In this document: one piece after another, positions 1 through 64,000 of the stretch
Layout of the letters: the number at the start of each line of letters is the position of its first letter
Numbering within the stretch: position 1 is the stretch's first letter
NCBI GenBank assembly: GCA_049515535.1
Contig: JBEKTZ010000010.1
Span: forward strand, 62,001-126,000
Length of the DNA: 64,000 nt
Direction of reading: 5' to 3'
Source of the DNA: Candidatus Aminicenantales bacterium
GTDB lineage: Bacteria > Acidobacteriota > Aminicenantia > Aminicenantales > UBA4085
Translations under genes and position numbers: made by a program
The notes under the pieces: generated by a model
The model's input: the letters and a program-made list of their open reading frames with translations, nothing else
What the model was told of the DNA's origin: nothing
The model's database searches: none

Positions 1-2
1 TG

Positions 3-698
3 GATGTGCCGGACGCGTTCCGGGCCAGCTATTTCATCCAGGAGCTCAAGGAATTCGAAAAAACGGGCGACTTTCCCAACCTCATCCTCATCTGCCTGCC
101 GGACGATCATACGAGCGGGACCAAGGAAGGGCTGCCGACGCCGGCGGCCTTCGTCGCGGACAACGACCTCGCCTTCGGCCGGATCGTGGAGGCGATCAGC
201 AACAGCCGATTCTGGAAGGACACCGTGATCTTCGGCATCGAGGACGATCCCCAGAACGGCTGGGACCATGTCAGCGGATACCGGACGACCGCCTACGTCA
301 TCAGCCCTTATACGAAACGGGGCCAGATCATCAGCGCGCCGTACAACACCATCAGCATCCTGAGGACGATCGAGCAGATCCTCGGCCTCCCGCCGATGAA
401 TCAATTCGACGCGGCGGCCGCGCCGATGATCGAATGTTTCACGGAAACGCCGGATTTCGCGCCGTTCAAGGCCCTGCCCAACCGCGTGCCTCTCGATGAA
501 ATGAATCCCCCGAAGAAAAAGATCGCCGATCCCCTGCTTCGCAAGCAGGCCGCCCTCTCGGCGCGGCTCGACTTCACGCGGGTGGACGCCTGCCCTGAGG
601 ACGTCCTTAACCGGATCCTCTGGCACGCCATGAAAGGGAGCACCGCCCCGTATCCGGAATGGGCCGTCTCCTTAAAATCGAGAGACATCGACGATTAG
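3..698 (+). CDS. Alkaline-phosphatase-like/phosphoesterase family protein, C-terminal part (5' partial)
   Basis: Open from the window edge. Motifs LPDDHTSG, VADNDLAFGRIVEAIS and EDDPQNGWDHV are typical of YncE/alkaline-phosphatase-family fusions. Confidence 0.75.
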   Translation, partial: DVPDAFRASYFIQELKEFEKTGDFPNLILICLPDDHTSGTKEGLPTPAAFVADNDLAFGRIVEAISNSRFWKDTVIFGIEDDPQNGWDHVSGYRTTAYVISPYTKRGQIISAPYNTISILRTIEQILGLPPMNQFDAAAAPMIECFTETPDFAPFKALPNRVPLDEMNPPKKKIADPLLRKQAALSARLDFTRVDACPEDVLNRILWHAMKGSTAPYPEWAVSLKSRDIDD

Positions 699-807
699 GG
701 GCTTGAGACTCCATCCTGGATATTTTTATTCTTGCAAGCGGGAATCCGCGGCCTTTTCTCTTGAACGAAAATAGAATAGAATGCTTTTTCCTCGTTAGAA
801 CTTTCAC

Positions 808-2040
808 ATGGAAAGCCAAAATTCCGTTCCCTGTAACAACGACGAACCGGTCATCCTGACCAATTCCGGCCATCCCATCACGCGGAAGGCCATCGACGCG
901 GACGCCCTCAAGATCCTTTACCGCCTCGACCGGCTCGGATTCATCGCCTGCCTGTGCGGAGGAGCGGTCCGGGACCTGATGCTGCGAAAGAAACCGAAGG
1001 ATTTCGACATCGTCACCGACGCCAGGCCCGGACAGATCAAGAAACGCTTCGCGAACGTCTATATCATCGGGAGGCGTTTCCGTCTGGCCCACGTCCATTT
1101 CGAGGGAGGAAAGATCATCGAAGTCGCGACGTTCAGAAAGGACCTCAAGCCCGTCGAAGAGGCCGGCGCGGAGGCCGCGCCCGATCCGAAAGACATCTAC
1201 GGGACGCCCCGCGAGGACGCCTTCCGGAGGGATATCACGATCAACGCCCTCCTTTACGATTTCGCGACCGACTCCATCATCGACTATGTCGGCGGTCTCG
1301 AGGACCTGGCCCGGCGAATGATCCGAATCATCGGCGATCCCGAAGAACGTCTCGCCGAGGACCCCGTCCGCGTCTGGCGGGCCATAAGGCACGCCGCCCG
1401 CCTCGGCTTCGACATCGAAGAGACGACCGAGCGGGCGATCCAGTCGCACGGCCATTTGCTCGCCGCATGTCCCGGGTCCCGCCTCTATGAAGAGTTCAAC
1501 AAGGACCTCGCCTACGAGACCAGGCCGGTCATCGAAGCCCTCCGGAACCGCGGCATTCTACGGCACATCCTCGGCCGCGTCGGCGAAGATTACGAAGCCG
1601 ACGCCGGCCTTTTCTGTCGGCTCGAGACGCTCCTAGACATCATCGATCGGACGAGCTCGGCGACGTTCCATTTATCGTTGGAGGAAATGTACGCTCTCTT
1701 CTTCTGGCCCTGGATGGAACCGCTGTTCGCCGACGCGACGGGAGACATGACCAAGATCCTGGCGGACGCTTTCGTGAATGCCCGGACGCAGATGATTGTG
1801 CCCAAAAATCTTCGGGCCAACGTCATCCAGATCATGATCATCGTCGGCGGCATGCGCCGCGCGCTCTGCACGGGCCACATGCGCTGGGCTTTGAAGAGAC
1901 GGACGCATTACGCGCAGGCTTCTAAGATGTGCTTCATGATCGAGAAGGGCCGCCCGCCCGAAGGCGAGGAATCCTTCGAGAGCCTGCTCCAGGCGGCTTT
2001 TCCCTCGGCCTTGCGGCCGCGAAGACGGCGCGGCGGCTGA
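808..2040 (+). CDS. pcnB: Poly(A) polymerase I
   Basis: Class II nucleotidyltransferase motifs GGAVRD..KDFDI, RRDITINAL and EDPVR, the PAP-specific signature IIGRRFRLAHV, and an Arg-rich tail. Confidence 0.85.
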   Translation: MESQNSVPCNNDEPVILTNSGHPITRKAIDADALKILYRLDRLGFIACLCGGAVRDLMLRKKPKDFDIVTDARPGQIKKRFANVYIIGRRFRLAHVHFEGGKIIEVATFRKDLKPVEEAGAEAAPDPKDIYGTPREDAFRRDITINALLYDFATDSIIDYVGGLEDLARRMIRIIGDPEERLAEDPVRVWRAIRHAARLGFDIEETTERAIQSHGHLLAACPGSRLYEEFNKDLAYETRPVIEALRNRGILRHILGRVGEDYEADAGLFCRLETLLDIIDRTSSATFHLSLEEMYALFFWPWMEPLFADATGDMTKILADAFVNARTQMIVPKNLRANVIQIMIIVGGMRRALCTGHMRWALKRRTHYAQASKMCFMIEKGRPPEGEESFESLLQAAFPSALRPRRRRGG

Positions 2041-2043
2041 TCT

Positions 2044-4929
2044 TCACTGTCGGTTGCAGATATAAGCGAACGGGCAGCCTTCGCAAGTTCCTTCGGCGGC
2101 CGGGGCCGGTTCGAACGGCTGCCGGGGATCGACGATTTCGGTCAAAAGCTCATCCACGAGCGTTTCCATCGTCCGGATTTGTTCTTTGCGGACGTCCAAG
2201 TCGTTTTCTTCATAAGGGGAATATTCGATCTTCGGGCTGAGCCGGTTTCTTCCCAATATCAATAAGACGCCGTGGATTCGCTCGGCCGGGATTTGAAGGG
2301 CTCGGGAACAAATCATGTTGTAGAGAGGGAGTTGAAGACTGGCCACGGACGGTTTCCATGTCGACCTCTCGGCGATGACTAGTTTTTTAAAATTGATCCC
2401 CACGTATTTTTCCGAGGCCGACGTCTTGTAATCCAGGATATAAAGCTCTTCGCCCCGTTTCTCGACCCGATCCACCTTCGCCGCCAGTTTGAATGACGTT
2501 CCCCCGATGCTTCTCTCCACGCGGATTCTCTGTTCCAAGGTCTGAATATGGAGCTCGCCTCCCTTTTCCTCGACCGCCCTTATGACGGGAATCTGATAAT
2601 CGAGGATGAACTCCCGCATATGGCGCTTGACCTGGAGCTTCATCAAGTAGGCGCTCCCGGCCGGATCGCGTCCGTATTCCTCGTTGAAGCGGCGCTCGAC
2701 GATCACGTCGAGAACGTTCGCGTCGAGATCCTCAGCGCGAATCCGACGCCCCGTCCACTTCTTGAAATATTCTTCGAGGATCGCGTGGACGAATGTCCCG
2801 ATATCCTTCTTATCCATGGGCTCGGCAATTTCCTCTTTTTCCTTGAGCTTCAAGACATAGGCATAATAAAACCGGACGGGGCATTTGAGATACATATCGA
2901 GGGACGTCGCGGAGAACGCAAATTCCCGCAGATATTCCGCGACATCGGAGGTCTTGGCCACGGGATCCGGCTCTCCGGCTTGCAGAGCGAGCCGGTATCG
3001 GACGGTCTTCACATATTTGTCGGACCGCGGGTCCCGCTCGCGCTTCTGCCGTTCCCAGATGAGTTTCTCGACGAAGCGGCTTTTCTCCTTGTCGGCGTTC
3101 TCGACGAAGAAGAAGTGGACGGTCCCGGCGGCCTTGACAAGCGTGTCGAGATAATATTCCATCCGCCGCTCGAGGTCCTGGTAGGTCGGAAGACCGAGCG
3201 CCGCGCGCGCCGCGAACGGGAGCAGCGAATCGGCCCGCTTGAAGGACGGGATGGTTTCCTCGTTCATGTCCAGGATATAAACGTGTTCGAAAGAAATGCC
3301 CCGCGTTTCCCAGAATCCCAGGACCTGGAGTCCGCGAAGCGGCGTCCCATAAAAAGGGACCTTGCCCGCAGCGATCACTTTCCGCAACAGATTGAAATAG
3401 CTCGCGTGATCGTCAAAAACGGTCTCCCGGAGGAGCGACCGGGCCAGCGCGTCCAGCCGGGCCAGGAACGCTTCCGCATAAGGATGGAAGAAATAATGCA
3501 GCCGAGCTGTGCTGTTTTCGTAAATATAATTCAGGACCCGGATGAGCTTGTCCGCGAAATCGCCGACATTGCGGATCTCATGGAACAGCGACAGCGTGTG
3601 CTCATGGATGGCATGCCAGTGTTCGACGAAATCCGCGATGACGGGCGCGTTCTCCACGTTCCTGACCCGCTCCTGGACCGCGGCCCGGATTTCGGCGTCA
3701 CCCTCCAGCTCGTCCAGCGACCAGAAGGCCTTGGTCCGCCGGCGGGTCAGCTCTTCCTCGACGGCGTGAAAAAGGATGCGAGTCAGGTCCGCCCGCTTGT
3801 CGGGTCCGGGAAAATAGATGTTTTTCGTGTAGGGATGAAGGATGAAGCGCAGATAGTTCGGGATATAAATCCTCCCTTCTTCGTCCCTGGATTGGATGAG
3901 TTCGAACAGCTTGGCGAAGAAACTGAAAATCGGCGTCCGGGAGAGCGGATATCCCAGAGAGATATTGAAATTTTCCTCCGACAGCGCGGAAAGGGTCTGC
4001 TGGTAGAGCGGGAACAGAGCTTCCGCTGCCGGCAGGACGATGACCTGCTTTTCATTGAAAAGCCGGGGATCGCGCAATGGACCTTCCAAGATCTTGTTCA
4101 GGGCAAAAATCTGGCCGTGCGTGTCGGCGCTCCTGACGAACTCGAGCGGCGGGTCGGGCTCGGGCGTCTCGATCTCCTTCCGCAAGGCAAAATCGGCGAC
4201 GCCCAATTTATCAAGCAGCGTTTCGATCCCCTTTCCTTTGAGAAGATAAAGCGAGCTCTTGTCCCAGGCCAGCATGGCCTTGAGGAGGTCCGTCTCGGTC
4301 TTCGTCAGGGAGAAAAAGCCGGCGAAGATGAACTCGTCGACGTCCGGGAAAAGTTCGGGCCGGACCAGGGTGGCGGCGTCTCGGTAGCGCGTGGCCGGCG
4401 TCGAGAAGCCGCGCGCTTCGAGCGCGCCGTAAAACCGCTCATAAAGAAGCGACATGGATTGAAGCCGCTGCGCGGTCGCCTCGGGGACGGTTTCGTCCGC
4501 CCAATGATCCAGCTTGGCGAGATCGTCCTTGCCGACGCCCGCGGCATGCAATTCTTCAAGGTCGTGAAACAGCTTCACGCCCAGCGGAAAGAAATGATCC
4601 GCGGACACGAAGCGGTCCCCTCCCGGCCGGCCGGGCGTATCCCGGTGGATCTCGAAAAGCAGGGCGACCGCGTCCAAGGTGTCGATCGGACGGCCCCGCA
4701 GCCCGAGCCGTTCCGCGCAGATCCGATCGACGAACGCGTCGATGGCGTCGATGCGCGGCGGGACGAATCCGGAGCGTTCCCTCTCGGCCAGCTTTTTCCG
4801 CAGATAATAAGCCGGCCGTTTTTCGGGAAAGACGACCCAGCGCCGGGAATAATCCTTGTTGTCCGCGCGCAGCCGGGAGGCGATGGTCGCGACGAGATCG
4901 TTTTTGGGAGAGACGAGCTCGATTCTCAT
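2044..4929 (-). CDS. addB: AddB-like PD-(D/E)XK nuclease subunit with Fe-S cysteines
   Basis: SATSLDMYLKCP, KVDRVE..ILDYKT and C-terminal CEGCPFAYIC. The ATG at 4929 overlaps the addA stop (ATGA). Confidence 0.8.
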   Translation of the reverse strand: MRIELVSPKNDLVATIASRLRADNKDYSRRWVVFPEKRPAYYLRKKLAERERSGFVPPRIDAIDAFVDRICAERLGLRGRPIDTLDAVALLFEIHRDTPGRPGGDRFVSADHFFPLGVKLFHDLEELHAAGVGKDDLAKLDHWADETVPEATAQRLQSMSLLYERFYGALEARGFSTPATRYRDAATLVRPELFPDVDEFIFAGFFSLTKTETDLLKAMLAWDKSSLYLLKGKGIETLLDKLGVADFALRKEIETPEPDPPLEFVRSADTHGQIFALNKILEGPLRDPRLFNEKQVIVLPAAEALFPLYQQTLSALSEENFNISLGYPLSRTPIFSFFAKLFELIQSRDEEGRIYIPNYLRFILHPYTKNIYFPGPDKRADLTRILFHAVEEELTRRRTKAFWSLDELEGDAEIRAAVQERVRNVENAPVIADFVEHWHAIHEHTLSLFHEIRNVGDFADKLIRVLNYIYENSTARLHYFFHPYAEAFLARLDALARSLLRETVFDDHASYFNLLRKVIAAGKVPFYGTPLRGLQVLGFWETRGISFEHVYILDMNEETIPSFKRADSLLPFAARAALGLPTYQDLERRMEYYLDTLVKAAGTVHFFFVENADKEKSRFVEKLIWERQKRERDPRSDKYVKTVRYRLALQAGEPDPVAKTSDVAEYLREFAFSATSLDMYLKCPVRFYYAYVLKLKEKEEIAEPMDKKDIGTFVHAILEEYFKKWTGRRIRAEDLDANVLDVIVERRFNEEYGRDPAGSAYLMKLQVKRHMREFILDYQIPVIRAVEEKGGELHIQTLEQRIRVERSIGGTSFKLAAKVDRVEKRGEELYILDYKTSASEKYVGINFKKLVIAERSTWKPSVASLQLPLYNMICSRALQIPAERIHGVLLILGRNRLSPKIEYSPYEENDLDVRKEQIRTMETLVDELLTEIVDPRQPFEPAPAAEGTCEGCPFAYICNRQ

Positions 4930-7900
4930 GCGACCGTCTCCCATTCGTTTCTATCGATGTACGCGAGAATCCCCCGGACGGACTTCCCGTGAAAAATCTC
5001 CTTCATGATCCGGACATAGGTCCCGACCTGCTCGCGATCGGCCGTTTTCCATTCCGTTCGCTTCGCCGTTCCGGCCGTCCCGCCGGTCTTGAAATCGACG
5101 ATGTGGACGGCGGCCCCGTCGATGACGACCCGGTCCATACGGTAAACCGCGCCCGCCGCGTCGCAAAAATCCACCTCCCGCAGGACGCGGCGGCCTTCCT
5201 TTTCGATGAAAAGTTCGTCGAGCGGAGAACCCTGAAAAAAGCGGACGATCGAGCGCCCGACGGCGTCGAAGAGCGGCGCTTCGTTTTCCCGCGGCGCCAT
5301 GTCCCCGACGATCCGGGCGATATCTCCATCCCAGCCGGAGCGGAGGAATTCGAGCCCGGCCAGGATCCCGTGCGCGATCTCCCCTCGCCGGATGTTCTCG
5401 TAGTTCAGGGTCTCCCGCCGGTTGGGAGGAAGCTCGAACGGGCCGGGAACGCGCCACGCATCGGCCCGGGGAGAATCCTCCCGGCACGTCTGCGGACAGG
5501 CCGCAGGCGGGACCGGCGCCGAAACATAATTTTCCTCGCCGAGCAGGTCGAAAGGATAGGCCTTCTGCTTGCCTTTGACGCCGACGATATGGAGCTCGAC
5601 CTTGGCCCTGGTCAGCGCGACATAGAGCCGGTTCAAACTTTCCACGGCGTCCTTCATCCGCCGTTCTTCGTAAACGCGGGCCAATTTTTCGTCCGCTTCC
5701 GCCAGGTCTTGATTGATTTTGTATATCCGGACAAAGTCCTCGTCCTCGCCGATATAGAAGTCCGGCGGCATCCATTTCTCCCCGTAGACCAGGAAGATCA
5801 CGACCTGGAAGCCCAGTCCCTTGGCCTTATGGATGCTCATGATCCGGACGGCATCGGCGTCGGGCGGAACGTCGATCGTCCAGTCCGAGCCCTGTCCTTC
5901 CCCGGCGGTCGTGAGTTCGAGGAACTCCCGGAGGTCGTTGCGGCCCGATCCTTCGAAATCCTTGATGACTTCGAGGAGCTTCGTGAGCGCGGCCTCTTCG
6001 TCCGGAAAAAGCTCGAAGACGTCAAAGACCCGGTAGATCATCGTCACCAGGTCGTAGAGAGGATAATATCCGACGGACTTGAAGAATGGCTCGAAATAGC
6101 GGTTCCACGGATCAGCGTGCCGGTTTCTAAAAGCGGAATAAAGGGGATAATCCTTTTCCCGTTGAGCGGCGAAGAGAAATTCCGGTCCCGCGTCCGGATC
6201 GAGGGTCCGGCCGTCCCGCTCCATTTTCCTTTTCAGGACGTCGCCCAGGAGAAAAACGGAGAACGAGAGATCGTCCGGCGGAGAATCGAGGAACTGGAGG
6301 AGAGCCGTGATCTCGCCGATGATTTTCCGCTTCCGGATGTCGAGGCTGCTGAAGGGGATGAAGGGAACGTGGATCTCGTTGAGCCAGGATGCGACCTCGG
6401 CCACGGATTCGTTTTTGTACGTCAGGACGGCCATGTCGGACCAGGCATAACCTCTTTTTTTCAATTCGAGGACGCGATTTTGGATCTCGGCTTTTTCCGG
6501 AACGACGTCCGGATCCTTTTCGAGAACGACATATTCCACGTATCCGGAGCCCCGGTGCTCATCGACGGGCTCTTGTTCCCAACGATTCAATCCGCTCCGT
6601 TCGGCGATCGCCCGGTATTCCCCGTCTTCGTTCAATTTCCCCAGAAATATTTTCTTGACGAATTCCAGGACGGACCCATGACATCGGTGGTTATCATGCA
6701 GCTCATGGCGATCGACCGGAACGGACGGAAATCCGTCTCTTCCCTCCTCCAGATTTTTCATGATCTCGTAATCGGCGGCGCGGAAGCCGTAGATCGCTTG
6801 CTTCGTGTCGCCGACGACGAAGAGGCTCCCCTCTTGGCTCAAGGATTCCTCGATCAGGGGCTTCAGATCCGTCCATTGGATCAGAGAGGTGTCCTGGAAC
6901 TCGTCGATGAGGTAATGGAAGACCCGGTCACCGAGACGGAAATAGACGTCCGGCACAATGCCCTTGTTGATATAGCCCGAAAGCCGCTTGCCGATATCCT
7001 CGATGAAAACCGTTCCCAGCCGGCGCTTGACCTGGTCGAGCGTCCCGGAAAGAGCTTGAAAGGCCAGGAGGTAAGGATAAAAGTAATCGCGGGCATAGTG
7101 GGATTTGTATTGATTGACCAGACCTTCCAGGTTCGCCCACGCCCGGAGGATTTGTCCATGGATCTTCACGTCCTGCCCTGATTTTGGTTTCTTGACCGGA
7201 GCGGTTTTAAAGCTGCAGCTCAGGAGATCCGCGAAGCGGCGCTCTCCGATCGCCGGAAGGATTCTGGAATGGCAATGCCCCCTCTTATCGGGCTCCAATC
7301 CGGAGGCGTCGATCGCGTCTTTCATTTCCCCGGCGACCCGCGCGATTCGCTTTTGAAGTCCCGCCCGCTCGTCTTCGAAATTCTCGATCTTCAAATCCCG
7401 GTCGCGGGCGGCCAGTTTCGTGTGAAGGGTCCTCAGCGTTTCCAAAACCTGGGGCGTTGGATCCCAGGCAAAGGGGGCTTTCTCCGGCGCATTCGCGAGA
7501 ATATGGTCCACGATGCTCTTGAAGATCCTGCCGTCATCGGAACGCGCCGTCACCCGCCGCAGATGCCGGAAAAAGGCGTAGCGGATGAGCTCGGCATTGT
7601 CGAGGACGATCTCGAAATCCGGCGAATATCCCAGATCGATCGCGGACGCCCGGAAAATAGCGGCCATGAAACTGTCGATGGTCTCCACCTGGAAGTCGCT
7701 GTAATTGCATAGGATGCGATCGAGCGCGTCTTCGGCTTTCCGGGGCAGACGAACACTCGGGATGGCGACGATCTCCAGGATCTCATGGATCTCGCGGCTT
7801 TCATTCCGGACGTCGGCGAAACAGCAATCCTTTAACCAGCCCAGGATCCGCGTTTTCATTTCGCGCGCGGCGTTCTTGGTGAAGGTGATAGCGAGGATAT

Positions 7901-8057
7901 TGCGGAGATCGCTGCGCGTGGCGTCTTTCACCAGATCGGAGAGAAGGAACTGGACGAAGCGAAGCGACAGGGCATGGGTCTTGCCGGAACCGGCCGATGC
8001 CTTGAGCAGCACGAATTCAGGGAATTTCAGGTCTTTGTCCGGGATCAAGACGGCCAT
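4926..8057 (-). CDS. addA: AddA-like UvrD helicase-nuclease
   Basis: Walker A ASAGSGKT, AITFT, IDEFQDTS, VGDTKQAIYGFR, SIHKAKGL, YVALTRA and C-terminal DRV..IVDFKTG nuclease motif. Confidence 0.85.
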   Translation of the reverse strand: MAVLIPDKDLKFPEFVLLKASAGSGKTHALSLRFVQFLLSDLVKDATRSDLRNILAITFTKNAAREMKTRILGWLKDCCFADVRNESREIHEILEIVAIPSVRLPRKAEDALDRILCNYSDFQVETIDSFMAAIFRASAIDLGYSPDFEIVLDNAELIRYAFFRHLRRVTARSDDGRIFKSIVDHILANAPEKAPFAWDPTPQVLETLRTLHTKLAARDRDLKIENFEDERAGLQKRIARVAGEMKDAIDASGLEPDKRGHCHSRILPAIGERRFADLLSCSFKTAPVKKPKSGQDVKIHGQILRAWANLEGLVNQYKSHYARDYFYPYLLAFQALSGTLDQVKRRLGTVFIEDIGKRLSGYINKGIVPDVYFRLGDRVFHYLIDEFQDTSLIQWTDLKPLIEESLSQEGSLFVVGDTKQAIYGFRAADYEIMKNLEEGRDGFPSVPVDRHELHDNHRCHGSVLEFVKKIFLGKLNEDGEYRAIAERSGLNRWEQEPVDEHRGSGYVEYVVLEKDPDVVPEKAEIQNRVLELKKRGYAWSDMAVLTYKNESVAEVASWLNEIHVPFIPFSSLDIRKRKIIGEITALLQFLDSPPDDLSFSVFLLGDVLKRKMERDGRTLDPDAGPEFLFAAQREKDYPLYSAFRNRHADPWNRYFEPFFKSVGYYPLYDLVTMIYRVFDVFELFPDEEAALTKLLEVIKDFEGSGRNDLREFLELTTAGEGQGSDWTIDVPPDADAVRIMSIHKAKGLGFQVVIFLVYGEKWMPPDFYIGEDEDFVRIYKINQDLAEADEKLARVYEERRMKDAVESLNRLYVALTRAKVELHIVGVKGKQKAYPFDLLGEENYVSAPVPPAACPQTCREDSPRADAWRVPGPFELPPNRRETLNYENIRRGEIAHGILAGLEFLRSGWDGDIARIVGDMAPRENEAPLFDAVGRSIVRFFQGSPLDELFIEKEGRRVLREVDFCDAAGAVYRMDRVVIDGAAVHIVDFKTGGTAGTAKRTEWKTADREQVGTYVRIMKEIFHGKSVRGILAYIDRNEWETVA

Positions 8058-8064
8058 CGAAGAA

Positions 8065-8094
8065 AATATATCGTTAGAGGAGAGCGCACGTCAA
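8065..8094 (-). promoter_or_regulatory. Sigma70-type promoter of addAB, probably leaderless
   Basis: TTGACG-N18-TATATT on the minus strand, ending 8 nt before the ATG at 8057. No Shine-Dalgarno sequence. Confidence 0.55.
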
Positions 8095-8188
8095 TAGAAT
8101 TGATGCCGCCGAATAGCCGGAAACTGACCGTAATACAGTTTCGGGGACATGATTCCCTGTCCCCATGGGAAGCGATGAAGTGATCAGC

Positions 8189-9487
8189 CTACCTCTTTTC
8201 GTACGAATCCACGATCGACTGATAGACCAGCGCGCGGAACTTCCCGTGAAGGTCGCTGTTGCCCGCGGGCAGGAGCTGGGTCATGAGGACGCAGACGAGC
8301 TGTTCGGCGGGATCGACCCAGTAGGTCGTGTGATAAGCCCCGCCCCAGCCGAAAGCGCCGGTCGTTCCCGGCTGGCCGTTCCGGCCCAGCTTGTCCGTCA
8401 CCCAGAATCCCAACCCGAACCCCTGGCTGCCGTAGAGATCGCCGACATGATCGACCGTCATGAGCTCCACGGATTTCGGGCTGAGGACGCGGACGCCGTC
8501 GAGCTCGCCGCCGTTGAGCAGCATGCAGAGGAACCGGGCGTAATCTTCGGCCGTGGCGAGGAGGCCCGCGCCTCCGGCGTAGCACATCCGCGGACCCTTG
8601 ACGTAAAAACTCTCGCGGGGATCCTCGACAAGTTTGAGGCCGCCTTTCTCGTCTACGCCGTAAACGGGGGTCAAACGCCCGATTTTGTCCTCGGGCAGGA
8701 AGAAATGCGCGTCCGTCATGCCCAGCGGGCCGGTGATCTTCTTGGCAAAGAACTCGGCCAGGCTCATCCCCGAGACGCGCTCCACCAAATACCCGAGAAT
8801 ATCCGTATTGTATCCATAAATGAATTTCTCGCCGGGCTGCGCGTCGAAGGGCAGGGTCGCCAGTTTTTTAATGACTTCGCCGATGGGCATATTCTTGTCC
8901 GCCAGGAACCAGCCGTGAATGCCGGCCGCCGCATATTCGTCGCGCGCCGGTCCGTCCCCATAGGAAATCCCGGCGGTGTGCGTCAGAAGATCGCGGATGG
9001 TGATGGGCCGTTTGGCCGGGACCGTCGAATAGCCTTTCGCACCCTTGTCCTGCGCCTGGACCGCGACGCGCGTGGCGGCGAACTCTGGAATGTATTTCGA
9101 CACGGCGTCGTCAATGAGGAGCCGCCCTTCTTCCTGGAGCATCATCACTGCGACGCTCGTCACGGCTTTCGTCTGCGAGGCGACGCGGAAAATGGCGTTG
9201 GCCGGCATGGGCGTGCCCTTGGCGAGATCGAGCTTGCCGAAGGGTTTGAAGTAGGCGACTTTTCCTTTCCGGGCGATGAGCGTCACCATCCCCGCGACCT
9301 TTCCCTGGTCGACATATTCCTGCATCACATGGGTGAGCCGTTCCAGCCTCTCGGTCGAGAGTCCGACCTCGGCAGGCTTGGCGATCGGAAGCGACGCCGC
9401 TAGGCCGAGAGCGGCCATGACGAACAGGCCCATGAGCGCCGCGGCGGCCGGGCGCCGGAAGCGGGCGATATGATCATTTCTTTTCAT
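8189..9487 (-). CDS. Secreted serine hydrolase, beta-lactamase (class C-like) family
   Basis: Signal peptide, SxxK (ASQTK), LLTHTAG, YGYN and FGWGGAY. Confidence 0.85.
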   Translation of the reverse strand: MKRNDHIARFRRPAAAALMGLFVMAALGLAASLPIAKPAEVGLSTERLERLTHVMQEYVDQGKVAGMVTLIARKGKVAYFKPFGKLDLAKGTPMPANAIFRVASQTKAVTSVAVMMLQEEGRLLIDDAVSKYIPEFAATRVAVQAQDKGAKGYSTVPAKRPITIRDLLTHTAGISYGDGPARDEYAAAGIHGWFLADKNMPIGEVIKKLATLPFDAQPGEKFIYGYNTDILGYLVERVSGMSLAEFFAKKITGPLGMTDAHFFLPEDKIGRLTPVYGVDEKGGLKLVEDPRESFYVKGPRMCYAGGAGLLATAEDYARFLCMLLNGGELDGVRVLSPKSVELMTVDHVGDLYGSQGFGLGFWVTDKLGRNGQPGTTGAFGWGGAYHTTYWVDPAEQLVCVLMTQLLPAGNSDLHGKFRALVYQSIVDSYEKR

Positions 9488-9538
9488 GGCTCAATGATCC
9501 TCCTTTTTCCGGAATTTTGACGATGAAAGCACCGCCCC

Positions 9539-9568
9539 AATATAAAACCCGGCTCGGAAAGATGTCAA
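9539..9568 (-). promoter_or_regulatory. Sigma70-type promoter of the serine hydrolase
   Basis: TTGACA-N18-TATATT on the minus strand, with RBS GGAGG upstream of the ATG at 9487. Confidence 0.55.
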
Positions 9569-9671
9569 CGGCGGCTGGGGCCCCGGGCTTTGCCCGGGGG
9601 TCCACTTCCGCCGTACTCGCCCGTTGATATAAGACACGGGCGAGTGGCGAGCCGAAGGCTCGTCCCTTGAC
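9568..9671 (+). repeat. Structured ~104-bp dispersed repeat, copy 1
   Basis: ACGGCGGCTGGGGCCCCGGGCTTTGCCCGGGGGTCCACTTCCGCCGT-ACTCGCCCGT..ACGGGCGAGT-GGCGAGCC..GGCTCGTCCCTTGAC, nearly identical to the copies at 22957 and 25707. Confidence 0.95.
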
Positions 9672-9814
9672 TCGGCTGTGACGACGGATGATCTTCCATC
9701 GGCGATGAAGGATGACGTCCGATGACTTGAACCATCCGATTTAGAGTAGTACTCTTAGAAAACGGATGTAACCCGGGGAACAGGATACTTTAGCAGACGA
9801 GCTAAGGAGATGCC

Positions 9815-9913
9815 ATGAAAATAATGCGTTCGACGGCGGCTATTTTATTCTTATTGCTTTTCATCGGTACGAGTTGCGCCAGCGGACTTAAGGGATTGGA
9901 AAAGACATGCTGA
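9815..9913 (+). CDS. 32-aa small ORF with lipoprotein-like signal peptide (or gene remnant)
   Basis: AAGGAG RBS. Translates as MKIMRSTAAILFLLLFIGTSCASGLKGLEKTC. Its stop overlaps the start of the next gene. Confidence 0.4.
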   Translation: MKIMRSTAAILFLLLFIGTSCASGLKGLEKTC

Positions 9914-11031
9914 CCAAAACGATTGTCTTAAAAACAGGGTTCATAGTTTTTATTTCATTTTCCATCAGTCTCGCCGCCCAGATTCCGGCCTGGAAGGGCA
10001 AAATCTTAAACGAGGGCGGACAGGAGGTCGTCCGGAATCCCAAAGAGCCGATGTATCCTGGTCCGATTCTTGAAATCAAGGAGGATTGGTCGATCGGCGG
10101 AGCGAAAGCGGAAGGAGAGTCCGCATTTCGCGATGTCTCAAGCCTTGCGGTCGATCGTCGGGAATGCGTCTATGTTCTCGATCCGAAGGAATGTCAGGTC
10201 AAGGTTTTCGATTCCGGCGGGCGATATGTCCGCACGATTGGCCGGAAAGGCCAGGGGCCGGGCGAGATGCAATCTCCGAGGTCGATCCTCATCCACCCGG
10301 CCACCGGAAATCTTCTTATTCTTGACTTGGGAAAAAGAGGAATTTCATACTTCGACGACCAGGGAAAGTTCATCAAAACCGTATCTCTTATGGATACGAT
10401 CGGGATGTCGTTTCGCGTCGATTCGCGGGGCGGATTCGTTGTCCTGGCCGCCGTCTTTGACCCGGACAATCCGCATTATCTCGTCAAAAAATTCGATGCC
10501 GAACTAAAGAAGATCGGCGAATTGGCCAAGCTGCCTTCGCGGATTTCAAAGAATGGAGTCGTCAATCCTCTTCTCGCGACGCCCCGAATCGATATCGACA
10601 TCGATGACCGGATTCTTTTCAACAACAGCCTGGATTATGAAATTCAAATCGCCGGCGTCGACGGAAAAATCATCGGCCGATTCGGCCGGGCCTATGATCC
10701 GGTGAAAGTCACGGACGAGGACAAAAAGCCCTTCCTGAACCGGGACGATTCCGAAGTCACGATCAAATTCGAGGCGTTCCATGCGCCGATCCAAAGTTTT
10801 TTCGCCGACGATCGACATCATGTCCTGGTCAAAACATTTGAAAAAACGACGGATCGGAAACGAACCCTTCATGATGTCTTTGACAAACAGGGTCGTTTCT
10901 TAGGAAGGATTCCGCTTGTCGATACGCCGGTCATGATGAAAAGCAGAAAGCTCTATTCCATTGAAACCGACGAGGAAGGTTATCGGTTGATCCGGCGTTA
11001 TACGGCGACCTGGATGATGAAGGAAGAGTAG
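9907..11031 (+). CDS. Secreted 6-bladed beta-propeller (NHL-like) protein
   Basis: Signal peptide and the motif VKVFDSGGRYVRTIGRKGQGPGE. Confidence 0.8.
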   Translation: MLTKTIVLKTGFIVFISFSISLAAQIPAWKGKILNEGGQEVVRNPKEPMYPGPILEIKEDWSIGGAKAEGESAFRDVSSLAVDRRECVYVLDPKECQVKVFDSGGRYVRTIGRKGQGPGEMQSPRSILIHPATGNLLILDLGKRGISYFDDQGKFIKTVSLMDTIGMSFRVDSRGGFVVLAAVFDPDNPHYLVKKFDAELKKIGELAKLPSRISKNGVVNPLLATPRIDIDIDDRILFNNSLDYEIQIAGVDGKIIGRFGRAYDPVKVTDEDKKPFLNRDDSEVTIKFEAFHAPIQSFFADDRHHVLVKTFEKTTDRKRTLHDVFDKQGRFLGRIPLVDTPVMMKSRKLYSIETDEEGYRLIRRYTATWMMKEE

Positions 11032-11177
11032 TCGGACGTTGACGGGGGACTCACCGGCGGGAAACCCGCCTTGGGACCAACGGCGGACTCCCGTTGAGGT
11101 TCATCTGAAAGGATATCCCGGAGAAGGTTCCGGAGCGTGATCGGCTCCGGGATCAGGCCGCGCTTCGGGCCATGGAT

Positions 11178-11351
11178 TTACGGTGCCTGCGGCGGAGTGT
11201 CTATTTCCACTTCGATTTTTTCAAGGATGAGTTCCGTCCCATGAACGACTTCGAGGTCCGTCGAGGCGCAGGCGTGGCAGGCCATGACGAAATCGGCCCG
11301 GACGGTTTCGTTTCCGCAGGCCCGGCAGAGAACGGTAAATGGGAGTTTGAT
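11178..11351 (-). pseudogene. hypA: 3' fragment of hydrogenase nickel chaperone HypA/HybF
   Basis: IKLPFTVLCRACG...CHACASTDLEVVHGTELILEKIEVE matches the two CxxC motifs and G-x-EL C-terminus of HypA. The N-terminal MHE part is absent. Confidence 0.7.
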
Positions 11352-11580
11352 AACTTTTTCTATGCCAAGCGCTGCAATACGGTTTGAGGAGGGGGAAACC
11401 GAGAACCAAATGACCGTCAACTCCATCGAGAGAGCCTTTTCAGTCTCCGATAAGCGTCATCGCCTGTTGACGTTTTCGCGATCTGATTCCCTCGTCCGAG
11501 CCGGGCTTCCTCCGGTCTTTTCAGGGGAGACATGGACTTCTCCGTGACCTTGGCCCGTTTCTTGAGGCTTTTCTCCCGCC

Positions 11581-12477
11581 ATGGCGGGAGTCTATCGTCC
11601 TCGACATCCGGAGCGGGCCGTTCTCTATCGGGTGCTCTTCCCTCATTTCGAGAAGTTTGTCGCCGAGTACGAGGAGCGTTTCGAGCGGACCTCCGGCTAT
11701 TTCCGTCCTATCGTCAAGGATGTCGTCGAGCGATACCTCGACTGCGGCAATCCCCGCTGCGGATTCGCCCGGAGCCGCTGCCGGGCGGAACATCTTCTGA
11801 TGTTTTCGTGCAAGACCCGGGGGTTCTGTCTCCTGCCATGCCAAGCGGTTGGAGGAATGGAGCGAGTTGATGCGGGAGACGCTCTTTCTGGACGTGCCCC
11901 TCACCGCCAAGTGGTTTTCACGATCCCCAAGATGCTGCTGGTTTTCTTCAAGTTCAAGCGCCGGCTCCTGGGCGATCTTTGCCGCATCAGGACTGTATTG
12001 TCGTTGGAGAGGCTCGCGTTCCTGGAGCCCGAGGGCAAGGTCCGTTACCTATATGGACAGGACGCGCGCGACCAGGAAACGATGGATTATCTGGAGTTCA
12101 TCGCCCGGGTGACCTCGCATATCCCCGACAAGAGGCAGGTTATGGTGCGTTATTATGGCCTCTACGCCAACGCCCATCGGGGGAAGGTCCAGAAGGCCCT
12201 TGTCCCCTTCGCCCTGCGGATGGCCGAGGAGGACAAGAAGCGCATCCATTTCAAGGGCTGGGTAGCCATGATCCGGAAGGTCTATGAAGTGGACCCGCTG
12301 ATTTGCCCCCGATGCGGCGGGAGGATGAAGGTCGTCGCTTTCCTCACGAGTTATACCGTCGTGGACAGGATTATGGAGCATCTGAAGTTGACCTTTGTAG
12401 CCGAGAAGCCGCCGTCGGCGCATGTCTTCACCCAGGCCATACTCATCGAGTCAGATGAGCGGACGGAGTATTCTTAG
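11581..12477 (+). mobile_element. Decayed IS91-family (Y2/HUH) transposase
   Basis: Zn-binding N-terminus (YLDCG..GFAR..FSCKTRGFC), HRQVVFTIP, and C-terminal EFIARVTSHIP..VRYYGLY..VYEVDPLICPRCGG. The central HUH region is deleted and there is an apparent pair of compensating frameshifts. Confidence 0.8.
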
Positions 12478-12648
12478 GACGAGTGGTTTTGAGGGAGGAT
12501 GGGAGTCTATTGCCTTTTTGGGGGATTTTGCGGTTGCTCGGAACGATGATCTGGCCGGACGGCCTCCTTCGTAGCCATTCCCTCGAGAAAGAGGTTCATA
12601 AGTTTATTCTTTATCTTTATTATTATTTCTTTATTTAATTTTTTATCG

Positions 12649-13845
12649 CTATTTATAAAAAAGTGAATCAATCGTGATTTTTATTAATATTGATTTTTCT
12701 TTTAACCACCAGCTTTTCCATTTTTCGTAGTCAATGTCGATATTTTGTTTAGTAATTTTCTGTAAAACTTGATTGGCGCAATATCTGACCGAATACCAGT
12801 CTAATTTCAAGGCCTCAATCAAAGGATCGATCATACTGCCATCATCGAAGTTTTCCATCGCTTTAACAGCTTCAAGCTGGACTAATATGTCGGAATCGTG
12901 GATCATCATGATTAACGGCGGCAGAGCCTGTTTATCGGAGATTTTTCCAAGCGCCTTAGCTGTGTTGATCCGAACTTTTGGATTTTCATCATGGATCATT
13001 CTCGTGAGAGGTCCGACAGCGCGGACATCCTTTAAATTCCCCAACGCTTCTATTGCCTTTATTCTCATTTGTTCATCTTGATCTTCCAGGACTCCGACCA
13101 AAAAATAAAAGGCGTGAGAATCACCCAGCATGGCTAGCGCCGCGGCCGTATTGGCCCTGACTTTTCGATTTTTATCGTTCATCACGGCCAATAGAGGCTC
13201 AATTGCAGATGGATTGCCAAACCATCCTAGGGCTAAGGCCGCACTGGCCCGGACTTCATCGTTTTTATTATTCAACATCTTTATCAAGGGAATGACGGCG
13301 CGGGGATCTTTTATGACGGACAAAGCATTGATCGCGTTTCGTCGAACCAATGGATTCCTGTCTTTTAAGGCATCTATTAACGGCGCGACCCCATCCGGAT
13401 TCTTCATCAAGCCCAATATAGCCATGGCATTGAAGCGAAGAACATAGTCTTTTTTCAATAAATACTTTAATTTATCCATAACATAGGGGTTTTCGATTTT
13501 GGCGATAGTACGCACCGCCTCAGCAACTACATTAAGGCTGACATCGTTGAGGGCGTTAAATAAAAGCTCGATGGCCGGTTTTCCCTCTATTTTTCCGAGG
13601 GCGATAATCGCGTCTTGACGGACTTCCCAATTTCTATTTTCGAGGGCTATCGCCAATAACTCGACGGCTTGTGAATCATTCAATTTTCCGATAGCTTGAA
13701 CGGCGTCGATACAGACAGCTAAATCCCCGGACTTCAGCTTTTTTTTGAGTTCCTTATATTCGACGCCCTGGGCGAAGGCCATTCCAAATATGATAAATAA
13801 TGCCGATATATGGATTAGTGTTTTTCTCATCATTGATGCCCCCAT
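12649..13845 (-). CDS. Secreted HEAT/PBS-lyase repeat protein (AT-rich)
   Basis: Repeated VR..A..ALG.I.D.RAV.PLI units and a signal peptide. The true start may be 13833 or 13830. Confidence 0.85.
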   Translation of the reverse strand: MGASMMRKTLIHISALFIIFGMAFAQGVEYKELKKKLKSGDLAVCIDAVQAIGKLNDSQAVELLAIALENRNWEVRQDAIIALGKIEGKPAIELLFNALNDVSLNVVAEAVRTIAKIENPYVMDKLKYLLKKDYVLRFNAMAILGLMKNPDGVAPLIDALKDRNPLVRRNAINALSVIKDPRAVIPLIKMLNNKNDEVRASAALALGWFGNPSAIEPLLAVMNDKNRKVRANTAAALAMLGDSHAFYFLVGVLEDQDEQMRIKAIEALGNLKDVRAVGPLTRMIHDENPKVRINTAKALGKISDKQALPPLIMMIHDSDILVQLEAVKAMENFDDGSMIDPLIEALKLDWYSVRYCANQVLQKITKQNIDIDYEKWKSWWLKEKSILIKITIDSLFYK

Positions 13846-13863
13846 TCTAATCCCGACGAAGCC

Positions 13864-15702
13864 CTATCGGATCACCTGGCTCTCCGTGGCCACGACAAAG
13901 AATTTGTACTTATCGTAGGTCATGAAGATCTTCAACCGTGGGACTGGCCCCCCGGCGTCGATCCCTGAATAGGCGACAAGAATCTCGGAGCGCCAGGGGA
14001 AAAGGACTCCGTTCTTTTCGGTCTTGTACTCGTAGGTCATCAGAAAGTGCGGCCGGATGTTCAGGAAAGCGCACTCGTTCAGGATATCCTCATGGCCGTC
14101 GATCGGGACGCCCTCGATTTCGCATTTCAGAATCTGGAAGCCCGTCTTATCCACCCAGATCCGGGCCCACCATATGCCGTCCTCGTCCCCGGATTTGGGG
14201 GAGGCCGTCAGAATCAAGGCCTTTTTCCCATTGACCTTCTCTTCGCCGGCGATCCAGTAATCGAACTTGGGCTGGCGGTTCTTGGCCAGGACCTTGAGCG
14301 GAGCAAAGAGCGAGCCCAGCGCGGAAAACCTCCGGTCTTGCAAGACTTTCTTGGGGTCGGCGGGCTTCTTGCCGTTCTCCTTCAGGATAGTCCGGTGCTC
14401 TTCGACGATCTTGTCCTTCCTGAAGATCTGATAATCGCAGAGATAGATATTTCTTTTATCCCGCTTGGGATCGACATACTGAAACCATTGCTCTAATAAA
14501 AGCCGACCAACGACTTTTTGATCGTTAGCAACTAATCCTTTGTTGATCCGGTCGATAAACTCTGGATCCTCCTTCATATTTAAAGGTTTCTCCTGCTTAT
14601 CCGTCTTATCGGTTGTCACAACGGTAAGCTCTGCCCAACGGCGATTATTCAGCAGATCGTAATGGGTTTCTTGGATGGACTCCTCGCACACATAATCCGA
14701 GGCAACCGAGGCAAGCTTTTGACAATATTCGGCCGTTTGATCGAGCACTCGGCCCAGATCTTCCCGAGTCGTGGCGCTTGCCCCCGGAGGCGGGGTGACC
14801 TCCCAGGTTTTCTCTTGTCCGTAGAGCCAAGGATTGAAATCATATTCGAAGCGGAAGGCTGCCACGACAGGATTTCCTTTAATCCGGACAGGCTCGAACG
14901 TCCATTGCAGGAAAGCCTGCACGGCGACATAGTTTAAATAGGCATGGAGAGGTTTCTCCACGTCCACATGTCGGACGTTCCCTTTCTCGTCGATCGTGAT
15001 CCGAAGGCCGATCCGTCCCCCCATATTCCGCCGCCGCAGTTCTTCGGGGAAATAAGGCTGGACTTGGGTGAGGGATTTCGGCGAGGTGACATAATAGATC
15101 GTTTCCTTGACGGTTAGCGGCTTTTTATCGGGCGTCCCAATTGCTGCCCAAGCCAAAATGAAATAATCACCGCCCGGATTCGGCAGGCCGACGATGATCG
15201 GTTCACCGAGGTTGAGGACTAAGTCCTGCGCTACGACCGTCTCCGCTCCCGCCGCCGTCATGGTCCCAGCCGCGGTCTTGGCCCGATCGATGATGACGTG
15301 GAGGGCGATCTCTTGTGAAGAAAGCCTCTTCGGCGAAATCCTAATGTGGAAGGAAATTGTCTTTCCAAAAATCCAATCGTCCAAGAGAGAGACTTTCCCG
15401 TCCCACCCGGCTTCGTGCAGGAACAAGTCGTTGATGGCCTGCAAGTCGAATATTTTCAAAAGGGCTTCGAATGCGCTCGCCGTCAGCGCGGCTTCCGATC
15501 CGCCGAGGCCGGCCTTGAGCGAGGCCAGCTCCGGACGGGAAGCGTCCTGGAGTATTTCGACGGCCTTCAATCCCGCCTGGCCTTCCTCCCGGATGGCTTG
15601 GAAGAGGTGTAGGCAGATGACGATGGGATTCACGGTTTCGGCTTGGCAGGGAGGTAAAGATATTCCCAAAACGAGCAAAAGAAGCATAATTCTATTTCTC
15701 AT
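13864..15702 (-). CDS. Secreted protein with central TonB C-terminal domain
   Basis: PYFPEELRRRNMGGRIGLRITIDEKGNV...QWTFEP..KGNPV is a TonB_C pattern. Signal peptide present. Confidence 0.7.
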   Translation of the reverse strand: MRNRIMLLLLVLGISLPPCQAETVNPIVICLHLFQAIREEGQAGLKAVEILQDASRPELASLKAGLGGSEAALTASAFEALLKIFDLQAINDLFLHEAGWDGKVSLLDDWIFGKTISFHIRISPKRLSSQEIALHVIIDRAKTAAGTMTAAGAETVVAQDLVLNLGEPIIVGLPNPGGDYFILAWAAIGTPDKKPLTVKETIYYVTSPKSLTQVQPYFPEELRRRNMGGRIGLRITIDEKGNVRHVDVEKPLHAYLNYVAVQAFLQWTFEPVRIKGNPVVAAFRFEYDFNPWLYGQEKTWEVTPPPGASATTREDLGRVLDQTAEYCQKLASVASDYVCEESIQETHYDLLNNRRWAELTVVTTDKTDKQEKPLNMKEDPEFIDRINKGLVANDQKVVGRLLLEQWFQYVDPKRDKRNIYLCDYQIFRKDKIVEEHRTILKENGKKPADPKKVLQDRRFSALGSLFAPLKVLAKNRQPKFDYWIAGEEKVNGKKALILTASPKSGDEDGIWWARIWVDKTGFQILKCEIEGVPIDGHEDILNECAFLNIRPHFLMTYEYKTEKNGVLFPWRSEILVAYSGIDAGGPVPRLKIFMTYDKYKFFVVATESQVIR

Positions 15703-15774
15703 GGGAAGCTCCGATCATTACATCCTGTCCCCCATATCAACATACGTCGGGAAATCCCAATTTGTCAATTAATT

Positions 15775-15859
15775 TCAATAATATCGGTCCAGGGCCCGGT
15801 ATTGGATGGCCTCACTCAGGTGGGCGATGGTGATCCTCTCCCCACTGGCCAGGTCGGCG
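15775..15859 (-). pseudogene. comM: 3' terminal fragment of comM/yifB (Mg-chelatase-like ATPase)
   Basis: The minus strand reads ADLASGERITIAHLSEAIQYRALDRYY*, matching the conserved ComM end (RTIADL...HL.EAIQYR.LDR). The rest of the gene is missing. Confidence 0.75.
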
Positions 15860-15964
15860 CATGGTTATGTTGCCTTTTTGTCAATTAACCTTGAAGGGAA
15901 GAAAGCCGGTTTCCGGGCAAGAATACCCAGATTTCCTACGAACGTTTTTCGGTGACAGACAAAT

Positions 15965-16237
15965 CCCTTCTATGATTGCGAAACGCAAGTCCCCGGATCC
16001 ATTTCTTTTCTTTCCATCTTTCTTTATGACTGCCTCGGTCTTTTGAACCACCCTTCTATCCGCGCCTCCATGCGCACCATAACATTCGATCTTGGCTCCT
16101 AAACCTAAATTTGAACGCGACCCTTACGGGCCCGTTAGGGGTTAACCTAGGCAGCCGATTGTTTCCTGATTTCCGGAATATACTCTCTCCTCTCGGTCAG
16201 CACGCGATAAATAATGGTCAGTAATCGTGTCGCGGCT
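15965..16237 (-). mobile_element. IS110-family remnant: transposase C-terminal tail plus non-coding right end
   Basis: AATRLLTIIYRVLTERREY (16147-16237) resembles the IS110 tail A.ARKL..IIY.VL. It is followed by ~180 nt of non-coding sequence with ATAGAAGGG twice. Confidence 0.6.
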
Positions 16238-16273
16238 TTGACTTTGCCGCCCCCGGCATGATAAGAAAATGCC

Positions 16274-16693
16274 ATGCGGAAATTACGTTCTCTTCTTTTT
16301 GCGCTCATCATTCTGACCGGCTGCGGCATTCCGCCCGCGCCGGTCCAGGATGCGCCGCCCTTTTCGATCGTCTCTCCCGCGCAAGCCGCGGCCCTGATCG
16401 AATCTCACGCGAAGGCCGCGCATTTCACGATCCTCGACGTCCGCCGGGCGGAGGAATTCGCCTCGGGCCATTTGAAAAACGCCGTGCAAATCGACGTGAC
16501 CGCCGCGGACTTCGCGGACAGAATCGAAACGCTGAACAAGGCCGACATTTATCTCGTCTACTGCCGCGGCGGCGTCCGGAGCGCGCGGGCCATGGGCATC
16601 ATGAAAGACCATAGTTTTGCCGCCGTTTATAATCTCGAAGGCGGCCTGCTGAAATGGCAGTCCGAAAACCGCCCTGTCGTCAAGGACGAATAA
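16274..16693 (+). CDS. Rhodanese-like domain lipoprotein
   Basis: Lipobox LTGC, ILDVR..EEF..GHL, active-site YCRGGVRS and NLEGGL. Confidence 0.85.
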   Translation: MRKLRSLLFALIILTGCGIPPAPVQDAPPFSIVSPAQAAALIESHAKAAHFTILDVRRAEEFASGHLKNAVQIDVTAADFADRIETLNKADIYLVYCRGGVRSARAMGIMKDHSFAAVYNLEGGLLKWQSENRPVVKDE

Positions 16694-16706
16694 CGGGCCG
16701 GGCGGA

Positions 16707-17759
16707 TCAATTCAAATAATAGCCGATCGAGAAGAAGCTCACCCAATGGCGGAGCGAGAACGGCGCGGTCGTCCCCATCCCGAGCTTTTTGAGCGGGAGG
16801 GCGCCTTCACTGTAGGTATCGGAATAGCGGATGAGGCGGCCGGTCATAGTCCGGCCTTCGGCGCGCTGGATGATTTTTTCGGCGGCCAGCAGCCCGAACG
16901 GGATCGAATACTTGCCGCACCAATACGTATTTTTATAGTCCAAATACGTCGCCCCCCAGAGTTCCTTGGTCAGGCCCAGGATTTTGGAGGCATCGAGTTC
17001 GTCCGTCAGATAGGAAGCGATCAAGCGCTTGTCGAAGGCGAGGGCCGTCTCCCAGGCCTTCTCCCCTTCCCCGAACGCCGTGTTGTTGAAATCCTTGCCG
17101 TAGTGGTTTCCGTCGGAAGAAACAAGGAAGACGATGTCCTTGCCGGCCTTCAAGCCTTTGTCTTTCATATATCCGGCGATGACATCGGCCAGTTTCCCGG
17201 AGATTTCGTCCATCTTTTCGAACGGCATCGGCGCGACCATGATCGGCGTAATCTTGACGTCGGGGTTGAAATACTGGAGGAACGGCAGGAGCGCTTCAAT
17301 CGAATGTTCGAGTTCGTGGGCCCTGTTGCTGACCAGAAAAACGTTTTTGTCGAGCCGCGCTTTGATGAACTCGCGGAGCGGCGACACCGCGATCGGCTTG
17401 AGGACGCCGGGCCACATCTTGTATTCATCCAGTATCAATACGCTCTGCGGGTCTTTGATCTCTTTGCGCACGGCGCTGTGCGTGACGCCGAAAATGACGA
17501 CTTCCTTGGCCCGCAGCATCTTGAAGAGAGGATAATAGAGGCGCCCGGCGTAAAGATAATCGTCGTGCGGGGAGACGGCGGCGACGAGCCCTTCGGCCGG
17601 AAAGGTCGACTTTTCCTGGGCCGCCAGGTAATCGACGAGCGTCTTCATGCTCGCCGGATTCCAGCAAAATCCGACGTCGTCCTTGACCGGCCGGAGGTCC
17701 TGCGCGGCCAGCCCGGCAAAAACCGATAGAATCATCCAGAGGCCCAACGTTTTCTTCAT
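16707..17759 (-). CDS. MEMO1-family (AmmeMemoRadiSam protein B-like) protein with signal peptide
   Basis: SPHDDY.YAG, GVTH, EHSIE..LPFLQ, SSDGNHYG and WCG motifs. RBS AAGGAG precedes MKKTLG at 17759. Confidence 0.75.
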   Translation of the reverse strand: MKKTLGLWMILSVFAGLAAQDLRPVKDDVGFCWNPASMKTLVDYLAAQEKSTFPAEGLVAAVSPHDDYLYAGRLYYPLFKMLRAKEVVIFGVTHSAVRKEIKDPQSVLILDEYKMWPGVLKPIAVSPLREFIKARLDKNVFLVSNRAHELEHSIEALLPFLQYFNPDVKITPIMVAPMPFEKMDEISGKLADVIAGYMKDKGLKAGKDIVFLVSSDGNHYGKDFNNTAFGEGEKAWETALAFDKRLIASYLTDELDASKILGLTKELWGATYLDYKNTYWCGKYSIPFGLLAAEKIIQRAEGRTMTGRLIRYSDTYSEGALPLKKLGMGTTAPFSLRHWVSFFSIGYYLN

Positions 17760-17877
17760 GGGAATCTCCTTATGAATCCGTTGATCTTGAGTCGCGGAAT
17801 CGATTATCATCGACCTGAGCCCGAAATACAACTTAAAATTATTAAGGATCGCTGAAATCGCCCGGAAAATCGAGACC

Positions 17878-18945
17878 CTGAAAAATAGGGCCCTGACCCT
17901 GATCTTCTTGGGGATTTGTCTAAGCCAAATCCCCGCCCGCGGATTTGGGACGGGCTCTGGCGTCGCCGGGGAGACCCCAGTCATCTTAATGGACGAATTC
18001 ATCTTCGATATCGCGCCGTTTTCAGAATGTCATGCCTCGACCATCGCCGAATCGAAAGGCGCCCTGGTCGCCGCCTGGTTCGGCGGCTCGGCCGAAGGGC
18101 GGCCCGACGTCGGCATTTGGCTGTCGCGCCGCGAAGACGGCCGGTGGACCGCGCCGGCCGAAATCGCCGACGGCGTCGAATCTCCGCGAAAGCGCTATCC
18201 CTGCTGGAATCCCGTCCTCTTCCAGCCGAAGGCGGGTCCGCTGATGCTTTTTTACAAAGTCGGCCCCGGCCCGAGCGCGTGGTGGGGGATGTTGAAAACG
18301 TCCGCGGACGGCGGCAAAACCTGGTCGGAAGCGCGCCGTCTGCCCAATGGCATTCTCGGCCCGATCAAAAACAAGCCGGTCGAGCTGGCCGGCGGCGAGA
18401 TCCTCTGCCCGTCAAGCACCGAAAACAGCGGCTGGCGCGTGCATTTTGAACGGACGAGCGACGGTGGCCGAAGCTGGCGGGCCACGCCGCCGGTGAACGA
18501 CGGCCTCGAATTCGCCGCGATCCAGCCGGCCCTGCTGGTTCACGGGGACGGCCGGATCCAGGCGCTCGGCCGGACGCGCCAGGGCCGGATCTTTCAAATC
18601 TGGTCGGAGGACGGCGGCAAGACCTGGGGCCGGATGACCGCGACCGATTTGCCGAACCCCAACTCGGGCATCGATGCCGCGACTCTCGCGGACGGCCGGT
18701 ATCTGCTTGTCTATAACCCCGCCACGGAAGGCCGCACTCCGCTCAGCATGGCGGTCTCCGAGGACGGAGAGAAATGGCGGGTCGCGGCGGAGCTTGAAAA
18801 CGGGCCGGGAGAATTCTCATACCCCGCCGTGATCCAGACGAGCGACGGCCTGGTCCACATCACGTACACATGGAAACGACAACGCGTGAAACACGTTGTG
18901 CTCGAGCCTAAAGCGATACCTATTTTTTCACGCCCGCGCCGATGA
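17878..18945 (+). CDS. BNR/Asp-box sialidase-family protein
   Basis: CHASTI, WNPVL, S.DGG.TW Asp-boxes, NPNSGID and SYPAVIQ. The start is uncertain (CTG 17878, TTG 17908 or ATG 17989). Confidence 0.8.
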   Translation: MKNRALTLIFLGICLSQIPARGFGTGSGVAGETPVILMDEFIFDIAPFSECHASTIAESKGALVAAWFGGSAEGRPDVGIWLSRREDGRWTAPAEIADGVESPRKRYPCWNPVLFQPKAGPLMLFYKVGPGPSAWWGMLKTSADGGKTWSEARRLPNGILGPIKNKPVELAGGEILCPSSTENSGWRVHFERTSDGGRSWRATPPVNDGLEFAAIQPALLVHGDGRIQALGRTRQGRIFQIWSEDGGKTWGRMTATDLPNPNSGIDAATLADGRYLLVYNPATEGRTPLSMAVSEDGEKWRVAAELENGPGEFSYPAVIQTSDGLVHITYTWKRQRVKHVVLEPKAIPIFSRPRR

Positions 18946-19023
18946 TTCTCGGCGGAAGGCGGATCCGCTGTCTTGACATTTCCTCCGAGTGTATTTAAGA
19001 ATGGGAGTCTCAAAACGAGGAAC

Positions 19024-19887
19024 ATGATGAAAAAAGCCATTTGGAGCATAGGCGTCCTTTTGATCGTCGCGACCCTGGCCTATCCCCAGCAGGTTTCCTT
19101 CAAATTGAAGGGCGGCTTCTCCTGGATCAACGGAGACGACTATAACAAGGGGATCGCCGGCGAAAATCAATACATCAAGGACACGTCCTCGACCATGTCG
19201 GGCGCCTATGCCGAACTCCGGAGCGGCATGAATTTCGAGGCCGAGATCATCGTCCACATGGGTCCCCGCTTCGCCTTCGGTTTCGGCGGCGGATATTATC
19301 GCTTGCAGAACGATAGCACGGTCACGAGCCATGGCGTCCTCTCGGATGCGCCGTTTGATGCCGTATCCACGTATAAGCCCCGTTTATCGACCATCCCCCT
19401 GTACGTGAACATCCATTATCTCGCGCCGTTGACCTCACAAATGAAGCTCGATATATATGCGGGGCCCCTTTTCCAGATCGTCCAATACACGTTCGAAAAT
19501 CCGTCGACGACCACCATTTCATCCGTGAATCAGACTATGACCTTCACGGCCAGCACGACCTCTATCGGCTTTCAAGGAGGGGTCGGCCTGAGCTACGCGA
19601 TCACTCCCGGCCTCTCCCTGATCGCGGAAACGTGTTATCGCTATGGAACGGTCTTCGACCTCAGCGGAAACTGGGTCGTGATCGGAACGTCCGATGCCGG
19701 CGCGATCAATAACAGCAGCGATAGTTATTATATGTGGGTCTACAATTACACGCAGGGAGGCACGTATACCCGGATCGGCTACTCCGACGTCAACGGTCCG
19801 ACGGGGAGCGGCGTTTCCAATGCGAGTAAAGCCGTCATCCGCATGTCCGGCATCACGGCCACAATCGGCGTGAAATTCAGCTTGTGA
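19024..19887 (+). CDS. Outer-membrane beta-barrel protein
   Basis: Signal peptide, alternating beta-strand pattern and C-terminal GVKFSL. Confidence 0.65.
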   Translation: MMKKAIWSIGVLLIVATLAYPQQVSFKLKGGFSWINGDDYNKGIAGENQYIKDTSSTMSGAYAELRSGMNFEAEIIVHMGPRFAFGFGGGYYRLQNDSTVTSHGVLSDAPFDAVSTYKPRLSTIPLYVNIHYLAPLTSQMKLDIYAGPLFQIVQYTFENPSTTTISSVNQTMTFTASTTSIGFQGGVGLSYAITPGLSLIAETCYRYGTVFDLSGNWVVIGTSDAGAINNSSDSYYMWVYNYTQGGTYTRIGYSDVNGPTGSGVSNASKAVIRMSGITATIGVKFSL

Positions 19888-19954
19888 TCGTTAAATAAAT
19901 CGGGCCGTCCAAGAGCGATGGGATGGAATGAACCCCGGCATTAAAGGAGCAGGC

Positions 19955-21502
19955 ATGATAAAGACAAGAAGATTTTTCGTCGCCCTTGCGGCGCTACTGT
20001 TGATGGCTTCGAGCGCGACGACCGCGATGGCCCAAGCCTGGATGAACCTGGCCCTGACTCGCGTGATCTACCTCTCCATGAAGAGCCAGGCCAAACCCCA
20101 GGGCGAGCTCAAAACGAAGATCGACGCTCTCGACAAGGACATCGCCGAGGCGGCCCGCGCGGGCCGGAGCGGCGAAGTTCGTCGCCTCTTGGCCAAGGGG
20201 ATGGCGCTCCTCGCGGGCCGCCCCTGGACCGACGAACTCGAGTTCTCCAACTCGCTGATCTTGCGGGCCGATGAGATCTATGTCGATTCGAGCCGTCCTT
20301 TCGCTATCCGCGTCGAACAGATTTACGCCCCGCACATCCTGTTGGCCGATTCTCTGGCGGTCCGGGTCTCCCTGCACACGCCCGAGCGCGGCGCGCTCGG
20401 CGTTCGCGCGGGAGCAAAATTGAAGGATCTCGCGGCGCAGGACGGCGTGAGTCGCGATTTCCTGGACGAGCCGTGCCGCGTCGATCTCGACCTTTCGGAC
20501 GCCGAGGACGGGACCTATCTTCTCCGGGCTGAAATTCTGGAGAAAGAAAAATCCCTCGGCGCGGCCACTCTTCTCGTCGATCTGCGGAAAGGCTTGACGG
20601 AGCGGCTTCGCTCGCTCGAAACCGAACTCAAGAAGATCAACGGATTCGATGCCGTCCGCCCCGACGTCCTGTATCCGCTCGATTTCATCCGGAACGTGAA
20701 CCGCGGGCGCATCGAGATCGGAACCTTCCAGATCGTCCCCGAACTGAAAGCCGCCGAAGACGTCCTGGCCTCGATCAAAGCGGGAAAAGACCCCTTCGCG
20801 GGCAGGACCGGCGACATGGAGAGGCACTACCTCTTGGAAGGCGCGAACGAGATCATGCCCTATCGGGTTTACCTGCCGAAGAAATACGACGGTCGGGCAG
20901 CCTTCCCTCTGATCATCGCCTTGCACGGTCTCGGCGCCACCCAGGACTCGTTCTTCGATTCCTATGGAAAAGAGTTTCCCAAGCTCGCCGAGGAACACGG
21001 ATATATCGTCGCAGCGCCGCTCGGTTATCGCGTGGACGGCGCCTATGGAAGGGTTCTGTTCGGCAATCCCGGAAACCCGATGGTCGCTCGCAAACTCGAG
21101 TTCAGCGAAAAAGACGTCATGAACGTCCTGGCCTTGATGCAGAAAAATTACAAAATCGACGAATCCCGGATCTACCTGACGGGCCACTCCATGGGGGCCA
21201 TAGGGACTTGGTATCTGGGCGCGAAATACCCGGAGATCTGGGCGGCCCTGGCGCCGTTTTCGGGGTCCGCGAATCCTTCGACCGTGGCCGCGATGAAACG
21301 CATCCCTGAAATCGTCGTCCACGGGGACGCGGACCCGACGGTCCCCGTGCTCGCTTCACGGGCGATGGTCGCCGAGATGAAGAAGCAGGGCGTCGAGCAC
21401 GTTTACATCGAGGTTCCCGGCGGGAACCACCTCAACGTCGTGACGCCGAACTTCGCGGCCGTTTTCGATTTCTTCGACAAACACCGCAAGAAGACGTCTT
21501 AG
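19955..21502 (+). CDS. Secreted alpha/beta-hydrolase (esterase/PHB-depolymerase-like) with N-terminal extension
   Basis: PLIIALHG, GHSMG nucleophile, HGDADPTV and GGNH. AAGGAG RBS. Confidence 0.8.
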   Translation: MIKTRRFFVALAALLLMASSATTAMAQAWMNLALTRVIYLSMKSQAKPQGELKTKIDALDKDIAEAARAGRSGEVRRLLAKGMALLAGRPWTDELEFSNSLILRADEIYVDSSRPFAIRVEQIYAPHILLADSLAVRVSLHTPERGALGVRAGAKLKDLAAQDGVSRDFLDEPCRVDLDLSDAEDGTYLLRAEILEKEKSLGAATLLVDLRKGLTERLRSLETELKKINGFDAVRPDVLYPLDFIRNVNRGRIEIGTFQIVPELKAAEDVLASIKAGKDPFAGRTGDMERHYLLEGANEIMPYRVYLPKKYDGRAAFPLIIALHGLGATQDSFFDSYGKEFPKLAEEHGYIVAAPLGYRVDGAYGRVLFGNPGNPMVARKLEFSEKDVMNVLALMQKNYKIDESRIYLTGHSMGAIGTWYLGAKYPEIWAALAPFSGSANPSTVAAMKRIPEIVVHGDADPTVPVLASRAMVAEMKKQGVEHVYIEVPGGNHLNVVTPNFAAVFDFFDKHRKKTS

Positions 21503-21567
21503 GGAAAAAGACTCCGATCATCCATCGCCCGGGGAAAGCGGCGCCTAAAATCCGAAGGCCGGGAATA

Positions 21568-22548
21568 TCACGCTTTCCCGAGGACGATCGCCAGAAGCGC
21601 CATGCGGACGTACAAGCCGTACTCCATTTGGCGGAAATAGGCCGCGCGGGGATCGTCGTCAAAATCCATGCTGATCTCCGTGACGCGCGGCAGGGGATGC
21701 ATGACGATCATCTCTTTCTTGGCGGCCTTCATGATGTCGGGCTTGATCACATAGGCCCCCTTGACCTTCTCGTACGCTTCAGGATCCTCGAATCGCTCTT
21801 TCTGGACGCGCGTGACATAGAGCACGTCCGTTTTGGGCAGCACTTTATCGAGCGAAGTGTATTCTTTTTGCGGGATCCCCTTGGCCGCGACCTCGTCCAT
21901 GACGTCCCGGGGCATACGGAGGATGTCGGGCGAAACGTAATTCAGCTTGATGCCGCCGAACTGCGTGAGCAGGCGGGACAGCGAATGCACGGTCCGCCCG
22001 TATTTCAGGTCGCCGAGCATCGTGACGGTTAGATCATCGAGCCGCCCCAATTCTTCGCGGATCGTGAAGGTGTCGAGCAAGGCCTGCGTCGGGTGTTCGC
22101 CCACCCCGTCGCCCGCGTTGATGACGGGTTTTCGGGCGTGCTTCGCGGCGAGCGCCGCCGATCCGACTTCGGGATGGCGCAACACGATCACGTCGGCGTA
22201 GCAGCCCAGCGTCCGGACCGTATCGGGGAGGCTTTCGCCCTTCGCCACAGAGGAGTACTTCACCTCGCTGATCGGGATGACCGCGCCGCCGAGGCGCTGC
22301 ATCGCCGCCATGAACGACGCCGCCGTTCGCGTGGACGGCTCGTAGAACAAGTTCGCCAGGATTTTGCCCTTCAGCAGGTCGAACGTGCCGATCCGCTCGA
22401 CCATGATCCGCATCTCGTGGGCCACGCCGAAAATGTATTCCAGGTCGGCGCGGCTGAACTGCTTGACCGACAGGATATCTTTTCCGTACCAGGGGGCCGT
22501 CCGCTGGTCGCCGAACGGGAGATGGGGGTTTTTGGATTTGGTGGGCAT
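21568..22548 (-). CDS. pyrB: Aspartate carbamoyltransferase catalytic subunit
   Basis: [44 protein letters not shown] and MHPLPR. Confidence 0.97.
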
Positions 22549-22661
22549 GGTCACTCCTTGCTTTACGGCCTTGCGGCTATTTCACGATCCAAAATTTCTT
22601 TTTGATCTCATCCGGAAAAGAGCCGTGGCGAGGCAGATGCATGGGACTCAAAAAAACGGGC

Positions 22662-22841
22662 TTATTGTGACTCGCCGGATCCCGGATTCTGAGTCACGCC
22701 CTCGGCTGGGGCTTCTTCGCCCGTTTCCGGGGCCGGCGTTTCGCCGCGCAGGCGTTTCAGCCTTTTTTCCTCCCGCTTTTTCAAGCGGTCCAGCTCTTTG
22801 TTTCTCTTCGCACTCTTATAGGCCCGGTTGTTCTTTGCCAA
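22662..22841 (-). CDS. Small basic-then-acidic hypothetical protein (59 aa)
   Basis: AAAGGAGG RBS and TTG start. Reads MAKNNRAYKSAKRNKELDRLKKREEKRLKR followed by an acidic tail. Confidence 0.65.
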   Translation of the reverse strand: MAKNNRAYKSAKRNKELDRLKKREEKRLKRLRGETPAPETGEEAPAEGVTQNPGSGESQ

Positions 22842-22956
22842 GCGGCCCTCCTTTCTTATCGCCGCCATCATAAAACAACTCGGGGGCGAGCCGCAAGGAT
22901 TTCTTGCGGACGGCGGGCGTCCCGCGAACGTCCCTTATTCTTGACAGGAATTCTCC

Positions 22957-23060
22957 ACGGCGGCTGGGGCCCCGGGCTTTGCCCGGGGGTCCACTTCCGC
23001 CGTACTCGCCCGTGCATATAAGCTCCGGGCGAGTGGCGAGCCCTTGGCTCGTCCCTTGAC
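22957..23060 (+). repeat. Structured ~104-bp dispersed repeat, copy 2
   Basis: Same three-hairpin element as at 9568. It is followed by a partial repeat of its 3' end (AAGGCCCGTCCCTTGAC, 23071-23087). Confidence 0.95.
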
Positions 23061-23082
23061 TTCCGCCGCGAAGGCCCGTCCC

Positions 23083-23112
23083 TTGACATGGGATACATTC
23101 TCCCACTAAGAT
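23083..23112 (+). promoter_or_regulatory. Sigma70-type promoter of the spermidine-synthase-like gene
   Basis: TTGACA-N18-TAAGAT. The -35 box is supplied by the repeat-like CCCTTGAC end. Confidence 0.5.
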
Positions 23113-23163
23113 TTCGACGTTTGAAGCGGGGCCGGTTCCCGCCCAAGGAATCGCCATTACGCC

Positions 23164-25638
23164 ATGAATAGACAAGACCCTGTTCTCTCCTCGAGCGGTT
23201 CCGTCCCAAGCCGTTATTTGCCTCTTCTGCTGGGAGCGTTCGCGGCCAGCGGCTGCGCCGCCTTGATTTACGAGATCGTCTGGTTCCAGGTGCTGGAAAT
23301 GGTCATCGGATCGACCGCGGTCTCCATGGCCGTGCTGTTGGGGACCTATATGGGAGGCATGAGCCTCGGCAGCCTCTTCCTGCCCCACCTCATTTCGGCC
23401 CGCCGGCACCCCTTGCGCGTTTACGCCGGACTCGAGATAGGAATCGGCGCGCTCGGACTCGCGGTCCTATTCGGCATGCCGTCCGTCGTCCGATTCTACA
23501 CGGCGACCGCGGGGCATGGATTCGCGGGAATCCTGCTTCGCGGCGCGGTCAGCGCTATATGCCTGCTGCTCCCGACCATGCTGATGGGCGCGACGCTGCC
23601 GGCCCTCTCGCGATGGGTCGAGCTGACGCCCCGCGGCGTTTCGTGGCTGGGCTTCTTCTACGGCGGGAACACGACCGGAGCCGTATTCGGAAGCCTGCTG
23701 GCCGGGTTTTATCTCCTGCGGTTGCATGACATAACGACGGCGACTTATGTCGCCGCTTCGATTAACGGAGGCGTGGCGTTGCTCGGCCTCGGCTTGGCGG
23801 CCGGAACGCGCGACTTCCGTCCGTCGGACTGGCAGGATCGGGATCGAGCGACGCGTCTCCGCGGCGCCTGGCCGGTGCTGATCGTGATCGGCCTGTCGGG
23901 CTTCTGCGCGCTGGGCGCCGAAGTGATCTGGACGCGCCTATTGTCGTTGATGTTGGGAGGAACGGTCTACACGTTTTCCATCATTTTGGCCGTTTTCCTG
24001 GCGGGGCTGGGGATCGGTAGCGGCCTCGGCTCGTATCTGACGCGCCGGACCGCGCGCCCGCGATCGGCGCTGGGATCCGCTCAGCTCTTTCTGATCGCGG
24101 CCATCGCCTTGGCCGCTTTTATGCTGGCCAAAATCCTGCCCTATTGGTCGATCCGTTACGCGTCAACCGGACATTTATGGTCCAACTTTTTCATGGACGT
24201 CGTGCGCTGTCTTTGCGCCGTATTCCCGCCGGCGCTTCTCTGGGGAGCGAGTTTCCCGCTGGCCCTGGCCGCCGTCGCGCCTCAGGCGCACGACCCGGGA
24301 CGGTTGGTCGGGAGAGTCTATGCCGCCAACACGGCCGGGGCCATCGTCGGCGCCATCGGATTCAGCCTGGTTTTCATTCCCGCGCTGGGCACGCGGCATT
24401 CCCAAAGGCTGATGATCGGATTTTCCGCCGCCGCCGCGCTTCTGGCCTTCGCGCCATATCTGCGGCGGAACCGGCCCCGGACCAGCCTCGCGGACGGACT
24501 TCAAGAGCGTCGGCCTAAAATTTCTCCCGCGATCCGGTTGGCGGCCGGGGCGATCCTCGCCGCGGTTTTAGCCTGGAGCGTGCCCCAGGTTCCCTGGGAA
24601 TTGATCGCGTATGGCCGAAAACTGCCCGAGCGGCTCGGCGAAGCGCAATTGCTCTACGTCGGCGAAGGCATGAATTCCTCGGTCGCGGTCACCCAATTGG
24701 ACAACGACGTGCGGCGTTTCCATGTCAGCGGCAAGGTGGAGGCCTCGAGCGATCCGGCGGACATGCGGGTGCAGCGCATGCTCGGGCACGTCCCGGCCCT
24801 CTTCCATGCGAACCCCCGCACGGTCCTCGTCGTGGGTTGCGGAGCGGGCGTGACCGCCGGTTCGTTCGTGCTCTACTCCGGAGTGAAGAGGATCGTGATC
24901 TGCGAGATCGAGCCGCTGATTCCCAAGGTCGTGGCCCGCTACTTCGGGGAGCAGAATTACGACATGCTGGACGATCCCCGGGTCGAAGTGGTTTACGATG
25001 ACGCCCGGCATTTCATTCTCACCACGAAAGAGACCTTCGACATCATCACCTCCGACCCGATCCATCCCTGGGTCAAGGGCTCCGCCGCCCTTTATACCGA
25101 GGAATATTTCGAGTTGTGCAAGCGGCATTTGAATCCGGGCGGCATCATCGCCCAGTGGGTCCCTTTGTACGAGAGCACCATGGAGGCCGTCAAAAGCGAG
25201 ATCGCGACGTTTTTCGACGTCTATCCCTTCGGGACGATATGGAGCAACGACATCGTCGGCGTCGGCTACGATGTCGTGCTCATCGGGCAGGAGGACGCCC
25301 TCCGGATCGATTTGGACGCGCTCCAAGAGCGGTTGGATCGCGAAGACCATAAGGCCGTCGGCTGGTCGATCGGCGAAGTGGGGTTTTCGTCGGCGGTGGA
25401 TCTCGTCTCGACATATGCCGGGCAGGCGCCCGATCTGGGACCGTGGCTGAAGGGCGCGGAGATCAACCGGGATCGGAACCTGCGGCTGCAATACCTGGCG
25501 GGGATGGGGTTGAACTTACAGCAAAGCTTGGGCATTTATGAAGATTTGCTGAAATACGACCGATTTCCCAAGGACCTCATTGTCGGATCGGAAAAAAAGA
25601 TGCAGGCCCTCAAGCGACTGCTCGGACAGATTAAATAA
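23164..25638 (+). CDS. Fused membrane (MFS-like)/spermidine synthase domain protein
   Basis: Two SG..AL.YE..W membrane repeats and a SAM-binding VLVVGCGAG..CEIE..DDARH..DIITSDP domain. Confidence 0.85.
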   Translation: MNRQDPVLSSSGSVPSRYLPLLLGAFAASGCAALIYEIVWFQVLEMVIGSTAVSMAVLLGTYMGGMSLGSLFLPHLISARRHPLRVYAGLEIGIGALGLAVLFGMPSVVRFYTATAGHGFAGILLRGAVSAICLLLPTMLMGATLPALSRWVELTPRGVSWLGFFYGGNTTGAVFGSLLAGFYLLRLHDITTATYVAASINGGVALLGLGLAAGTRDFRPSDWQDRDRATRLRGAWPVLIVIGLSGFCALGAEVIWTRLLSLMLGGTVYTFSIILAVFLAGLGIGSGLGSYLTRRTARPRSALGSAQLFLIAAIALAAFMLAKILPYWSIRYASTGHLWSNFFMDVVRCLCAVFPPALLWGASFPLALAAVAPQAHDPGRLVGRVYAANTAGAIVGAIGFSLVFIPALGTRHSQRLMIGFSAAAALLAFAPYLRRNRPRTSLADGLQERRPKISPAIRLAAGAILAAVLAWSVPQVPWELIAYGRKLPERLGEAQLLYVGEGMNSSVAVTQLDNDVRRFHVSGKVEASSDPADMRVQRMLGHVPALFHANPRTVLVVGCGAGVTAGSFVLYSGVKRIVICEIEPLIPKVVARYFGEQNYDMLDDPRVEVVYDDARHFILTTKETFDIITSDPIHPWVKGSAALYTEEYFELCKRHLNPGGIIAQWVPLYESTMEAVKSEIATFFDVYPFGTIWSNDIVGVGYDVVLIGQEDALRIDLDALQERLDREDHKAVGWSIGEVGFSSAVDLVSTYAGQAPDLGPWLKGAEINRDRNLRLQYLAGMGLNLQQSLGIYEDLLKYDRFPKDLIVGSEKKMQALKRLLGQIK

Positions 25639-27496
25639 AGCGGAAAGCGCTCTCGCTCATTCGCTCCGATGCCCAGACGTTCGTCCTGACACGGGGAAGC
25701 GATTCGACGGCGGCCGGGGCCCCGGGCTTTGCCCGGGGGTCCGCTTCCGCCGTACTCGCCCGTGGATATAAGCCACGGGCGAGTGGCGAGCCAGAAGGCT
25801 CGTCCCTTGACGGCCGAAACGAAAAAGACAAGTTGTCCGGCGCCGGTTTCGCCGGAGAAACGATCCAGAAACCGGAAACCGGTTTCTCGGCAACGGAGAA
25901 TTCCTCTTGGGCCGCAAGAAGGACCTTCTTTCCGCCGTCGACCAGCGCGACCATCACCGTATACGTTCCGGGCGGAAATTTTTCGAGAGGAAACGCCTCG
26001 AGAAAATCCCGGTCGTTATCGTATTCCCGGACGTTCTTGCGCAAGGTCTGCACCGTCCGCCGGCCGTCGGAAAACGAATATTCCAAAAGACCTCCGTCCC
26101 GCAATTCCCGGCTCAGGCCATAGATCTGGAAGAACAGAAACAGCCGGTCCTTTTTTGAGAACACGCGATCGAGCGACGGATAAATCCACCGTTTTCCAGC
26201 CTGGAAAGCCCCTCCGGCCGGATTCGAGGAGACCTCTTCGAAAACCTTCCCGGCAAAAAGGAGAGGGCTCATCCCCGGGATTTGTCCATCGGGAATCTCG
26301 ATGCTTTTCTCGATCGAGGTGAATTCCTTCGCGGCGGCGTTTTCCAGAACAAGGCGGAAGACGTAATTCCCCGGGCGGGCGGAACAGAAATCATACAGTT
26401 GGCAGGCATTCCCGCCGAGGATCTTCATTTCTTCTTTTTTCAAATCGATCGTCACGCGACGTTCCCGCTCGAAAGCGATCTTCCCGGCCGCATCGGTCAA
26501 CCGGACGGACGCTTTCAAGTCGGCTTGATATCGATCCCCGGACGAAATGAACGTCAGGGCGTCCGGGGCCAGGGCGTAATGCACGGAGAAAAGGCCCGAA
26601 GCGTCTTGAAGGGCGATCATTTTGAACTGATTCCCGACGCGATGAAGGGCATAATTCACGTCTCCGGCCGTTCTCGTCTTCACGAAATCCGAAACATAGC
26701 CCCCGCGGACGATTCGATAGGGATAGGATTCGATGTCGCCCAAGAAGGATTTGAACATCCCGGCGTGACGAGAGTCCACCGCTCCCGGGACGAAAGAAAG
26801 CGCGGCCTCAGCCAATTCGGGGGAAACGAAATTCCTTAAAAAAACATACGCTTGCCGATCCGGAGCCGCCCAGCTTTCGGGGAAATCGCCGGCCAGGGGA
26901 CTCGCTTCATCGAGCATTTTTTTTAATTCTTCGATCTCCGATTTCATCGCGGCGGCGGGGACCAGGCTTTTGGGCCCGTCGGCGATGGGATCGTAGAGGA
27001 CGAACTCTCCGCGGCCTTGCCTTTTAAAAAATAAAAACCGGAACGTGGAAACACCCCCGATCCCGGGAAGCCCGGCATACGTCCAAACCTCGACGGGATA
27101 GATCCGGACGGAAACGAAATCGTGTACGTCGACCGGCAACCCCAGCTTGATGTAAATCCTTCCCCGCTCTGAATTCCAGCCGTCCGTCGGCTTGCCTCGC
27201 CCGAACATGGCGTTCACGACGGCGATTCTCCGTTCGTGTTCTTCCCGGTATTCATTCCGGGGCGTGCCGGGCGTCGGATCCCGCTGCCGCCAGAATTCCT
27301 TGATGAAGAGATCCCTGTCTCCGTCCGTCCCCAGCCCGGCGAAGGCTTCTTTTTCCTGCGGGGTGATGATATAGGCGACCTCCTCGTTCATCCACGTCGC
27401 GTACTGTTTCGGCAGCGCGGGGCTTTTCGCCGCGGAAAGCGCCGCGGGCAGGGCCAAGGATAAGAAAAGAAGGACGGCGAAAATTTTATTCTTCAA
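25631..27496 (-). CDS. GWxTD-domain protein; 3' end runs through repeat copy 3
   Basis: W..EEVAYII..E...F..L...RD.FI..FW..RDPTP.TP.NE..EH..R and GWNSERGRIYI.LG.P. Confidence 0.85.
   Translation of the reverse strand: MKNKIFAVLLFLSLALPAALSAAKSPALPKQYATWMNEEVAYIITPQEKEAFAGLGTDGDRDLFIKEFWRQRDPTPGTPRNEYREEHERRIAVVNAMFGRGKPTDGWNSERGRIYIKLGLPVDVHDFVSVRIYPVEVWTYAGLPGIGGVSTFRFLFFKRQGRGEFVLYDPIADGPKSLVPAAAMKSEIEELKKMLDEASPLAGDFPESWAAPDRQAYVFLRNFVSPELAEAALSFVPGAVDSRHAGMFKSFLGDIESYPYRIVRGGYVSDFVKTRTAGDVNYALHRVGNQFKMIALQDASGLFSVHYALAPDALTFISSGDRYQADLKASVRLTDAAGKIAFERERRVTIDLKKEEMKILGGNACQLYDFCSARPGNYVFRLVLENAAAKEFTSIEKSIEIPDGQIPGMSPLLFAGKVFEEVSSNPAGGAFQAGKRWIYPSLDRVFSKKDRLFLFFQIYGLSRELRDGGLLEYSFSDGRRTVQTLRKNVREYDNDRDFLEAFPLEKFPPGTYTVMVALVDGGKKVLLAAQEEFSVAEKPVSGFWIVSPAKPAPDNLSFSFRPSRDEPSGSPLARGLYPRASTAEADPRAKPGAPAAVESLPRVRTNVWASERMSESAFRFI
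25707..25811 (+). repeat. Structured ~104-bp dispersed repeat, copy 3
   Basis: Same element, with a T-A to C-G compensatory change in hairpin 1. Confidence 0.95.
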
Positions 27497-27508
27497 TGCC
27501 GGAACTCC

Positions 27509-28672
27509 TCAAAATCTCATTTTAAATCCGGCCCGAACGCAGACGCCGCTGAAATCAAAGACGGCCGGCTTCGCGCTCCCGGAGCCGGAAGGGGCTTCAT
27601 TGAGAAAGGACAATTCGGGATGCGCGCCTCCTTCGATATCATAAAGAGTCCCTGTTGTGTCCACTTCGGGCATCTGACCATTTTGCCAAATTGTCCGAAT
27701 CCCCGACCCCTTGAAGCCGGAGATTCTGGCGTATCTCCCCTGACACTCCAAAAACAAGGCGGCTCTCGGGCTGATCTTGGCTTCGAGCTCGAACCCGCCG
27801 TAGAACCCGATCGTCTTAGCGCTCGCGCTTTGATTCACATTGTCCCGCCAGAATCCGGCGATCGTCGAAGTCATGCCGTACGAATAACTCGTCAGATAGA
27901 GCGCGGGCCCGCCGTTAAGGACGATGGAGAGCGATCGATAAAAAGGAATCCGGTAAAAAAGACCCAATCGAATCTGGATGACATCGATATCGGGTTTGCT
28001 TTGTAAATCCGCGGCAAGCACGCCAGGCGTGGAGAAATCGTACGCCGTGTTTGTCTCGGAAAACCGGACCAAGCTTACGCCCAAGCCGAGGCCCAGCCGA
28101 TCGGAGAAATCGTAGATGGCATCCGCCGACAAGTCATAGCCGGAATGAAAGAATTCCGGACTCTTATTAACGATATAGCCCATGGCCGCGAGCGTCTCGG
28201 CGGCGGAATCATACATCCCCCGAGTCCCTTTCGTGATGTCGCCGCCCGAAAAATAGTCCAAGCCTCCCGCCAACTTCAAGGTCAGTCCGATTCCGCGAAA
28301 AAAAACGGCTTCCTCTTTCCAGAAGTCGGACTCCGTACTCGGTTTCTCTTCCAATACGTCGACGTTCTTGGACAGAATATAGCCGACGGCGATAAAACCC
28401 GAGGCGTCGGGCCAGAGGATCACGCGAAACCAGTCTCCAGCCTTTTCATAGGATTCCAGGATCGTCCCCCTGGCGACGAAAGCCATGACCCTGCCCTTGA
28501 TATCGGGTTCGCTCAGAATACCGGCTTTTTCGATGGTCACTCGCAATTTCCATTCGGACGGATTTCCGCCCAGCGCAGAAGCGGGGAGCGATAGCAAACA
28601 GGCCGCGACAAACACATAAAGCGGCCATTTGCGGCCGACTGCCGGCGTTCCATTCTTTGATTTCTCAGACAT
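27509..28672 (-). CDS. SH3-like domain plus outer-membrane beta-barrel protein
   Basis: Signal peptide, SH3b-like G..LE..EK.GDWFRV...GYI segment, and beta-barrel C-terminus ending GFKMRF. Confidence 0.65.
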   Translation of the reverse strand: MSEKSKNGTPAVGRKWPLYVFVAACLLSLPASALGGNPSEWKLRVTIEKAGILSEPDIKGRVMAFVARGTILESYEKAGDWFRVILWPDASGFIAVGYILSKNVDVLEEKPSTESDFWKEEAVFFRGIGLTLKLAGGLDYFSGGDITKGTRGMYDSAAETLAAMGYIVNKSPEFFHSGYDLSADAIYDFSDRLGLGLGVSLVRFSETNTAYDFSTPGVLAADLQSKPDIDVIQIRLGLFYRIPFYRSLSIVLNGGPALYLTSYSYGMTSTIAGFWRDNVNQSASAKTIGFYGGFELEAKISPRAALFLECQGRYARISGFKGSGIRTIWQNGQMPEVDTTGTLYDIEGGAHPELSFLNEAPSGSGSAKPAVFDFSGVCVRAGFKMRF

Positions 28673-28825
28673 CGCCGCCCCCTCGATTCATTCCCTGGGC
28701 CGCCCCGGACGTCCTTCCAGGCCAGCGGAAATCGCAAGAAATCCGTTTTTCAGAAACTATAGGACATAGAAAAGGGAGCCGAATTCCATCGCCATCGGCC
28801 TCGCCTTTCCTGAATTTTGTCAGGG

Positions 28826-28878
28826 AAAAAAAACGAGGACACAAACAAGAATCCGAAGATCCCTGTTTTATGTCCCCG
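28826..28878 (-). terminator. Rho-independent terminator of the RRM gene
   Basis: Minus-strand stem CGGGGACATAAAACAGGGATC-TTCG-GATTCTTGTTTGTGTCCTCG followed by a T8 tract. Confidence 0.8.
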
Positions 28879-28890
28879 TGTGACGTCAGA

Positions 28891-29217
28891 TCAGAACCGG
28901 CGTCCGCCGCCGAATCCGCCTCGTCCGCCGCCGCCCGGCCGGCCGCCGCCGAATCCGCCGTCACGGGGTCTGTCCGTGCGGGGCTTGGCTTCGTTGGCCG
29001 TCAGGTTGCGACCTTTGAGGTCTTTCCCGTTCATGCCGGCGATGGCCTTCTCGGCCTCTTCCTTGTTCGGCATCTCGACGAAGCCGAAACCGCGGGATTC
29101 ACCGGTGTACTTTTCCTTGATGATCGCCGCGCTCTGGACCGTTCCAAAAGCCGCAAAGGCCTCTTTGAGGTCGGCTTCGGTGACGTCCCTGGAAATGTTG
29201 CCTACATAAATATTCAT
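28891..29217 (-). CDS. RRM RNA-binding protein with Gly-rich tail
   Basis: RNP2 IYVGNI, RNP1 RGFGFVEM and RGG-like tail. AAAGGAG RBS. Confidence 0.95.
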   Translation of the reverse strand: MNIYVGNISRDVTEADLKEAFAAFGTVQSAAIIKEKYTGESRGFGFVEMPNKEEAEKAIAGMNGKDLKGRNLTANEAKPRTDRPRDGGFGGGRPGGGGRGGFGGGRRF

Positions 29218-29351
29218 ACTCGTCTCCTTTGACGCGGGTTCAACCGGGGGAGGCAAATCCCCCGATTCCCCATAAAAATGTGACCGTAATAAAGGAGAGG
29301 AGTATGTGACCGATCAGGGCCCGTGCCCCTTCCTTTATCCGTTCCATATAT

Positions 29352-29380
29352 ATAGTAGCATAAATACATATACTTAGCAA
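29352..29380 (-). promoter_or_regulatory. Sigma70-type promoter of the RRM gene
   Basis: TTGCTA-N17-TACTAT with extended -10 TG. It predicts a ~128-nt 5' UTR. Confidence 0.6.
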
Positions 29381-29415
29381 TCAAAAATTTGGAAAAGCGC
29401 CCGTTTATCGGCGCC

Positions 29416-30597
29416 TCAATCGGGCCACAGGGATTGGCCGGGATCCGGCATGAACCGCCGGGTCCGGGCCTCCTCGATCATCTGGGCGACGAGGAGGTTC
29501 CAGCTGATGAAGTCGGGCGCGGCCAACGGAGCGCCGCTGTCCGCGTGATAATTTTCGTGCATCATCCCGTTTCGGGCCAGATCCTCCAGGCAAAGCCGGG
29601 TGACCTTACCGGCCGTTTCGAGGGCGGCGTCCGGATAGCCGTAATGAATGAGCGCGTGCATGACCATCCAGTTCGCGTGCGGCCAGATCGGGCCCTGCCA
29701 ATTGGAATAAGGCTTGATCACATTCTCATTGTTGTAGAGGGGCTCGTCCGCCGCCAGAGAACGGACGCCGTGCCGGGACCAGAGCTTGCCGGGATCGAGC
29801 ACATAGCGCTCGATCATGGCCTTCGCCCTATCTTTCGGGGCCAGCCTCGCCCATAACGGCACCTGATTGCTATACGTGACGCACCGGATGAGCGCCTGAT
29901 CGACGGCGTCATAATTATAATAGGTGGCGTCGGCGACGTCCCAGAGATACCGGTTGACCGCGTCGCTCAGACGGCGCGCCCGCGCGGCGAAAGCGTCGAC
30001 CTCATCGCGTTTTCCGATCCGGCCGGCGGCGAGCGCCATGGCCCGGTAATCGAGGACCATGAAGGCGTTGACATCGGCTCCGGCGACGCTGTTGTGGTAG
30101 CGACGGACAAGGGCGGGATTGTTGTCGGCCCCCGATTCCAGGCTGTCCCACCATTTGACGAGTCCCGTCCTGGGATCGGTCATTTTCCGCTCTCGATACG
30201 TGACGCAGGCTTTCATCTTATCCCAGACCGGCTCGATCCAGCCGAAGTCCTCGAGCGCCAAAGACGCATAGTAGGCCGCCTGTCCCATGAGCGGCTTGAT
30301 GTGGTAAAGACGGGCATCGCGCCCGGCCCAGGGCCGTATTCCCCCCGGCGTCTGGCCGTCCGGCTCCGTGTGGTGAAGAAAATTCAGACACCAGTTTTTG
30401 AGGTAAATCCCGTCGGCTTTGTCCGCCGAGATGAGATGAAGGCCGACGAAAAAAGCGTCCCAATCCCACTGTTCCTCGTAAACCCCGTTCGGCACGATAT
30501 AGTCATAAGGGAGGACGCCGCTGGCCCGGCGGATGACCCGGCTTTTAAGGGGTCCGATTTCTTTTTGAGCTGCCTCGGAAAGTTGGTCGAGGGTCAT
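29416..30597 (-). CDS. Trehalase/GH63-like (alpha/alpha)6 glycoside hydrolase
   Basis: QWDWDAFF, ESGADNNP, NWQGPIW and HENY..SG motifs. Confidence 0.8.
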   Translation of the reverse strand: MTLDQLSEAAQKEIGPLKSRVIRRASGVLPYDYIVPNGVYEEQWDWDAFFVGLHLISADKADGIYLKNWCLNFLHHTEPDGQTPGGIRPWAGRDARLYHIKPLMGQAAYYASLALEDFGWIEPVWDKMKACVTYRERKMTDPRTGLVKWWDSLESGADNNPALVRRYHNSVAGADVNAFMVLDYRAMALAAGRIGKRDEVDAFAARARRLSDAVNRYLWDVADATYYNYDAVDQALIRCVTYSNQVPLWARLAPKDRAKAMIERYVLDPGKLWSRHGVRSLAADEPLYNNENVIKPYSNWQGPIWPHANWMVMHALIHYGYPDAALETAGKVTRLCLEDLARNGMMHENYHADSGAPLAAPDFISWNLLVAQMIEEARTRRFMPDPGQSLWPD

Positions 30598-30655
30598 GGC
30601 GGGTTGGACCTCCGGCTTATCATATCAGGCCCCGTTCCTCATCGCATCTGATTTT

Positions 30656-31396
30656 TTATTTCCTCAGCGACGCTTTGGAAAAAAGGGATTCCGGGATGGC
30701 CGTGTCGAACTCGATGGACACGACCTTGAATTCGGTCCCCCCGCCCTGTTTCAGGGCGTCGCGGAAGATGACGCGCTCGGCCACCCAGCGTTCGCCGACG
30801 CGGATCGCGGACTGGACGGCGACATCCTTGAGCAGCTTGCCGCTTTTGGCGTAGCGCTCCTCCTTCAGGACGAGGAAGCGCTCCTTGTCCACCCAGCTCT
30901 TGCGGCTTTGGTAGGCGGCCTCCCCCGTCCTCGAAGTCATTTCGATGATCCAGCAGTCGCGGCCGCCGACCGCCTCCTGGCCCGCGACCTTGGCCTCGTA
31001 GGCCGTGCGCAGCCGACGGTCTTCCATCATGTCCTCGTAGGACAGGTCCGATCCCATCACGGACTGCCGGAGCATATGCCCCGAAATGCTGATGATCCGG
31101 TCCGTGTCGGGCGAATACGTCCACAGCTGGTCGCCCAGCTTGAGCATTTTTGTCCCCTGCTCGCGCGGCGGATCGAGATATTCACTGAAGGCCTTTTCCT
31201 GGCCCTGGATCCAGGATTTGGAACGAAGGGTGCGGCTGTCGCGCCGGCCGTGGATGGTCATCTCGCTGATCAGGATCTTGTTTCCGGGCACGGCGTTGGC
31301 GTCGACGCGGTCGAGGATCGAATCGGCCGACGGGGTCGGCGCCTGGGCCACGGCCAGGGCGGCCGCCGTCGCGAGAGCGAGAATGAGTCTTTTCAT
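30656..31396 (-). CDS. Outer-membrane lipoprotein-sorting (LolA-like) protein
   Basis: Signal peptide, P.REQGTKMLK...LWTYSP, MGSDLSYED and IPESLFS. Confidence 0.8.
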   Translation of the reverse strand: MKRLILALATAAALAVAQAPTPSADSILDRVDANAVPGNKILISEMTIHGRRDSRTLRSKSWIQGQEKAFSEYLDPPREQGTKMLKLGDQLWTYSPDTDRIISISGHMLRQSVMGSDLSYEDMMEDRRLRTAYEAKVAGQEAVGGRDCWIIEMTSRTGEAAYQSRKSWVDKERFLVLKEERYAKSGKLLKDVAVQSAIRVGERWVAERVIFRDALKQGGGTEFKVVSIEFDTAIPESLFSKASLRK

Positions 31397-32667
31397 GATT
31401 CCAGCTCCTTGAACAGGCTGGCGGTCTGCCTCTTGTAGATGGCCCGGCCGGCGATGGCCGAGCCGACGAGCGTGGCCACGAGACCGGGGATGAAGCCGAT
31501 GACGTAGCTGAAGGGCGTGACCTTGGACCGGATTACCGTTGGCATCAGGAAGCTGACGTTTTTGAGCATGCCGCTGAGGTCGATGCCCTTGGCTTGCAGA
31601 TAATAGGACAGTCCCAATCCGAGAACCGTTCCGGCGATCGAGCCCAGCACTCCGATCATCAGCGCTTCCACGATCATGGACCGGTAGACGCGGCTTTTAT
31701 CCTCACCGATGGCCAGGCGGACCCCGAATTCCCCATAACGGCGGAGGGTCCCGAGGAGGCCGGCGTTCCAGAGGACGAGAGACATGGACAGGAGGAAGAT
31801 GCCGACGATGAGGAACGTGACATACGCCAGCTGCCGGAACAAATAGTCCATCCCCGGCTGGTCGCGCAGCGTTTGGATCACGGGCCTGAACTCGTCCATC
31901 CCCTCCCCGAAGCGGGCCTGGAAAACCTGGGCCAAACCGGCCGCTTTCTCCTGGTTATAAAACCCATCCTGGAAAAATCCCAAAATTTCCCCCGCCGCGT
32001 CCGGCATGTCCAGCGCTTTTTGGACGTCGGCCAGGTCGGCGATGGCCGCCATCCGGTCCATGGCCTGGATACCGAAACGGATCGTGCCGGAGATGACGAA
32101 ATTCTCCAGGGCCATGCTGCCGTGCATCGTCGTTCCGATGAGCGTGGCTTTGTCACCCGGATTGACTTTTAATTTTTCGGCCAGGCCCTCGCTGATCAAC
32201 ATATCGCCCGGCTTTTCCGGGAGCCGGCCGCGGACGAGGATTCGGTCCAGGCCGAGGAGCTCCCGTTCCGGGCCGGACGGCGCGCGCAATTCGACAGCGA
32301 GGCCGGCAATAGGGGCCTGGGCCCGCGTTTCGCCCTTTTCGTCGGGAACGTCGAGAAGCCCGCCGTATTCGATCCGCGGCGTCCAGATCATGCCGGGGAA
32401 GGCGGAGCACAGCTGGACGGTCAATGCCGATACGCCGGTCAGGGCCAGGTCGTTGGGGAGCTGTTCGATGTCCCGGGCGTAGGCAGCGGTCAGCACCCGG
32501 ACGTGGCCGAAGCCCAGGTTGGCGTTGGATCGGACAACGTCGATCTCGGCGCCCCTGAGGTAGCCATAGAGCGCGACCGAGAGGAAAACCCCCACCGTGA
32601 CGATCAGGAAGGGAAAGAGGCTCCGGGTCCGATCGCGGAGGATGCCTTTGAGCAGGAACTTCATCAT
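31393..32667 (-). CDS. FtsX/LolE-like ABC permease
   Basis: 4-TM MacB/FtsX topology and RR.GEFGVRLAIG. Confidence 0.85.
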   Translation of the reverse strand: MMKFLLKGILRDRTRSLFPFLIVTVGVFLSVALYGYLRGAEIDVVRSNANLGFGHVRVLTAAYARDIEQLPNDLALTGVSALTVQLCSAFPGMIWTPRIEYGGLLDVPDEKGETRAQAPIAGLAVELRAPSGPERELLGLDRILVRGRLPEKPGDMLISEGLAEKLKVNPGDKATLIGTTMHGSMALENFVISGTIRFGIQAMDRMAAIADLADVQKALDMPDAAGEILGFFQDGFYNQEKAAGLAQVFQARFGEGMDEFRPVIQTLRDQPGMDYLFRQLAYVTFLIVGIFLLSMSLVLWNAGLLGTLRRYGEFGVRLAIGEDKSRVYRSMIVEALMIGVLGSIAGTVLGLGLSYYLQAKGIDLSGMLKNVSFLMPTVIRSKVTPFSYVIGFIPGLVATLVGSAIAGRAIYKRQTASLFKELES

Positions 32668-33839
32668 GTGAGTTTCCCCCGCAGGGCTTCGGTCGGCTTG
32701 AGCCGCGAGATCCGCCGGGTCGGAATGAAGCTGACGATCGTGGTGATCAGAAAAACAAGGACCGTCGTGCCGAGCACCAGCCCGGCACTATAAGTGGGGT
32801 ACAGTTTCTCGCTCAAAGCGAACCCGAAACTGTCCCCCATTTTCGTGCCCATGGCAAGGCCGCTGGCGGCGAAGTAGGCCAGGAGAGGGATCCCGTAGAC
32901 CGCGCCGATCAGGGCGGCGAAGACCCCGTTCAAGGCGCCCTCCAGCGTGAACAGGGCGATGACCCTGCCGCGGAGGAAACCCAAGGCCATCATCGTCCCA
33001 ATCTCGCGACGCCGCCGCCAAATCGACAAGAGCTGGGTGTTAAAAATGGCCAGCATGGCCAGGAAGAGAAGGATGGCGTAGAAAATGGAGGCTCCGATCG
33101 TCTTGCCCTTGACGAAGTTCTTGATGTCAATGAGTAGGTCATCGAGCCCTTTATAAGTCCAGCCGGGAGCCGAGAGCGACGGGCCGGCGTCCCGGGCGGT
33201 CACGACAATCGTGGCCTGTCCGGGCATGGCCGCCATCTTCCGCAAGGTCTCGAGCGAAAGCCAGATCTGGCCGTCGTCGATCGATTGGACGGTAGTCGAC
33301 ATGACTTCGACGATGGCGATATCCTGGGCGTCGAACGTGCCTTTGGCATCGCGCCAGCGGGCGGTCACGACATCGCCTTTTTTCAAGCCCGCCGAGCGGG
33401 CCATGCGCGTGCCGATCAAGCCCGGAATCTCTTGGTCGACCAGCTTCAAGACGGCCGAGGGGATAGACAGGAGCGTCTGGGCGGGGTCGATACCTTTAAG
33501 AAGCACCGAGCGGATGCGCCCGTTGGGATAGATCGTACCGGGAACCAGAAGAACGGGCGTGGCTTGGCCGGCGTCGATCCTGGATTGGAGCGGCCCGGGG
33601 ACGGCGGCGTGGGCGTCCTGGAAGGAAAACGGGTCGAAGGGGTCGTAGGCGTTCATCCAATATTGCCCCCCGCCGTATTCCGCGGCGACCATGGCGTGCG
33701 AGGCCTCGACGTCGAGCCCGAGGTAGAGCCCCTGGACACAGATAATGACGACGAAGGCCATGGACAGGACGGCCGCGTTCAACCATGTTTTGGTCCCGGC
33801 GCCCAACATGTTGCGGATGGCAAGCTTGGGAATGATCAT
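32664..33839 (-). CDS. FtsX/LolC-like ABC permease
   Basis: RRREIGTMMALG and PTRRISRLKPTEALR. Confidence 0.85.
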   Translation of the reverse strand: MIIPKLAIRNMLGAGTKTWLNAAVLSMAFVVIICVQGLYLGLDVEASHAMVAAEYGGGQYWMNAYDPFDPFSFQDAHAAVPGPLQSRIDAGQATPVLLVPGTIYPNGRIRSVLLKGIDPAQTLLSIPSAVLKLVDQEIPGLIGTRMARSAGLKKGDVVTARWRDAKGTFDAQDIAIVEVMSTTVQSIDDGQIWLSLETLRKMAAMPGQATIVVTARDAGPSLSAPGWTYKGLDDLLIDIKNFVKGKTIGASIFYAILLFLAMLAIFNTQLLSIWRRRREIGTMMALGFLRGRVIALFTLEGALNGVFAALIGAVYGIPLLAYFAASGLAMGTKMGDSFGFALSEKLYPTYSAGLVLGTTVLVFLITTIVSFIPTRRISRLKPTEALRGKLT

Positions 33840-33848
33840 GGCTCCCTC

Positions 33849-34556
33849 CTAGCGCCCGGCGATCGCCTCGTCCCCGGCCACCCGGCCGTCGACCAGAGTG
33901 ATCTTGCGTCTCAAGTGGTGGATGACCTTGTCGTCGTGGGTGGAAAACAGGAATGTCGTGCCCAGGTCGCGGTTGATGGCCTCCATCGTCTGCAGGATGT
34001 TGTGCGAGTTCTCCGCGTCCAGGTTGGCCGTCGGTTCATCGGCCAGGACGAGCTCGGGTTTCTTGACCACGGCCCGGGCGATGGCCACCCGCTGGCTCTG
34101 GCCGCCCGAGAGCTGGGCCGGCCGCGATTTGGCCCGGTCGGTGAGATGGACCCAGTCCAGGGCGTCGAAGATCGCCTTGCGGCGGGTCGCGGAGGCCAGG
34201 CCTAGGAGGAGGAGCGGGAATTCCACGTTCTCGTAGACGGTGTAGACGGGCAGGAGATTGAAGGTCTGGAAGATGAAGCCGATGTGGTGGTTGCGCAACT
34301 CGGCGGCCTGTCTGTGCCCGAGGGATTCGACCTTGCGGCCCAGGACCTCGGCGCTGCCGCTCGTCGGCGCGTCGAGCGAGCCGAGGATGTTGAGCAGGGT
34401 CGTCTTGCCTGAACCGCTGGGCCCGACCAAGCCAGCGAACTCGCCGCGGCCGAAGGCCAGGTTGACGTCGTCGAGGGCCGTGATCGACTGCTCGCCCATG
34501 GGATAGATTTTCGTCAGATGGGTTGTTCGGATGATGATGCCGTTGTCCGTCGTCAT
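33849..34556 (-). CDS. LolD-like ABC ATP-binding protein
   Basis: GPSGSGKT, LSGGQ.QRVAIARA and LADEPTANLD. Confidence 0.92.
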   Translation of the reverse strand: MTTDNGIIIRTTHLTKIYPMGEQSITALDDVNLAFGRGEFAGLVGPSGSGKTTLLNILGSLDAPTSGSAEVLGRKVESLGHRQAAELRNHHIGFIFQTFNLLPVYTVYENVEFPLLLLGLASATRRKAIFDALDWVHLTDRAKSRPAQLSGGQSQRVAIARAVVKKPELVLADEPTANLDAENSHNILQTMEAINRDLGTTFLFSTHDDKVIHHLRRKITLVDGRVAGDEAIAGR

Positions 34557-34568
34557 GGGGACCTCTCT

Positions 34569-35720
34569 CTAGTGGTTGAAGACTATGGTCAGCTGAACGC
34601 CCTTGCCGGCGAAGAGGCTCGCGCCCGGCCGGCCGGGAAATATTTGATATTGATCCGGGTTCCAGAACCCGATGACGTAGAAGCTCCAGCGGTCGTAGGT
34701 CCGCCGCCAAGTCAGGAGGCGGTACCAGTCCTGGGTCGAGCCCGCATAGAAGACCATGCCGCTCAGCCGATCGAGCAGGCCGAGCGGATAGTCGAGCGTC
34801 AGCCCGGTGAAGTCCCGGGAGTCGCCGCTTCCCCAAGCGTCTGCGGCGACTGCGGCTTGGAGATGCTCGGCCAGGACATGCAGTCCATTACCCAGACTGA
34901 ACGTGTAGTCCAAGCCGACGGTGAGGGTTCTTTGATAGCGCAGAGGAAAGACGGCATAGCCCTGGCGGGACAGCACGGCCTCGATCCACAGGCCGACGCC
35001 GAGGTCCCATTTGCCGTCGAACCCGAGCCGGTCCTCGGGCGGGTTCGTCCGCTCGCCGGGCGGAAGCGCGGCGCCGCCGTTCGCAGCGTCGATCGTGCGA
35101 TGGTGGTAGGACAGGGCGACTTCGCCGGCCGGCACGGGAACCTGAACCCGCCCGCCGAATTCGGGCGCGGTTTTTTTTGTCCCGACCGTCTCCCAGCCCT
35201 TGGGATCGCCGTTGCCGTAAAGCCCCCATATCCAGATGTTGGCGTTGCCGGCGAAGGTATATTTAAGGAGGAGCCCGTAGACGCCGTCGGTGAGCTGGAG
35301 CGGATCATTGGGATCGAGGCGGTCGAACCACATCAACGGACGCAGGAGCATGGCCGAGCCGAAGTTGATTTTCTGAAGGCCGAGGCGGGCTTCGAACCGA
35401 TCCGAGGCCAGGCGGACCCACATCCGGTAGGGCCTCACCTCACCGCTCGTCTCCAAGCCCGAAAATGAAGCGCCGCGGGCGGATCCATAGGCGTTGACCG
35501 AGACTTCGGAATCGAGGGCCCAACCCCGGCCCAGATCGAGCTTCAGGGAAAACGCGGGGATATAGCGCAACCCGAACCCGCTTTCCGCGGAAGGCGCATC
35601 ATGATAGGCCAGCCATCCGGAAAGCTGGCCGCGGACGTCGGCGTCCTGGCAGATTCCCGGCATCGGCCGGGCCAGGGCCATCGCCCAAATGAGGAGGAAT
35701 CCCATGACCTTGAGTTTCAT
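34569..35720 (-). CDS. Putative outer-membrane beta-barrel protein
   Basis: Signal peptide, GLQKINFG...DPLQLTDGV and aromatic beta-strand pattern. First gene of the Lol-like operon. Confidence 0.6.
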   Translation of the reverse strand: MKLKVMGFLLIWAMALARPMPGICQDADVRGQLSGWLAYHDAPSAESGFGLRYIPAFSLKLDLGRGWALDSEVSVNAYGSARGASFSGLETSGEVRPYRMWVRLASDRFEARLGLQKINFGSAMLLRPLMWFDRLDPNDPLQLTDGVYGLLLKYTFAGNANIWIWGLYGNGDPKGWETVGTKKTAPEFGGRVQVPVPAGEVALSYHHRTIDAANGGAALPPGERTNPPEDRLGFDGKWDLGVGLWIEAVLSRQGYAVFPLRYQRTLTVGLDYTFSLGNGLHVLAEHLQAAVAADAWGSGDSRDFTGLTLDYPLGLLDRLSGMVFYAGSTQDWYRLLTWRRTYDRWSFYVIGFWNPDQYQIFPGRPGASLFAGKGVQLTIVFNH

Positions 35721-35847
35721 GGATCATCTCTTTTTTATCGATCATTCTTCGAATAACGCCGGCCTCATTGTCGCATCGGTCTTCAGGATAAAAGCCGAAC
35801 GCGCAAGAGGTCAGGATAGCGCAACACGTTTTATTTCGCAACCCGCT

Positions 35848-38328
35848 TCACGCGGCGCGTCCGGGACGTCCGGGTTTCATCTCGGAGATTTTCACTTTCG
35901 GCACCAGGGCCACGCTCTCTTTCTTGACCGTCAGTTCGCGGCCGAGCGTGAACGAGGCCTTTTGGCGGATGTCCCGGGACGACGCTCCGATCCTCACTTC
36001 GTAGGCTCCGGCTTCAGCCATCCACGCAGAGCGGGCGCCGTCGAAGGACGCCAGACTACGGCCGTCGAGGACGAACGTCAGCGTCTGCGTCTCGCCCGGC
36101 TGAAGCAGCTTCGTCTTGGCGAAGCCCTTCAATTCCAGGGCGGGCTTGGCGAGTTTCGCGGCCGGCGCGGCCACGTAGAGCTCGACGATTTCCTTGCCGG
36201 GAACCGTGCCGGCATTTTTGACGTCCACGGACGCCGTCATTTTTCCCTTGAACGTCGGCGAGCTCAATTTCAGGTTGCTGTAAGCGAAATTCGTATAAGA
36301 CAGACCATAGCCGAATTCGTAGGCCGGCTTCACGCCGAACGACTCGTAGAAGCGATACCCTACATAGATTCCGTCTTCGTAGGTCACGACCGCGGCCCTT
36401 CGGACAGAGGGCCCGCCGCCTCTCTGACCTTGGCCTGGTCCCTGTCCCTGCGCTTGACCTTGCGCTTGGGGCGGGGCCGGCGCTGCGCCCGCCGCCGGAT
36501 CGGCCGGGACTTCCTTGCCGGGGAAGCTCTTCGCCGACGGCACGTCGTCGTAGCTCATGGGGATCGTGGTGGCCAGCTTGCCGGACGGATTGACTTTGCC
36601 GCTGAGAATGTCGGCCACGGCGTTGCCGATTTCCTGGCCGGCCAGCCAGGAGAGCAAAATGGCGTCGGGTTGGTCCCGCCAGGAGGCGACTTCGACGACT
36701 CCGCCGACATTCAGCACGACAATCGCCTTTTTTTTCTTGGCCTGGAAGGCTGTCGAGACCCGCTGGACGAGTTCGCGCTCCACGGCCGTAAGCTTGAAAT
36801 CGCCTTCCACGTTGGTCCGGTCGCGGCCTTCGCCCGAGATCCGGCCGATGGTGACGACGGCCGCATCGGCAACCGCGGAGAGGTTCTCGATCAACTCGGA
36901 ATTCAAGACCATTTCCGCCGTCGGCCTCGAACCGCCCATGAATCCGCGCTGGGGCTGCGGACGGACTTCGCGCATGGCCTTCAGATAGGCCGTGTACAGG
37001 GCTTGCAGTCCTTCATGCACGGCGTATCCCGCGGTTTGCAGGCCCTCGGCGATCGAAACGCGATAGGCTTTGTTGACGTCGCCGCTTCCGGTCCCTCCGG
37101 TGACGGTCTCGTAGGCGGCATTCCCGAACGCCGCGATTTTTTTCGTTTCCTTGGCCAGGGGGAGCGCGGCGTCGGCGTTTTTCAGGAGGATCATCCCTTC
37201 GGTCGCCGCCTCGCGGGCAACCTGGGCATGGGCTTTAAGGTCGGGTTGGTTTGAATAGGCGTAGGCTTTGAACCGGGGGCTCCGAACGAGGATGTTCAGG
37301 ATTTTTTCGACGTTCCGATCGAGCGCTTTGACGTCGAGCTTCCCCTCCCGCACGCCTTTGACGATGGCCTGGACCTGGTTGGGATTGCCGGGCATGAGCA
37401 GGTCGTTGCCGGCGATCATTTGGGCGATGGGGTCCTTGCCCCCGCCCCAGTCGGTCATGACGAAGCCCTTGAAGCCCCAGTCGTTGCGCAGGATCTTCGT
37501 CAGGAGGTCGGCGCTCTCCGACGTATAGACGCCGTTGATCATGTTGTAGGACGACATCACCGTCCAGGGCTGCGCCTCCTCGACGGCGATCCGGAATCCT
37601 TCGAGATAGATTTCGCGCAGCGCCCGCTCGCTCACGATCGTATCAAGCGAGGTCCGATTCGTCTCGGCGTTGTTGGCCGCGAAATGCTTGATCGAACTCC
37701 CGACGCCGCAGGACTGGATGCCGTTCACCATGGCCGCCGCAATTTTCCCGGTCACGAACGGGTCCTCGGAATAATATTCGAAGTTCCGCCCGCAGAGAAG
37801 ATTGCGATGGTTGTTCATCGCCGGGCCCAGGATGATATCGACGCCGTATTCATGGACCTCATCGCCCACCGCCTGTCCGACCTTGGCGACCAGGTCGATG
37901 TTCCAGGTAGAAGCCATCAGGGTGGCCATAGGGAACGCCGTGCAGTAGTACGTGGTCTTCTCGTTTTCACGAGTTGGACTGATTCTCAATCCGGCGGGGC
38001 CGTCGGCCAGCACCATCGGCGTTATGCCCAGACGCTGAAGGGTGAATGATGTGCCGGCGGCGCCTTGAACCAGCGGCTTGGATTGTGGCGCGGCGCGAGG
38101 CGCGGGCGTGGCGGCTCCGGCGGCCGTGGGAGGCCCCGACATTCTCGCGCTCACGCCGACAACGAGGGCCGCCTTTTCCTCGAGCGTCATGGCCGCGATG
38201 ACGTTTTTGATAGACGATTTGCCCAGCTGCGGAGCGTTGGAGTTCTGGGCCTGGGTGGGAACGAGGGCCGCGGATATGAAAAGCAGACAGAGGGCCGCAG
38301 CGAGAACAGTCCTTTTCAAATGGATCAT
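35848..38328 (-). CDS. GH3 beta-glucosidase (secreted)
   Basis: ADGPAGLR, GRNFEYYSEDP, KHFAAN, nucleophile VMTDW and FnIII-like C-terminus. Confidence 0.93.
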   Translation of the reverse strand: MIHLKRTVLAAALCLLFISAALVPTQAQNSNAPQLGKSSIKNVIAAMTLEEKAALVVGVSARMSGPPTAAGAATPAPRAAPQSKPLVQGAAGTSFTLQRLGITPMVLADGPAGLRISPTRENEKTTYYCTAFPMATLMASTWNIDLVAKVGQAVGDEVHEYGVDIILGPAMNNHRNLLCGRNFEYYSEDPFVTGKIAAAMVNGIQSCGVGSSIKHFAANNAETNRTSLDTIVSERALREIYLEGFRIAVEEAQPWTVMSSYNMINGVYTSESADLLTKILRNDWGFKGFVMTDWGGGKDPIAQMIAGNDLLMPGNPNQVQAIVKGVREGKLDVKALDRNVEKILNILVRSPRFKAYAYSNQPDLKAHAQVAREAATEGMILLKNADAALPLAKETKKIAAFGNAAYETVTGGTGSGDVNKAYRVSIAEGLQTAGYAVHEGLQALYTAYLKAMREVRPQPQRGFMGGSRPTAEMVLNSELIENLSAVADAAVVTIGRISGEGRDRTNVEGDFKLTAVERELVQRVSTAFQAKKKKAIVVLNVGGVVEVASWRDQPDAILLSWLAGQEIGNAVADILSGKVNPSGKLATTIPMSYDDVPSAKSFPGKEVPADPAAGAAPAPPQAQGQAQGQGPGQGQRGGGPSVRRAAVVTYEDGIYVGYRFYESFGVKPAYEFGYGLSYTNFAYSNLKLSSPTFKGKMTASVDVKNAGTVPGKEIVELYVAAPAAKLAKPALELKGFAKTKLLQPGETQTLTFVLDGRSLASFDGARSAWMAEAGAYEVRIGASSRDIRQKASFTLGRELTVKKESVALVPKVKISEMKPGRPGRAA

Positions 38329-38608
38329 GGCATCCTCCTATTTAAGTTGACCTGCCCCTGTTCATTGTACCACCAGTGAAGTGAAAGTTCGATTCCCCTC
38401 CTTAATAATGGAAAGGGGGGCAGGAAAGAGGAAGCTCCTTTTTCGCGCCGCGTCTCTTCCCCCGGCTCAAAGCTCTGCGTCCCAACCGCTCTTTTCGAAA
38501 AATCATTACGCCGGCCGTAGATGATGTCAAGAAATCCGGATTCTCCGAAATTAAATGGAGACACAATACCTGATCCCCAATTCCCCTATTTTCTCCAGTG
38601 AATGCTCA

Positions 38609-38637
38609 TTGACAGCCTGCCTGGGCCTGATTATAGT
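38609..38637 (+). promoter_or_regulatory. Sigma70-type promoter of the acyltransferase
   Basis: TTGACA-N17-TATAGT. Confidence 0.7.
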
Positions 38638-38661
38638 TAGTCAATCCTGAAAAAATAAGAT

Positions 38662-39579
38662 ATGTCCATGGAACAGATCATCACGCGATATAAGGAAACG
38701 ATCGAGCGGATGGTCCGCCTGTCTCAGGGATCTCCCGCCGTCGACAAGGGCCATGTTTTTCTGGAGGGAAATCCCGCCATCCGGACCTTGATCGATTCGA
38801 TGATTCAGGAAAACATCGAGGACGGGAGCGGCCTCCGGAACGCATCCCACATCTTCGAACTGCATCGGTTGGCCCGGGACGGACGGGCAGTCCTTATTCT
38901 TTCCGAACATTACAGCAACGCCGATCTGCCCGTCCTGATATATTTTCTTTCCCGGCTCGGCGATGAAGGCCGCGCTGCGGCCGAGGCCATCGTGGCCATC
39001 GCCGGCATCAAGCTCCACGAGGAAAACCCGCTCATTCGCGCCCTGACCGGAGCCTATACGCGGATCGTCATCTACCCGAGCCGTTATCTCGAAATCATCC
39101 GCACTAAGATCAAGGAACCCCGTGAACTCGTCCATGAAGTCCTGAAAAGCAACTCCATCAACCGCGCCGCCATGAAATCGCTCGCCCGCGTCAAAGCCGA
39201 AGGAAAAATGGTGCTGGTTTACCCCGCGGGTACCCGATTCCGCCCTTGGGACCCGGGGAGCAAGCGAGGAGTCCGGGAGATCGACTCCTACATCAAGACC
39301 TTCGATTTCATGATCTTGATCTCCATCAACGGCAATATTCTGCGGATCAATCCCGCCGGAGAAATGAGCGAGGATCTGATCGTGCGGGACAAGCTCGTCA
39401 TGACCGCGAGCCCGATCATCGCCTGCCGGGAATTCCGCGCCGCGATCAAGGACGAAGCGGGTTTTCGGGAAGACAAAAAGCAATTGGTCGTCGATGAAGT
39501 GATGCGAAGGCTGGACAACCTGCACCGCGGCGCCGAAAAGGCCCGAGAAGGCTCCTCAAGCGTCACTTGGCGTTCTTGA
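38662..39579 (+). CDS. Glycerol-3-phosphate/lysophospholipid acyltransferase
   Basis: HxxxxD motif (EHYSNAD) and VYPAGTRFR. Confidence 0.75.
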   Translation: MSMEQIITRYKETIERMVRLSQGSPAVDKGHVFLEGNPAIRTLIDSMIQENIEDGSGLRNASHIFELHRLARDGRAVLILSEHYSNADLPVLIYFLSRLGDEGRAAAEAIVAIAGIKLHEENPLIRALTGAYTRIVIYPSRYLEIIRTKIKEPRELVHEVLKSNSINRAAMKSLARVKAEGKMVLVYPAGTRFRPWDPGSKRGVREIDSYIKTFDFMILISINGNILRINPAGEMSEDLIVRDKLVMTASPIIACREFRAAIKDEAGFREDKKQLVVDEVMRRLDNLHRGAEKAREGSSSVTWRS

Positions 39580-40720
39580 TGATTTCCACGAGGGCTTTGA
39601 CTGCGGCCGGATCATGGAAATCGCCCAACGCTTCGATCGCCTCGATCCGGACATCCCGAACCGGATGGGTTTTAGCTATTTTGATCAAGTAGGGCAGTCC
39701 GCCTTTCGCCGGGAGATCGGCAAGGGCGGAAACTGCCTGCTTCTGGATTTCGGCGTCTTTATCCGTGGTGGCCAACTGTTCGAGGGTGGCGATAGTCGCC
39801 TTCGTCGCTTTTTCGGCGAGCCCCTGGATCGCTTCGTCCCGGACCTCGGCCTCGCAGCCGTTGAGGGCGAGATCGATTAGGACATCGGCTGCCGCCGGAA
39901 GACTCATCTCGGTCAATCCGGAGACCGCGCCTTTCCGGACTTCAAGCGAAACATCGGTCCGGACGGTCCGGCGCAGGATATCCAGCGCCCGGACATCATC
40001 CTGGTCCCCGAGGAATTCGGCCGCTTCGGCCCGGAGTTTTTCGGGCTCGCGGCCGCTGAGGACGCGCTCTAGAAAAGGGACGACGCGGTCGGCTTTCCGA
40101 TGGAGGGCCACGGCCTCGACCAGGGACGACCGGAGCTCCTCGGACGCGGCCGGGCCATAGAAACTCTCGAGCAACCGGATGCTGTCGTCATCCGAGGCCG
40201 GACCCAGCCAGAACAAGGGGAGATCCTCGAGCGAAACGCCGAATGAAAGGCTGCTGATGGACACGGACTGCGGTTTCCGCGTCGCGGCCGCCGTGAATTT
40301 CATCAGGATGGCGATCTCCTTGAGGACCTTCCTCTCCCGTCCTCCGGGAGCGGCGGGATCCAAAGCATGACGGGCCGCGTCTTTGATCTCCTGCTCTGAC
40401 GAGATTTTACGCTCGACGGCGGAACGGCGGCCGTAGATCAACTCATCGAGAGAGGGGGCTTCCGACGTGAACCGGACATTCATTCCGATCTGGGAGTGTT
40501 CTCCCATCAGTCTCCGAATGCCGAACCCGATCCAGAAGCCTTTTCCCGATCCGATCTTCGCGGCCTCTTGCAGGGCCCAGTCCAAACGTCCGGCCAGCGG
40601 GCCGCTCGGCGCGGGATGACGGATGACCTGCAGGGGGGAGAGAGTCCCGGCCAAAGCCACGATCAGGCCGAACGCGCAGATGAAACAAAGCGATCTCTTG
40701 CGACTGGACATGGCCCTCAC
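39563..40720 (-). CDS. Secreted HEAT-repeat protein
   Basis: Signal/TM N-terminus and C-terminal VR..A...L repeats. Confidence 0.8.
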   Translation of the reverse strand: MRAMSSRKRSLCFICAFGLIVALAGTLSPLQVIRHPAPSGPLAGRLDWALQEAAKIGSGKGFWIGFGIRRLMGEHSQIGMNVRFTSEAPSLDELIYGRRSAVERKISSEQEIKDAARHALDPAAPGGRERKVLKEIAILMKFTAAATRKPQSVSISSLSFGVSLEDLPLFWLGPASDDDSIRLLESFYGPAASEELRSSLVEAVALHRKADRVVPFLERVLSGREPEKLRAEAAEFLGDQDDVRALDILRRTVRTDVSLEVRKGAVSGLTEMSLPAAADVLIDLALNGCEAEVRDEAIQGLAEKATKATIATLEQLATTDKDAEIQKQAVSALADLPAKGGLPYLIKIAKTHPVRDVRIEAIEALGDFHDPAAVKALVEIIKNAK

Positions 40721-40721
40721 C

Positions 40722-42338
40722 TCAGCGGTCTTCCCCGTCTTTGATCTTCTTCTTCAGGATCTCCATGAGGGCTTCCCGGGATTTCGGCGTGTTGATGTCG
40801 CCCAGGGCGGAAACGGCGGCCGTGCGGACCTCGATCTCGGAGTCTTTCTTGGCCGTTTCCAGCAGGATCGGGACGGCTTCGTCATTCTTCGAATCGCCCA
40901 GGATCGAGATGATCGCTTTCCTCATTTCGGGGTCTTTCTCGTCTTTGAGCAAAGGGGCGAGGGTCTTGACCACCGCTTTTTCCTTTTTCTCGGCCAGCGC
41001 TTCGAGGGCGGCCTTTCTCGCTTCCGAATGTTTTGCGCCCTTGAAGATCTGGAGGAAAACGTCGGCGTGGGCTTCGTCGACGATGTCGGTCAAAGCCTCG
41101 ACTGCCGCCTGAGCTGATTCCTCATCGGCACCGGACAGGGCCGTCGCCACGAGAAACGCCTCGGCCTCGGGACCTCCGAATTCGCCTATCGCCATCAAGG
41201 CCTCGCGCCGGCTCTCCTCGTTTTTCGCCGCAGCCAGGATCGCCTTGAGGGCGGTCAGGGATTCCTTGCTCTTCATCTCGCTGAGGCTCGAGAGGGCCGT
41301 GTTTCTGACATCGGGATCGGGGTCGTTCATAGCCAACGATTGGAACAGGTCCAGGGATTCGGGTTCCTTCCGCTCGGCCATCATGTGGATGGCCGCCCGC
41401 CGGGTCTCCGCGGATTTGGCTTCCTTCAGGATCTGTTGAAGGGCGACGCCGGCGTCCCGAAACTTGATCTCTCCGAGGCTATAGATGGCGGCCCGGGCTA
41501 TTTCCTCGTTCGTGGCACCGAGGGCGGTCTGCTTGAGAAACGGAATGAGGATCGGGTCGTTCATCTCGCCCAACGCCTGAAGGGCCGAGCGCCGAGCCTC
41601 GAGGCTCGGCTCCTTCTGAACAATGTCCTTGAGAATGGCGACCGCCTCGGGCGTTTTTATCTCGGCGATGCCGTCGAGGGCGTGGCGGCGGACTTCGGGC
41701 GAGGGGTCCTTGACGACGATCTCGGCCAGTTTCTGGAAGGCCTTGGGCGACTTGAAATCTCCGAGGATCCCGGCGATCCGGGAACGCAAACGCGAGTTTT
41801 TGCTCTGGTCGTAGATATCGATCATCGTCTGGAGGGCGCTCTCCCCGCCGCTATCCCGAAGGGCGTAGAGCGCGGCCATGGTGACCTCATCGTCGCCCGA
41901 TTTCTCCATGGATTTGATGACCGCTTCGTATTCGCGTTTTCCCATATCGACCAATTGCCGGCCGAGCTGGATCATGTTCGCCCGGGCCTCATCGGCCCAA
42001 TCGCTCGAGGGATAAGCCTTGACGAATTCCTGGTAGGCCTTGAACGCTTTTTCCGGCTCCTCGCCGATCTTGTCCAGGACGTAACACTTCCAGTAGCGGG
42101 CATCGACCATCCAAACGCTCTTGGGGTAGGCTTGGATGAACGCGTCCAGGGTCTTGGCGGCGTCCTCCCATTTCTCCTCCAGGACAAGGAGGTAGGCGGC
42201 TTGGTATTGCTTGGCGTCCGGGGTCTGCTCCTCCTCGGCGCCGATCGGCCGCGGGACGGGGCGGACACCCGCCGTTCCGGCGACACCGGCCATGGCAAGA
42301 CAAACGATGAGACCGATGAGAATCTTTATTCTTTTCAT
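40722..42338 (-). CDS. Secreted TPR(BamD-like)-HEAT repeat protein
   Basis: Signal peptide, two YP.S.W..DA TPR-like units, then many HEAT repeats. Confidence 0.8.
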   Translation of the reverse strand: MKRIKILIGLIVCLAMAGVAGTAGVRPVPRPIGAEEEQTPDAKQYQAAYLLVLEEKWEDAAKTLDAFIQAYPKSVWMVDARYWKCYVLDKIGEEPEKAFKAYQEFVKAYPSSDWADEARANMIQLGRQLVDMGKREYEAVIKSMEKSGDDEVTMAALYALRDSGGESALQTMIDIYDQSKNSRLRSRIAGILGDFKSPKAFQKLAEIVVKDPSPEVRRHALDGIAEIKTPEAVAILKDIVQKEPSLEARRSALQALGEMNDPILIPFLKQTALGATNEEIARAAIYSLGEIKFRDAGVALQQILKEAKSAETRRAAIHMMAERKEPESLDLFQSLAMNDPDPDVRNTALSSLSEMKSKESLTALKAILAAAKNEESRREALMAIGEFGGPEAEAFLVATALSGADEESAQAAVEALTDIVDEAHADVFLQIFKGAKHSEARKAALEALAEKKEKAVVKTLAPLLKDEKDPEMRKAIISILGDSKNDEAVPILLETAKKDSEIEVRTAAVSALGDINTPKSREALMEILKKKIKDGEDR

Positions 42339-42353
42339 GATGCGACTCCTTAT

Positions 42354-43217
42354 TTATATCTTTAAAGCCGTTTTGGCCGTTTTTTCCTTGGTCGGGACGG
42401 ATTTCGCTGAAACCCGGTTCTTCTCGCCGCCCCGACGCATCTCAGAGAGATTGATTTTGAATAAAATGTCCTTGAGCTCGACGCCGGCCTTGACGATCTC
42501 GACCGAAGAGATATCGGTTTCGGACTTCAGGTTCGCGATCTGGGACAGGATCATCTCGAGCTCGCCGACGAGCCGCTCGAGCTGGCGCTCCTTGGCAGCC
42601 TTGAGGTCTCCCTTCAGGGTCGAGGCCTCTTTCACCAGCTCCTGCGACATCTCCTTCTGCCGGGGAAGATTGAGTCCGGCGATATCCTTCGTCCCGCCAT
42701 CGAAATTCACCAGGGCGAGGAGGATGACCTTGGAGCGATCGAGATAGCGGGACGTTCGAAGCGAAAGGTCGGCGGTCTGGGAAGCTGAGGGGACGGCTGC
42801 AGCGCCTCCGGCAGCGGGCGGATTGGCGGCGATAGAGACCCGATGGAGCGTGAGGCGCCCGATCAGTATGCCCGCGGCCACCAGAGCGAAGACGCCAGCC
42901 GCGCCGTAGGCCCATCGGGGAAAGAAGCCGAAGCCGGCGAGGGGGCGGCGACGGGACTTGGGCCGCAACGCCTCGAAAAGCCCTTCCGCGGCCATTCGTT
43001 GCTCGAGCTTATCATAATAGCCGGCCCAGTAGTCCTGCCCAGGATCGGCCGCCTTTTTCATCCCCATGACCACGAGCGTCCGAGCCATGGCGTCGTACTC
43101 TTCACGGCAGGCCCGGCACTCGTCCAGATGGCGCGTCAAGGAATTTTCCTTGCGCGGATCCAACTCCCCATAAAGGGATTCCAGGAATAGATCTTTTATT
43201 TTCCCACATCTGTTCAT
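42354..43217 (-). CDS. Zinc-finger (zf-HC2) anti-sigma factor
   Basis: HLDECRAC (HxxxCxxC), single TM helix, located directly after the ECF sigma gene. Confidence 0.85.
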   Translation of the reverse strand: MNRCGKIKDLFLESLYGELDPRKENSLTRHLDECRACREEYDAMARTLVVMGMKKAADPGQDYWAGYYDKLEQRMAAEGLFEALRPKSRRRPLAGFGFFPRWAYGAAGVFALVAAGILIGRLTLHRVSIAANPPAAGGAAAVPSASQTADLSLRTSRYLDRSKVILLALVNFDGGTKDIAGLNLPRQKEMSQELVKEASTLKGDLKAAKERQLERLVGELEMILSQIANLKSETDISSVEIVKAGVELKDILFKINLSEMRRGGEKNRVSAKSVPTKEKTAKTALKI

Positions 43218-43219
43218 CT

Positions 43220-43813
43220 TCAGCCTCCCGGCTTGACCGGAGCCGGGACGATACCCAGCTCCTTTTGGAGCTTCTTGACCGAACGGAAGAGGTAGCTTTT
43301 CACGGACCCGAGGGTCAGCCCGAGCGTTTCCGCAATCTCTTTCAAGCTCAGGTCGTGGTAGTGGCGAAGGAGAAAAACGGTCTTTTCGCGGTCTGAGATC
43401 CTGGCCAGGGCGTCGTCGATCTTCTTCCGCATGAGGACGGCTTCGGCTTCCCGTTGGGGATCCGGCGAATGATCGGAACTCCGCGGAACGCTATCGTCGG
43501 CAAGACGGCCGGGCAGGGACCCTGTCTTTTCCGGCGGAAAAAACGGCCGTTTACGAAGATGGTCGATGGCCGCGTTGACCGCGATCCGATACAGCCAGGA
43601 ATTCAGGCAGGCATCCTTCTTGAACGTCCTTATCGACCGGAAGACCTTGATGAAGACCGCCTGGGAAACGTCATCAGCGTCCGCATGATTCCGGGTCAGT
43701 TCAAAAGCAAGTCCGTAGATCCGCTGCTTATAGATCTCCACGAATTCCCTGAACGCCCCGGCTTCTCCCTCGATCAGGCGATCCGTCAGTTGTTTTTCGT
43801 TTATGGGGTCCAT
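43220..43813 (-). CDS. ECF RNA polymerase sigma factor
   Basis: DADDVSQAVF, SWLYRIAVN and LKEIAETLGLTLGSVKS. Confidence 0.93.
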   Translation of the reverse strand: MDPINEKQLTDRLIEGEAGAFREFVEIYKQRIYGLAFELTRNHADADDVSQAVFIKVFRSIRTFKKDACLNSWLYRIAVNAAIDHLRKRPFFPPEKTGSLPGRLADDSVPRSSDHSPDPQREAEAVLMRKKIDDALARISDREKTVFLLRHYHDLSLKEIAETLGLTLGSVKSYLFRSVKKLQKELGIVPAPVKPGG

Positions 43814-43827
43814 TGTCCGTCACACTT

Positions 43828-43856
43828 TAGACGAGGCAATCCGGAAGAAAGTTGTC
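43828..43856 (-). promoter_or_regulatory. Candidate ECF autoregulatory promoter
   Basis: GACAAC-N17-CGTCTA immediately upstream of the sigma ATG, matching the AAC/CGT ECF pattern. Confidence 0.6.
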
Positions 43857-44156
43857 AAAAAGGCAAAAAAAAGAGAAAAAAAAAGCGGAAATAGGTATTG
43901 TATCGCCCTATTCTTCATAGTGTCCGGCTGCGTTTATGGGACGCTTCTCCACCTGAAAAAAGAGAAGAGTTCCCTGTTTCTATTTCTTGATATCTAAGCC
44001 ATGAAATAACCGCATTAATCGTCATAGAGCCCTTTTCTCCTTGACTATTTTAATCTGAAAAAGTTAGGATTGCTCCACAGAAAAAAAGCGTTTCAAATGA
44101 CTAATCGGCGCGCTGTTTTCCTCTGCGATACTATTTTTATCTGGAGGAGGGGGAAG

Positions 44157-45020
44157 ATGAGAAAGACACTTTTTGTCCTGGCCATTATCTGCGTTCTATT
44201 CGCGACCGCGACGGCTGACCGGCCACTCGCTTCGAGCCCTCAGTCGTTCGACCGAGCCAGCGTTCCGACCCAGCCCCCCCAAACGGCAAGAATTCCGGCT
44301 GCCGCGCCGCTTTTATCCTTTGATCAAAAGCCGGCGGATTACAAGCTGGTCTGGGCCGACGAATTCGACGGCAAGACCCTAGATTTAAGCAAATGGGACT
44401 ACCGCGGACTCGGGCCGCGACGCGCCGCGATCAATGTCAAAGACTGCGTCACCCTGGACGGCGAAGGCCATCTTGTGCTGACGACCAAGCGCGCCGGCAA
44501 GGAATATCACACCGCCATGATCGCGACCGCCGGCAAGTTCGAGCCGCTCTACGGTTATTTCGAGTGCCGGGTCCGATGGCAGAAGCAACCCGGCCACTGG
44601 TCGGCTTTCTGGCTGCAATCGCCGGCCTATGGAAAATCCATCGGGAACGTCGCGGAAAGCGGGGCCGAGATCGACATCTTCGAGTATCTAACCAAGTTCG
44701 GCGACAGCCTGCAGCATACGCTCCACTGGGACGGCTACGGCCCGGACCACAAATCGTCCAAGAAGGCGGCCGACGTTCCCGGTCTGGGCGACGGCTGGCA
44801 CACGATCGGCTTCTTGTGGACGCCGCGAGAATACGTTTTCTCCGTTGATGGCCGGGAAACCTGGCGCACCTCCGAGGCGGTATCCCGCCGCGCCGAATAC
44901 ATCATTCTGAGCCTCGAGGTCGGGAATTGGGCCGGCGACATCACGGCGGCGGTGCTCCCCGATAGCCTCCTGGTGGATTATGTCAGGGTCTATCAGCGCC
45001 CGCCGGATCGAAAAGAATAA
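44157..45020 (+). CDS. GH16 glycoside hydrolase (secreted)
   Basis: LVWADEFDG, catalytic EIDIFE and VDYVRVYQ. GGAGG RBS. Confidence 0.9.
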   Translation: MRKTLFVLAIICVLFATATADRPLASSPQSFDRASVPTQPPQTARIPAAAPLLSFDQKPADYKLVWADEFDGKTLDLSKWDYRGLGPRRAAINVKDCVTLDGEGHLVLTTKRAGKEYHTAMIATAGKFEPLYGYFECRVRWQKQPGHWSAFWLQSPAYGKSIGNVAESGAEIDIFEYLTKFGDSLQHTLHWDGYGPDHKSSKKAADVPGLGDGWHTIGFLWTPREYVFSVDGRETWRTSEAVSRRAEYIILSLEVGNWAGDITAAVLPDSLLVDYVRVYQRPPDRKE

Positions 45021-45128
45021 AGGCCCGGAAATAAATTCGTCGCCGGGAACGAGACGCCCCCAAGACTCAACGCTTGGACTCGGCCGCCCAAGATGTCACT
45101 GTCATGGTGAGTGATGGAACCTGTAATC

Positions 45129-45160
45129 CGGTAACACACGCCCGGCGGCGTGTGTCACCG
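45129..45160. terminator. Inverted repeat between convergent genes
   Basis: CGGTAACACACGCC-CGGC-GGCGTGTGTCACCG. Confidence 0.45.
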
Positions 45161-45198
45161 AATTCCTCTTGGGCCGTGACGGATTTGTCCGGCCGCTT

Positions 45199-47301
45199 TT
45201 ATTTTCCCGGTTCGAGCAGTTTCTTGAACGCCTCGTCGTCCGTCTTGAAATCGCGCGCTGCCTGCCCTACCCGGACGATCCGGATGCTTCTGATCGCGTC
45301 TCCCTTTTTTACGGTCCGCAGCAAATCAAGCCCGGCGATTGTTTTCCCGATCGCGGTGTATTTTTTGTCGAGCCCCGGGCTTTTCTGAAGCGTGAGGTAG
45401 AACGCGTTCGGGGCCGAGACGCCGAGGATGCCCACGGCATCGTGTTTGAGCGCCGCGTTGACGGACATCGGCAGGGTTGGTATCGCCACCGTCTTTTGGA
45501 CGTCGGAAACAACGAGACCGTTGATAAGCCCGCCCCTCACGTCGACTGTGCCAATCGGCGGGATCTCCGGTCGCGGGCCGCCCGGACCTCCCATCCCGCG
45601 AGCGCCACCGCCCGGAGGACCGGCCGGACCGGGGCCCGCGCCCCGTTGGCCTGAGCTTTTCCCTTCGACGATGCGAATGAAGTTCGCCGTCTGCAGGGGA
45701 GCGTTCACAAAGTCGAGGGCGGTCATGAAGTGGCTCGGCGCATCGGCGGTCCCGATGGCGATATCGGCGTACAGGCCGTCGGCCAGGTAGACGCCCCCAC
45801 GCGTGAGCGGTTTGTCGAGGTTCGCCGCGCCGTAGGCGACGACCGCGGTGACCAGCGCGGAATGCTGCTGGTGTTCAGTGTACGGGACGAGCTCGCTGTA
45901 CGTGTCGTAGAGCGTGTGCCAGGCATGGTTGTAGACGTAGTCGGACTGCGTCCTGAAGCTCAACGTCGGCACGCTCACCATTTCGAACGAAGAAGAGTCC
46001 GTGCCGGCCGGGGTCGTCGCATGCGCCCTCGGCAGGCCTCGTTCGAGCTTGAACGGCCACTTCGCGTTCACATTGGCCAGAGGAGCGGTAATCTTCTGGA
46101 AATCCGCATACCAGGTTTCGGGAACGGACGCTCCGGTAATGGCGCTCGGGCTGCCGTCCCGGTTGATCATCATCATGATCTTGGGATGCATTTCGGGGTG
46201 CTTCTTCAGCCACGCCTGCGAGCCGACCAGCCCGAGTTCTTCCGCTGCGAAGAGCATAACGATGATGGAGCGCTTCGGCTGCCCGCCGGCGGCTTTGATG
46301 AGGCGGATCGCTTCCATGCCGGGGGCGAAACCCGACCCATCATCGATGCCGCCGGTTCCGCCGCTGAAGCAGTCGAAATGGCCGCCGATCACGATACACT
46401 CGTCGGGGAATGTCGTCCCGCGGAGCGTCGCGACGACGCTGTGGTATTTGAGCGGGCCCATTTTGAACCAGTTACGGATGTCGAACTCGAGCTCCACCCG
46501 CTCGCCTTTCTCGACCAAACCCTTGATTTCGTTGTACTGGTTCTCGGCCAGCTTGATGTCGGGCAGGACGGGCAACTTGTCCCAGGACTCGACATAACCG
46601 TCCATGATCCTGAACGGCTCCGTTTTAGACAGCTGAATGGTGCCAAGGGCGCCGGCCTCGACGAGCAAATTGGTGAGCGGAGGGATCAGTTTAGCGTCGG
46701 CGTACTCCGGAGTGCCGCGGCGACCGTCGCGGGCAAAACCGGTGTTTTCACCCGGGATCAGGACCCAGGCCCCTTTGAAGGCGCTCTTGTTTCCATTGAC
46801 TTCCGCCATCGCCGCTTCGACCGCGGCGCGCTTTTTCTCGACATTTTCCGGAGTGGCATTGCGTCCCGGGATCGAGAAGGGATCCGTCTTCAGGATAACG
46901 ACCGGCCCGCGCTGCACACCCTTCGTTCCCGCTGTGTAGCTGGGCGTCCCGAAAAAGAGCGCTTTTTCGGCCGGCTTGACCATCTTGCCGAACCACGGGC
47001 CGCGGTTGAAGCCGACCGGCGCCTCGCCGGCCTCGTCGAGCTCGGCTTCGAGTCCCCACTGCTTGAATTGCCAGACCGCCCAAGCGGTCGCGTCGGTGTA
47101 AGCGTTCGAGCCCGTCTCCCGACTGCCGAACCGATTGCTGGCATAGTCGTTCCAAACCATGACCTGATTATCATTCTTGCCGAGTTCGATGATCTTCTTG
47201 ACAACGGGGTCGTCCGGCGTCCGGGCAGGCTTTTGGAAACTGGCGACGGCAGCCGCCAGCACAAGCACGCCGACTACGAATATTAGCGCTCGTTTTCTCA
47301 T
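45199..47301 (-). CDS. M28 metallopeptidase fused to a C-terminal cyclophilin-like domain
   Basis: GGHFD, GIDDGSG, AEELGLVGS and WHTLYD. The C-terminus DGLYA..P..TANF..LKHD..LD.KYT..G..GD.I..IRIVRVG resembles cyclophilin. Confidence 0.8.
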   Translation of the reverse strand: MRKRALIFVVGVLVLAAAVASFQKPARTPDDPVVKKIIELGKNDNQVMVWNDYASNRFGSRETGSNAYTDATAWAVWQFKQWGLEAELDEAGEAPVGFNRGPWFGKMVKPAEKALFFGTPSYTAGTKGVQRGPVVILKTDPFSIPGRNATPENVEKKRAAVEAAMAEVNGNKSAFKGAWVLIPGENTGFARDGRRGTPEYADAKLIPPLTNLLVEAGALGTIQLSKTEPFRIMDGYVESWDKLPVLPDIKLAENQYNEIKGLVEKGERVELEFDIRNWFKMGPLKYHSVVATLRGTTFPDECIVIGGHFDCFSGGTGGIDDGSGFAPGMEAIRLIKAAGGQPKRSIIVMLFAAEELGLVGSQAWLKKHPEMHPKIMMMINRDGSPSAITGASVPETWYADFQKITAPLANVNAKWPFKLERGLPRAHATTPAGTDSSSFEMVSVPTLSFRTQSDYVYNHAWHTLYDTYSELVPYTEHQQHSALVTAVVAYGAANLDKPLTRGGVYLADGLYADIAIGTADAPSHFMTALDFVNAPLQTANFIRIVEGKSSGQRGAGPGPAGPPGGGARGMGGPGGPRPEIPPIGTVDVRGGLINGLVVSDVQKTVAIPTLPMSVNAALKHDAVGILGVSAPNAFYLTLQKSPGLDKKYTAIGKTIAGLDLLRTVKKGDAIRSIRIVRVGQAARDFKTDDEAFKKLLEPGK

Positions 47302-47481
47302 CCGTCCTCCGATTCCATAAATAGTTGTAAGGCCGAATGATATTCCCGACCGCGAATCCATGTCAAGAAAGCGAAAAGCTATTTTTATCCTTGACACCGA
47401 TCTACGGACGCGAATACCATCATCTCAAGAAATGAGACATTCATTTCGATTGTTGCGAACACATATCCAAGGAGGACCGAC

Positions 47482-48849
47482 ATGAATTCAACGATGTGGA
47501 GCCGGCGGGCGTTTCTGCACGCGGGCGGCGCCCTCGGAGTGGCCGCGTTCGCGTTCAAGGCCGACGCCCTCGAAAGGGTCATGGCCGCTACCCAGGCGAT
47601 CGTGAACCGGACGCCGGAGGAGGTCGCGAAAGACGAGTTCTACTGGCGGGAGATCCAACTGGCCTTCAAGCTGGACCGTACGCTGATTAACCTCAATAAC
47701 GGCTTCACCTCGCCGTGCGCCCGGGTCGTGCTCGAGTCGGAATTCCGCTATATGGACATGATCAACATGCTGCCCGTCCATTACCAGGGCATGGTCGCCT
47801 CGAACGCCTCATCGCTCCGCATGAAAATGGCGGCGGAGTTCGGCTGCGACCCCGAGGAGATCGCGTTGACGCGAGGCGCGAGCGAAGCCCTGCAGATCGC
47901 CCAGAACGGGCTCGATCTCAAACCCGGCGACGAGGTCGTCACGACCGAGCAGGATTACCCGCGCATGCTGACGACCTGGGACCAGCGCATGCGACGCGAG
48001 GGGATCAAAGTGACGCGTTTCCAGTTTCCCGTTCCGACGACGGGGGACGACCTCTACCAGAGGTTCGAGAAGGCCATCACCCCGAAGACGAAGGTCTTCC
48101 ATTTCTGCCACACGACCAACCTGACGGCCCAGCTATTCCCGGTGCAGAGGCTGTCGCGCCTGGCCCGCTCGAAGGGGATCGTCACGATCGTCGACGGCGC
48201 GCACGCACTGGGGCAGTTCCCATTCAAGCTGCGGGACCTTGAGTGCGACGCCTACGGCGTCAGCCTGCACAAATGGCTGATGGCCCCAATCGGCAACGGC
48301 CTCCTGTACATGCGCAAGGAGATGATCCCGAAGTTCTGGCCGCTGCAGGCGGCCCCCGAGCAGCAGGACAACGACATCCGCAAGTTCGAGGCCATCGGGA
48401 CGCACCCGTGGGCCATTCGGGCCGCGCTCGGCGAGGCGCTGGCGTTCCATCAGGCCATCGGGGCCGAGCGCAAGGCGGCGCGGTTCCGCTACCTGACCCT
48501 CCGCTGGGCGAACGCGCTCAAAGTCCATCCGCGCATCAAGATTCTGTCGAACATCGGCGAGCCCGCGGAGGTCTGGGCGGTCGCGGCGGTCAATATCGAG
48601 GGGATCGACGTCCGGTCGCTCAATAAGTTCCTGATGGACAAGTATCGGATCGTCTCGGTTTCGCTCGTCGGAGGAGCCCCGCCCAATCAAGTTTTCGATT
48701 ATCAGGCTCTCCGGATATCGCCGAACATCTACACGACGCTCGAGGAAATCGACACGTTCGTCATGGCCATGGAAGACGCGCTGAAGAACGGCGTTCCAAC
48801 GGCCCCGGAGCCGACCCCCAGCGAAAGCATGCAGGAAGGCATGGATTAG
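47482..48849 (+). CDS. Tat-exported class V PLP aminotransferase (isopenicillin-N-epimerase-like)
   Basis: SRRAFL Tat motif, NLNNG, VDGAH and SLHKW PLP lysine. Confidence 0.85.
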   Translation: MNSTMWSRRAFLHAGGALGVAAFAFKADALERVMAATQAIVNRTPEEVAKDEFYWREIQLAFKLDRTLINLNNGFTSPCARVVLESEFRYMDMINMLPVHYQGMVASNASSLRMKMAAEFGCDPEEIALTRGASEALQIAQNGLDLKPGDEVVTTEQDYPRMLTTWDQRMRREGIKVTRFQFPVPTTGDDLYQRFEKAITPKTKVFHFCHTTNLTAQLFPVQRLSRLARSKGIVTIVDGAHALGQFPFKLRDLECDAYGVSLHKWLMAPIGNGLLYMRKEMIPKFWPLQAAPEQQDNDIRKFEAIGTHPWAIRAALGEALAFHQAIGAERKAARFRYLTLRWANALKVHPRIKILSNIGEPAEVWAVAAVNIEGIDVRSLNKFLMDKYRIVSVSLVGGAPPNQVFDYQALRISPNIYTTLEEIDTFVMAMEDALKNGVPTAPEPTPSESMQEGMD

Positions 48850-48879
48850 GTGAAGCGGGCCGGAAAAGGGAGGATTCAC

Positions 48880-49305
48880 ATGAAACGTTTGGTTTTTTTA
48901 GCCGGCGGGGCAATGGCCTTTATTCTCATCGCGGGCGGCGCCCTGGCCTATGCCCAGGGCGCTTTCAAGATCCCGTTCAAGTTCGAAGCGGGCGGCAAGA
49001 AGTTTCCGCCGGGCGAGTATTGGGTTGCCCCGAAAGGCGATGGCCAGATCGCGCTTCGGCAGGAATCGACCGGCACGGAAGTCCAAATCCCCTTCATCAA
49101 GCGGTTGGAGCAGCCAAAGCCGGCCATCGAGGAGCCCCGGCTTGTCTTCGACATGGTCGGGAATTTTGAGCCGTCCTATACCGAATACGTCACGGACTAC
49201 GTGCTGGCGGAACTGTGGCTGCCGGGGGGGGACGGATTCCTCGTGCATACCTTGAAGGGAGCGCACCAGTCCCAGATCGTCAAAGGGCAGATCGCCAAGA
49301 AGTAG
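48880..49305 (+). CDS. Secreted hypothetical protein
   Basis: GGAGG RBS, signal peptide and IPFKF.AGGK.FPPGEY.V motif. Confidence 0.7.
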   Translation: MKRLVFLAGGAMAFILIAGGALAYAQGAFKIPFKFEAGGKKFPPGEYWVAPKGDGQIALRQESTGTEVQIPFIKRLEQPKPAIEEPRLVFDMVGNFEPSYTEYVTDYVLAELWLPGGDGFLVHTLKGAHQSQIVKGQIAKK

Positions 49306-49371
49306 CTCGGGCCCGGGAGAGGCCAAGGAAAAGAAGGAGGACAAAATGATTTGGACAGAGGAAAATCGCCC

Positions 49372-50040
49372 ATGAAGAGAATTCTGACGTTATTCGTCTT
49401 GGTGGTTTTCTTATATGCGGCCGTCAACTGCGCGTCTTGGAACCAGACCACGCGGGGCGCTGTGATCGGCGGCGCAGGCGGCGCCGTCCTCGGCGGGGTG
49501 ATCGGCCATGCCGCCGGAAACACCCTGCTCGGCGCGATTCTCGGGGCGGCCGTCGGCGGAGGGGCCGGCGCTATTATCGGGAATTATATGGACAAACAGG
49601 CCGCGGAAATGCAGCGGGATCTTAAAGGGGCCGAAGTCCAGCGCATCGGGGAAGGCATTAAAATCACCTTTGACAGCGGGATTCTTTTTGACATTGACAA
49701 ATCCGACCTCCGGCCGGTCAGCAAAACAAACCTGGCCGAGCTGGCCAAAATCCTGAATAAATATCCCGATACCAACATTCTTATCGAAGGCCATACGGAC
49801 AACACCGGATCGGATGACCACAACATGAGCCTTTCGAAGGACCGCGCTCAGTCCGTGGCTTTTAACCTGGCGACACTCGAGGTGAAGTCGGCGAGGTTCT
49901 CGATAGCCGGCTTCGGCGAAACGCAGCCGATCGTGACGAACGATACGCCCGAAGGCCGGCAGAAAAACCGCCGGGTGGATATCGCTGTTCTCGCCAACGA
50001 TAAGCTGAAAAAGGCCGCGCAGGAAAAGGCGAAAGGCTGA
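49372..50040 (+). CDS. OmpA-family lipoprotein with glycine zipper
   Basis: Lipoprotein Cys, Gly-zipper, FDSGILFD, EGHTD and NRRVDI. Confidence 0.92.
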   Translation: MKRILTLFVLVVFLYAAVNCASWNQTTRGAVIGGAGGAVLGGVIGHAAGNTLLGAILGAAVGGGAGAIIGNYMDKQAAEMQRDLKGAEVQRIGEGIKITFDSGILFDIDKSDLRPVSKTNLAELAKILNKYPDTNILIEGHTDNTGSDDHNMSLSKDRAQSVAFNLATLEVKSARFSIAGFGETQPIVTNDTPEGRQKNRRVDIAVLANDKLKKAAQEKAKG

Positions 50041-50433
50041 TTGATTAAGAGGAGATAGTGATAGCCCCAGTAGGATAGTGCGGCATGAAATATCCTATTC
50101 AACAGGAAATGTGCTGTTTTATGGGTCAATTTCTCAGGCGGGAAACCAGCTCAATTTGTCTAAGCGGAGGCTTTGAATCGCCGGTCACCTGAAATTCCGC
50201 CTTTTTCCAGAGAGGAAATCAATTTCCTGACATTCTGAGAACGCGGAAAGATTCTGGCATGAAAACTGCGTTTAGACAGATAGCTTCTCCCCAGCTGATG
50301 ATAGTGTTGCTCTCTTCCTTTGCCGCTGCTTTTCAGAAGCCGGCGGCCCAACGGGAAGGGATGACCCATCAGCTGGGAACGCGTCGCGGCGCAACAGGCG
50401 CCGAGAACAAGGTGGCGTGAAAAGGAACATCGC

Positions 50434-51927
50434 ATGAACACGATCAGGACGAGTGAAAAACAGCACCGGGCTATTTTACAGAGCATCGCTCAGCGAGCGA
50501 TGATGGATCGAGGCTTACTCCCTGACTTTTCTCCCGAAGCGCTCGCCGAACTTGACAGGATTCAGGCCCCCGCCGCCGCGAATGGTGAGGCCATTCGTGA
50601 CCTCACCAATCTTCTCTGGGCGTCCATCGATAACGACGACTCCCGCGACTTGGATCAGCTGACCGTTTCCGAGGTCATGCCCGGAGACAAGGTCAAAATC
50701 CTTGTGGCCGTCGCCGACGTGGATTCGATCGTCAAAAAAGGATCCGCCATTGACGATCACGCTCGCCACAATACGACCTCGGTTTATACCGCGGCCATGA
50801 TATTCCCCATGCTGCCTGAAAAGCTGTCCACCGACCTCACCTCACTGAACTTTAAGGCCGATCGCCTCTCCTTCGTCATTGAAATGGTGATTGGCCCGGA
50901 TGGATCCGTGCGGGACTCTCAGATCTATCGAGCGCGTGTCCGCAATCAGGCGAAGCTTGCCTATAACAGCGTGGCTGCCTGGCTTGAGGGGAATGGAGCT
51001 GTGCCGGAAGCCGTCGCGGCCGTCATTGCGCTCGACGAGAATCTGCGCACGCAGGACCGGGCCGCGCAGAGTCTGAGGAATCTACGGCATGTCCATGGGG
51101 CGCTGAGTTTGGAAACCATCAAGGCGAAACCGATCTTTGACGGCGATCAACTCCGTGATCTCGAAGTCGAAAACAAGAACCGCGCCACGGACATTATTGA
51201 GGATTTCATGATCGCGGCCAACGGCATAACCGCCCGGTACCTCGCGGCGAGGAAATTCCCTTCCATCCGCCGCGTGGTCCGTGAGCCAAAACGCTGGGAT
51301 CGGATTGTCGAGATTGCCGGGGAACACAAATTCAGGCTGCCCGCTCATCCGGATCCAAAAGCGCTGGACGAGTTTCTCATCAAGGAGAAAGCCGCCGATC
51401 CGCTTCGATTCCCTGACCTCTCCCTCGCGGTCATCAAACTCTTAGGAGCGGGTGAATACATGGCCGAGCTTCCCGGCGATACGGCCCCGGGACACTTTGG
51501 TCTCGCCGTCAAGGACTATGCCCATTCCACCGCCCCGAATCGTCGCTATCCCGATCTGATCACCCAACGCTTACTGAAGGCCGCCATAGCGGGCGATTCC
51601 TGGCCCTATAGCAAGGATGAACTGGATGCCCTGGCCAAACACTGCACCGAAGAAGAGGATGCGGCTGACAAAGTCGAGCGGCAGGTCGACAAATCCGCGG
51701 CGGCGCTTCTTCTTGAATCGAGAATCAACGAACAGTTTGAGGCCATTGTCACGGGTGCTTCTGATAAAGGCACCTGGGTGCGGCTCCTCTATATGCCGGT
51801 GGAAGGGAAACTGGTTAATGGGTTCGACGGCCTGGATGTCGGCGACCGGGTTCGCGTGCAACTGATTTCGATCGATGTCGAGCGGGGCTTTATCGATTTC
51901 AAGAAAGTGGGCTCAGCCGGACGTTGA
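50434..51927 (+). CDS. RNB-domain exoribonuclease (RNase II/R family)
   Basis: SIDNDDSRDLDQ, IEDFMIAAN, HFGL..Y.HSTAPNRRYPDL and C-terminal S1-like domain. Confidence 0.9.
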   Translation: MNTIRTSEKQHRAILQSIAQRAMMDRGLLPDFSPEALAELDRIQAPAAANGEAIRDLTNLLWASIDNDDSRDLDQLTVSEVMPGDKVKILVAVADVDSIVKKGSAIDDHARHNTTSVYTAAMIFPMLPEKLSTDLTSLNFKADRLSFVIEMVIGPDGSVRDSQIYRARVRNQAKLAYNSVAAWLEGNGAVPEAVAAVIALDENLRTQDRAAQSLRNLRHVHGALSLETIKAKPIFDGDQLRDLEVENKNRATDIIEDFMIAANGITARYLAARKFPSIRRVVREPKRWDRIVEIAGEHKFRLPAHPDPKALDEFLIKEKAADPLRFPDLSLAVIKLLGAGEYMAELPGDTAPGHFGLAVKDYAHSTAPNRRYPDLITQRLLKAAIAGDSWPYSKDELDALAKHCTEEEDAADKVERQVDKSAAALLLESRINEQFEAIVTGASDKGTWVRLLYMPVEGKLVNGFDGLDVGDRVRVQLISIDVERGFIDFKKVGSAGR

Positions 51928-51999
51928 CCGATTATTCCGCGCGTCTGATCGGCCCGGCCAACCGATCGGTGTTTATTATTGCTAAAGGAGGAATGACCG

Positions 52000-52956
52000 A
52001 TGTTTAACCGAATTCTCCTCCCCTTGGATCGCTCGGCGCTCGCCGAGTGCGTGTTGCCGCATACGATCGCCGTCGCGCGCGCGTTCGAATCCCAAGTCAC
52101 GCTCCTGCATGTGATGGATACGCCTCGCGAAGCGCGCTGGCGGCGGGCGATGGATCCGCTCAATTGGCAAATCCGCAAAGCCAAAGCGAAAACGTATTTG
52201 CACGAATTGGACCTGCGCCTGCAAGCAGCCGGCTTGCTCACGGAAACGCACATCCTCGAAGGGTTTGCGGCTGAACAAGTCATCGGGTTTTCGGACACCC
52301 ACGCGCCCCAACTGATCATCCTGAGCAGTCACGGGCAAAGCGGTTTGAGTGACTGGGGCGTGAGCAGCGTCGTGCAGAAAATTGCTCTGCGCGCGCGCAC
52401 TTCGGTGATGATCGTGCGCGCGGCTCAGCCCATGGCGCCGGACGTCACGGGCTTGCGCTATCAGCGCATCCTCGTGCCGATGGATGGCACCCAACGCGCC
52501 GAGTCCATCCTGCCCGCCGCCGCCACCCTGGCGCGCGCACACGACGCGCAAATCGTGTTGGTGCACATCGTCCAGAAGCCCTCCATGCCCCGGAGGACGC
52601 CGCCCAGCCGCGAGGATGTCGAGCTGGTTGACCGGCTCGTGGAGCGCAATCAGGCAGAAGCGACCCAGTACCTGGATCAACTGCGGTCGCGGATTGCCGG
52701 GAACGTTGAAGCGCGCGTCCTCGTCAGCGATCGCCTCGCGGCAACGTTGCATGAATTGGTCGAGCAGGAAAAAACCGACCTGGTGCTGCTCAGCGCGCAT
52801 GGTCGCTCCGGTCAAACCCGCAGGCTTTATGGCGATGTGGTCACCCATTTGATTGCGTATGGCACGACGCCGCTGGTCATCATGGAAGATCGGGCGCAAA
52901 CCCAAACAGCGCCCACTCCAATCGAAGTGGCTAACGGCGAACCCGGAAGGCCATAA
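52000..52956 (+). CDS. Tandem universal stress protein
   Basis: Two RIL.P.D.S/T..AE..LP.....SSHG.SG USP domains. AAGGAGG RBS. Confidence 0.9.
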   Translation: MFNRILLPLDRSALAECVLPHTIAVARAFESQVTLLHVMDTPREARWRRAMDPLNWQIRKAKAKTYLHELDLRLQAAGLLTETHILEGFAAEQVIGFSDTHAPQLIILSSHGQSGLSDWGVSSVVQKIALRARTSVMIVRAAQPMAPDVTGLRYQRILVPMDGTQRAESILPAAATLARAHDAQIVLVHIVQKPSMPRRTPPSREDVELVDRLVERNQAEATQYLDQLRSRIAGNVEARVLVSDRLAATLHELVEQEKTDLVLLSAHGRSGQTRRLYGDVVTHLIAYGTTPLVIMEDRAQTQTAPTPIEVANGEPGRP

Positions 52957-52959
52957 CGC

Positions 52960-55900
52960 ATGGCCAGTCCGTCCTTTCCGTTGCCCAATTATTTGCACGC
53001 CCAAGAAGAGCTGTTTCGCGCAGCGACGCGGCAGTTGCAGTCCAAGTCCAACACCCACTCGCTCTCCGAGGCCGCCGAGTGGCTGCCGGATAATTTCTAT
53101 CTGGTCCAACAAACCTGCCGCCAAATCCGCGAGGATATGCCGTCCAGTTTCTATCGCCAATTGCCGAAACGCGACGCAGGGCCGCTGCAGGGTTATCCGC
53201 GTGTCTATGCCGTCGCGCAAAAATTGATCGTGATGGGCAAGGCGCGGCTCGATCTGGATCACATCACGCGCTTTGTGCATCTCTATCAGGACCTCGCGCA
53301 ACTGACAATGGGAGAATTGTGGGCCCTGCCCGTGATGCTCCGCCTTGGGCTCGTCGAGTTCCTGGCGCAAAGCGTCAGCCGCATCACCGATCTGCCCCGG
53401 GCAAATTCGCTCCCCACGCTAACCTTGCCCCACCCGATCACCGGTGATGAGACTGTCGCCAACTGCATTACGAGTCTGCACATGCTGGCCACCCAGGATT
53501 GGCAAGACTTTTTTGAAAGCGTCAGCCGGGTCGAACACATTCTGCGCGACGATCCAGCGAACGTCTATGCCAAAATGGATCGGGAGACACGCGACCGCTA
53601 TCGCAAGGTGATCGAAAAGTTGGCGCGCGCCACCGGCCAGGATGAGCAATCCGTCGCGGGCCAAGCGATTGACCTGGCTCGGGCCTATTCACAGTCGGCA
53701 ACACCGCGCGCCGCGCACGTCGGCTACTATCTGCTCGATGCGGGCCGTGCGCAGCTCGACGCGCGCGTGGGCTATCATGTGCCCATGAGCTCGCGCGTGC
53801 GCCGCGGGGCATTGGATCATCCAACGCCGGTGTATCTCGGCGGCATTGGGTTGATCACGCTCATCGTTGTGCTCGGCGGCATCCTCTATGCAAGAGAGAC
53901 CGACGCGAATCTTTGGCAAGAGCTGGCGGCCGGACTTCTGTTGCTCATCCCGGCGCTTACCGTGTCCGTCAGTCTAATTAACTGGATCATCACGCTGGCC
54001 ATTCCACCGCGCGTTTTGCCCAAGATGGATTTTGAGGACAACATCCCGGCCGAGTACAAGACACTGGTGGTCATCCCCTCGCTGTTGTCCAGTGCTGCCG
54101 AAGTCAAGTCGTTGCTCAAACAAGTGGAATTGCACTTTTTGCGAAGCCAGGGCCCGCATCTGTACTTTGCGCTGCTCACTGATTTGCCCGACACGCCACA
54201 ACAGCCCAAGTCCCGCGCTGACCCGTTGGTTGCACAAGTCACCGCTGGCATCTGTGCGCTCAATGAAAAATATCAGCGAGAAACGGCGGGGCCATTTTAT
54301 CTCTTTCATCGCGATCCCAAATGGAATCCGCACGAAGAGCGCTGGATGGGTTGGGAGCGCAAACGCGGCAAATTGCATCAACTCAATCTGTTGCTGCGCG
54401 GCGGCGCAGAAACGGCTTTCAGCGTGCAGACGGGCGACCTGGATGTGTTGCCTGAGATCAAGTACGTCATCACCCTGGATGCCGACACGCTGATGCCGCG
54501 CGAAGCCGCGCACCGCCTGGTCGCCACGCTTGCGCATCCGCTCAATCGGGCCGAGTTCGATCCGCGCAGTGGCGCCGTCATCGCCGGGTACACTTTGCTG
54601 CAACCCGGGATCGAGATCACGTCCACCAGCGTCAACCGCTCGCGCTTTACGCGCATCTTTGCCGGCGATGTCGGCCTAGATTTGTACTCACGCGCGGTGT
54701 CGAACGCGTATCAAGATTTGTTTGGCGAAGGTAGTTACGTAGGCAAGGGCATCTATGAAATTGACGCCTTCGAACGCAGCCTCGCAGGTCGGATGCCGGA
54801 AAATGCGTTACTCAGTCACGATTTGATCGAAGGGATTCACGGGCGCGTCGGGTTAGTCACCGACGTCGTCTTGTACGAAAACTATCCGCCGCATTACTTT
54901 GTTTATCTGCGTCGCTCGCGCCGCTGGATTCGCGGAGACTGGCAGTTGTTGCCCTGGCTCTTGCCGCGGGTTCCCGCGGTTGACAAAGGCACGATCCCGA
55001 ATGATCTCTCCGTCATCAGCCGCTGGAAAATTCTGGACAACCTGCGCCGCAGTCTGCTGGCGCCGGCTCTGCTCGCGCTGTTTGTGGCCGGCTGGCTGTG
55101 GTTGCCCGGCTCGCCGTTGGTGTGGGCGCTCGCGGGCGGGCTGACCCTCGCCGTGCCGGTTCTCACCGGTTTAGTGCTCGGCTTGGTTCAAGCCGTGAGC
55201 GGGAGTCCCTGGCGGCGGGTTTTCCGCGCGTTTCAAACCGGCCTCGCGCGCTGGGTGTTGAGGCTGGCCTTTATTCTCTACGAAACATTGCTCACGCTCG
55301 GTGGAATAGCGACCACGCTCGTTCGCTTATTCGTCACACGCAAACACCTGTTGCAATGGACCAGCTACGCGGATACGGTTCGGTTATTTGCGGGCGGCGT
55401 GACGTTTAACCATATTCTTGCGGCGATACTTTCAACCGGCGCATTGGCTGGGTTGATCATCTTGATCAATCCCACCGCGTTGTTTGTGGCGTTGCCGCTC
55501 TTGATCGTTTGGCTGCTTTCGCCAATGATCGCCTGGTGGATCAGCCGTCCGATCGACCACGTCCCCGATCCGCTGTCCGCCGACGAGACCGCGCGGCTTC
55601 GCAATCTGGCGCGGCGCACCTGGTCCTTTTTCGAACAGTTCGTCGGTCCCGAAGATCACTGGCTGCCGCCGGATCATTTTCAGGAAGCGCCGCGCGGCAT
55701 AATCGCCCATCAGACATCGCCGACGAACCTGGGGCTGTTCTTGCTTTCGACGCTGGCTGCGTATGATCTGGGCTACATCGGCTTGAGCGATTTGTCCGCC
55801 CGCTTGCGTGCGACATTTGAAAGCATGGCCCAGCTCGAAAAATATCGGGGGCATTTTTTGAACTGGTACGAGACCCGGACACTCGCGCCGCTGACGCCGC

Positions 55901-58900
55901 GTTACGTTTCCACGATCGACAGCGGCAACCTGGTCGCCTCTCTCCGCACGCTGGGACAAGGGTGTCAGACCTTGCGGCACCAACCGGTCTTGCGCCGGAA
56001 GAATTGGGAAGGCTTGCTCGATACACTGAGTCTCTTCAATGAGGTTGCGCACGATCTGCCGGCAGATGCCGTTGGGCCGCTCCAATCCGCGCTGGCAAAA
56101 ATGCGGCAAAACGTCGTAGCAGCGCAAAACGATTCCGAGGCCTGGGTGCCGCTGTTGAATCAGTTGACCGGCGAGCGTTGGAACGAACTCAACCAAGCGT
56201 TGCTGGCGCTCGTCGCATCCAGCGCCAGCACGTTGGACGCTGACACGCTCAACAAACTCAGTCTCGCGGCTGATCGCACACAGAATCATTTGTACGGTAT
56301 ACAACGTGAGATCGAACAACTTGCGCCCTGGCTCGTGTTGATGAGCCAACCGCCCGCGCTGTTCGCGCGCCCCGATGGGGCATCCGCGATCCGCGAAGCT
56401 TGGCAAGCCCTGCGCGCCGGCTTGCCCACTGCGCCCATGCTTGAAGAAATCGGGTCCGTCTGCACAACCGGCTTGGCGAACCTGCAACGTCTCCGCGACC
56501 TTGCAGGTTTTGATCCCGAAGCCCGCGAGTGGTGCACGCGCCTCGCCCAAAAATTACCAATCGCCATGATGACAGCCGACGTTGTGTTGATCGGCTTTCA
56601 AGATTTGGAACAGCAAGCCGCGCAGCATGTCCAGGCCATGGATTTTCGCTTCGTGTTTGATGAGCAGCGGCAATTGTTTCACATCGGCTACAACGTCACA
56701 GCCGAAAGACTGGATCCCAACTACTATGATTTGCTCGTCTCCGAAGCGCGGATCGCCAGTATCGTCACCATCGCCCGGAATGAGGTTCCGCCAAGTCACT
56801 GGCTGCACCTGGGCCGTCCGCTGACCCAGGTTGATGGCAGGCGCGCGCTGTTATCCTGGGGGGGCACGATGTTCGAGTATCTGATGCCCGCACTGCTGAT
56901 GCGCAATTACGAAGGGACGCTGTTACAGCACAGTTGTCTGGCCGCAGTGGATGGACAAATCGATTACGGCAAACACAAGAAGGTACCGTGGGGCATTTCC
57001 GAATCGGGCTATTATGCGTTTGACGCGGATCAGAATTATCAGTATCGCACCTTTGGCGTGCCTGGCTTTGGGTTCAGGCGGAACCTGACCGAAGACCTTG
57101 TCGTTGCACCTTACGCTTCGCTACTCGCGCTGTCGTTGCGTCCGCACAAAGTGATAGAGAACATCGCACGCCTGGACGAGTTGCAGATGCTGGGCCCGCA
57201 CGGTTTCTACGAATCTATTGATTTTTCGCCCACGCGACTTCCGTTCGGCGAAACGCACGCCATCGTGCGTTCGTATATGGCGCATCACCAGGGGATGATC
57301 CTACTCTCCCTCGTCAACTACTTGCACGACAACATCATGGTGCGACGCTTCCACGCCGATCCGATCGTGCGGAGTGTCGAATTATTCCTGCAAGAAAAAG
57401 TGCCGTACGATGCGCCACTCGAAGCGGTGCAACCGGAGGACATGCGCGCCACCCGACAAGATCCAGTTCGGCAGCAGGTCAGCGCTTCGCCGTGGAGTGT
57501 GTCGGCGCAGTCGCCCGCGCCCCAGGTTCATTTCCTGTCGAATGGACATTACGGCGTGCTGATGACGAGCGCGGGAGCTGGATTTAGCAGCTGGCAGGAC
57601 CTTGACCTCACGCGGTGGCGCGCCGACACGACACGCGAGGACTGCGGCGCCTGGGTCTATCTTCAGGACCTGGAGAACGGCGATGTGTGGTCGGCCGCTG
57701 ATCAACCGACGGCCGCACCGCCTGAGAGCCAGGCCGTGCAGTTCTATCCGCATATGGCAGAATTTCGGCGCAACGATCACGGCATCGGTCTGACGATGGA
57801 CATCACCGTCGCGCCAGAAGACGATGTCGAGATTCGCCGCATCTCGCTCACGAATCACGGCGAGCGCGTGCGACGAATCGCACTGACGAGTTACGGCGAA
57901 ATCATCCTTGCGCCGCAAGCCGCTGATGCGCGCCATCCAGCCTTCAACAATCTGTTTATCGAAAGCGAATATGTGCCGGAAACGAACGTGCTCCTCTTTC
58001 GGCGTCGGCCCCGTTCGGCGAGTGAAGAACTCATCTACCTGGCGCATTCCGCGACGGGCTCGCCGGGACACTCAATCACCGGCGCGTATGAAACCGACCG
58101 GGCGCGATTCCTGGGGCGCGGCCGGACGCTTCGCGCGCCGGCCGCATTGAGTGCGAAGGACGGGCTGTCCGCGACGACTGGCGCAACGCTTGATCCAATT
58201 ATGGCGCTCGGCCAAACCATCGAACTGCAACCGCACGCCTCGGCGCAGGTGAGTTTTATCACGCTGGCGGCGCGGTCACGCGACAAGGCTTTGACGTTGG
58301 CGCAGCGCTATCAAGACGCGCGAACGATCGAGCGGGCCTTTGAGCAAGCGCGGGTGCGCGCCGAATTGGAACTGAACCAACTCGATCTGACGGTGACGGA
58401 CTTGGAGCTGATCGAACAGCTTTTGTCGGCCCTGATGTATCCGCGGTCCGCCTTACGCGCGAACGCCGCAACACTCGCAGCGAATCGCAAGGGACAAGCG
58501 GGCCTGTGGCGCTTTAGCATCTCCGGCGATTATCCCATCCTGCTGGTGCGGATGAACACAACGGAAGACCTGGCCTTGGTGCAACAAGCGCTCCAAGCGC
58601 ACACCTACTGGCGCAATCGGGGCATCAAGATTGACCTGGTCATTCTCAACCAGCAGGGAACGACGTACGGGCAAGAATTGCGCGGTCAACTCCAGCGCGT
58701 CCTCGTCCGTCAAAACAGCGAGGACTGGTTTAATCGGCGCGGCGGCATCTTTACTTTGTATGCCGATCAGCTGAGCGAAGCCGATCGGGTGTTGTTGGAA
58801 ACGGCCGCGCGCGTTGTGCTCAACGGGACGCAGGGTTCACTCGCTCAGCAATTGCAAGTGCTGCACAAACCCGTGACGCAGCTGCCGGCCTTTGTTCCCA

Positions 58901-61368
58901 TGCCTGGCCATTCCACGCTGGAATCCACGCCACCGCTTACTCGTCCCAGCGATCTTGTCTTTGACAACGGACTGGGTGGATTTAGCGCGGACGGACGCGA
59001 GTATGTCATTTACCTTGAGCCGGAACGGTGGACGCCGGCGCCGTGGATCAACGTCATTGCCAATCCCGATTTTGGTTTCACGGTTTCCGAAACCGGCGCG
59101 GGCTATACCTGGTTTGGCAACAGCAGTGAGAACCGGCTCACGCCCTGGTCGAACGATCCGATCACCGATCCGCCGGGCGAAGCGATCTATTTGCGCGACG
59201 AAGAAACGGCCGAAGTCTGGTCGCCCACTCCGCTGCCGTGTCGCGCGGCGGCACCGTACTTAATTCGACATGGTGCTGGCTATTCGATTTTCGAGCACAA
59301 TAGTCACGGACTGGCCCAGCGCTTGCGGCTCTTTGCAGTCTCGGAGGCGCCGGTCAAGGTTGTGCAACTGCGCCTGACAAACATGTGGGCGCACACGCGC
59401 CGCATCACCGCGACGTTTTACGCGGAATGGGTGCTGGGTGTGACGCGCGACACCGCGCAGCAATATGTGGTCTCAGAATATGACAGCGAGCATCAAGCGC
59501 TCCTGGCGCGCAATTGCTACAACGCCGAATTCAGCGAGTGCGTCGCGTTCGTCGCGGCCAGCCGGCCGCTCCATGGCTTGACGGCGGATCGCACCGAGTT
59601 TCTGGGGCGCAGGGGAAATCTTCGTCAGCCCGCTGCGCTCGATCGCATTGGCCTGGCGAGCGTCGTCGAGCCGGGCCTCGATCCGTGCGCCGCCTTGCAG
59701 CTTCATATCGATCTGCAACCGGGCGAATCGCAAGAAGTCTTTTTCTTGATCGGCGAGGGCGCGCATCGAGCGGACGCCTTGCGACTGATTGAGCACTATC
59801 AAAATGCCGAACAGATTGAGGCGGCCTGGAATCAGGTGAATGTGGGCTGGAACAAGTTGCTGGAGACGGTTCAAGTGCAAACCCCTGATCCGGCGATGAA
59901 CCTTTTGCTCAACCGCTGGCTGCTCTACCAAACACTGGCGTGTCGGGTCTGGGCGCGCTCGGCCTTCTATCAATCGTCCGGCGCGTTTGGTTTTCGTGAT
60001 CAGCTGCAAGACGTCATGGCGTTCATTCACGCCGCACCGCACCTCGCACGCGAACATATCCTGCAAGCCGCGCAGTCCCAGTTCGATGCCGGCGACGTGT
60101 TGCATTGGTGGCATCCGTTTTCGGGTCGGGGCGTCCGCACGCATTTCTCAGATGATCTGTTGTGGCTGCCGTTTGTCGTCGCTCACTATGTGACGGCTAC
60201 TGGCGATGAAACAATCCTTGATGAAAATATTCCGTTTCGCAAAGGCGCACCACTGGAGCCGGGCGAGGCAGAACGCTACAACCAGTACGCACCCACCACC
60301 GAAACGTACACGCTCTACGAGCATTGCCGTCGAGCATTAGAGAAGGGGACCACGGCCGGGGCGCATGGACTGCCATTGATGGGCAGCGGCGACTGGAACG
60401 ACGGTATGAACCGGGTCGGTATCGAAGGACGCGGGGAAAGTGTGTGGCTGGGTTGGTTCTTGTGCGCGACGTTGACGCGCTTTGCCAGGTTATGCGAGCG
60501 CCGAAGCGATCAGGCGCAAGCGGCGACGTATCGGCAGCGCGCTGATGAGCTGGGCCAAGCCATTGAAGCGAACGCCTGGGATGGCGCATGGTACCGGCGC
60601 GCGTATTACGACGACGGCACACCTCTAGGATCGGCGGCGAACAAGGATTGCCAGATCGATTCGATCGCCCAATCGTGGGCGATTTTGTCCGGCGCGAGTG
60701 ACCCGGGTCGCGCGACACAAGCGATGGAATCGGTCGCCGACCGGCTCGTTCACCCGTCGGATCGACTCGTGCTCCTTCTCGCGCCGCCCTTCGACCAAAC
60801 ACCGCGCGATCCGGGTTACATCAAAGGGTATCCGCCCGGCATACGCGAGAACGGTGCACAGTACACGCACGCTGCGCTGTGGGCGGTGTGGGCGTTTGCC
60901 GAACTCGGACAAGGTGATCGCGCTGAATCGCTGTTCCGTCTGCTCAACCCGATTTATCACAGCGACACGCCGAAAAAGGCGGCGCGGTATGGGGTGGAAC
61001 CCTACGTGATCGCGGCCGACGTTTACAGTGCGTCGTCGCACAGCGGATGCGGCGGCTGGACGTGGTACACCGGCTCGAGCGCCTTGATGTATCGCGTGGG
61101 ACTCGAAGCGATCCTGGGCATCCGGCGAATCGGGCGGACCTTACGAATCGATCCTTGCGTTCCAAAAACTTGGTCGAGTTATCAAGTCACGTATCGCCTG
61201 GGCGAAACGACTTTTCAGATTTGTGTGGAGAATCCCGCGGGTGTCAATCGCGGCGTCAAGCAAATCAGACTGGATGGGAACGTTTTGAACAACAACGAGA
61301 TTCCACTGCTGGATGATGGTGGCCGGCATCAGGTCCATGTATTGCTGAGCGCATCGGCGGAGGGTTGA
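52960..61368 (+). CDS. ndvB: Cyclic beta-1,2-glucan synthase (GT84 plus GH94-type phosphorylase domains)
   Basis: MGWERKRGKL, ITLDADT, LLSHDL.EG, RWIRGDWQ, WGISES, GFRDQLQD, GDWNDGMN, GIRENG and GWTWYTGS. 2802 aa. Confidence 0.92.
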   Translation: MASPSFPLPNYLHAQEELFRAATRQLQSKSNTHSLSEAAEWLPDNFYLVQQTCRQIREDMPSSFYRQLPKRDAGPLQGYPRVYAVAQKLIVMGKARLDLDHITRFVHLYQDLAQLTMGELWALPVMLRLGLVEFLAQSVSRITDLPRANSLPTLTLPHPITGDETVANCITSLHMLATQDWQDFFESVSRVEHILRDDPANVYAKMDRETRDRYRKVIEKLARATGQDEQSVAGQAIDLARAYSQSATPRAAHVGYYLLDAGRAQLDARVGYHVPMSSRVRRGALDHPTPVYLGGIGLITLIVVLGGILYARETDANLWQELAAGLLLLIPALTVSVSLINWIITLAIPPRVLPKMDFEDNIPAEYKTLVVIPSLLSSAAEVKSLLKQVELHFLRSQGPHLYFALLTDLPDTPQQPKSRADPLVAQVTAGICALNEKYQRETAGPFYLFHRDPKWNPHEERWMGWERKRGKLHQLNLLLRGGAETAFSVQTGDLDVLPEIKYVITLDADTLMPREAAHRLVATLAHPLNRAEFDPRSGAVIAGYTLLQPGIEITSTSVNRSRFTRIFAGDVGLDLYSRAVSNAYQDLFGEGSYVGKGIYEIDAFERSLAGRMPENALLSHDLIEGIHGRVGLVTDVVLYENYPPHYFVYLRRSRRWIRGDWQLLPWLLPRVPAVDKGTIPNDLSVISRWKILDNLRRSLLAPALLALFVAGWLWLPGSPLVWALAGGLTLAVPVLTGLVLGLVQAVSGSPWRRVFRAFQTGLARWVLRLAFILYETLLTLGGIATTLVRLFVTRKHLLQWTSYADTVRLFAGGVTFNHILAAILSTGALAGLIILINPTALFVALPLLIVWLLSPMIAWWISRPIDHVPDPLSADETARLRNLARRTWSFFEQFVGPEDHWLPPDHFQEAPRGIIAHQTSPTNLGLFLLSTLAAYDLGYIGLSDLSARLRATFESMAQLEKYRGHFLNWYETRTLAPLTPRYVSTIDSGNLVASLRTLGQGCQTLRHQPVLRRKNWEGLLDTLSLFNEVAHDLPADAVGPLQSALAKMRQNVVAAQNDSEAWVPLLNQLTGERWNELNQALLALVASSASTLDADTLNKLSLAADRTQNHLYGIQREIEQLAPWLVLMSQPPALFARPDGASAIREAWQALRAGLPTAPMLEEIGSVCTTGLANLQRLRDLAGFDPEAREWCTRLAQKLPIAMMTADVVLIGFQDLEQQAAQHVQAMDFRFVFDEQRQLFHIGYNVTAERLDPNYYDLLVSEARIASIVTIARNEVPPSHWLHLGRPLTQVDGRRALLSWGGTMFEYLMPALLMRNYEGTLLQHSCLAAVDGQIDYGKHKKVPWGISESGYYAFDADQNYQYRTFGVPGFGFRRNLTEDLVVAPYASLLALSLRPHKVIENIARLDELQMLGPHGFYESIDFSPTRLPFGETHAIVRSYMAHHQGMILLSLVNYLHDNIMVRRFHADPIVRSVELFLQEKVPYDAPLEAVQPEDMRATRQDPVRQQVSASPWSVSAQSPAPQVHFLSNGHYGVLMTSAGAGFSSWQDLDLTRWRADTTREDCGAWVYLQDLENGDVWSAADQPTAAPPESQAVQFYPHMAEFRRNDHGIGLTMDITVAPEDDVEIRRISLTNHGERVRRIALTSYGEIILAPQAADARHPAFNNLFIESEYVPETNVLLFRRRPRSASEELIYLAHSATGSPGHSITGAYETDRARFLGRGRTLRAPAALSAKDGLSATTGATLDPIMALGQTIELQPHASAQVSFITLAARSRDKALTLAQRYQDARTIERAFEQARVRAELELNQLDLTVTDLELIEQLLSALMYPRSALRANAATLAANRKGQAGLWRFSISGDYPILLVRMNTTEDLALVQQALQAHTYWRNRGIKIDLVILNQQGTTYGQELRGQLQRVLVRQNSEDWFNRRGGIFTLYADQLSEADRVLLETAARVVLNGTQGSLAQQLQVLHKPVTQLPAFVPMPGHSTLESTPPLTRPSDLVFDNGLGGFSADGREYVIYLEPERWTPAPWINVIANPDFGFTVSETGAGYTWFGNSSENRLTPWSNDPITDPPGEAIYLRDEETAEVWSPTPLPCRAAAPYLIRHGAGYSIFEHNSHGLAQRLRLFAVSEAPVKVVQLRLTNMWAHTRRITATFYAEWVLGVTRDTAQQYVVSEYDSEHQALLARNCYNAEFSECVAFVAASRPLHGLTADRTEFLGRRGNLRQPAALDRIGLASVVEPGLDPCAALQLHIDLQPGESQEVFFLIGEGAHRADALRLIEHYQNAEQIEAAWNQVNVGWNKLLETVQVQTPDPAMNLLLNRWLLYQTLACRVWARSAFYQSSGAFGFRDQLQDVMAFIHAAPHLAREHILQAAQSQFDAGDVLHWWHPFSGRGVRTHFSDDLLWLPFVVAHYVTATGDETILDENIPFRKGAPLEPGEAERYNQYAPTTETYTLYEHCRRALEKGTTAGAHGLPLMGSGDWNDGMNRVGIEGRGESVWLGWFLCATLTRFARLCERRSDQAQAATYRQRADELGQAIEANAWDGAWYRRAYYDDGTPLGSAANKDCQIDSIAQSWAILSGASDPGRATQAMESVADRLVHPSDRLVLLLAPPFDQTPRDPGYIKGYPPGIRENGAQYTHAALWAVWAFAELGQGDRAESLFRLLNPIYHSDTPKKAARYGVEPYVIAADVYSASSHSGCGGWTWYTGSSALMYRVGLEAILGIRRIGRTLRIDPCVPKTWSSYQVTYRLGETTFQICVENPAGVNRGVKQIRLDGNVLNNNEIPLLDDGGRHQVHVLLSASAEG

Positions 61369-64000
61369 ATGGAGCTTCCCAAGACCATCACTTCGAATCC
61401 CGCTCAGGGACCCGCGAATCGATCGGGCGGTCACAAAGCGCAGTTTTCCGATCAATTATTGGAAAAGTCGCGCACGGATACCGACACGGCTCTGCGAGAT
61501 CTCGAATCGCGATTCAGCGGACTCCGTGCGGCGGAAGTCGAGGCGCGCCTCAAGCGCTATGGATTGAACGAAATCGCGCGGGAGAAGCGCCCGTCTCCCC
61601 TGGCGCGCCTATGGAATAACGTTAAGAATCCACTGGTCATCCTGCTGATCGCACTGGGCGTGCTGTCGTATCTGACGGGTGATCTGCGGGCGACGACCGT
61701 CATTTTCGTGATGGTGGTGCTGGGCGTGGTGCTGCGTTTCTTTCAGGAAATGCGCGCCGATAACGCGGCCGAAAAGCTCAAAGCCATGGTTAACACCACG
61801 GCCACGGTCGTGCGAGATGGCCGAGATACCGAGGTATCGCTCAAGATGCTGGTGCCGGGTGACATCATCCGGCTGAATGCCGGGGATATGGTGCCGGCTG
61901 ACCTGCGGGTTCTTTCCGCCAAAGATTTGTTTCTGAATCAGGCGGCTCTGACCGGCGAATCCCTGCCGGTGGAGAAAAAAGCCTCGCCCGCCTCCGCAGA
62001 CGTTCAAAATCCGCTAGATCTGCCGGACATCTGCTTCCTGGGTTCCAACGTGGAGAGCGGCTCCGCGACGGGGGTGGTCGTCCACACCGGGGGTCGCACC
62101 TACTTCGGTTCACTGGCCGCCAGTATCGTCGGGCAGCGCCAGCTGACCAGCTTCGACAAGGGCGTCAACAAGTTCACCTGGCTGATGATCCGCTTTATTG
62201 CGGTGATGGCGCCAGCCGTCTTCCTGCTCAACGGACTGAGCAAGCACAACTGGGTGGAAGCGTTCCTGTTTGCCATGGCCGTGGCCGTTGGATTAACCCC
62301 CGAGATGCTGCCGATGATCGTGACCGTCAACTTGTCCAAGGGTGCACTGATGATGGCGCGCAAGAAAGTGATCGTCAAACGCCTGAACGCCATCCAGAAC
62401 TTCGGGGCGACGGACGTCCTGTGTACCGACAAGACCGGCACCCTGACCCAGGGCAAGATCGTCCTGGAGAAACATCTGGACGTCCGCGGCAACGAAAGTC
62501 CGCGCGTCCTGCATTATGGGTACATGAACAGCTACTACCAGACCGGTCTCAAGAATCTGATGGATGAGGCCATCCTCGATCACGGCCACCTGGAGGAAGA
62601 TCTTCAGGTGAAAACGAACTACCGTAAAATAGACGAAATCCCCTTCGATTTCGAGCGGCGGCGCATGTCCGTGATCGTGGAGGACAAACAGAACCAGCGC
62701 ATCCTGATCTGCAAGGGCGCAGTGGAAGAGATCATGCGCCTTTCGATTCGTGTGGAAGTCGGAGGCGAAGTGCTGGATGTCCAGCCGGAGCACGACGCCC
62801 ATCGCAAGCGGCTCGTGCAGGAATTGAACGCGCAGGGTTTCCGCGTTGTCGCCGTGGCCTACAAGGTCATGCCCGGGGATGACGACGAACCGCACTATGA
62901 AATGCGGGACGAAGCCGACATGACCCTGCTGGGGTTCCTGGCCTTCCTCGATCCGCCCAAGGAGACCGCGACCGAGGCTTTGAAGCGGCTCCACGCTTTG
63001 AATGTGGACGTCAAGATTCTGACCGGCGACAATGAAATCATCACCGCCTACATCTGCAAACAGGTGGGCATGCCGGTGGACAAGATCCTGCTCGGTTCTC
63101 AAATCGAAGCTATGAGCGAGGGTGAACTGGCTGAAGCCGCCAGCGTGACCAGCATCTTTGCCAAGCTGGCGCCGGCTCAAAAGGAACACATCATCCACGC
63201 ATTGCAAAGCAAGGGCCGCGTGGTGGGCTTCATGGGCGATGGCATCAACGACGCCCCGGCCTTGAAGGCCGCCGATGTGGGCATCTCGGTCAATGGCGCG
63301 GTGGACATCGCCAAGGAATCGTCCGATATCATCCTCATGGAAAACAGTCTGCTGGTGCTGGAACAGGGTGTGATCGAAGGCCGCCGCGTTTTCGGCAACA
63401 TCATCAAGTACATCAAGATGGCGGCTTCTTCCAACTTCGGCAACATGTTCAGTGTCGTGGGAGCCAGCGCGTTCCTGCCCTTCTTACCCATGCTGCCGAT
63501 CCAGGTGTTGACCAACAACCTGCTCTATGACTTCTCGCAGACGGCCATCCCCACGGATGCGGTGGACGCCGACTGGCTGACCAAGCCACGCAAGTGGACG
63601 ATTGGCGCGATTCAGCGTTTTATCCTGTTGATCGGCCCGATCAGCTCGATCTTCGACTACCTGACATTCTTCATCATGCTCTATGTGTTCCATGCCCGGA
63701 GCAACCCAGCCCTGTTCCACACGGGCTGGTTTGTGGAGTCGCTCTTCACCCAGACGCTGATCATTCATGTCATCCGCACCAACAAAATCCCATTCATCCA
63801 GAGCCGGGCCAGCTGGCCGCTGATCGTGACTTCCATCATCATCGTCGCGGCAGGCACCTGGCTTACGGTCTCGCCCCTTGCCGACACGCTCGGGTTTGTC
63901 CCACTTCCGCCGCTGTACTGGCCGCTGCTGGCGATCATGCTGCTGGGCTATGTGATCCTCACTCAATTTGTAAAAACCTGGTTTTACCGCAGGTTTGGCG
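61369..64000 (+). CDS. mgtA: Magnesium-translocating P-type ATPase (3' partial; not in ORF track)
   Basis: ATG directly after the ndvB stop. Reads YGLNEI, LTGESLP, AVGLTPEMLP, CTDKTGTLT (~62422), PFDFERRRMS, GDGINDAP and SSNFGN. Open to the window end. Confidence 0.95.
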   Translation, partial: MELPKTITSNPAQGPANRSGGHKAQFSDQLLEKSRTDTDTALRDLESRFSGLRAAEVEARLKRYGLNEIAREKRPSPLARLWNNVKNPLVILLIALGVLSYLTGDLRATTVIFVMVVLGVVLRFFQEMRADNAAEKLKAMVNTTATVVRDGRDTEVSLKMLVPGDIIRLNAGDMVPADLRVLSAKDLFLNQAALTGESLPVEKKASPASADVQNPLDLPDICFLGSNVESGSATGVVVHTGGRTYFGSLAASIVGQRQLTSFDKGVNKFTWLMIRFIAVMAPAVFLLNGLSKHNWVEAFLFAMAVAVGLTPEMLPMIVTVNLSKGALMMARKKVIVKRLNAIQNFGATDVLCTDKTGTLTQGKIVLEKHLDVRGNESPRVLHYGYMNSYYQTGLKNLMDEAILDHGHLEEDLQVKTNYRKIDEIPFDFERRRMSVIVEDKQNQRILICKGAVEEIMRLSIRVEVGGEVLDVQPEHDAHRKRLVQELNAQGFRVVAVAYKVMPGDDDEPHYEMRDEADMTLLGFLAFLDPPKETATEALKRLHALNVDVKILTGDNEIITAYICKQVGMPVDKILLGSQIEAMSEGELAEAASVTSIFAKLAPAQKEHIIHALQSKGRVVGFMGDGINDAPALKAADVGISVNGAVDIAKESSDIILMENSLLVLEQGVIEGRRVFGNIIKYIKMAASSNFGNMFSVVGASAFLPFLPMLPIQVLTNNLLYDFSQTAIPTDAVDADWLTKPRKWTIGAIQRFILLIGPISSIFDYLTFFIMLYVFHARSNPALFHTGWFVESLFTQTLIIHVIRTNKIPFIQSRASWPLIVTSIIIVAAGTWLTVSPLADTLGFVPLPPLYWPLLAIMLLGYVILTQFVKTWFYRRFG

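What the first reader, a model, noticed from the sequence alone, without database searches (positions are those of the whole stretch)
9568..25811. Three copies of a ~104-bp three-hairpin element showing covariation: candidate new structured RNA or non-autonomous ssDNA mobile element
Seen: copies at 9568-9671, 22957-23060 and 25707-25811, all on the + strand, in unrelated contexts and with sharp ends (ACGGCGG...CCCTTGAC). Hairpin 1 is ACGGCGG/CCGCCGT enclosing CCCCGGGC-TTT-GCCCGGGG, and its T-A pair (copies 1, 2) becomes C-G in copy 3. Hairpin 2 is ACTCGCCCG/CGGGCGAGT with a conserved ATATAAG loop and variable closing bases. Hairpin 3 is CGAGCC/GGCTCG with a free loop (GAA, CTT, AGAA). Differences fall only in loops, loop-closing bases or compensating pairs, and G-T pairs favour the + strand. 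There are no shared terminal IRs or target duplications. Known: IS200/IS605 ends and REP elements are single-stranded hairpins processed by HUH transposases and make no TSD. Inference: a PATE/REP-like element mobilised in trans, or a repeated ncRNA. I do not recognise it as a known family.
Basis: partly seen in the sequence, partly recalled or inferred. Interest (0 to 1): 0.82.

Follow-up and report, generated by a model that had tools for sequence, protein, structure and literature searches.

The report
Small mobile hairpin repeat of Aminicenantes
The three look-alike stretches are copies of a small, abundant, hairpin-forming mobile DNA element of uncultured Aminicenantes bacteria that jumps without its own transposase gene, even into genes in frame; it is a new family of a known kind, not a new RNA.

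Summary
All three copies are real. They belong to a family of more than 110 copies in this 3.45-Mb genome: 52 long (104 nt), 61 short (65 nt) and some nested copies. The family occurs in only two Aminicenantes families (8 of 151 class genomes).

It is mobile DNA:
- Contigs from three other metagenomes skip copy 1 by exactly 102 nt.
- Three short copies inside genes (GluRS, AFOR, an aconitase-family enzyme) are exact 21-aa insertions missing from 11/11, 7/7 and 7/7 orthologues.
- Copies are nested in one another.

Insertion follows TC[G/C]AC and makes no duplication; there are no terminal inverted repeats. In 86 of 113 copies the top strand lies on the G-rich strand, independent of gene direction. 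This points to single-strand (IS200/IS605-type, HUH) transposition in trans.

No parent IS was found. None of 39 Y1-transposase loci carries the element, and the genome's one RAYT has a different repeat.

There is no Rfam match and no link to gene direction, so an RNA role is unlikely.

Earlier notes of this scan describe what appears to be the same family elsewhere in this genome. Verdict: new member of a known kind.

The parts
9568..9671 (+). Copy 1, long form. The mobile unit is 102 nt (9568-9669 or 9570-9671; the dinucleotide AC cannot be assigned to one end). Hairpin 1 spans 9568-9614, with its inner 8-bp stem at 9581-9599. Hairpin 2 spans 9615-9645. Hairpin 3 and the tail ending TTGAC span 9646-9671.
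   Evidence: Contigs of runs X2, X4 and X7 join 9567 to 9670 and skip exactly 102 nt.
22957..23060 (+). Copy 2, long form.
   Evidence: Contigs of the sister populations run into it from both flanks, so it is present there too (table 8).
23061..23087 (+). Extra 27-nt tail module (TTCCGCCG...CCCTTGAC) directly behind copy 2. It matches the 3' remainder of a short-form copy split by a nested insertion. Six long copies in the genome carry this piece.
25707..25811 (+). Copy 3, long form, 105 nt (one extra A in the loop of hairpin 3). It lies in frame, antisense, within the 3' part of ORF 25631-27496 (-).
22910..22945 (+). Possible degenerate, internally deleted family member (head ACGGCGG, tail ...GTCCCTT..TTGAC).
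   Evidence: Read by eye only; not tested.

Best explanation
The three stretches are copies of a non-autonomous mobile DNA element family of Aminicenantes.

Forms. The mobile unit is 63 nt (short: hairpin 1 plus a 19-nt tail) or 102 nt (long: with hairpin 2 and the 5' arm of hairpin 3 added). Nested and composite forms also exist. Both unit lengths are multiples of three, and five of the six frames of the short form are open, so copies that land in genes survive as 21- or 34-residue inserts.

Shown. The family is abundant. Copies are present or absent at otherwise identical sites. They insert directly 3' of TC[G/C]AC without duplicating the target. They have no terminal inverted repeats. Their top strand lies preferentially on the G-rich strand.

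Inferred, about 55-60% likely. The top strand is excised and inserted as single-stranded DNA at the replication fork (lagging-strand template). The enzyme would be an HUH/Y1 tyrosine transposase supplied in trans. It would bind the GC-rich hairpins and cut after the left-flank TC[G/C]AC and after the element's own terminal TTGAC, as IS200/IS605 TnpA does.

Open. The enzyme is not identified.

Confidence that this is mobile, non-coding selfish DNA is about 0.93. The figure given below is for the whole statement, mechanism included.
For: Abundance and spread:
- 126 blastn hits in the genome, 51 of them full length. They class as 52 long, 61 short, 8 nested or composite and 6 without a tail.
- The family is found in 14 of 41 relatives (9 of 22 genera) at up to 97% identity, and in 8 of 151 genomes of the class, all in two families.
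- All 45 exact-pattern hits in genome contigs are in metagenome-assembled genomes. Most are labelled Aminicenantes/Aminicenantia, and a few carry Acidobacteria, Spirochaetes or Eubacteriales labels.

Mobility:
- Contigs from 3 of the 4 runs laid, each from a different study, skip copy 1 by exactly 102 nt, with a 2-nt ambiguity at the joint.
- GluRS carries a 21-aa / 63-nt insertion that is missing in 11/11 orthologues at protein level and 6/6 at DNA level.
- AFOR and an aconitase-family gene each have an exact 21-aa gap in 7/7 orthologues.
- In three cases a long copy sits inside hairpin 1 of a short copy, right after ...GGTCCAC.
- 16 pairs of copies are identical, while mean pairwise identity is 91-92%.

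Target and ends:
- In the 5' flank of long copies, position -3 is T in 44/52, position -2 is C in 47/52, and position -1 is G or C in 46/52. Short copies give 41/61, 53/61 and 54/61. The 3' flank shows no conservation.
- The same 5' flank is seen in 40 copies from 7 other genomes: 26, 32 and 36 of 40.
- The terminal dinucleotides do not covary (1 of 41), so there is no target duplication.

Single-strand signature:
- Element strand agrees with the sign of local GC skew in 86/113 copies (p = 2e-8). The result holds for windows of +-5 to +-40 kb. Genes agree with skew in only 52%, and element strand agrees with local gene direction in 55/113.
- Hairpin 3 ends 9 nt before the cut. This compares with 10 nt at the IS608 right end (PMC3201880, passages) and 8 nt in the resident IS200.
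- The resident 607-nt IS200 inserts 3' of TTGAC and itself ends in TTGAC. It carries GC-rich 8-bp hairpins of similar build.
- IS200/IS605 members insert into the lagging-strand template and read their cleavage sites through guide bases next to the hairpin foot (PMC5027513, passages).

Structure: stems vary less than loops (minor-allele fraction 0.052 against 0.095), and 12 of 39 pairs show compensatory changes.
Against: - No parental IS carries these ends. G000 has only two Y1 genes. One is an IS200 with an in-frame TAA and different ends and target (TTGAC). The other is a RAYT-like gene flanked by a different 27-nt repeat.
- None of the 39 Y1 loci examined, in G000 and 29 other genomes, has the element within about 1.5-2 kb.
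- Canonical IS200-type TnpA does not co-occur with the element. It is found in 4 of 14 element-positive genomes and 8 of 27 element-negative ones.
- TnpB was not found in G000.
- The short form lacks hairpin 3, so it has no hairpin at IS608-like distance from the right cut. The left cut lies only 8-11 nt from the hairpin foot, against 18-19 nt in IS608 and the resident IS200.
- Replication direction is inferred from GC skew on contigs of a draft assembly, not from a mapped origin.
- The joints have short sides (24-28 nt) and come from assembled contigs, not reads.
- The wobble-pair test for a preferred strand is not significant (61 against 46).
Confidence: 0.58

Rival explanations
1. An orphan element moved by an enzyme that is not a recognisable Y1 transposase, or one no longer encoded in these genomes. 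Examples would be another HUH protein, a recombinase acting on hairpins, or a helper carried on a plasmid or phage. The strand bias would reflect that enzyme's own link to replication.
For: No Y1 gene carries the element at its flanks (39 loci), and the element does not co-occur with IS200-type TnpA. Orphan palindromic repeat families with no dedicated transposase are on record: the CGTC-tagged REPs, which include Rickettsia RPEs (PMC3733652, abstract and passages). Copies in two different bacterial families are 94-95% identical, which would fit a travelling helper.
Against: The element pattern gave no hit in viral contigs. Every structural feature matches the IS200/IS605 style: left-flank-only target, no duplication, same-strand hairpins, skew-linked orientation. 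Draft genomes are incomplete and often lose multi-copy IS.
Confidence: 0.2
2. A REP/REPIN-type repeat maintained by the genome's single-copy RAYT-like gene (G000 C13:96162-97226), which would serve two repeat families.
For: An intact RAYT-like Y1 gene is present in G000, and such genes occur in nearly all relatives (37 of 41). Long persistence with a conserved sequence across genera is typical of REPIN-RAYT systems (bioRxiv 10.1101/2021.07.10.451892, abstract as listed).
Against: That gene is flanked by its own inverted 27-nt GTAG-containing repeat, which forms five inverted doublets elsewhere and is unrelated to this element. The element has no GTAG tag, does not form inverted doublets, and 33 of 113 copies lie inside ORFs. 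RAYT-like genes are equally present in genomes without the element.
Confidence: 0.12
3. A family of structured non-coding RNAs or cis-regulatory RNA modules (5'-UTR element, terminator or stabiliser), with its sequence kept by selection on RNA function.
For: The fold is very stable and conserved, with some compensatory changes. Two consensus G.T pairs lie on the + strand. Several copies sit just upstream of a ribosome-binding site and start codon.
Against: Orientation is unrelated to gene direction: 55/113 locally. Among intergenic copies the downstream gene is co-oriented in 43 of 80 where one is known. 33 of 113 copies lie inside ORFs, on either strand. Copies are present or absent between close populations. 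No Rfam family reaches threshold; the best E-value is 0.11. The opposite strand folds nearly as well.
Confidence: 0.05
4. A conventional MITE moved as double-stranded DNA by a DDE transposase, with a 2-bp (AC) target duplication.
For: AC stands at both ends of 72 of 113 copies. DDE-type or other IS genes exist in the genome: an IS1-like gene and two IS110-family genes.
Against: There are no terminal inverted repeats. When an end dinucleotide deviates from AC, the other end does not follow (1 of 41). Only the left flank is conserved. The IS110 loci share nothing with the element. DDE MITEs are not known to show a replication-linked strand bias of this strength (recalled, not checked).
Confidence: 0.04

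Closest known systems
PATEs (palindrome-associated transposable elements): ends-only derivatives of IS200/IS605 insertion sequences
   Same: Short and non-coding, with subterminal hairpins on one strand. No terminal inverted repeats and no target duplication. Inserts 3' of a short specific sequence that abuts only the left end. The right end finishes in a similar pentanucleotide (TTGAC). Orientation follows replication. Presumed to be moved in trans (definition from PMC7290912 passages).
   Different: No IS200/IS605 with these ends was found. The resident IS200 has a different target (TTGAC) and different ends. The short form has no hairpin near the right cut. At 63-102 nt the element is far smaller than the roughly 271-nt PATE described in PMC7290912. 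Copy number is very high, and many copies sit in frame inside genes.
REP / BIME / REPIN elements mobilised by RAYT tyrosine transposases
   Same: High-copy GC-rich hairpin repeats with a modular mosaic architecture, a likely HUH-type single-strand mechanism, and persistence across related genera.
   Different: No GTAG tag, no inverted doublets, and not restricted to extragenic DNA (33 of 113 copies in ORFs). The only RAYT-like gene in the genome is flanked by a different repeat.
CGTC-tagged REPs, including Rickettsia palindromic elements (RPE) and Neisseria dRS3 (PMC3733652)
   Same: Orphan palindromic repeats with no dedicated transposase. Some lie inside protein-coding genes without breaking the frame (PMC3733652 abstract and passages; here).
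   Different: No unpaired CGTC tag next to an 8-9-bp stem that opens with A-T pairs; the stems here are all G-C. The taxon is different (Acidobacteriota, class Aminicenantia). This family also shows a defined left-flank target and a strand bias, which the passages read do not mention (the term 'lagging' occurs 0 times in that paper).
IS608 / ISDra2 (IS200/IS605 family) single-strand 'peel and paste' transposition
   Same: [quoted passage not shown]
   Different: The element carries no tnpA. The distance from the left cut to the hairpin foot is 8-11 nt, against 19 nt in IS608. Guide-base pairing could not be derived with any confidence.

Membership tests
PATE (IS200/IS605 ends-only element) | Subterminal hairpins on the same strand, with no terminal inverted repeats | tested here: met
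   Folds, alignment of 66 copies, and the ends read.
PATE (IS200/IS605 ends-only element) | No target-site duplication | tested here: met
   Empty and filled sites differ by exactly 63 nt and 102 nt. The end dinucleotides do not covary (1 of 41).
PATE (IS200/IS605 ends-only element) | Specific tetra- or pentanucleotide target abutting the left end only | tested here: met
   TC[G/C]AC lies at the 5' flank in G000 and in 7 other genomes. The 3' flank is not conserved.
PATE (IS200/IS605 ends-only element) | [quoted passage not shown] | tested here: met
   86 of 113 copies agree with GC skew (p = 2e-8). Replication direction is inferred from skew only.
PATE (IS200/IS605 ends-only element) | Ends identical to those of a full-length IS200/IS605 that encodes TnpA | tested here: not met
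   The two Y1 genes in G000 have other ends. None of the 39 Y1 loci examined carries the element. TnpB was not found.
REP/REPIN-RAYT system | RAYT gene flanked by the repeat | tested here: not met
   The RAYT-like gene on C13 is flanked by a different 27-nt inverted repeat.
REP/REPIN-RAYT system | Conserved GTAG tag at the foot of the hairpin; inverted doublets | tested here: not met
   The consensus contains no GTAG. Adjacent copies are head-to-tail or nested, not inverted.
CGTC-tagged REP / RPE | Unpaired CGTC tag at one end of an 8-9-bp stem that begins with A-T pairs | tested here: not met
   In the long form, the CG of the one CGTC lies inside the stem of hairpin 3. The stems are all G-C. 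Criteria taken from PMC3733652 passages.
CGTC-tagged REP / RPE | Copies inside ORFs that keep the reading frame | tested here: met
   33 of 113 copies lie in predicted ORFs. 3 of 3 tested are exact 21-aa insertions.
MITE (DDE-type) | Terminal inverted repeats and a target-site duplication | tested here: not met
Any Rfam RNA family | Covariance-model score at or above the gathering threshold | tested here: not met
   The whole window gave 0 hits. The permissive search gave a best hit of 20 bits against a 67.9-bit cut-off, with best E-value 0.11.

The most novel reading that the evidence does not exclude
This is an orphan single-strand transposon family with no cognate IS. It would be kept moving in several Aminicenantes genera by cross-mobilisation, either by the resident TTGAC-specific IS200 TnpA or by a single-copy RAYT/TIRYT-like enzyme that has a different cognate repeat. 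If so, it would offer a tractable model for an old question: how transposase-less palindromic repeats that sit inside genes (RPE / CGTC-type REPs) are propagated.
Probability: 0.25. Interest if true: 0.65.

Novelty: new member of a known kind. Interest (0 to 1): 0.45.

Why it matters
The family makes up a visible share of the intergenic DNA of an uncultured, environmentally widespread lineage. It breaks metagenome assemblies: contigs of the sister populations stop at its copies. It adds 21- or 34-residue loops to essential enzymes such as glutamyl-tRNA synthetase.

It is also a clean natural case for study. It has a defined target, no duplication, a replication-linked strand bias and presence/absence polymorphism. 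That makes it useful for asking how tiny hairpin elements with no transposase gene of their own are mobilised.

For annotation, recognising the family prevents three errors: false 'novel RNA' calls, false promoter calls at its TTGAC end, and mis-called ORFs.

Tried and rejected
- Rfam: nothing reached threshold, at gathering cut-offs for the whole window or permissively around copy 1.
- Autonomous parent. Five HP1+HP2 copies without a tail (plus a sixth, 23-nt HP1 fragment) have no common downstream gene; they are truncated copies. Genes lying between nearby copies are ordinary; the one between copies 2 and 3 is a spermidine-synthase-like membrane protein. Flanks of 31 Y1 loci and 8 more show no element.
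- Other candidate enzymes. TnpB was not found in G000. The two IS110-family loci share nothing with the element.
- Hairpin 2 as an independent repeat: only one convincing stand-alone look-alike was found (C8:45009-45039), and the other hits look like chance.
- -35 promoter reading of the terminal TTGAC: there is no orientation bias towards downstream genes, and in several copies the start codon lies within about 20-35 nt of the end.
- Viral contigs: the element pattern gave 0 hits.
- RNA evidence: no RNA holder was listed for the stretch, so expression could not be examined.
- Run X3 showed no joint skipping copy 1. Its other joints link different copies of the repeat and were read as repeat confusion.
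- Literature. Searches for Aminicenantes with 'repeat' and with palindromic / miniature inverted / REPIN / insertion sequence listed no paper describing this family. PMC4381525 was checked by term search and is unrelated.
- One of the five folds (L089:660-790) missed the element by a coordinate slip. It serves only as an unplanned non-element control (z +1.7).
Full report
**Observation.** The three stretches at 9568-9671, 22957-23060 and 25707-25811 (all +) are nearly identical over 104-105 nt. Similarity stops sharply at ACGGCGG... and ...CCCTTGAC. The 19-nt core of hairpin 1 occurs three times per strand in the window, against 0.11 matches expected by chance. Energies are -41.4 to -47.4 kcal/mol with z -7.3 to -8.0. 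The opposite strand of copy 1 folds nearly as well (-39.3 kcal/mol, z -7.1). Rfam has nothing at gathering thresholds for the whole window. A permissive search around copy 1 gave only far-sub-threshold hits.

**The family.** The window is G000:C10:62001-126000 of a 3.45-Mb, 32-contig draft genome with 56.8% G+C.
- blastn finds 126 hits, 51 of them full length.
- Sorting the 127 hits to hairpin 1 gives 52 long copies (104 nt), 61 short copies (65 nt: hairpin 1 followed directly by CGAAGGCTCGTCCCTTGAC), 8 nested or composite copies and 6 without the tail.
- A sub-variant carries a different hairpin 2 whose stem differs by paired changes.
- Only three family members lie in this window.
- In relatives, the family is found in 14 of 41 genomes (9 of 22 genera) at up to 97% identity.
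- Across the class it is found in 8 of 151 genomes, all in two families of one order.
- All 45 exact-pattern hits in genome contigs lie in metagenome-assembled genomes. Most are labelled Candidatus Aminicenantes/Aminicenantia, and a few carry Acidobacteria, Spirochaetes or Eubacteriales labels.
- Earlier notes of this scan (e1-1449649, e1-4997402, e1-1449651) describe what appears to be the same or a related family on other pieces of this genome. This finding is therefore not the scan's first sight of it.

**It is mobile DNA.**
1. Contigs of related populations from four other metagenomes were laid on 9000-26500. Contigs of three runs (X2, X4, X7; three studies) join 9567 to 9670. They skip exactly 102 nt with a 2-nt ambiguity, at depths matching the flanks. 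Two caveats apply: the sides of these joints are short (24-28 nt), and these are assembled contigs, not reads. Copies 2 and 3 are present in those populations.
2. My own ORF calls place 33 of 113 copies inside ORFs, in frame. All three cases tested are clean lineage-specific insertions.
   - Glutamyl-tRNA synthetase carries 21 extra residues that are missing in 11 of 11 orthologues. The DNA gap is exactly 63 nt in 6 of 6.
   - An aldehyde:ferredoxin oxidoreductase and an aconitase-family enzyme each have an exact 21-residue gap in 7 of 7 orthologues.
3. In three places a long copy sits inside hairpin 1 of a short copy, exactly after ...GGTCCAC, with the rest of the outer copy following it. Three more long copies, window copy 2 among them (23061-23087), carry only that 27-nt remainder.
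4. Copies average 91-92% identity, and 16 pairs are identical.

**Insertion rule.**
- The 5' flank is conserved. In long copies, position -3 is T in 44/52, position -2 is C in 47/52, and position -1 is G or C in 46/52. Short copies give 41/61, 53/61 and 54/61. The 3' flank is not conserved.
- Forty copies from seven other genomes show the same flank.
- AC stands at both ends, but the two ends do not covary (1 of 41 informative copies). The size differences between empty and filled sites are 63 and 102 nt.
- The unit is therefore 63 or 102 nt, inserted 3' of TC[G/C]AC without duplication, and it ends in TTGAC. There are no terminal inverted repeats.
- Hairpin 1 itself contains TCCAC, which explains the self-nesting.

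**Strand bias.** The element's top strand agrees with the sign of local GC skew in 86 of 113 copies (p = 2e-8). The result is stable for windows from +-5 to +-40 kb. On contig C5, element orientation flips where the skew flips. Genes agree with skew in only 52%, and element strand agrees with local gene direction in 55 of 113. By established knowledge (recalled), the G-rich strand is the one that serves as lagging-strand template. IS200/IS605 elements insert there (PMC5027513, passages).

**Mechanism.** The following features are the signature of IS200/IS605-type single-strand 'peel and paste' transposition, and of its ends-only derivatives, the PATEs (PMC7290912, PMC3201880, passages):
- a left-flank-only target
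- no duplication
- no inverted ends
- hairpins on one strand
- a right end finishing in a pentanucleotide similar to the target
- hairpin 3 ending 9 nt before the cut
- the replication-linked orientation

The genome's own 607-nt IS200 behaves in the same style. It sits 3' of TTGAC inside an IS1-like gene, ends in TTGAC, and has 8-bp GC hairpins 18 nt and 8 nt from its cuts. Its ends and target differ from the element's, and its tnpA carries an in-frame TAA. The same IS is 93-95% identical in two other genera.

I could not identify the mobilising enzyme.
- G000 has only two Y1 genes. The second is a RAYT-like gene flanked by its own unrelated 27-nt GTAG-containing inverted repeat, which forms five doublets elsewhere.
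- None of the 39 Y1 loci examined carries the element.
- IS200-type TnpA is found in 4 of 14 element-positive genomes and 8 of 27 element-negative ones.
- TnpB was not found, and the IS110 loci are unrelated.

The single-strand HUH mechanism is therefore an inference, at about 55-60%. Membership of the PATE class fails on its defining criterion, an identifiable parent IS.

**Structure and the RNA alternative.** On 66 distinct long copies from eight genomes, 93.4% of cells in 39 proposed pairs are paired. Twelve pairs show a double change, against 4.4 in shuffles (0/500 reach 12) and 3-8 in slid controls. Stems vary less than loops. The hairpins are thus under constraint, as expected if the transposition machinery reads them.

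The T-A/C-G example is unpaired in 49 of 66 copies. The G.T argument for the + strand is not significant (61 against 46).

An RNA function is unlikely for four reasons:
- copies sit in either orientation relative to genes and inside ORFs
- copies are polymorphic between populations
- they match no Rfam family
- the terminal TTGAC cannot serve as a -35 box where the start codon follows within about 20-35 nt

No RNA run was available.

**Comparison and novelty.** The closest known kinds are:
- PATEs, which share the mechanism style but have an identifiable parent IS, whereas none was found here.
- REP/BIME/REPIN elements, from which this family differs in having no GTAG tag, no inverted doublets and many intragenic copies.
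- The transposase-less CGTC-tagged REPs, including Rickettsia RPEs, which also sit inside genes (PMC3733652, abstract and passages). This family lacks their tag.

Two literature searches listed no description of this family. I rate it a new member of a known kind, of moderate interest. Its value lies in offering a clean, polymorphic, target-specific example of an orphan hairpin element in an uncultured lineage.

Noticed in passing
L032:1358-1384 and 2400-2426 (G000 C13:96187-96213 and 97229-97255), flanking the gene at C13:96162-97226: A RAYT-like Y1 gene (about 312-355 aa) is flanked by inverted copies of a 27-nt GTAG-containing repeat. The same repeat forms five inverted doublets on contigs C16, C11, C18, C4 and C7. 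This is a separate, small REPIN/TIRtron-like system, unrelated to the element studied here.
   Followed up: partly
L097:197-803 (G000 C9:107896-108502, minus strand): A 607-nt IS200 is inserted 3' of TTGAC inside an IS1-like transposase gene. Its right end also finishes in TTGAC, and its tnpA has an in-frame TAA. Copies 93-95% identical occur in genomes G014 and G012. Its 20-nt hairpin occurs alone at seven more places in G000.
   Followed up: partly
window 9720-16232: Contigs of runs X2 and X7 join 9719 to 16233. About 6.5 kb carrying five genes is therefore absent from those sister populations, or was gained here. The segment starts 50 nt from copy 1.
   Followed up: no
window 25631-27496 (-): A GWxTD-family ORF of 621 aa. 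Similarity to its roughly 700-aa paralogues and homologues stops at residue 561, which is the right edge of copy 3. The gene looks 3'-truncated at the element.
   Followed up: partly
window 22910-22945: A 36-nt stretch with the family's head (ACGGCGG) and a tail-like end (..GTCCCTT..TTGAC). It may be a degenerate, internally deleted copy just upstream of copy 2.
   Followed up: no
G000 C10:21164-21294, C10:26290-26420 and C1:88854-88983 (outside the window): A variant of about 131 nt has a different hairpin 2 (stem changed by paired substitutions) followed by a second inner hairpin-1 module.
   Followed up: partly
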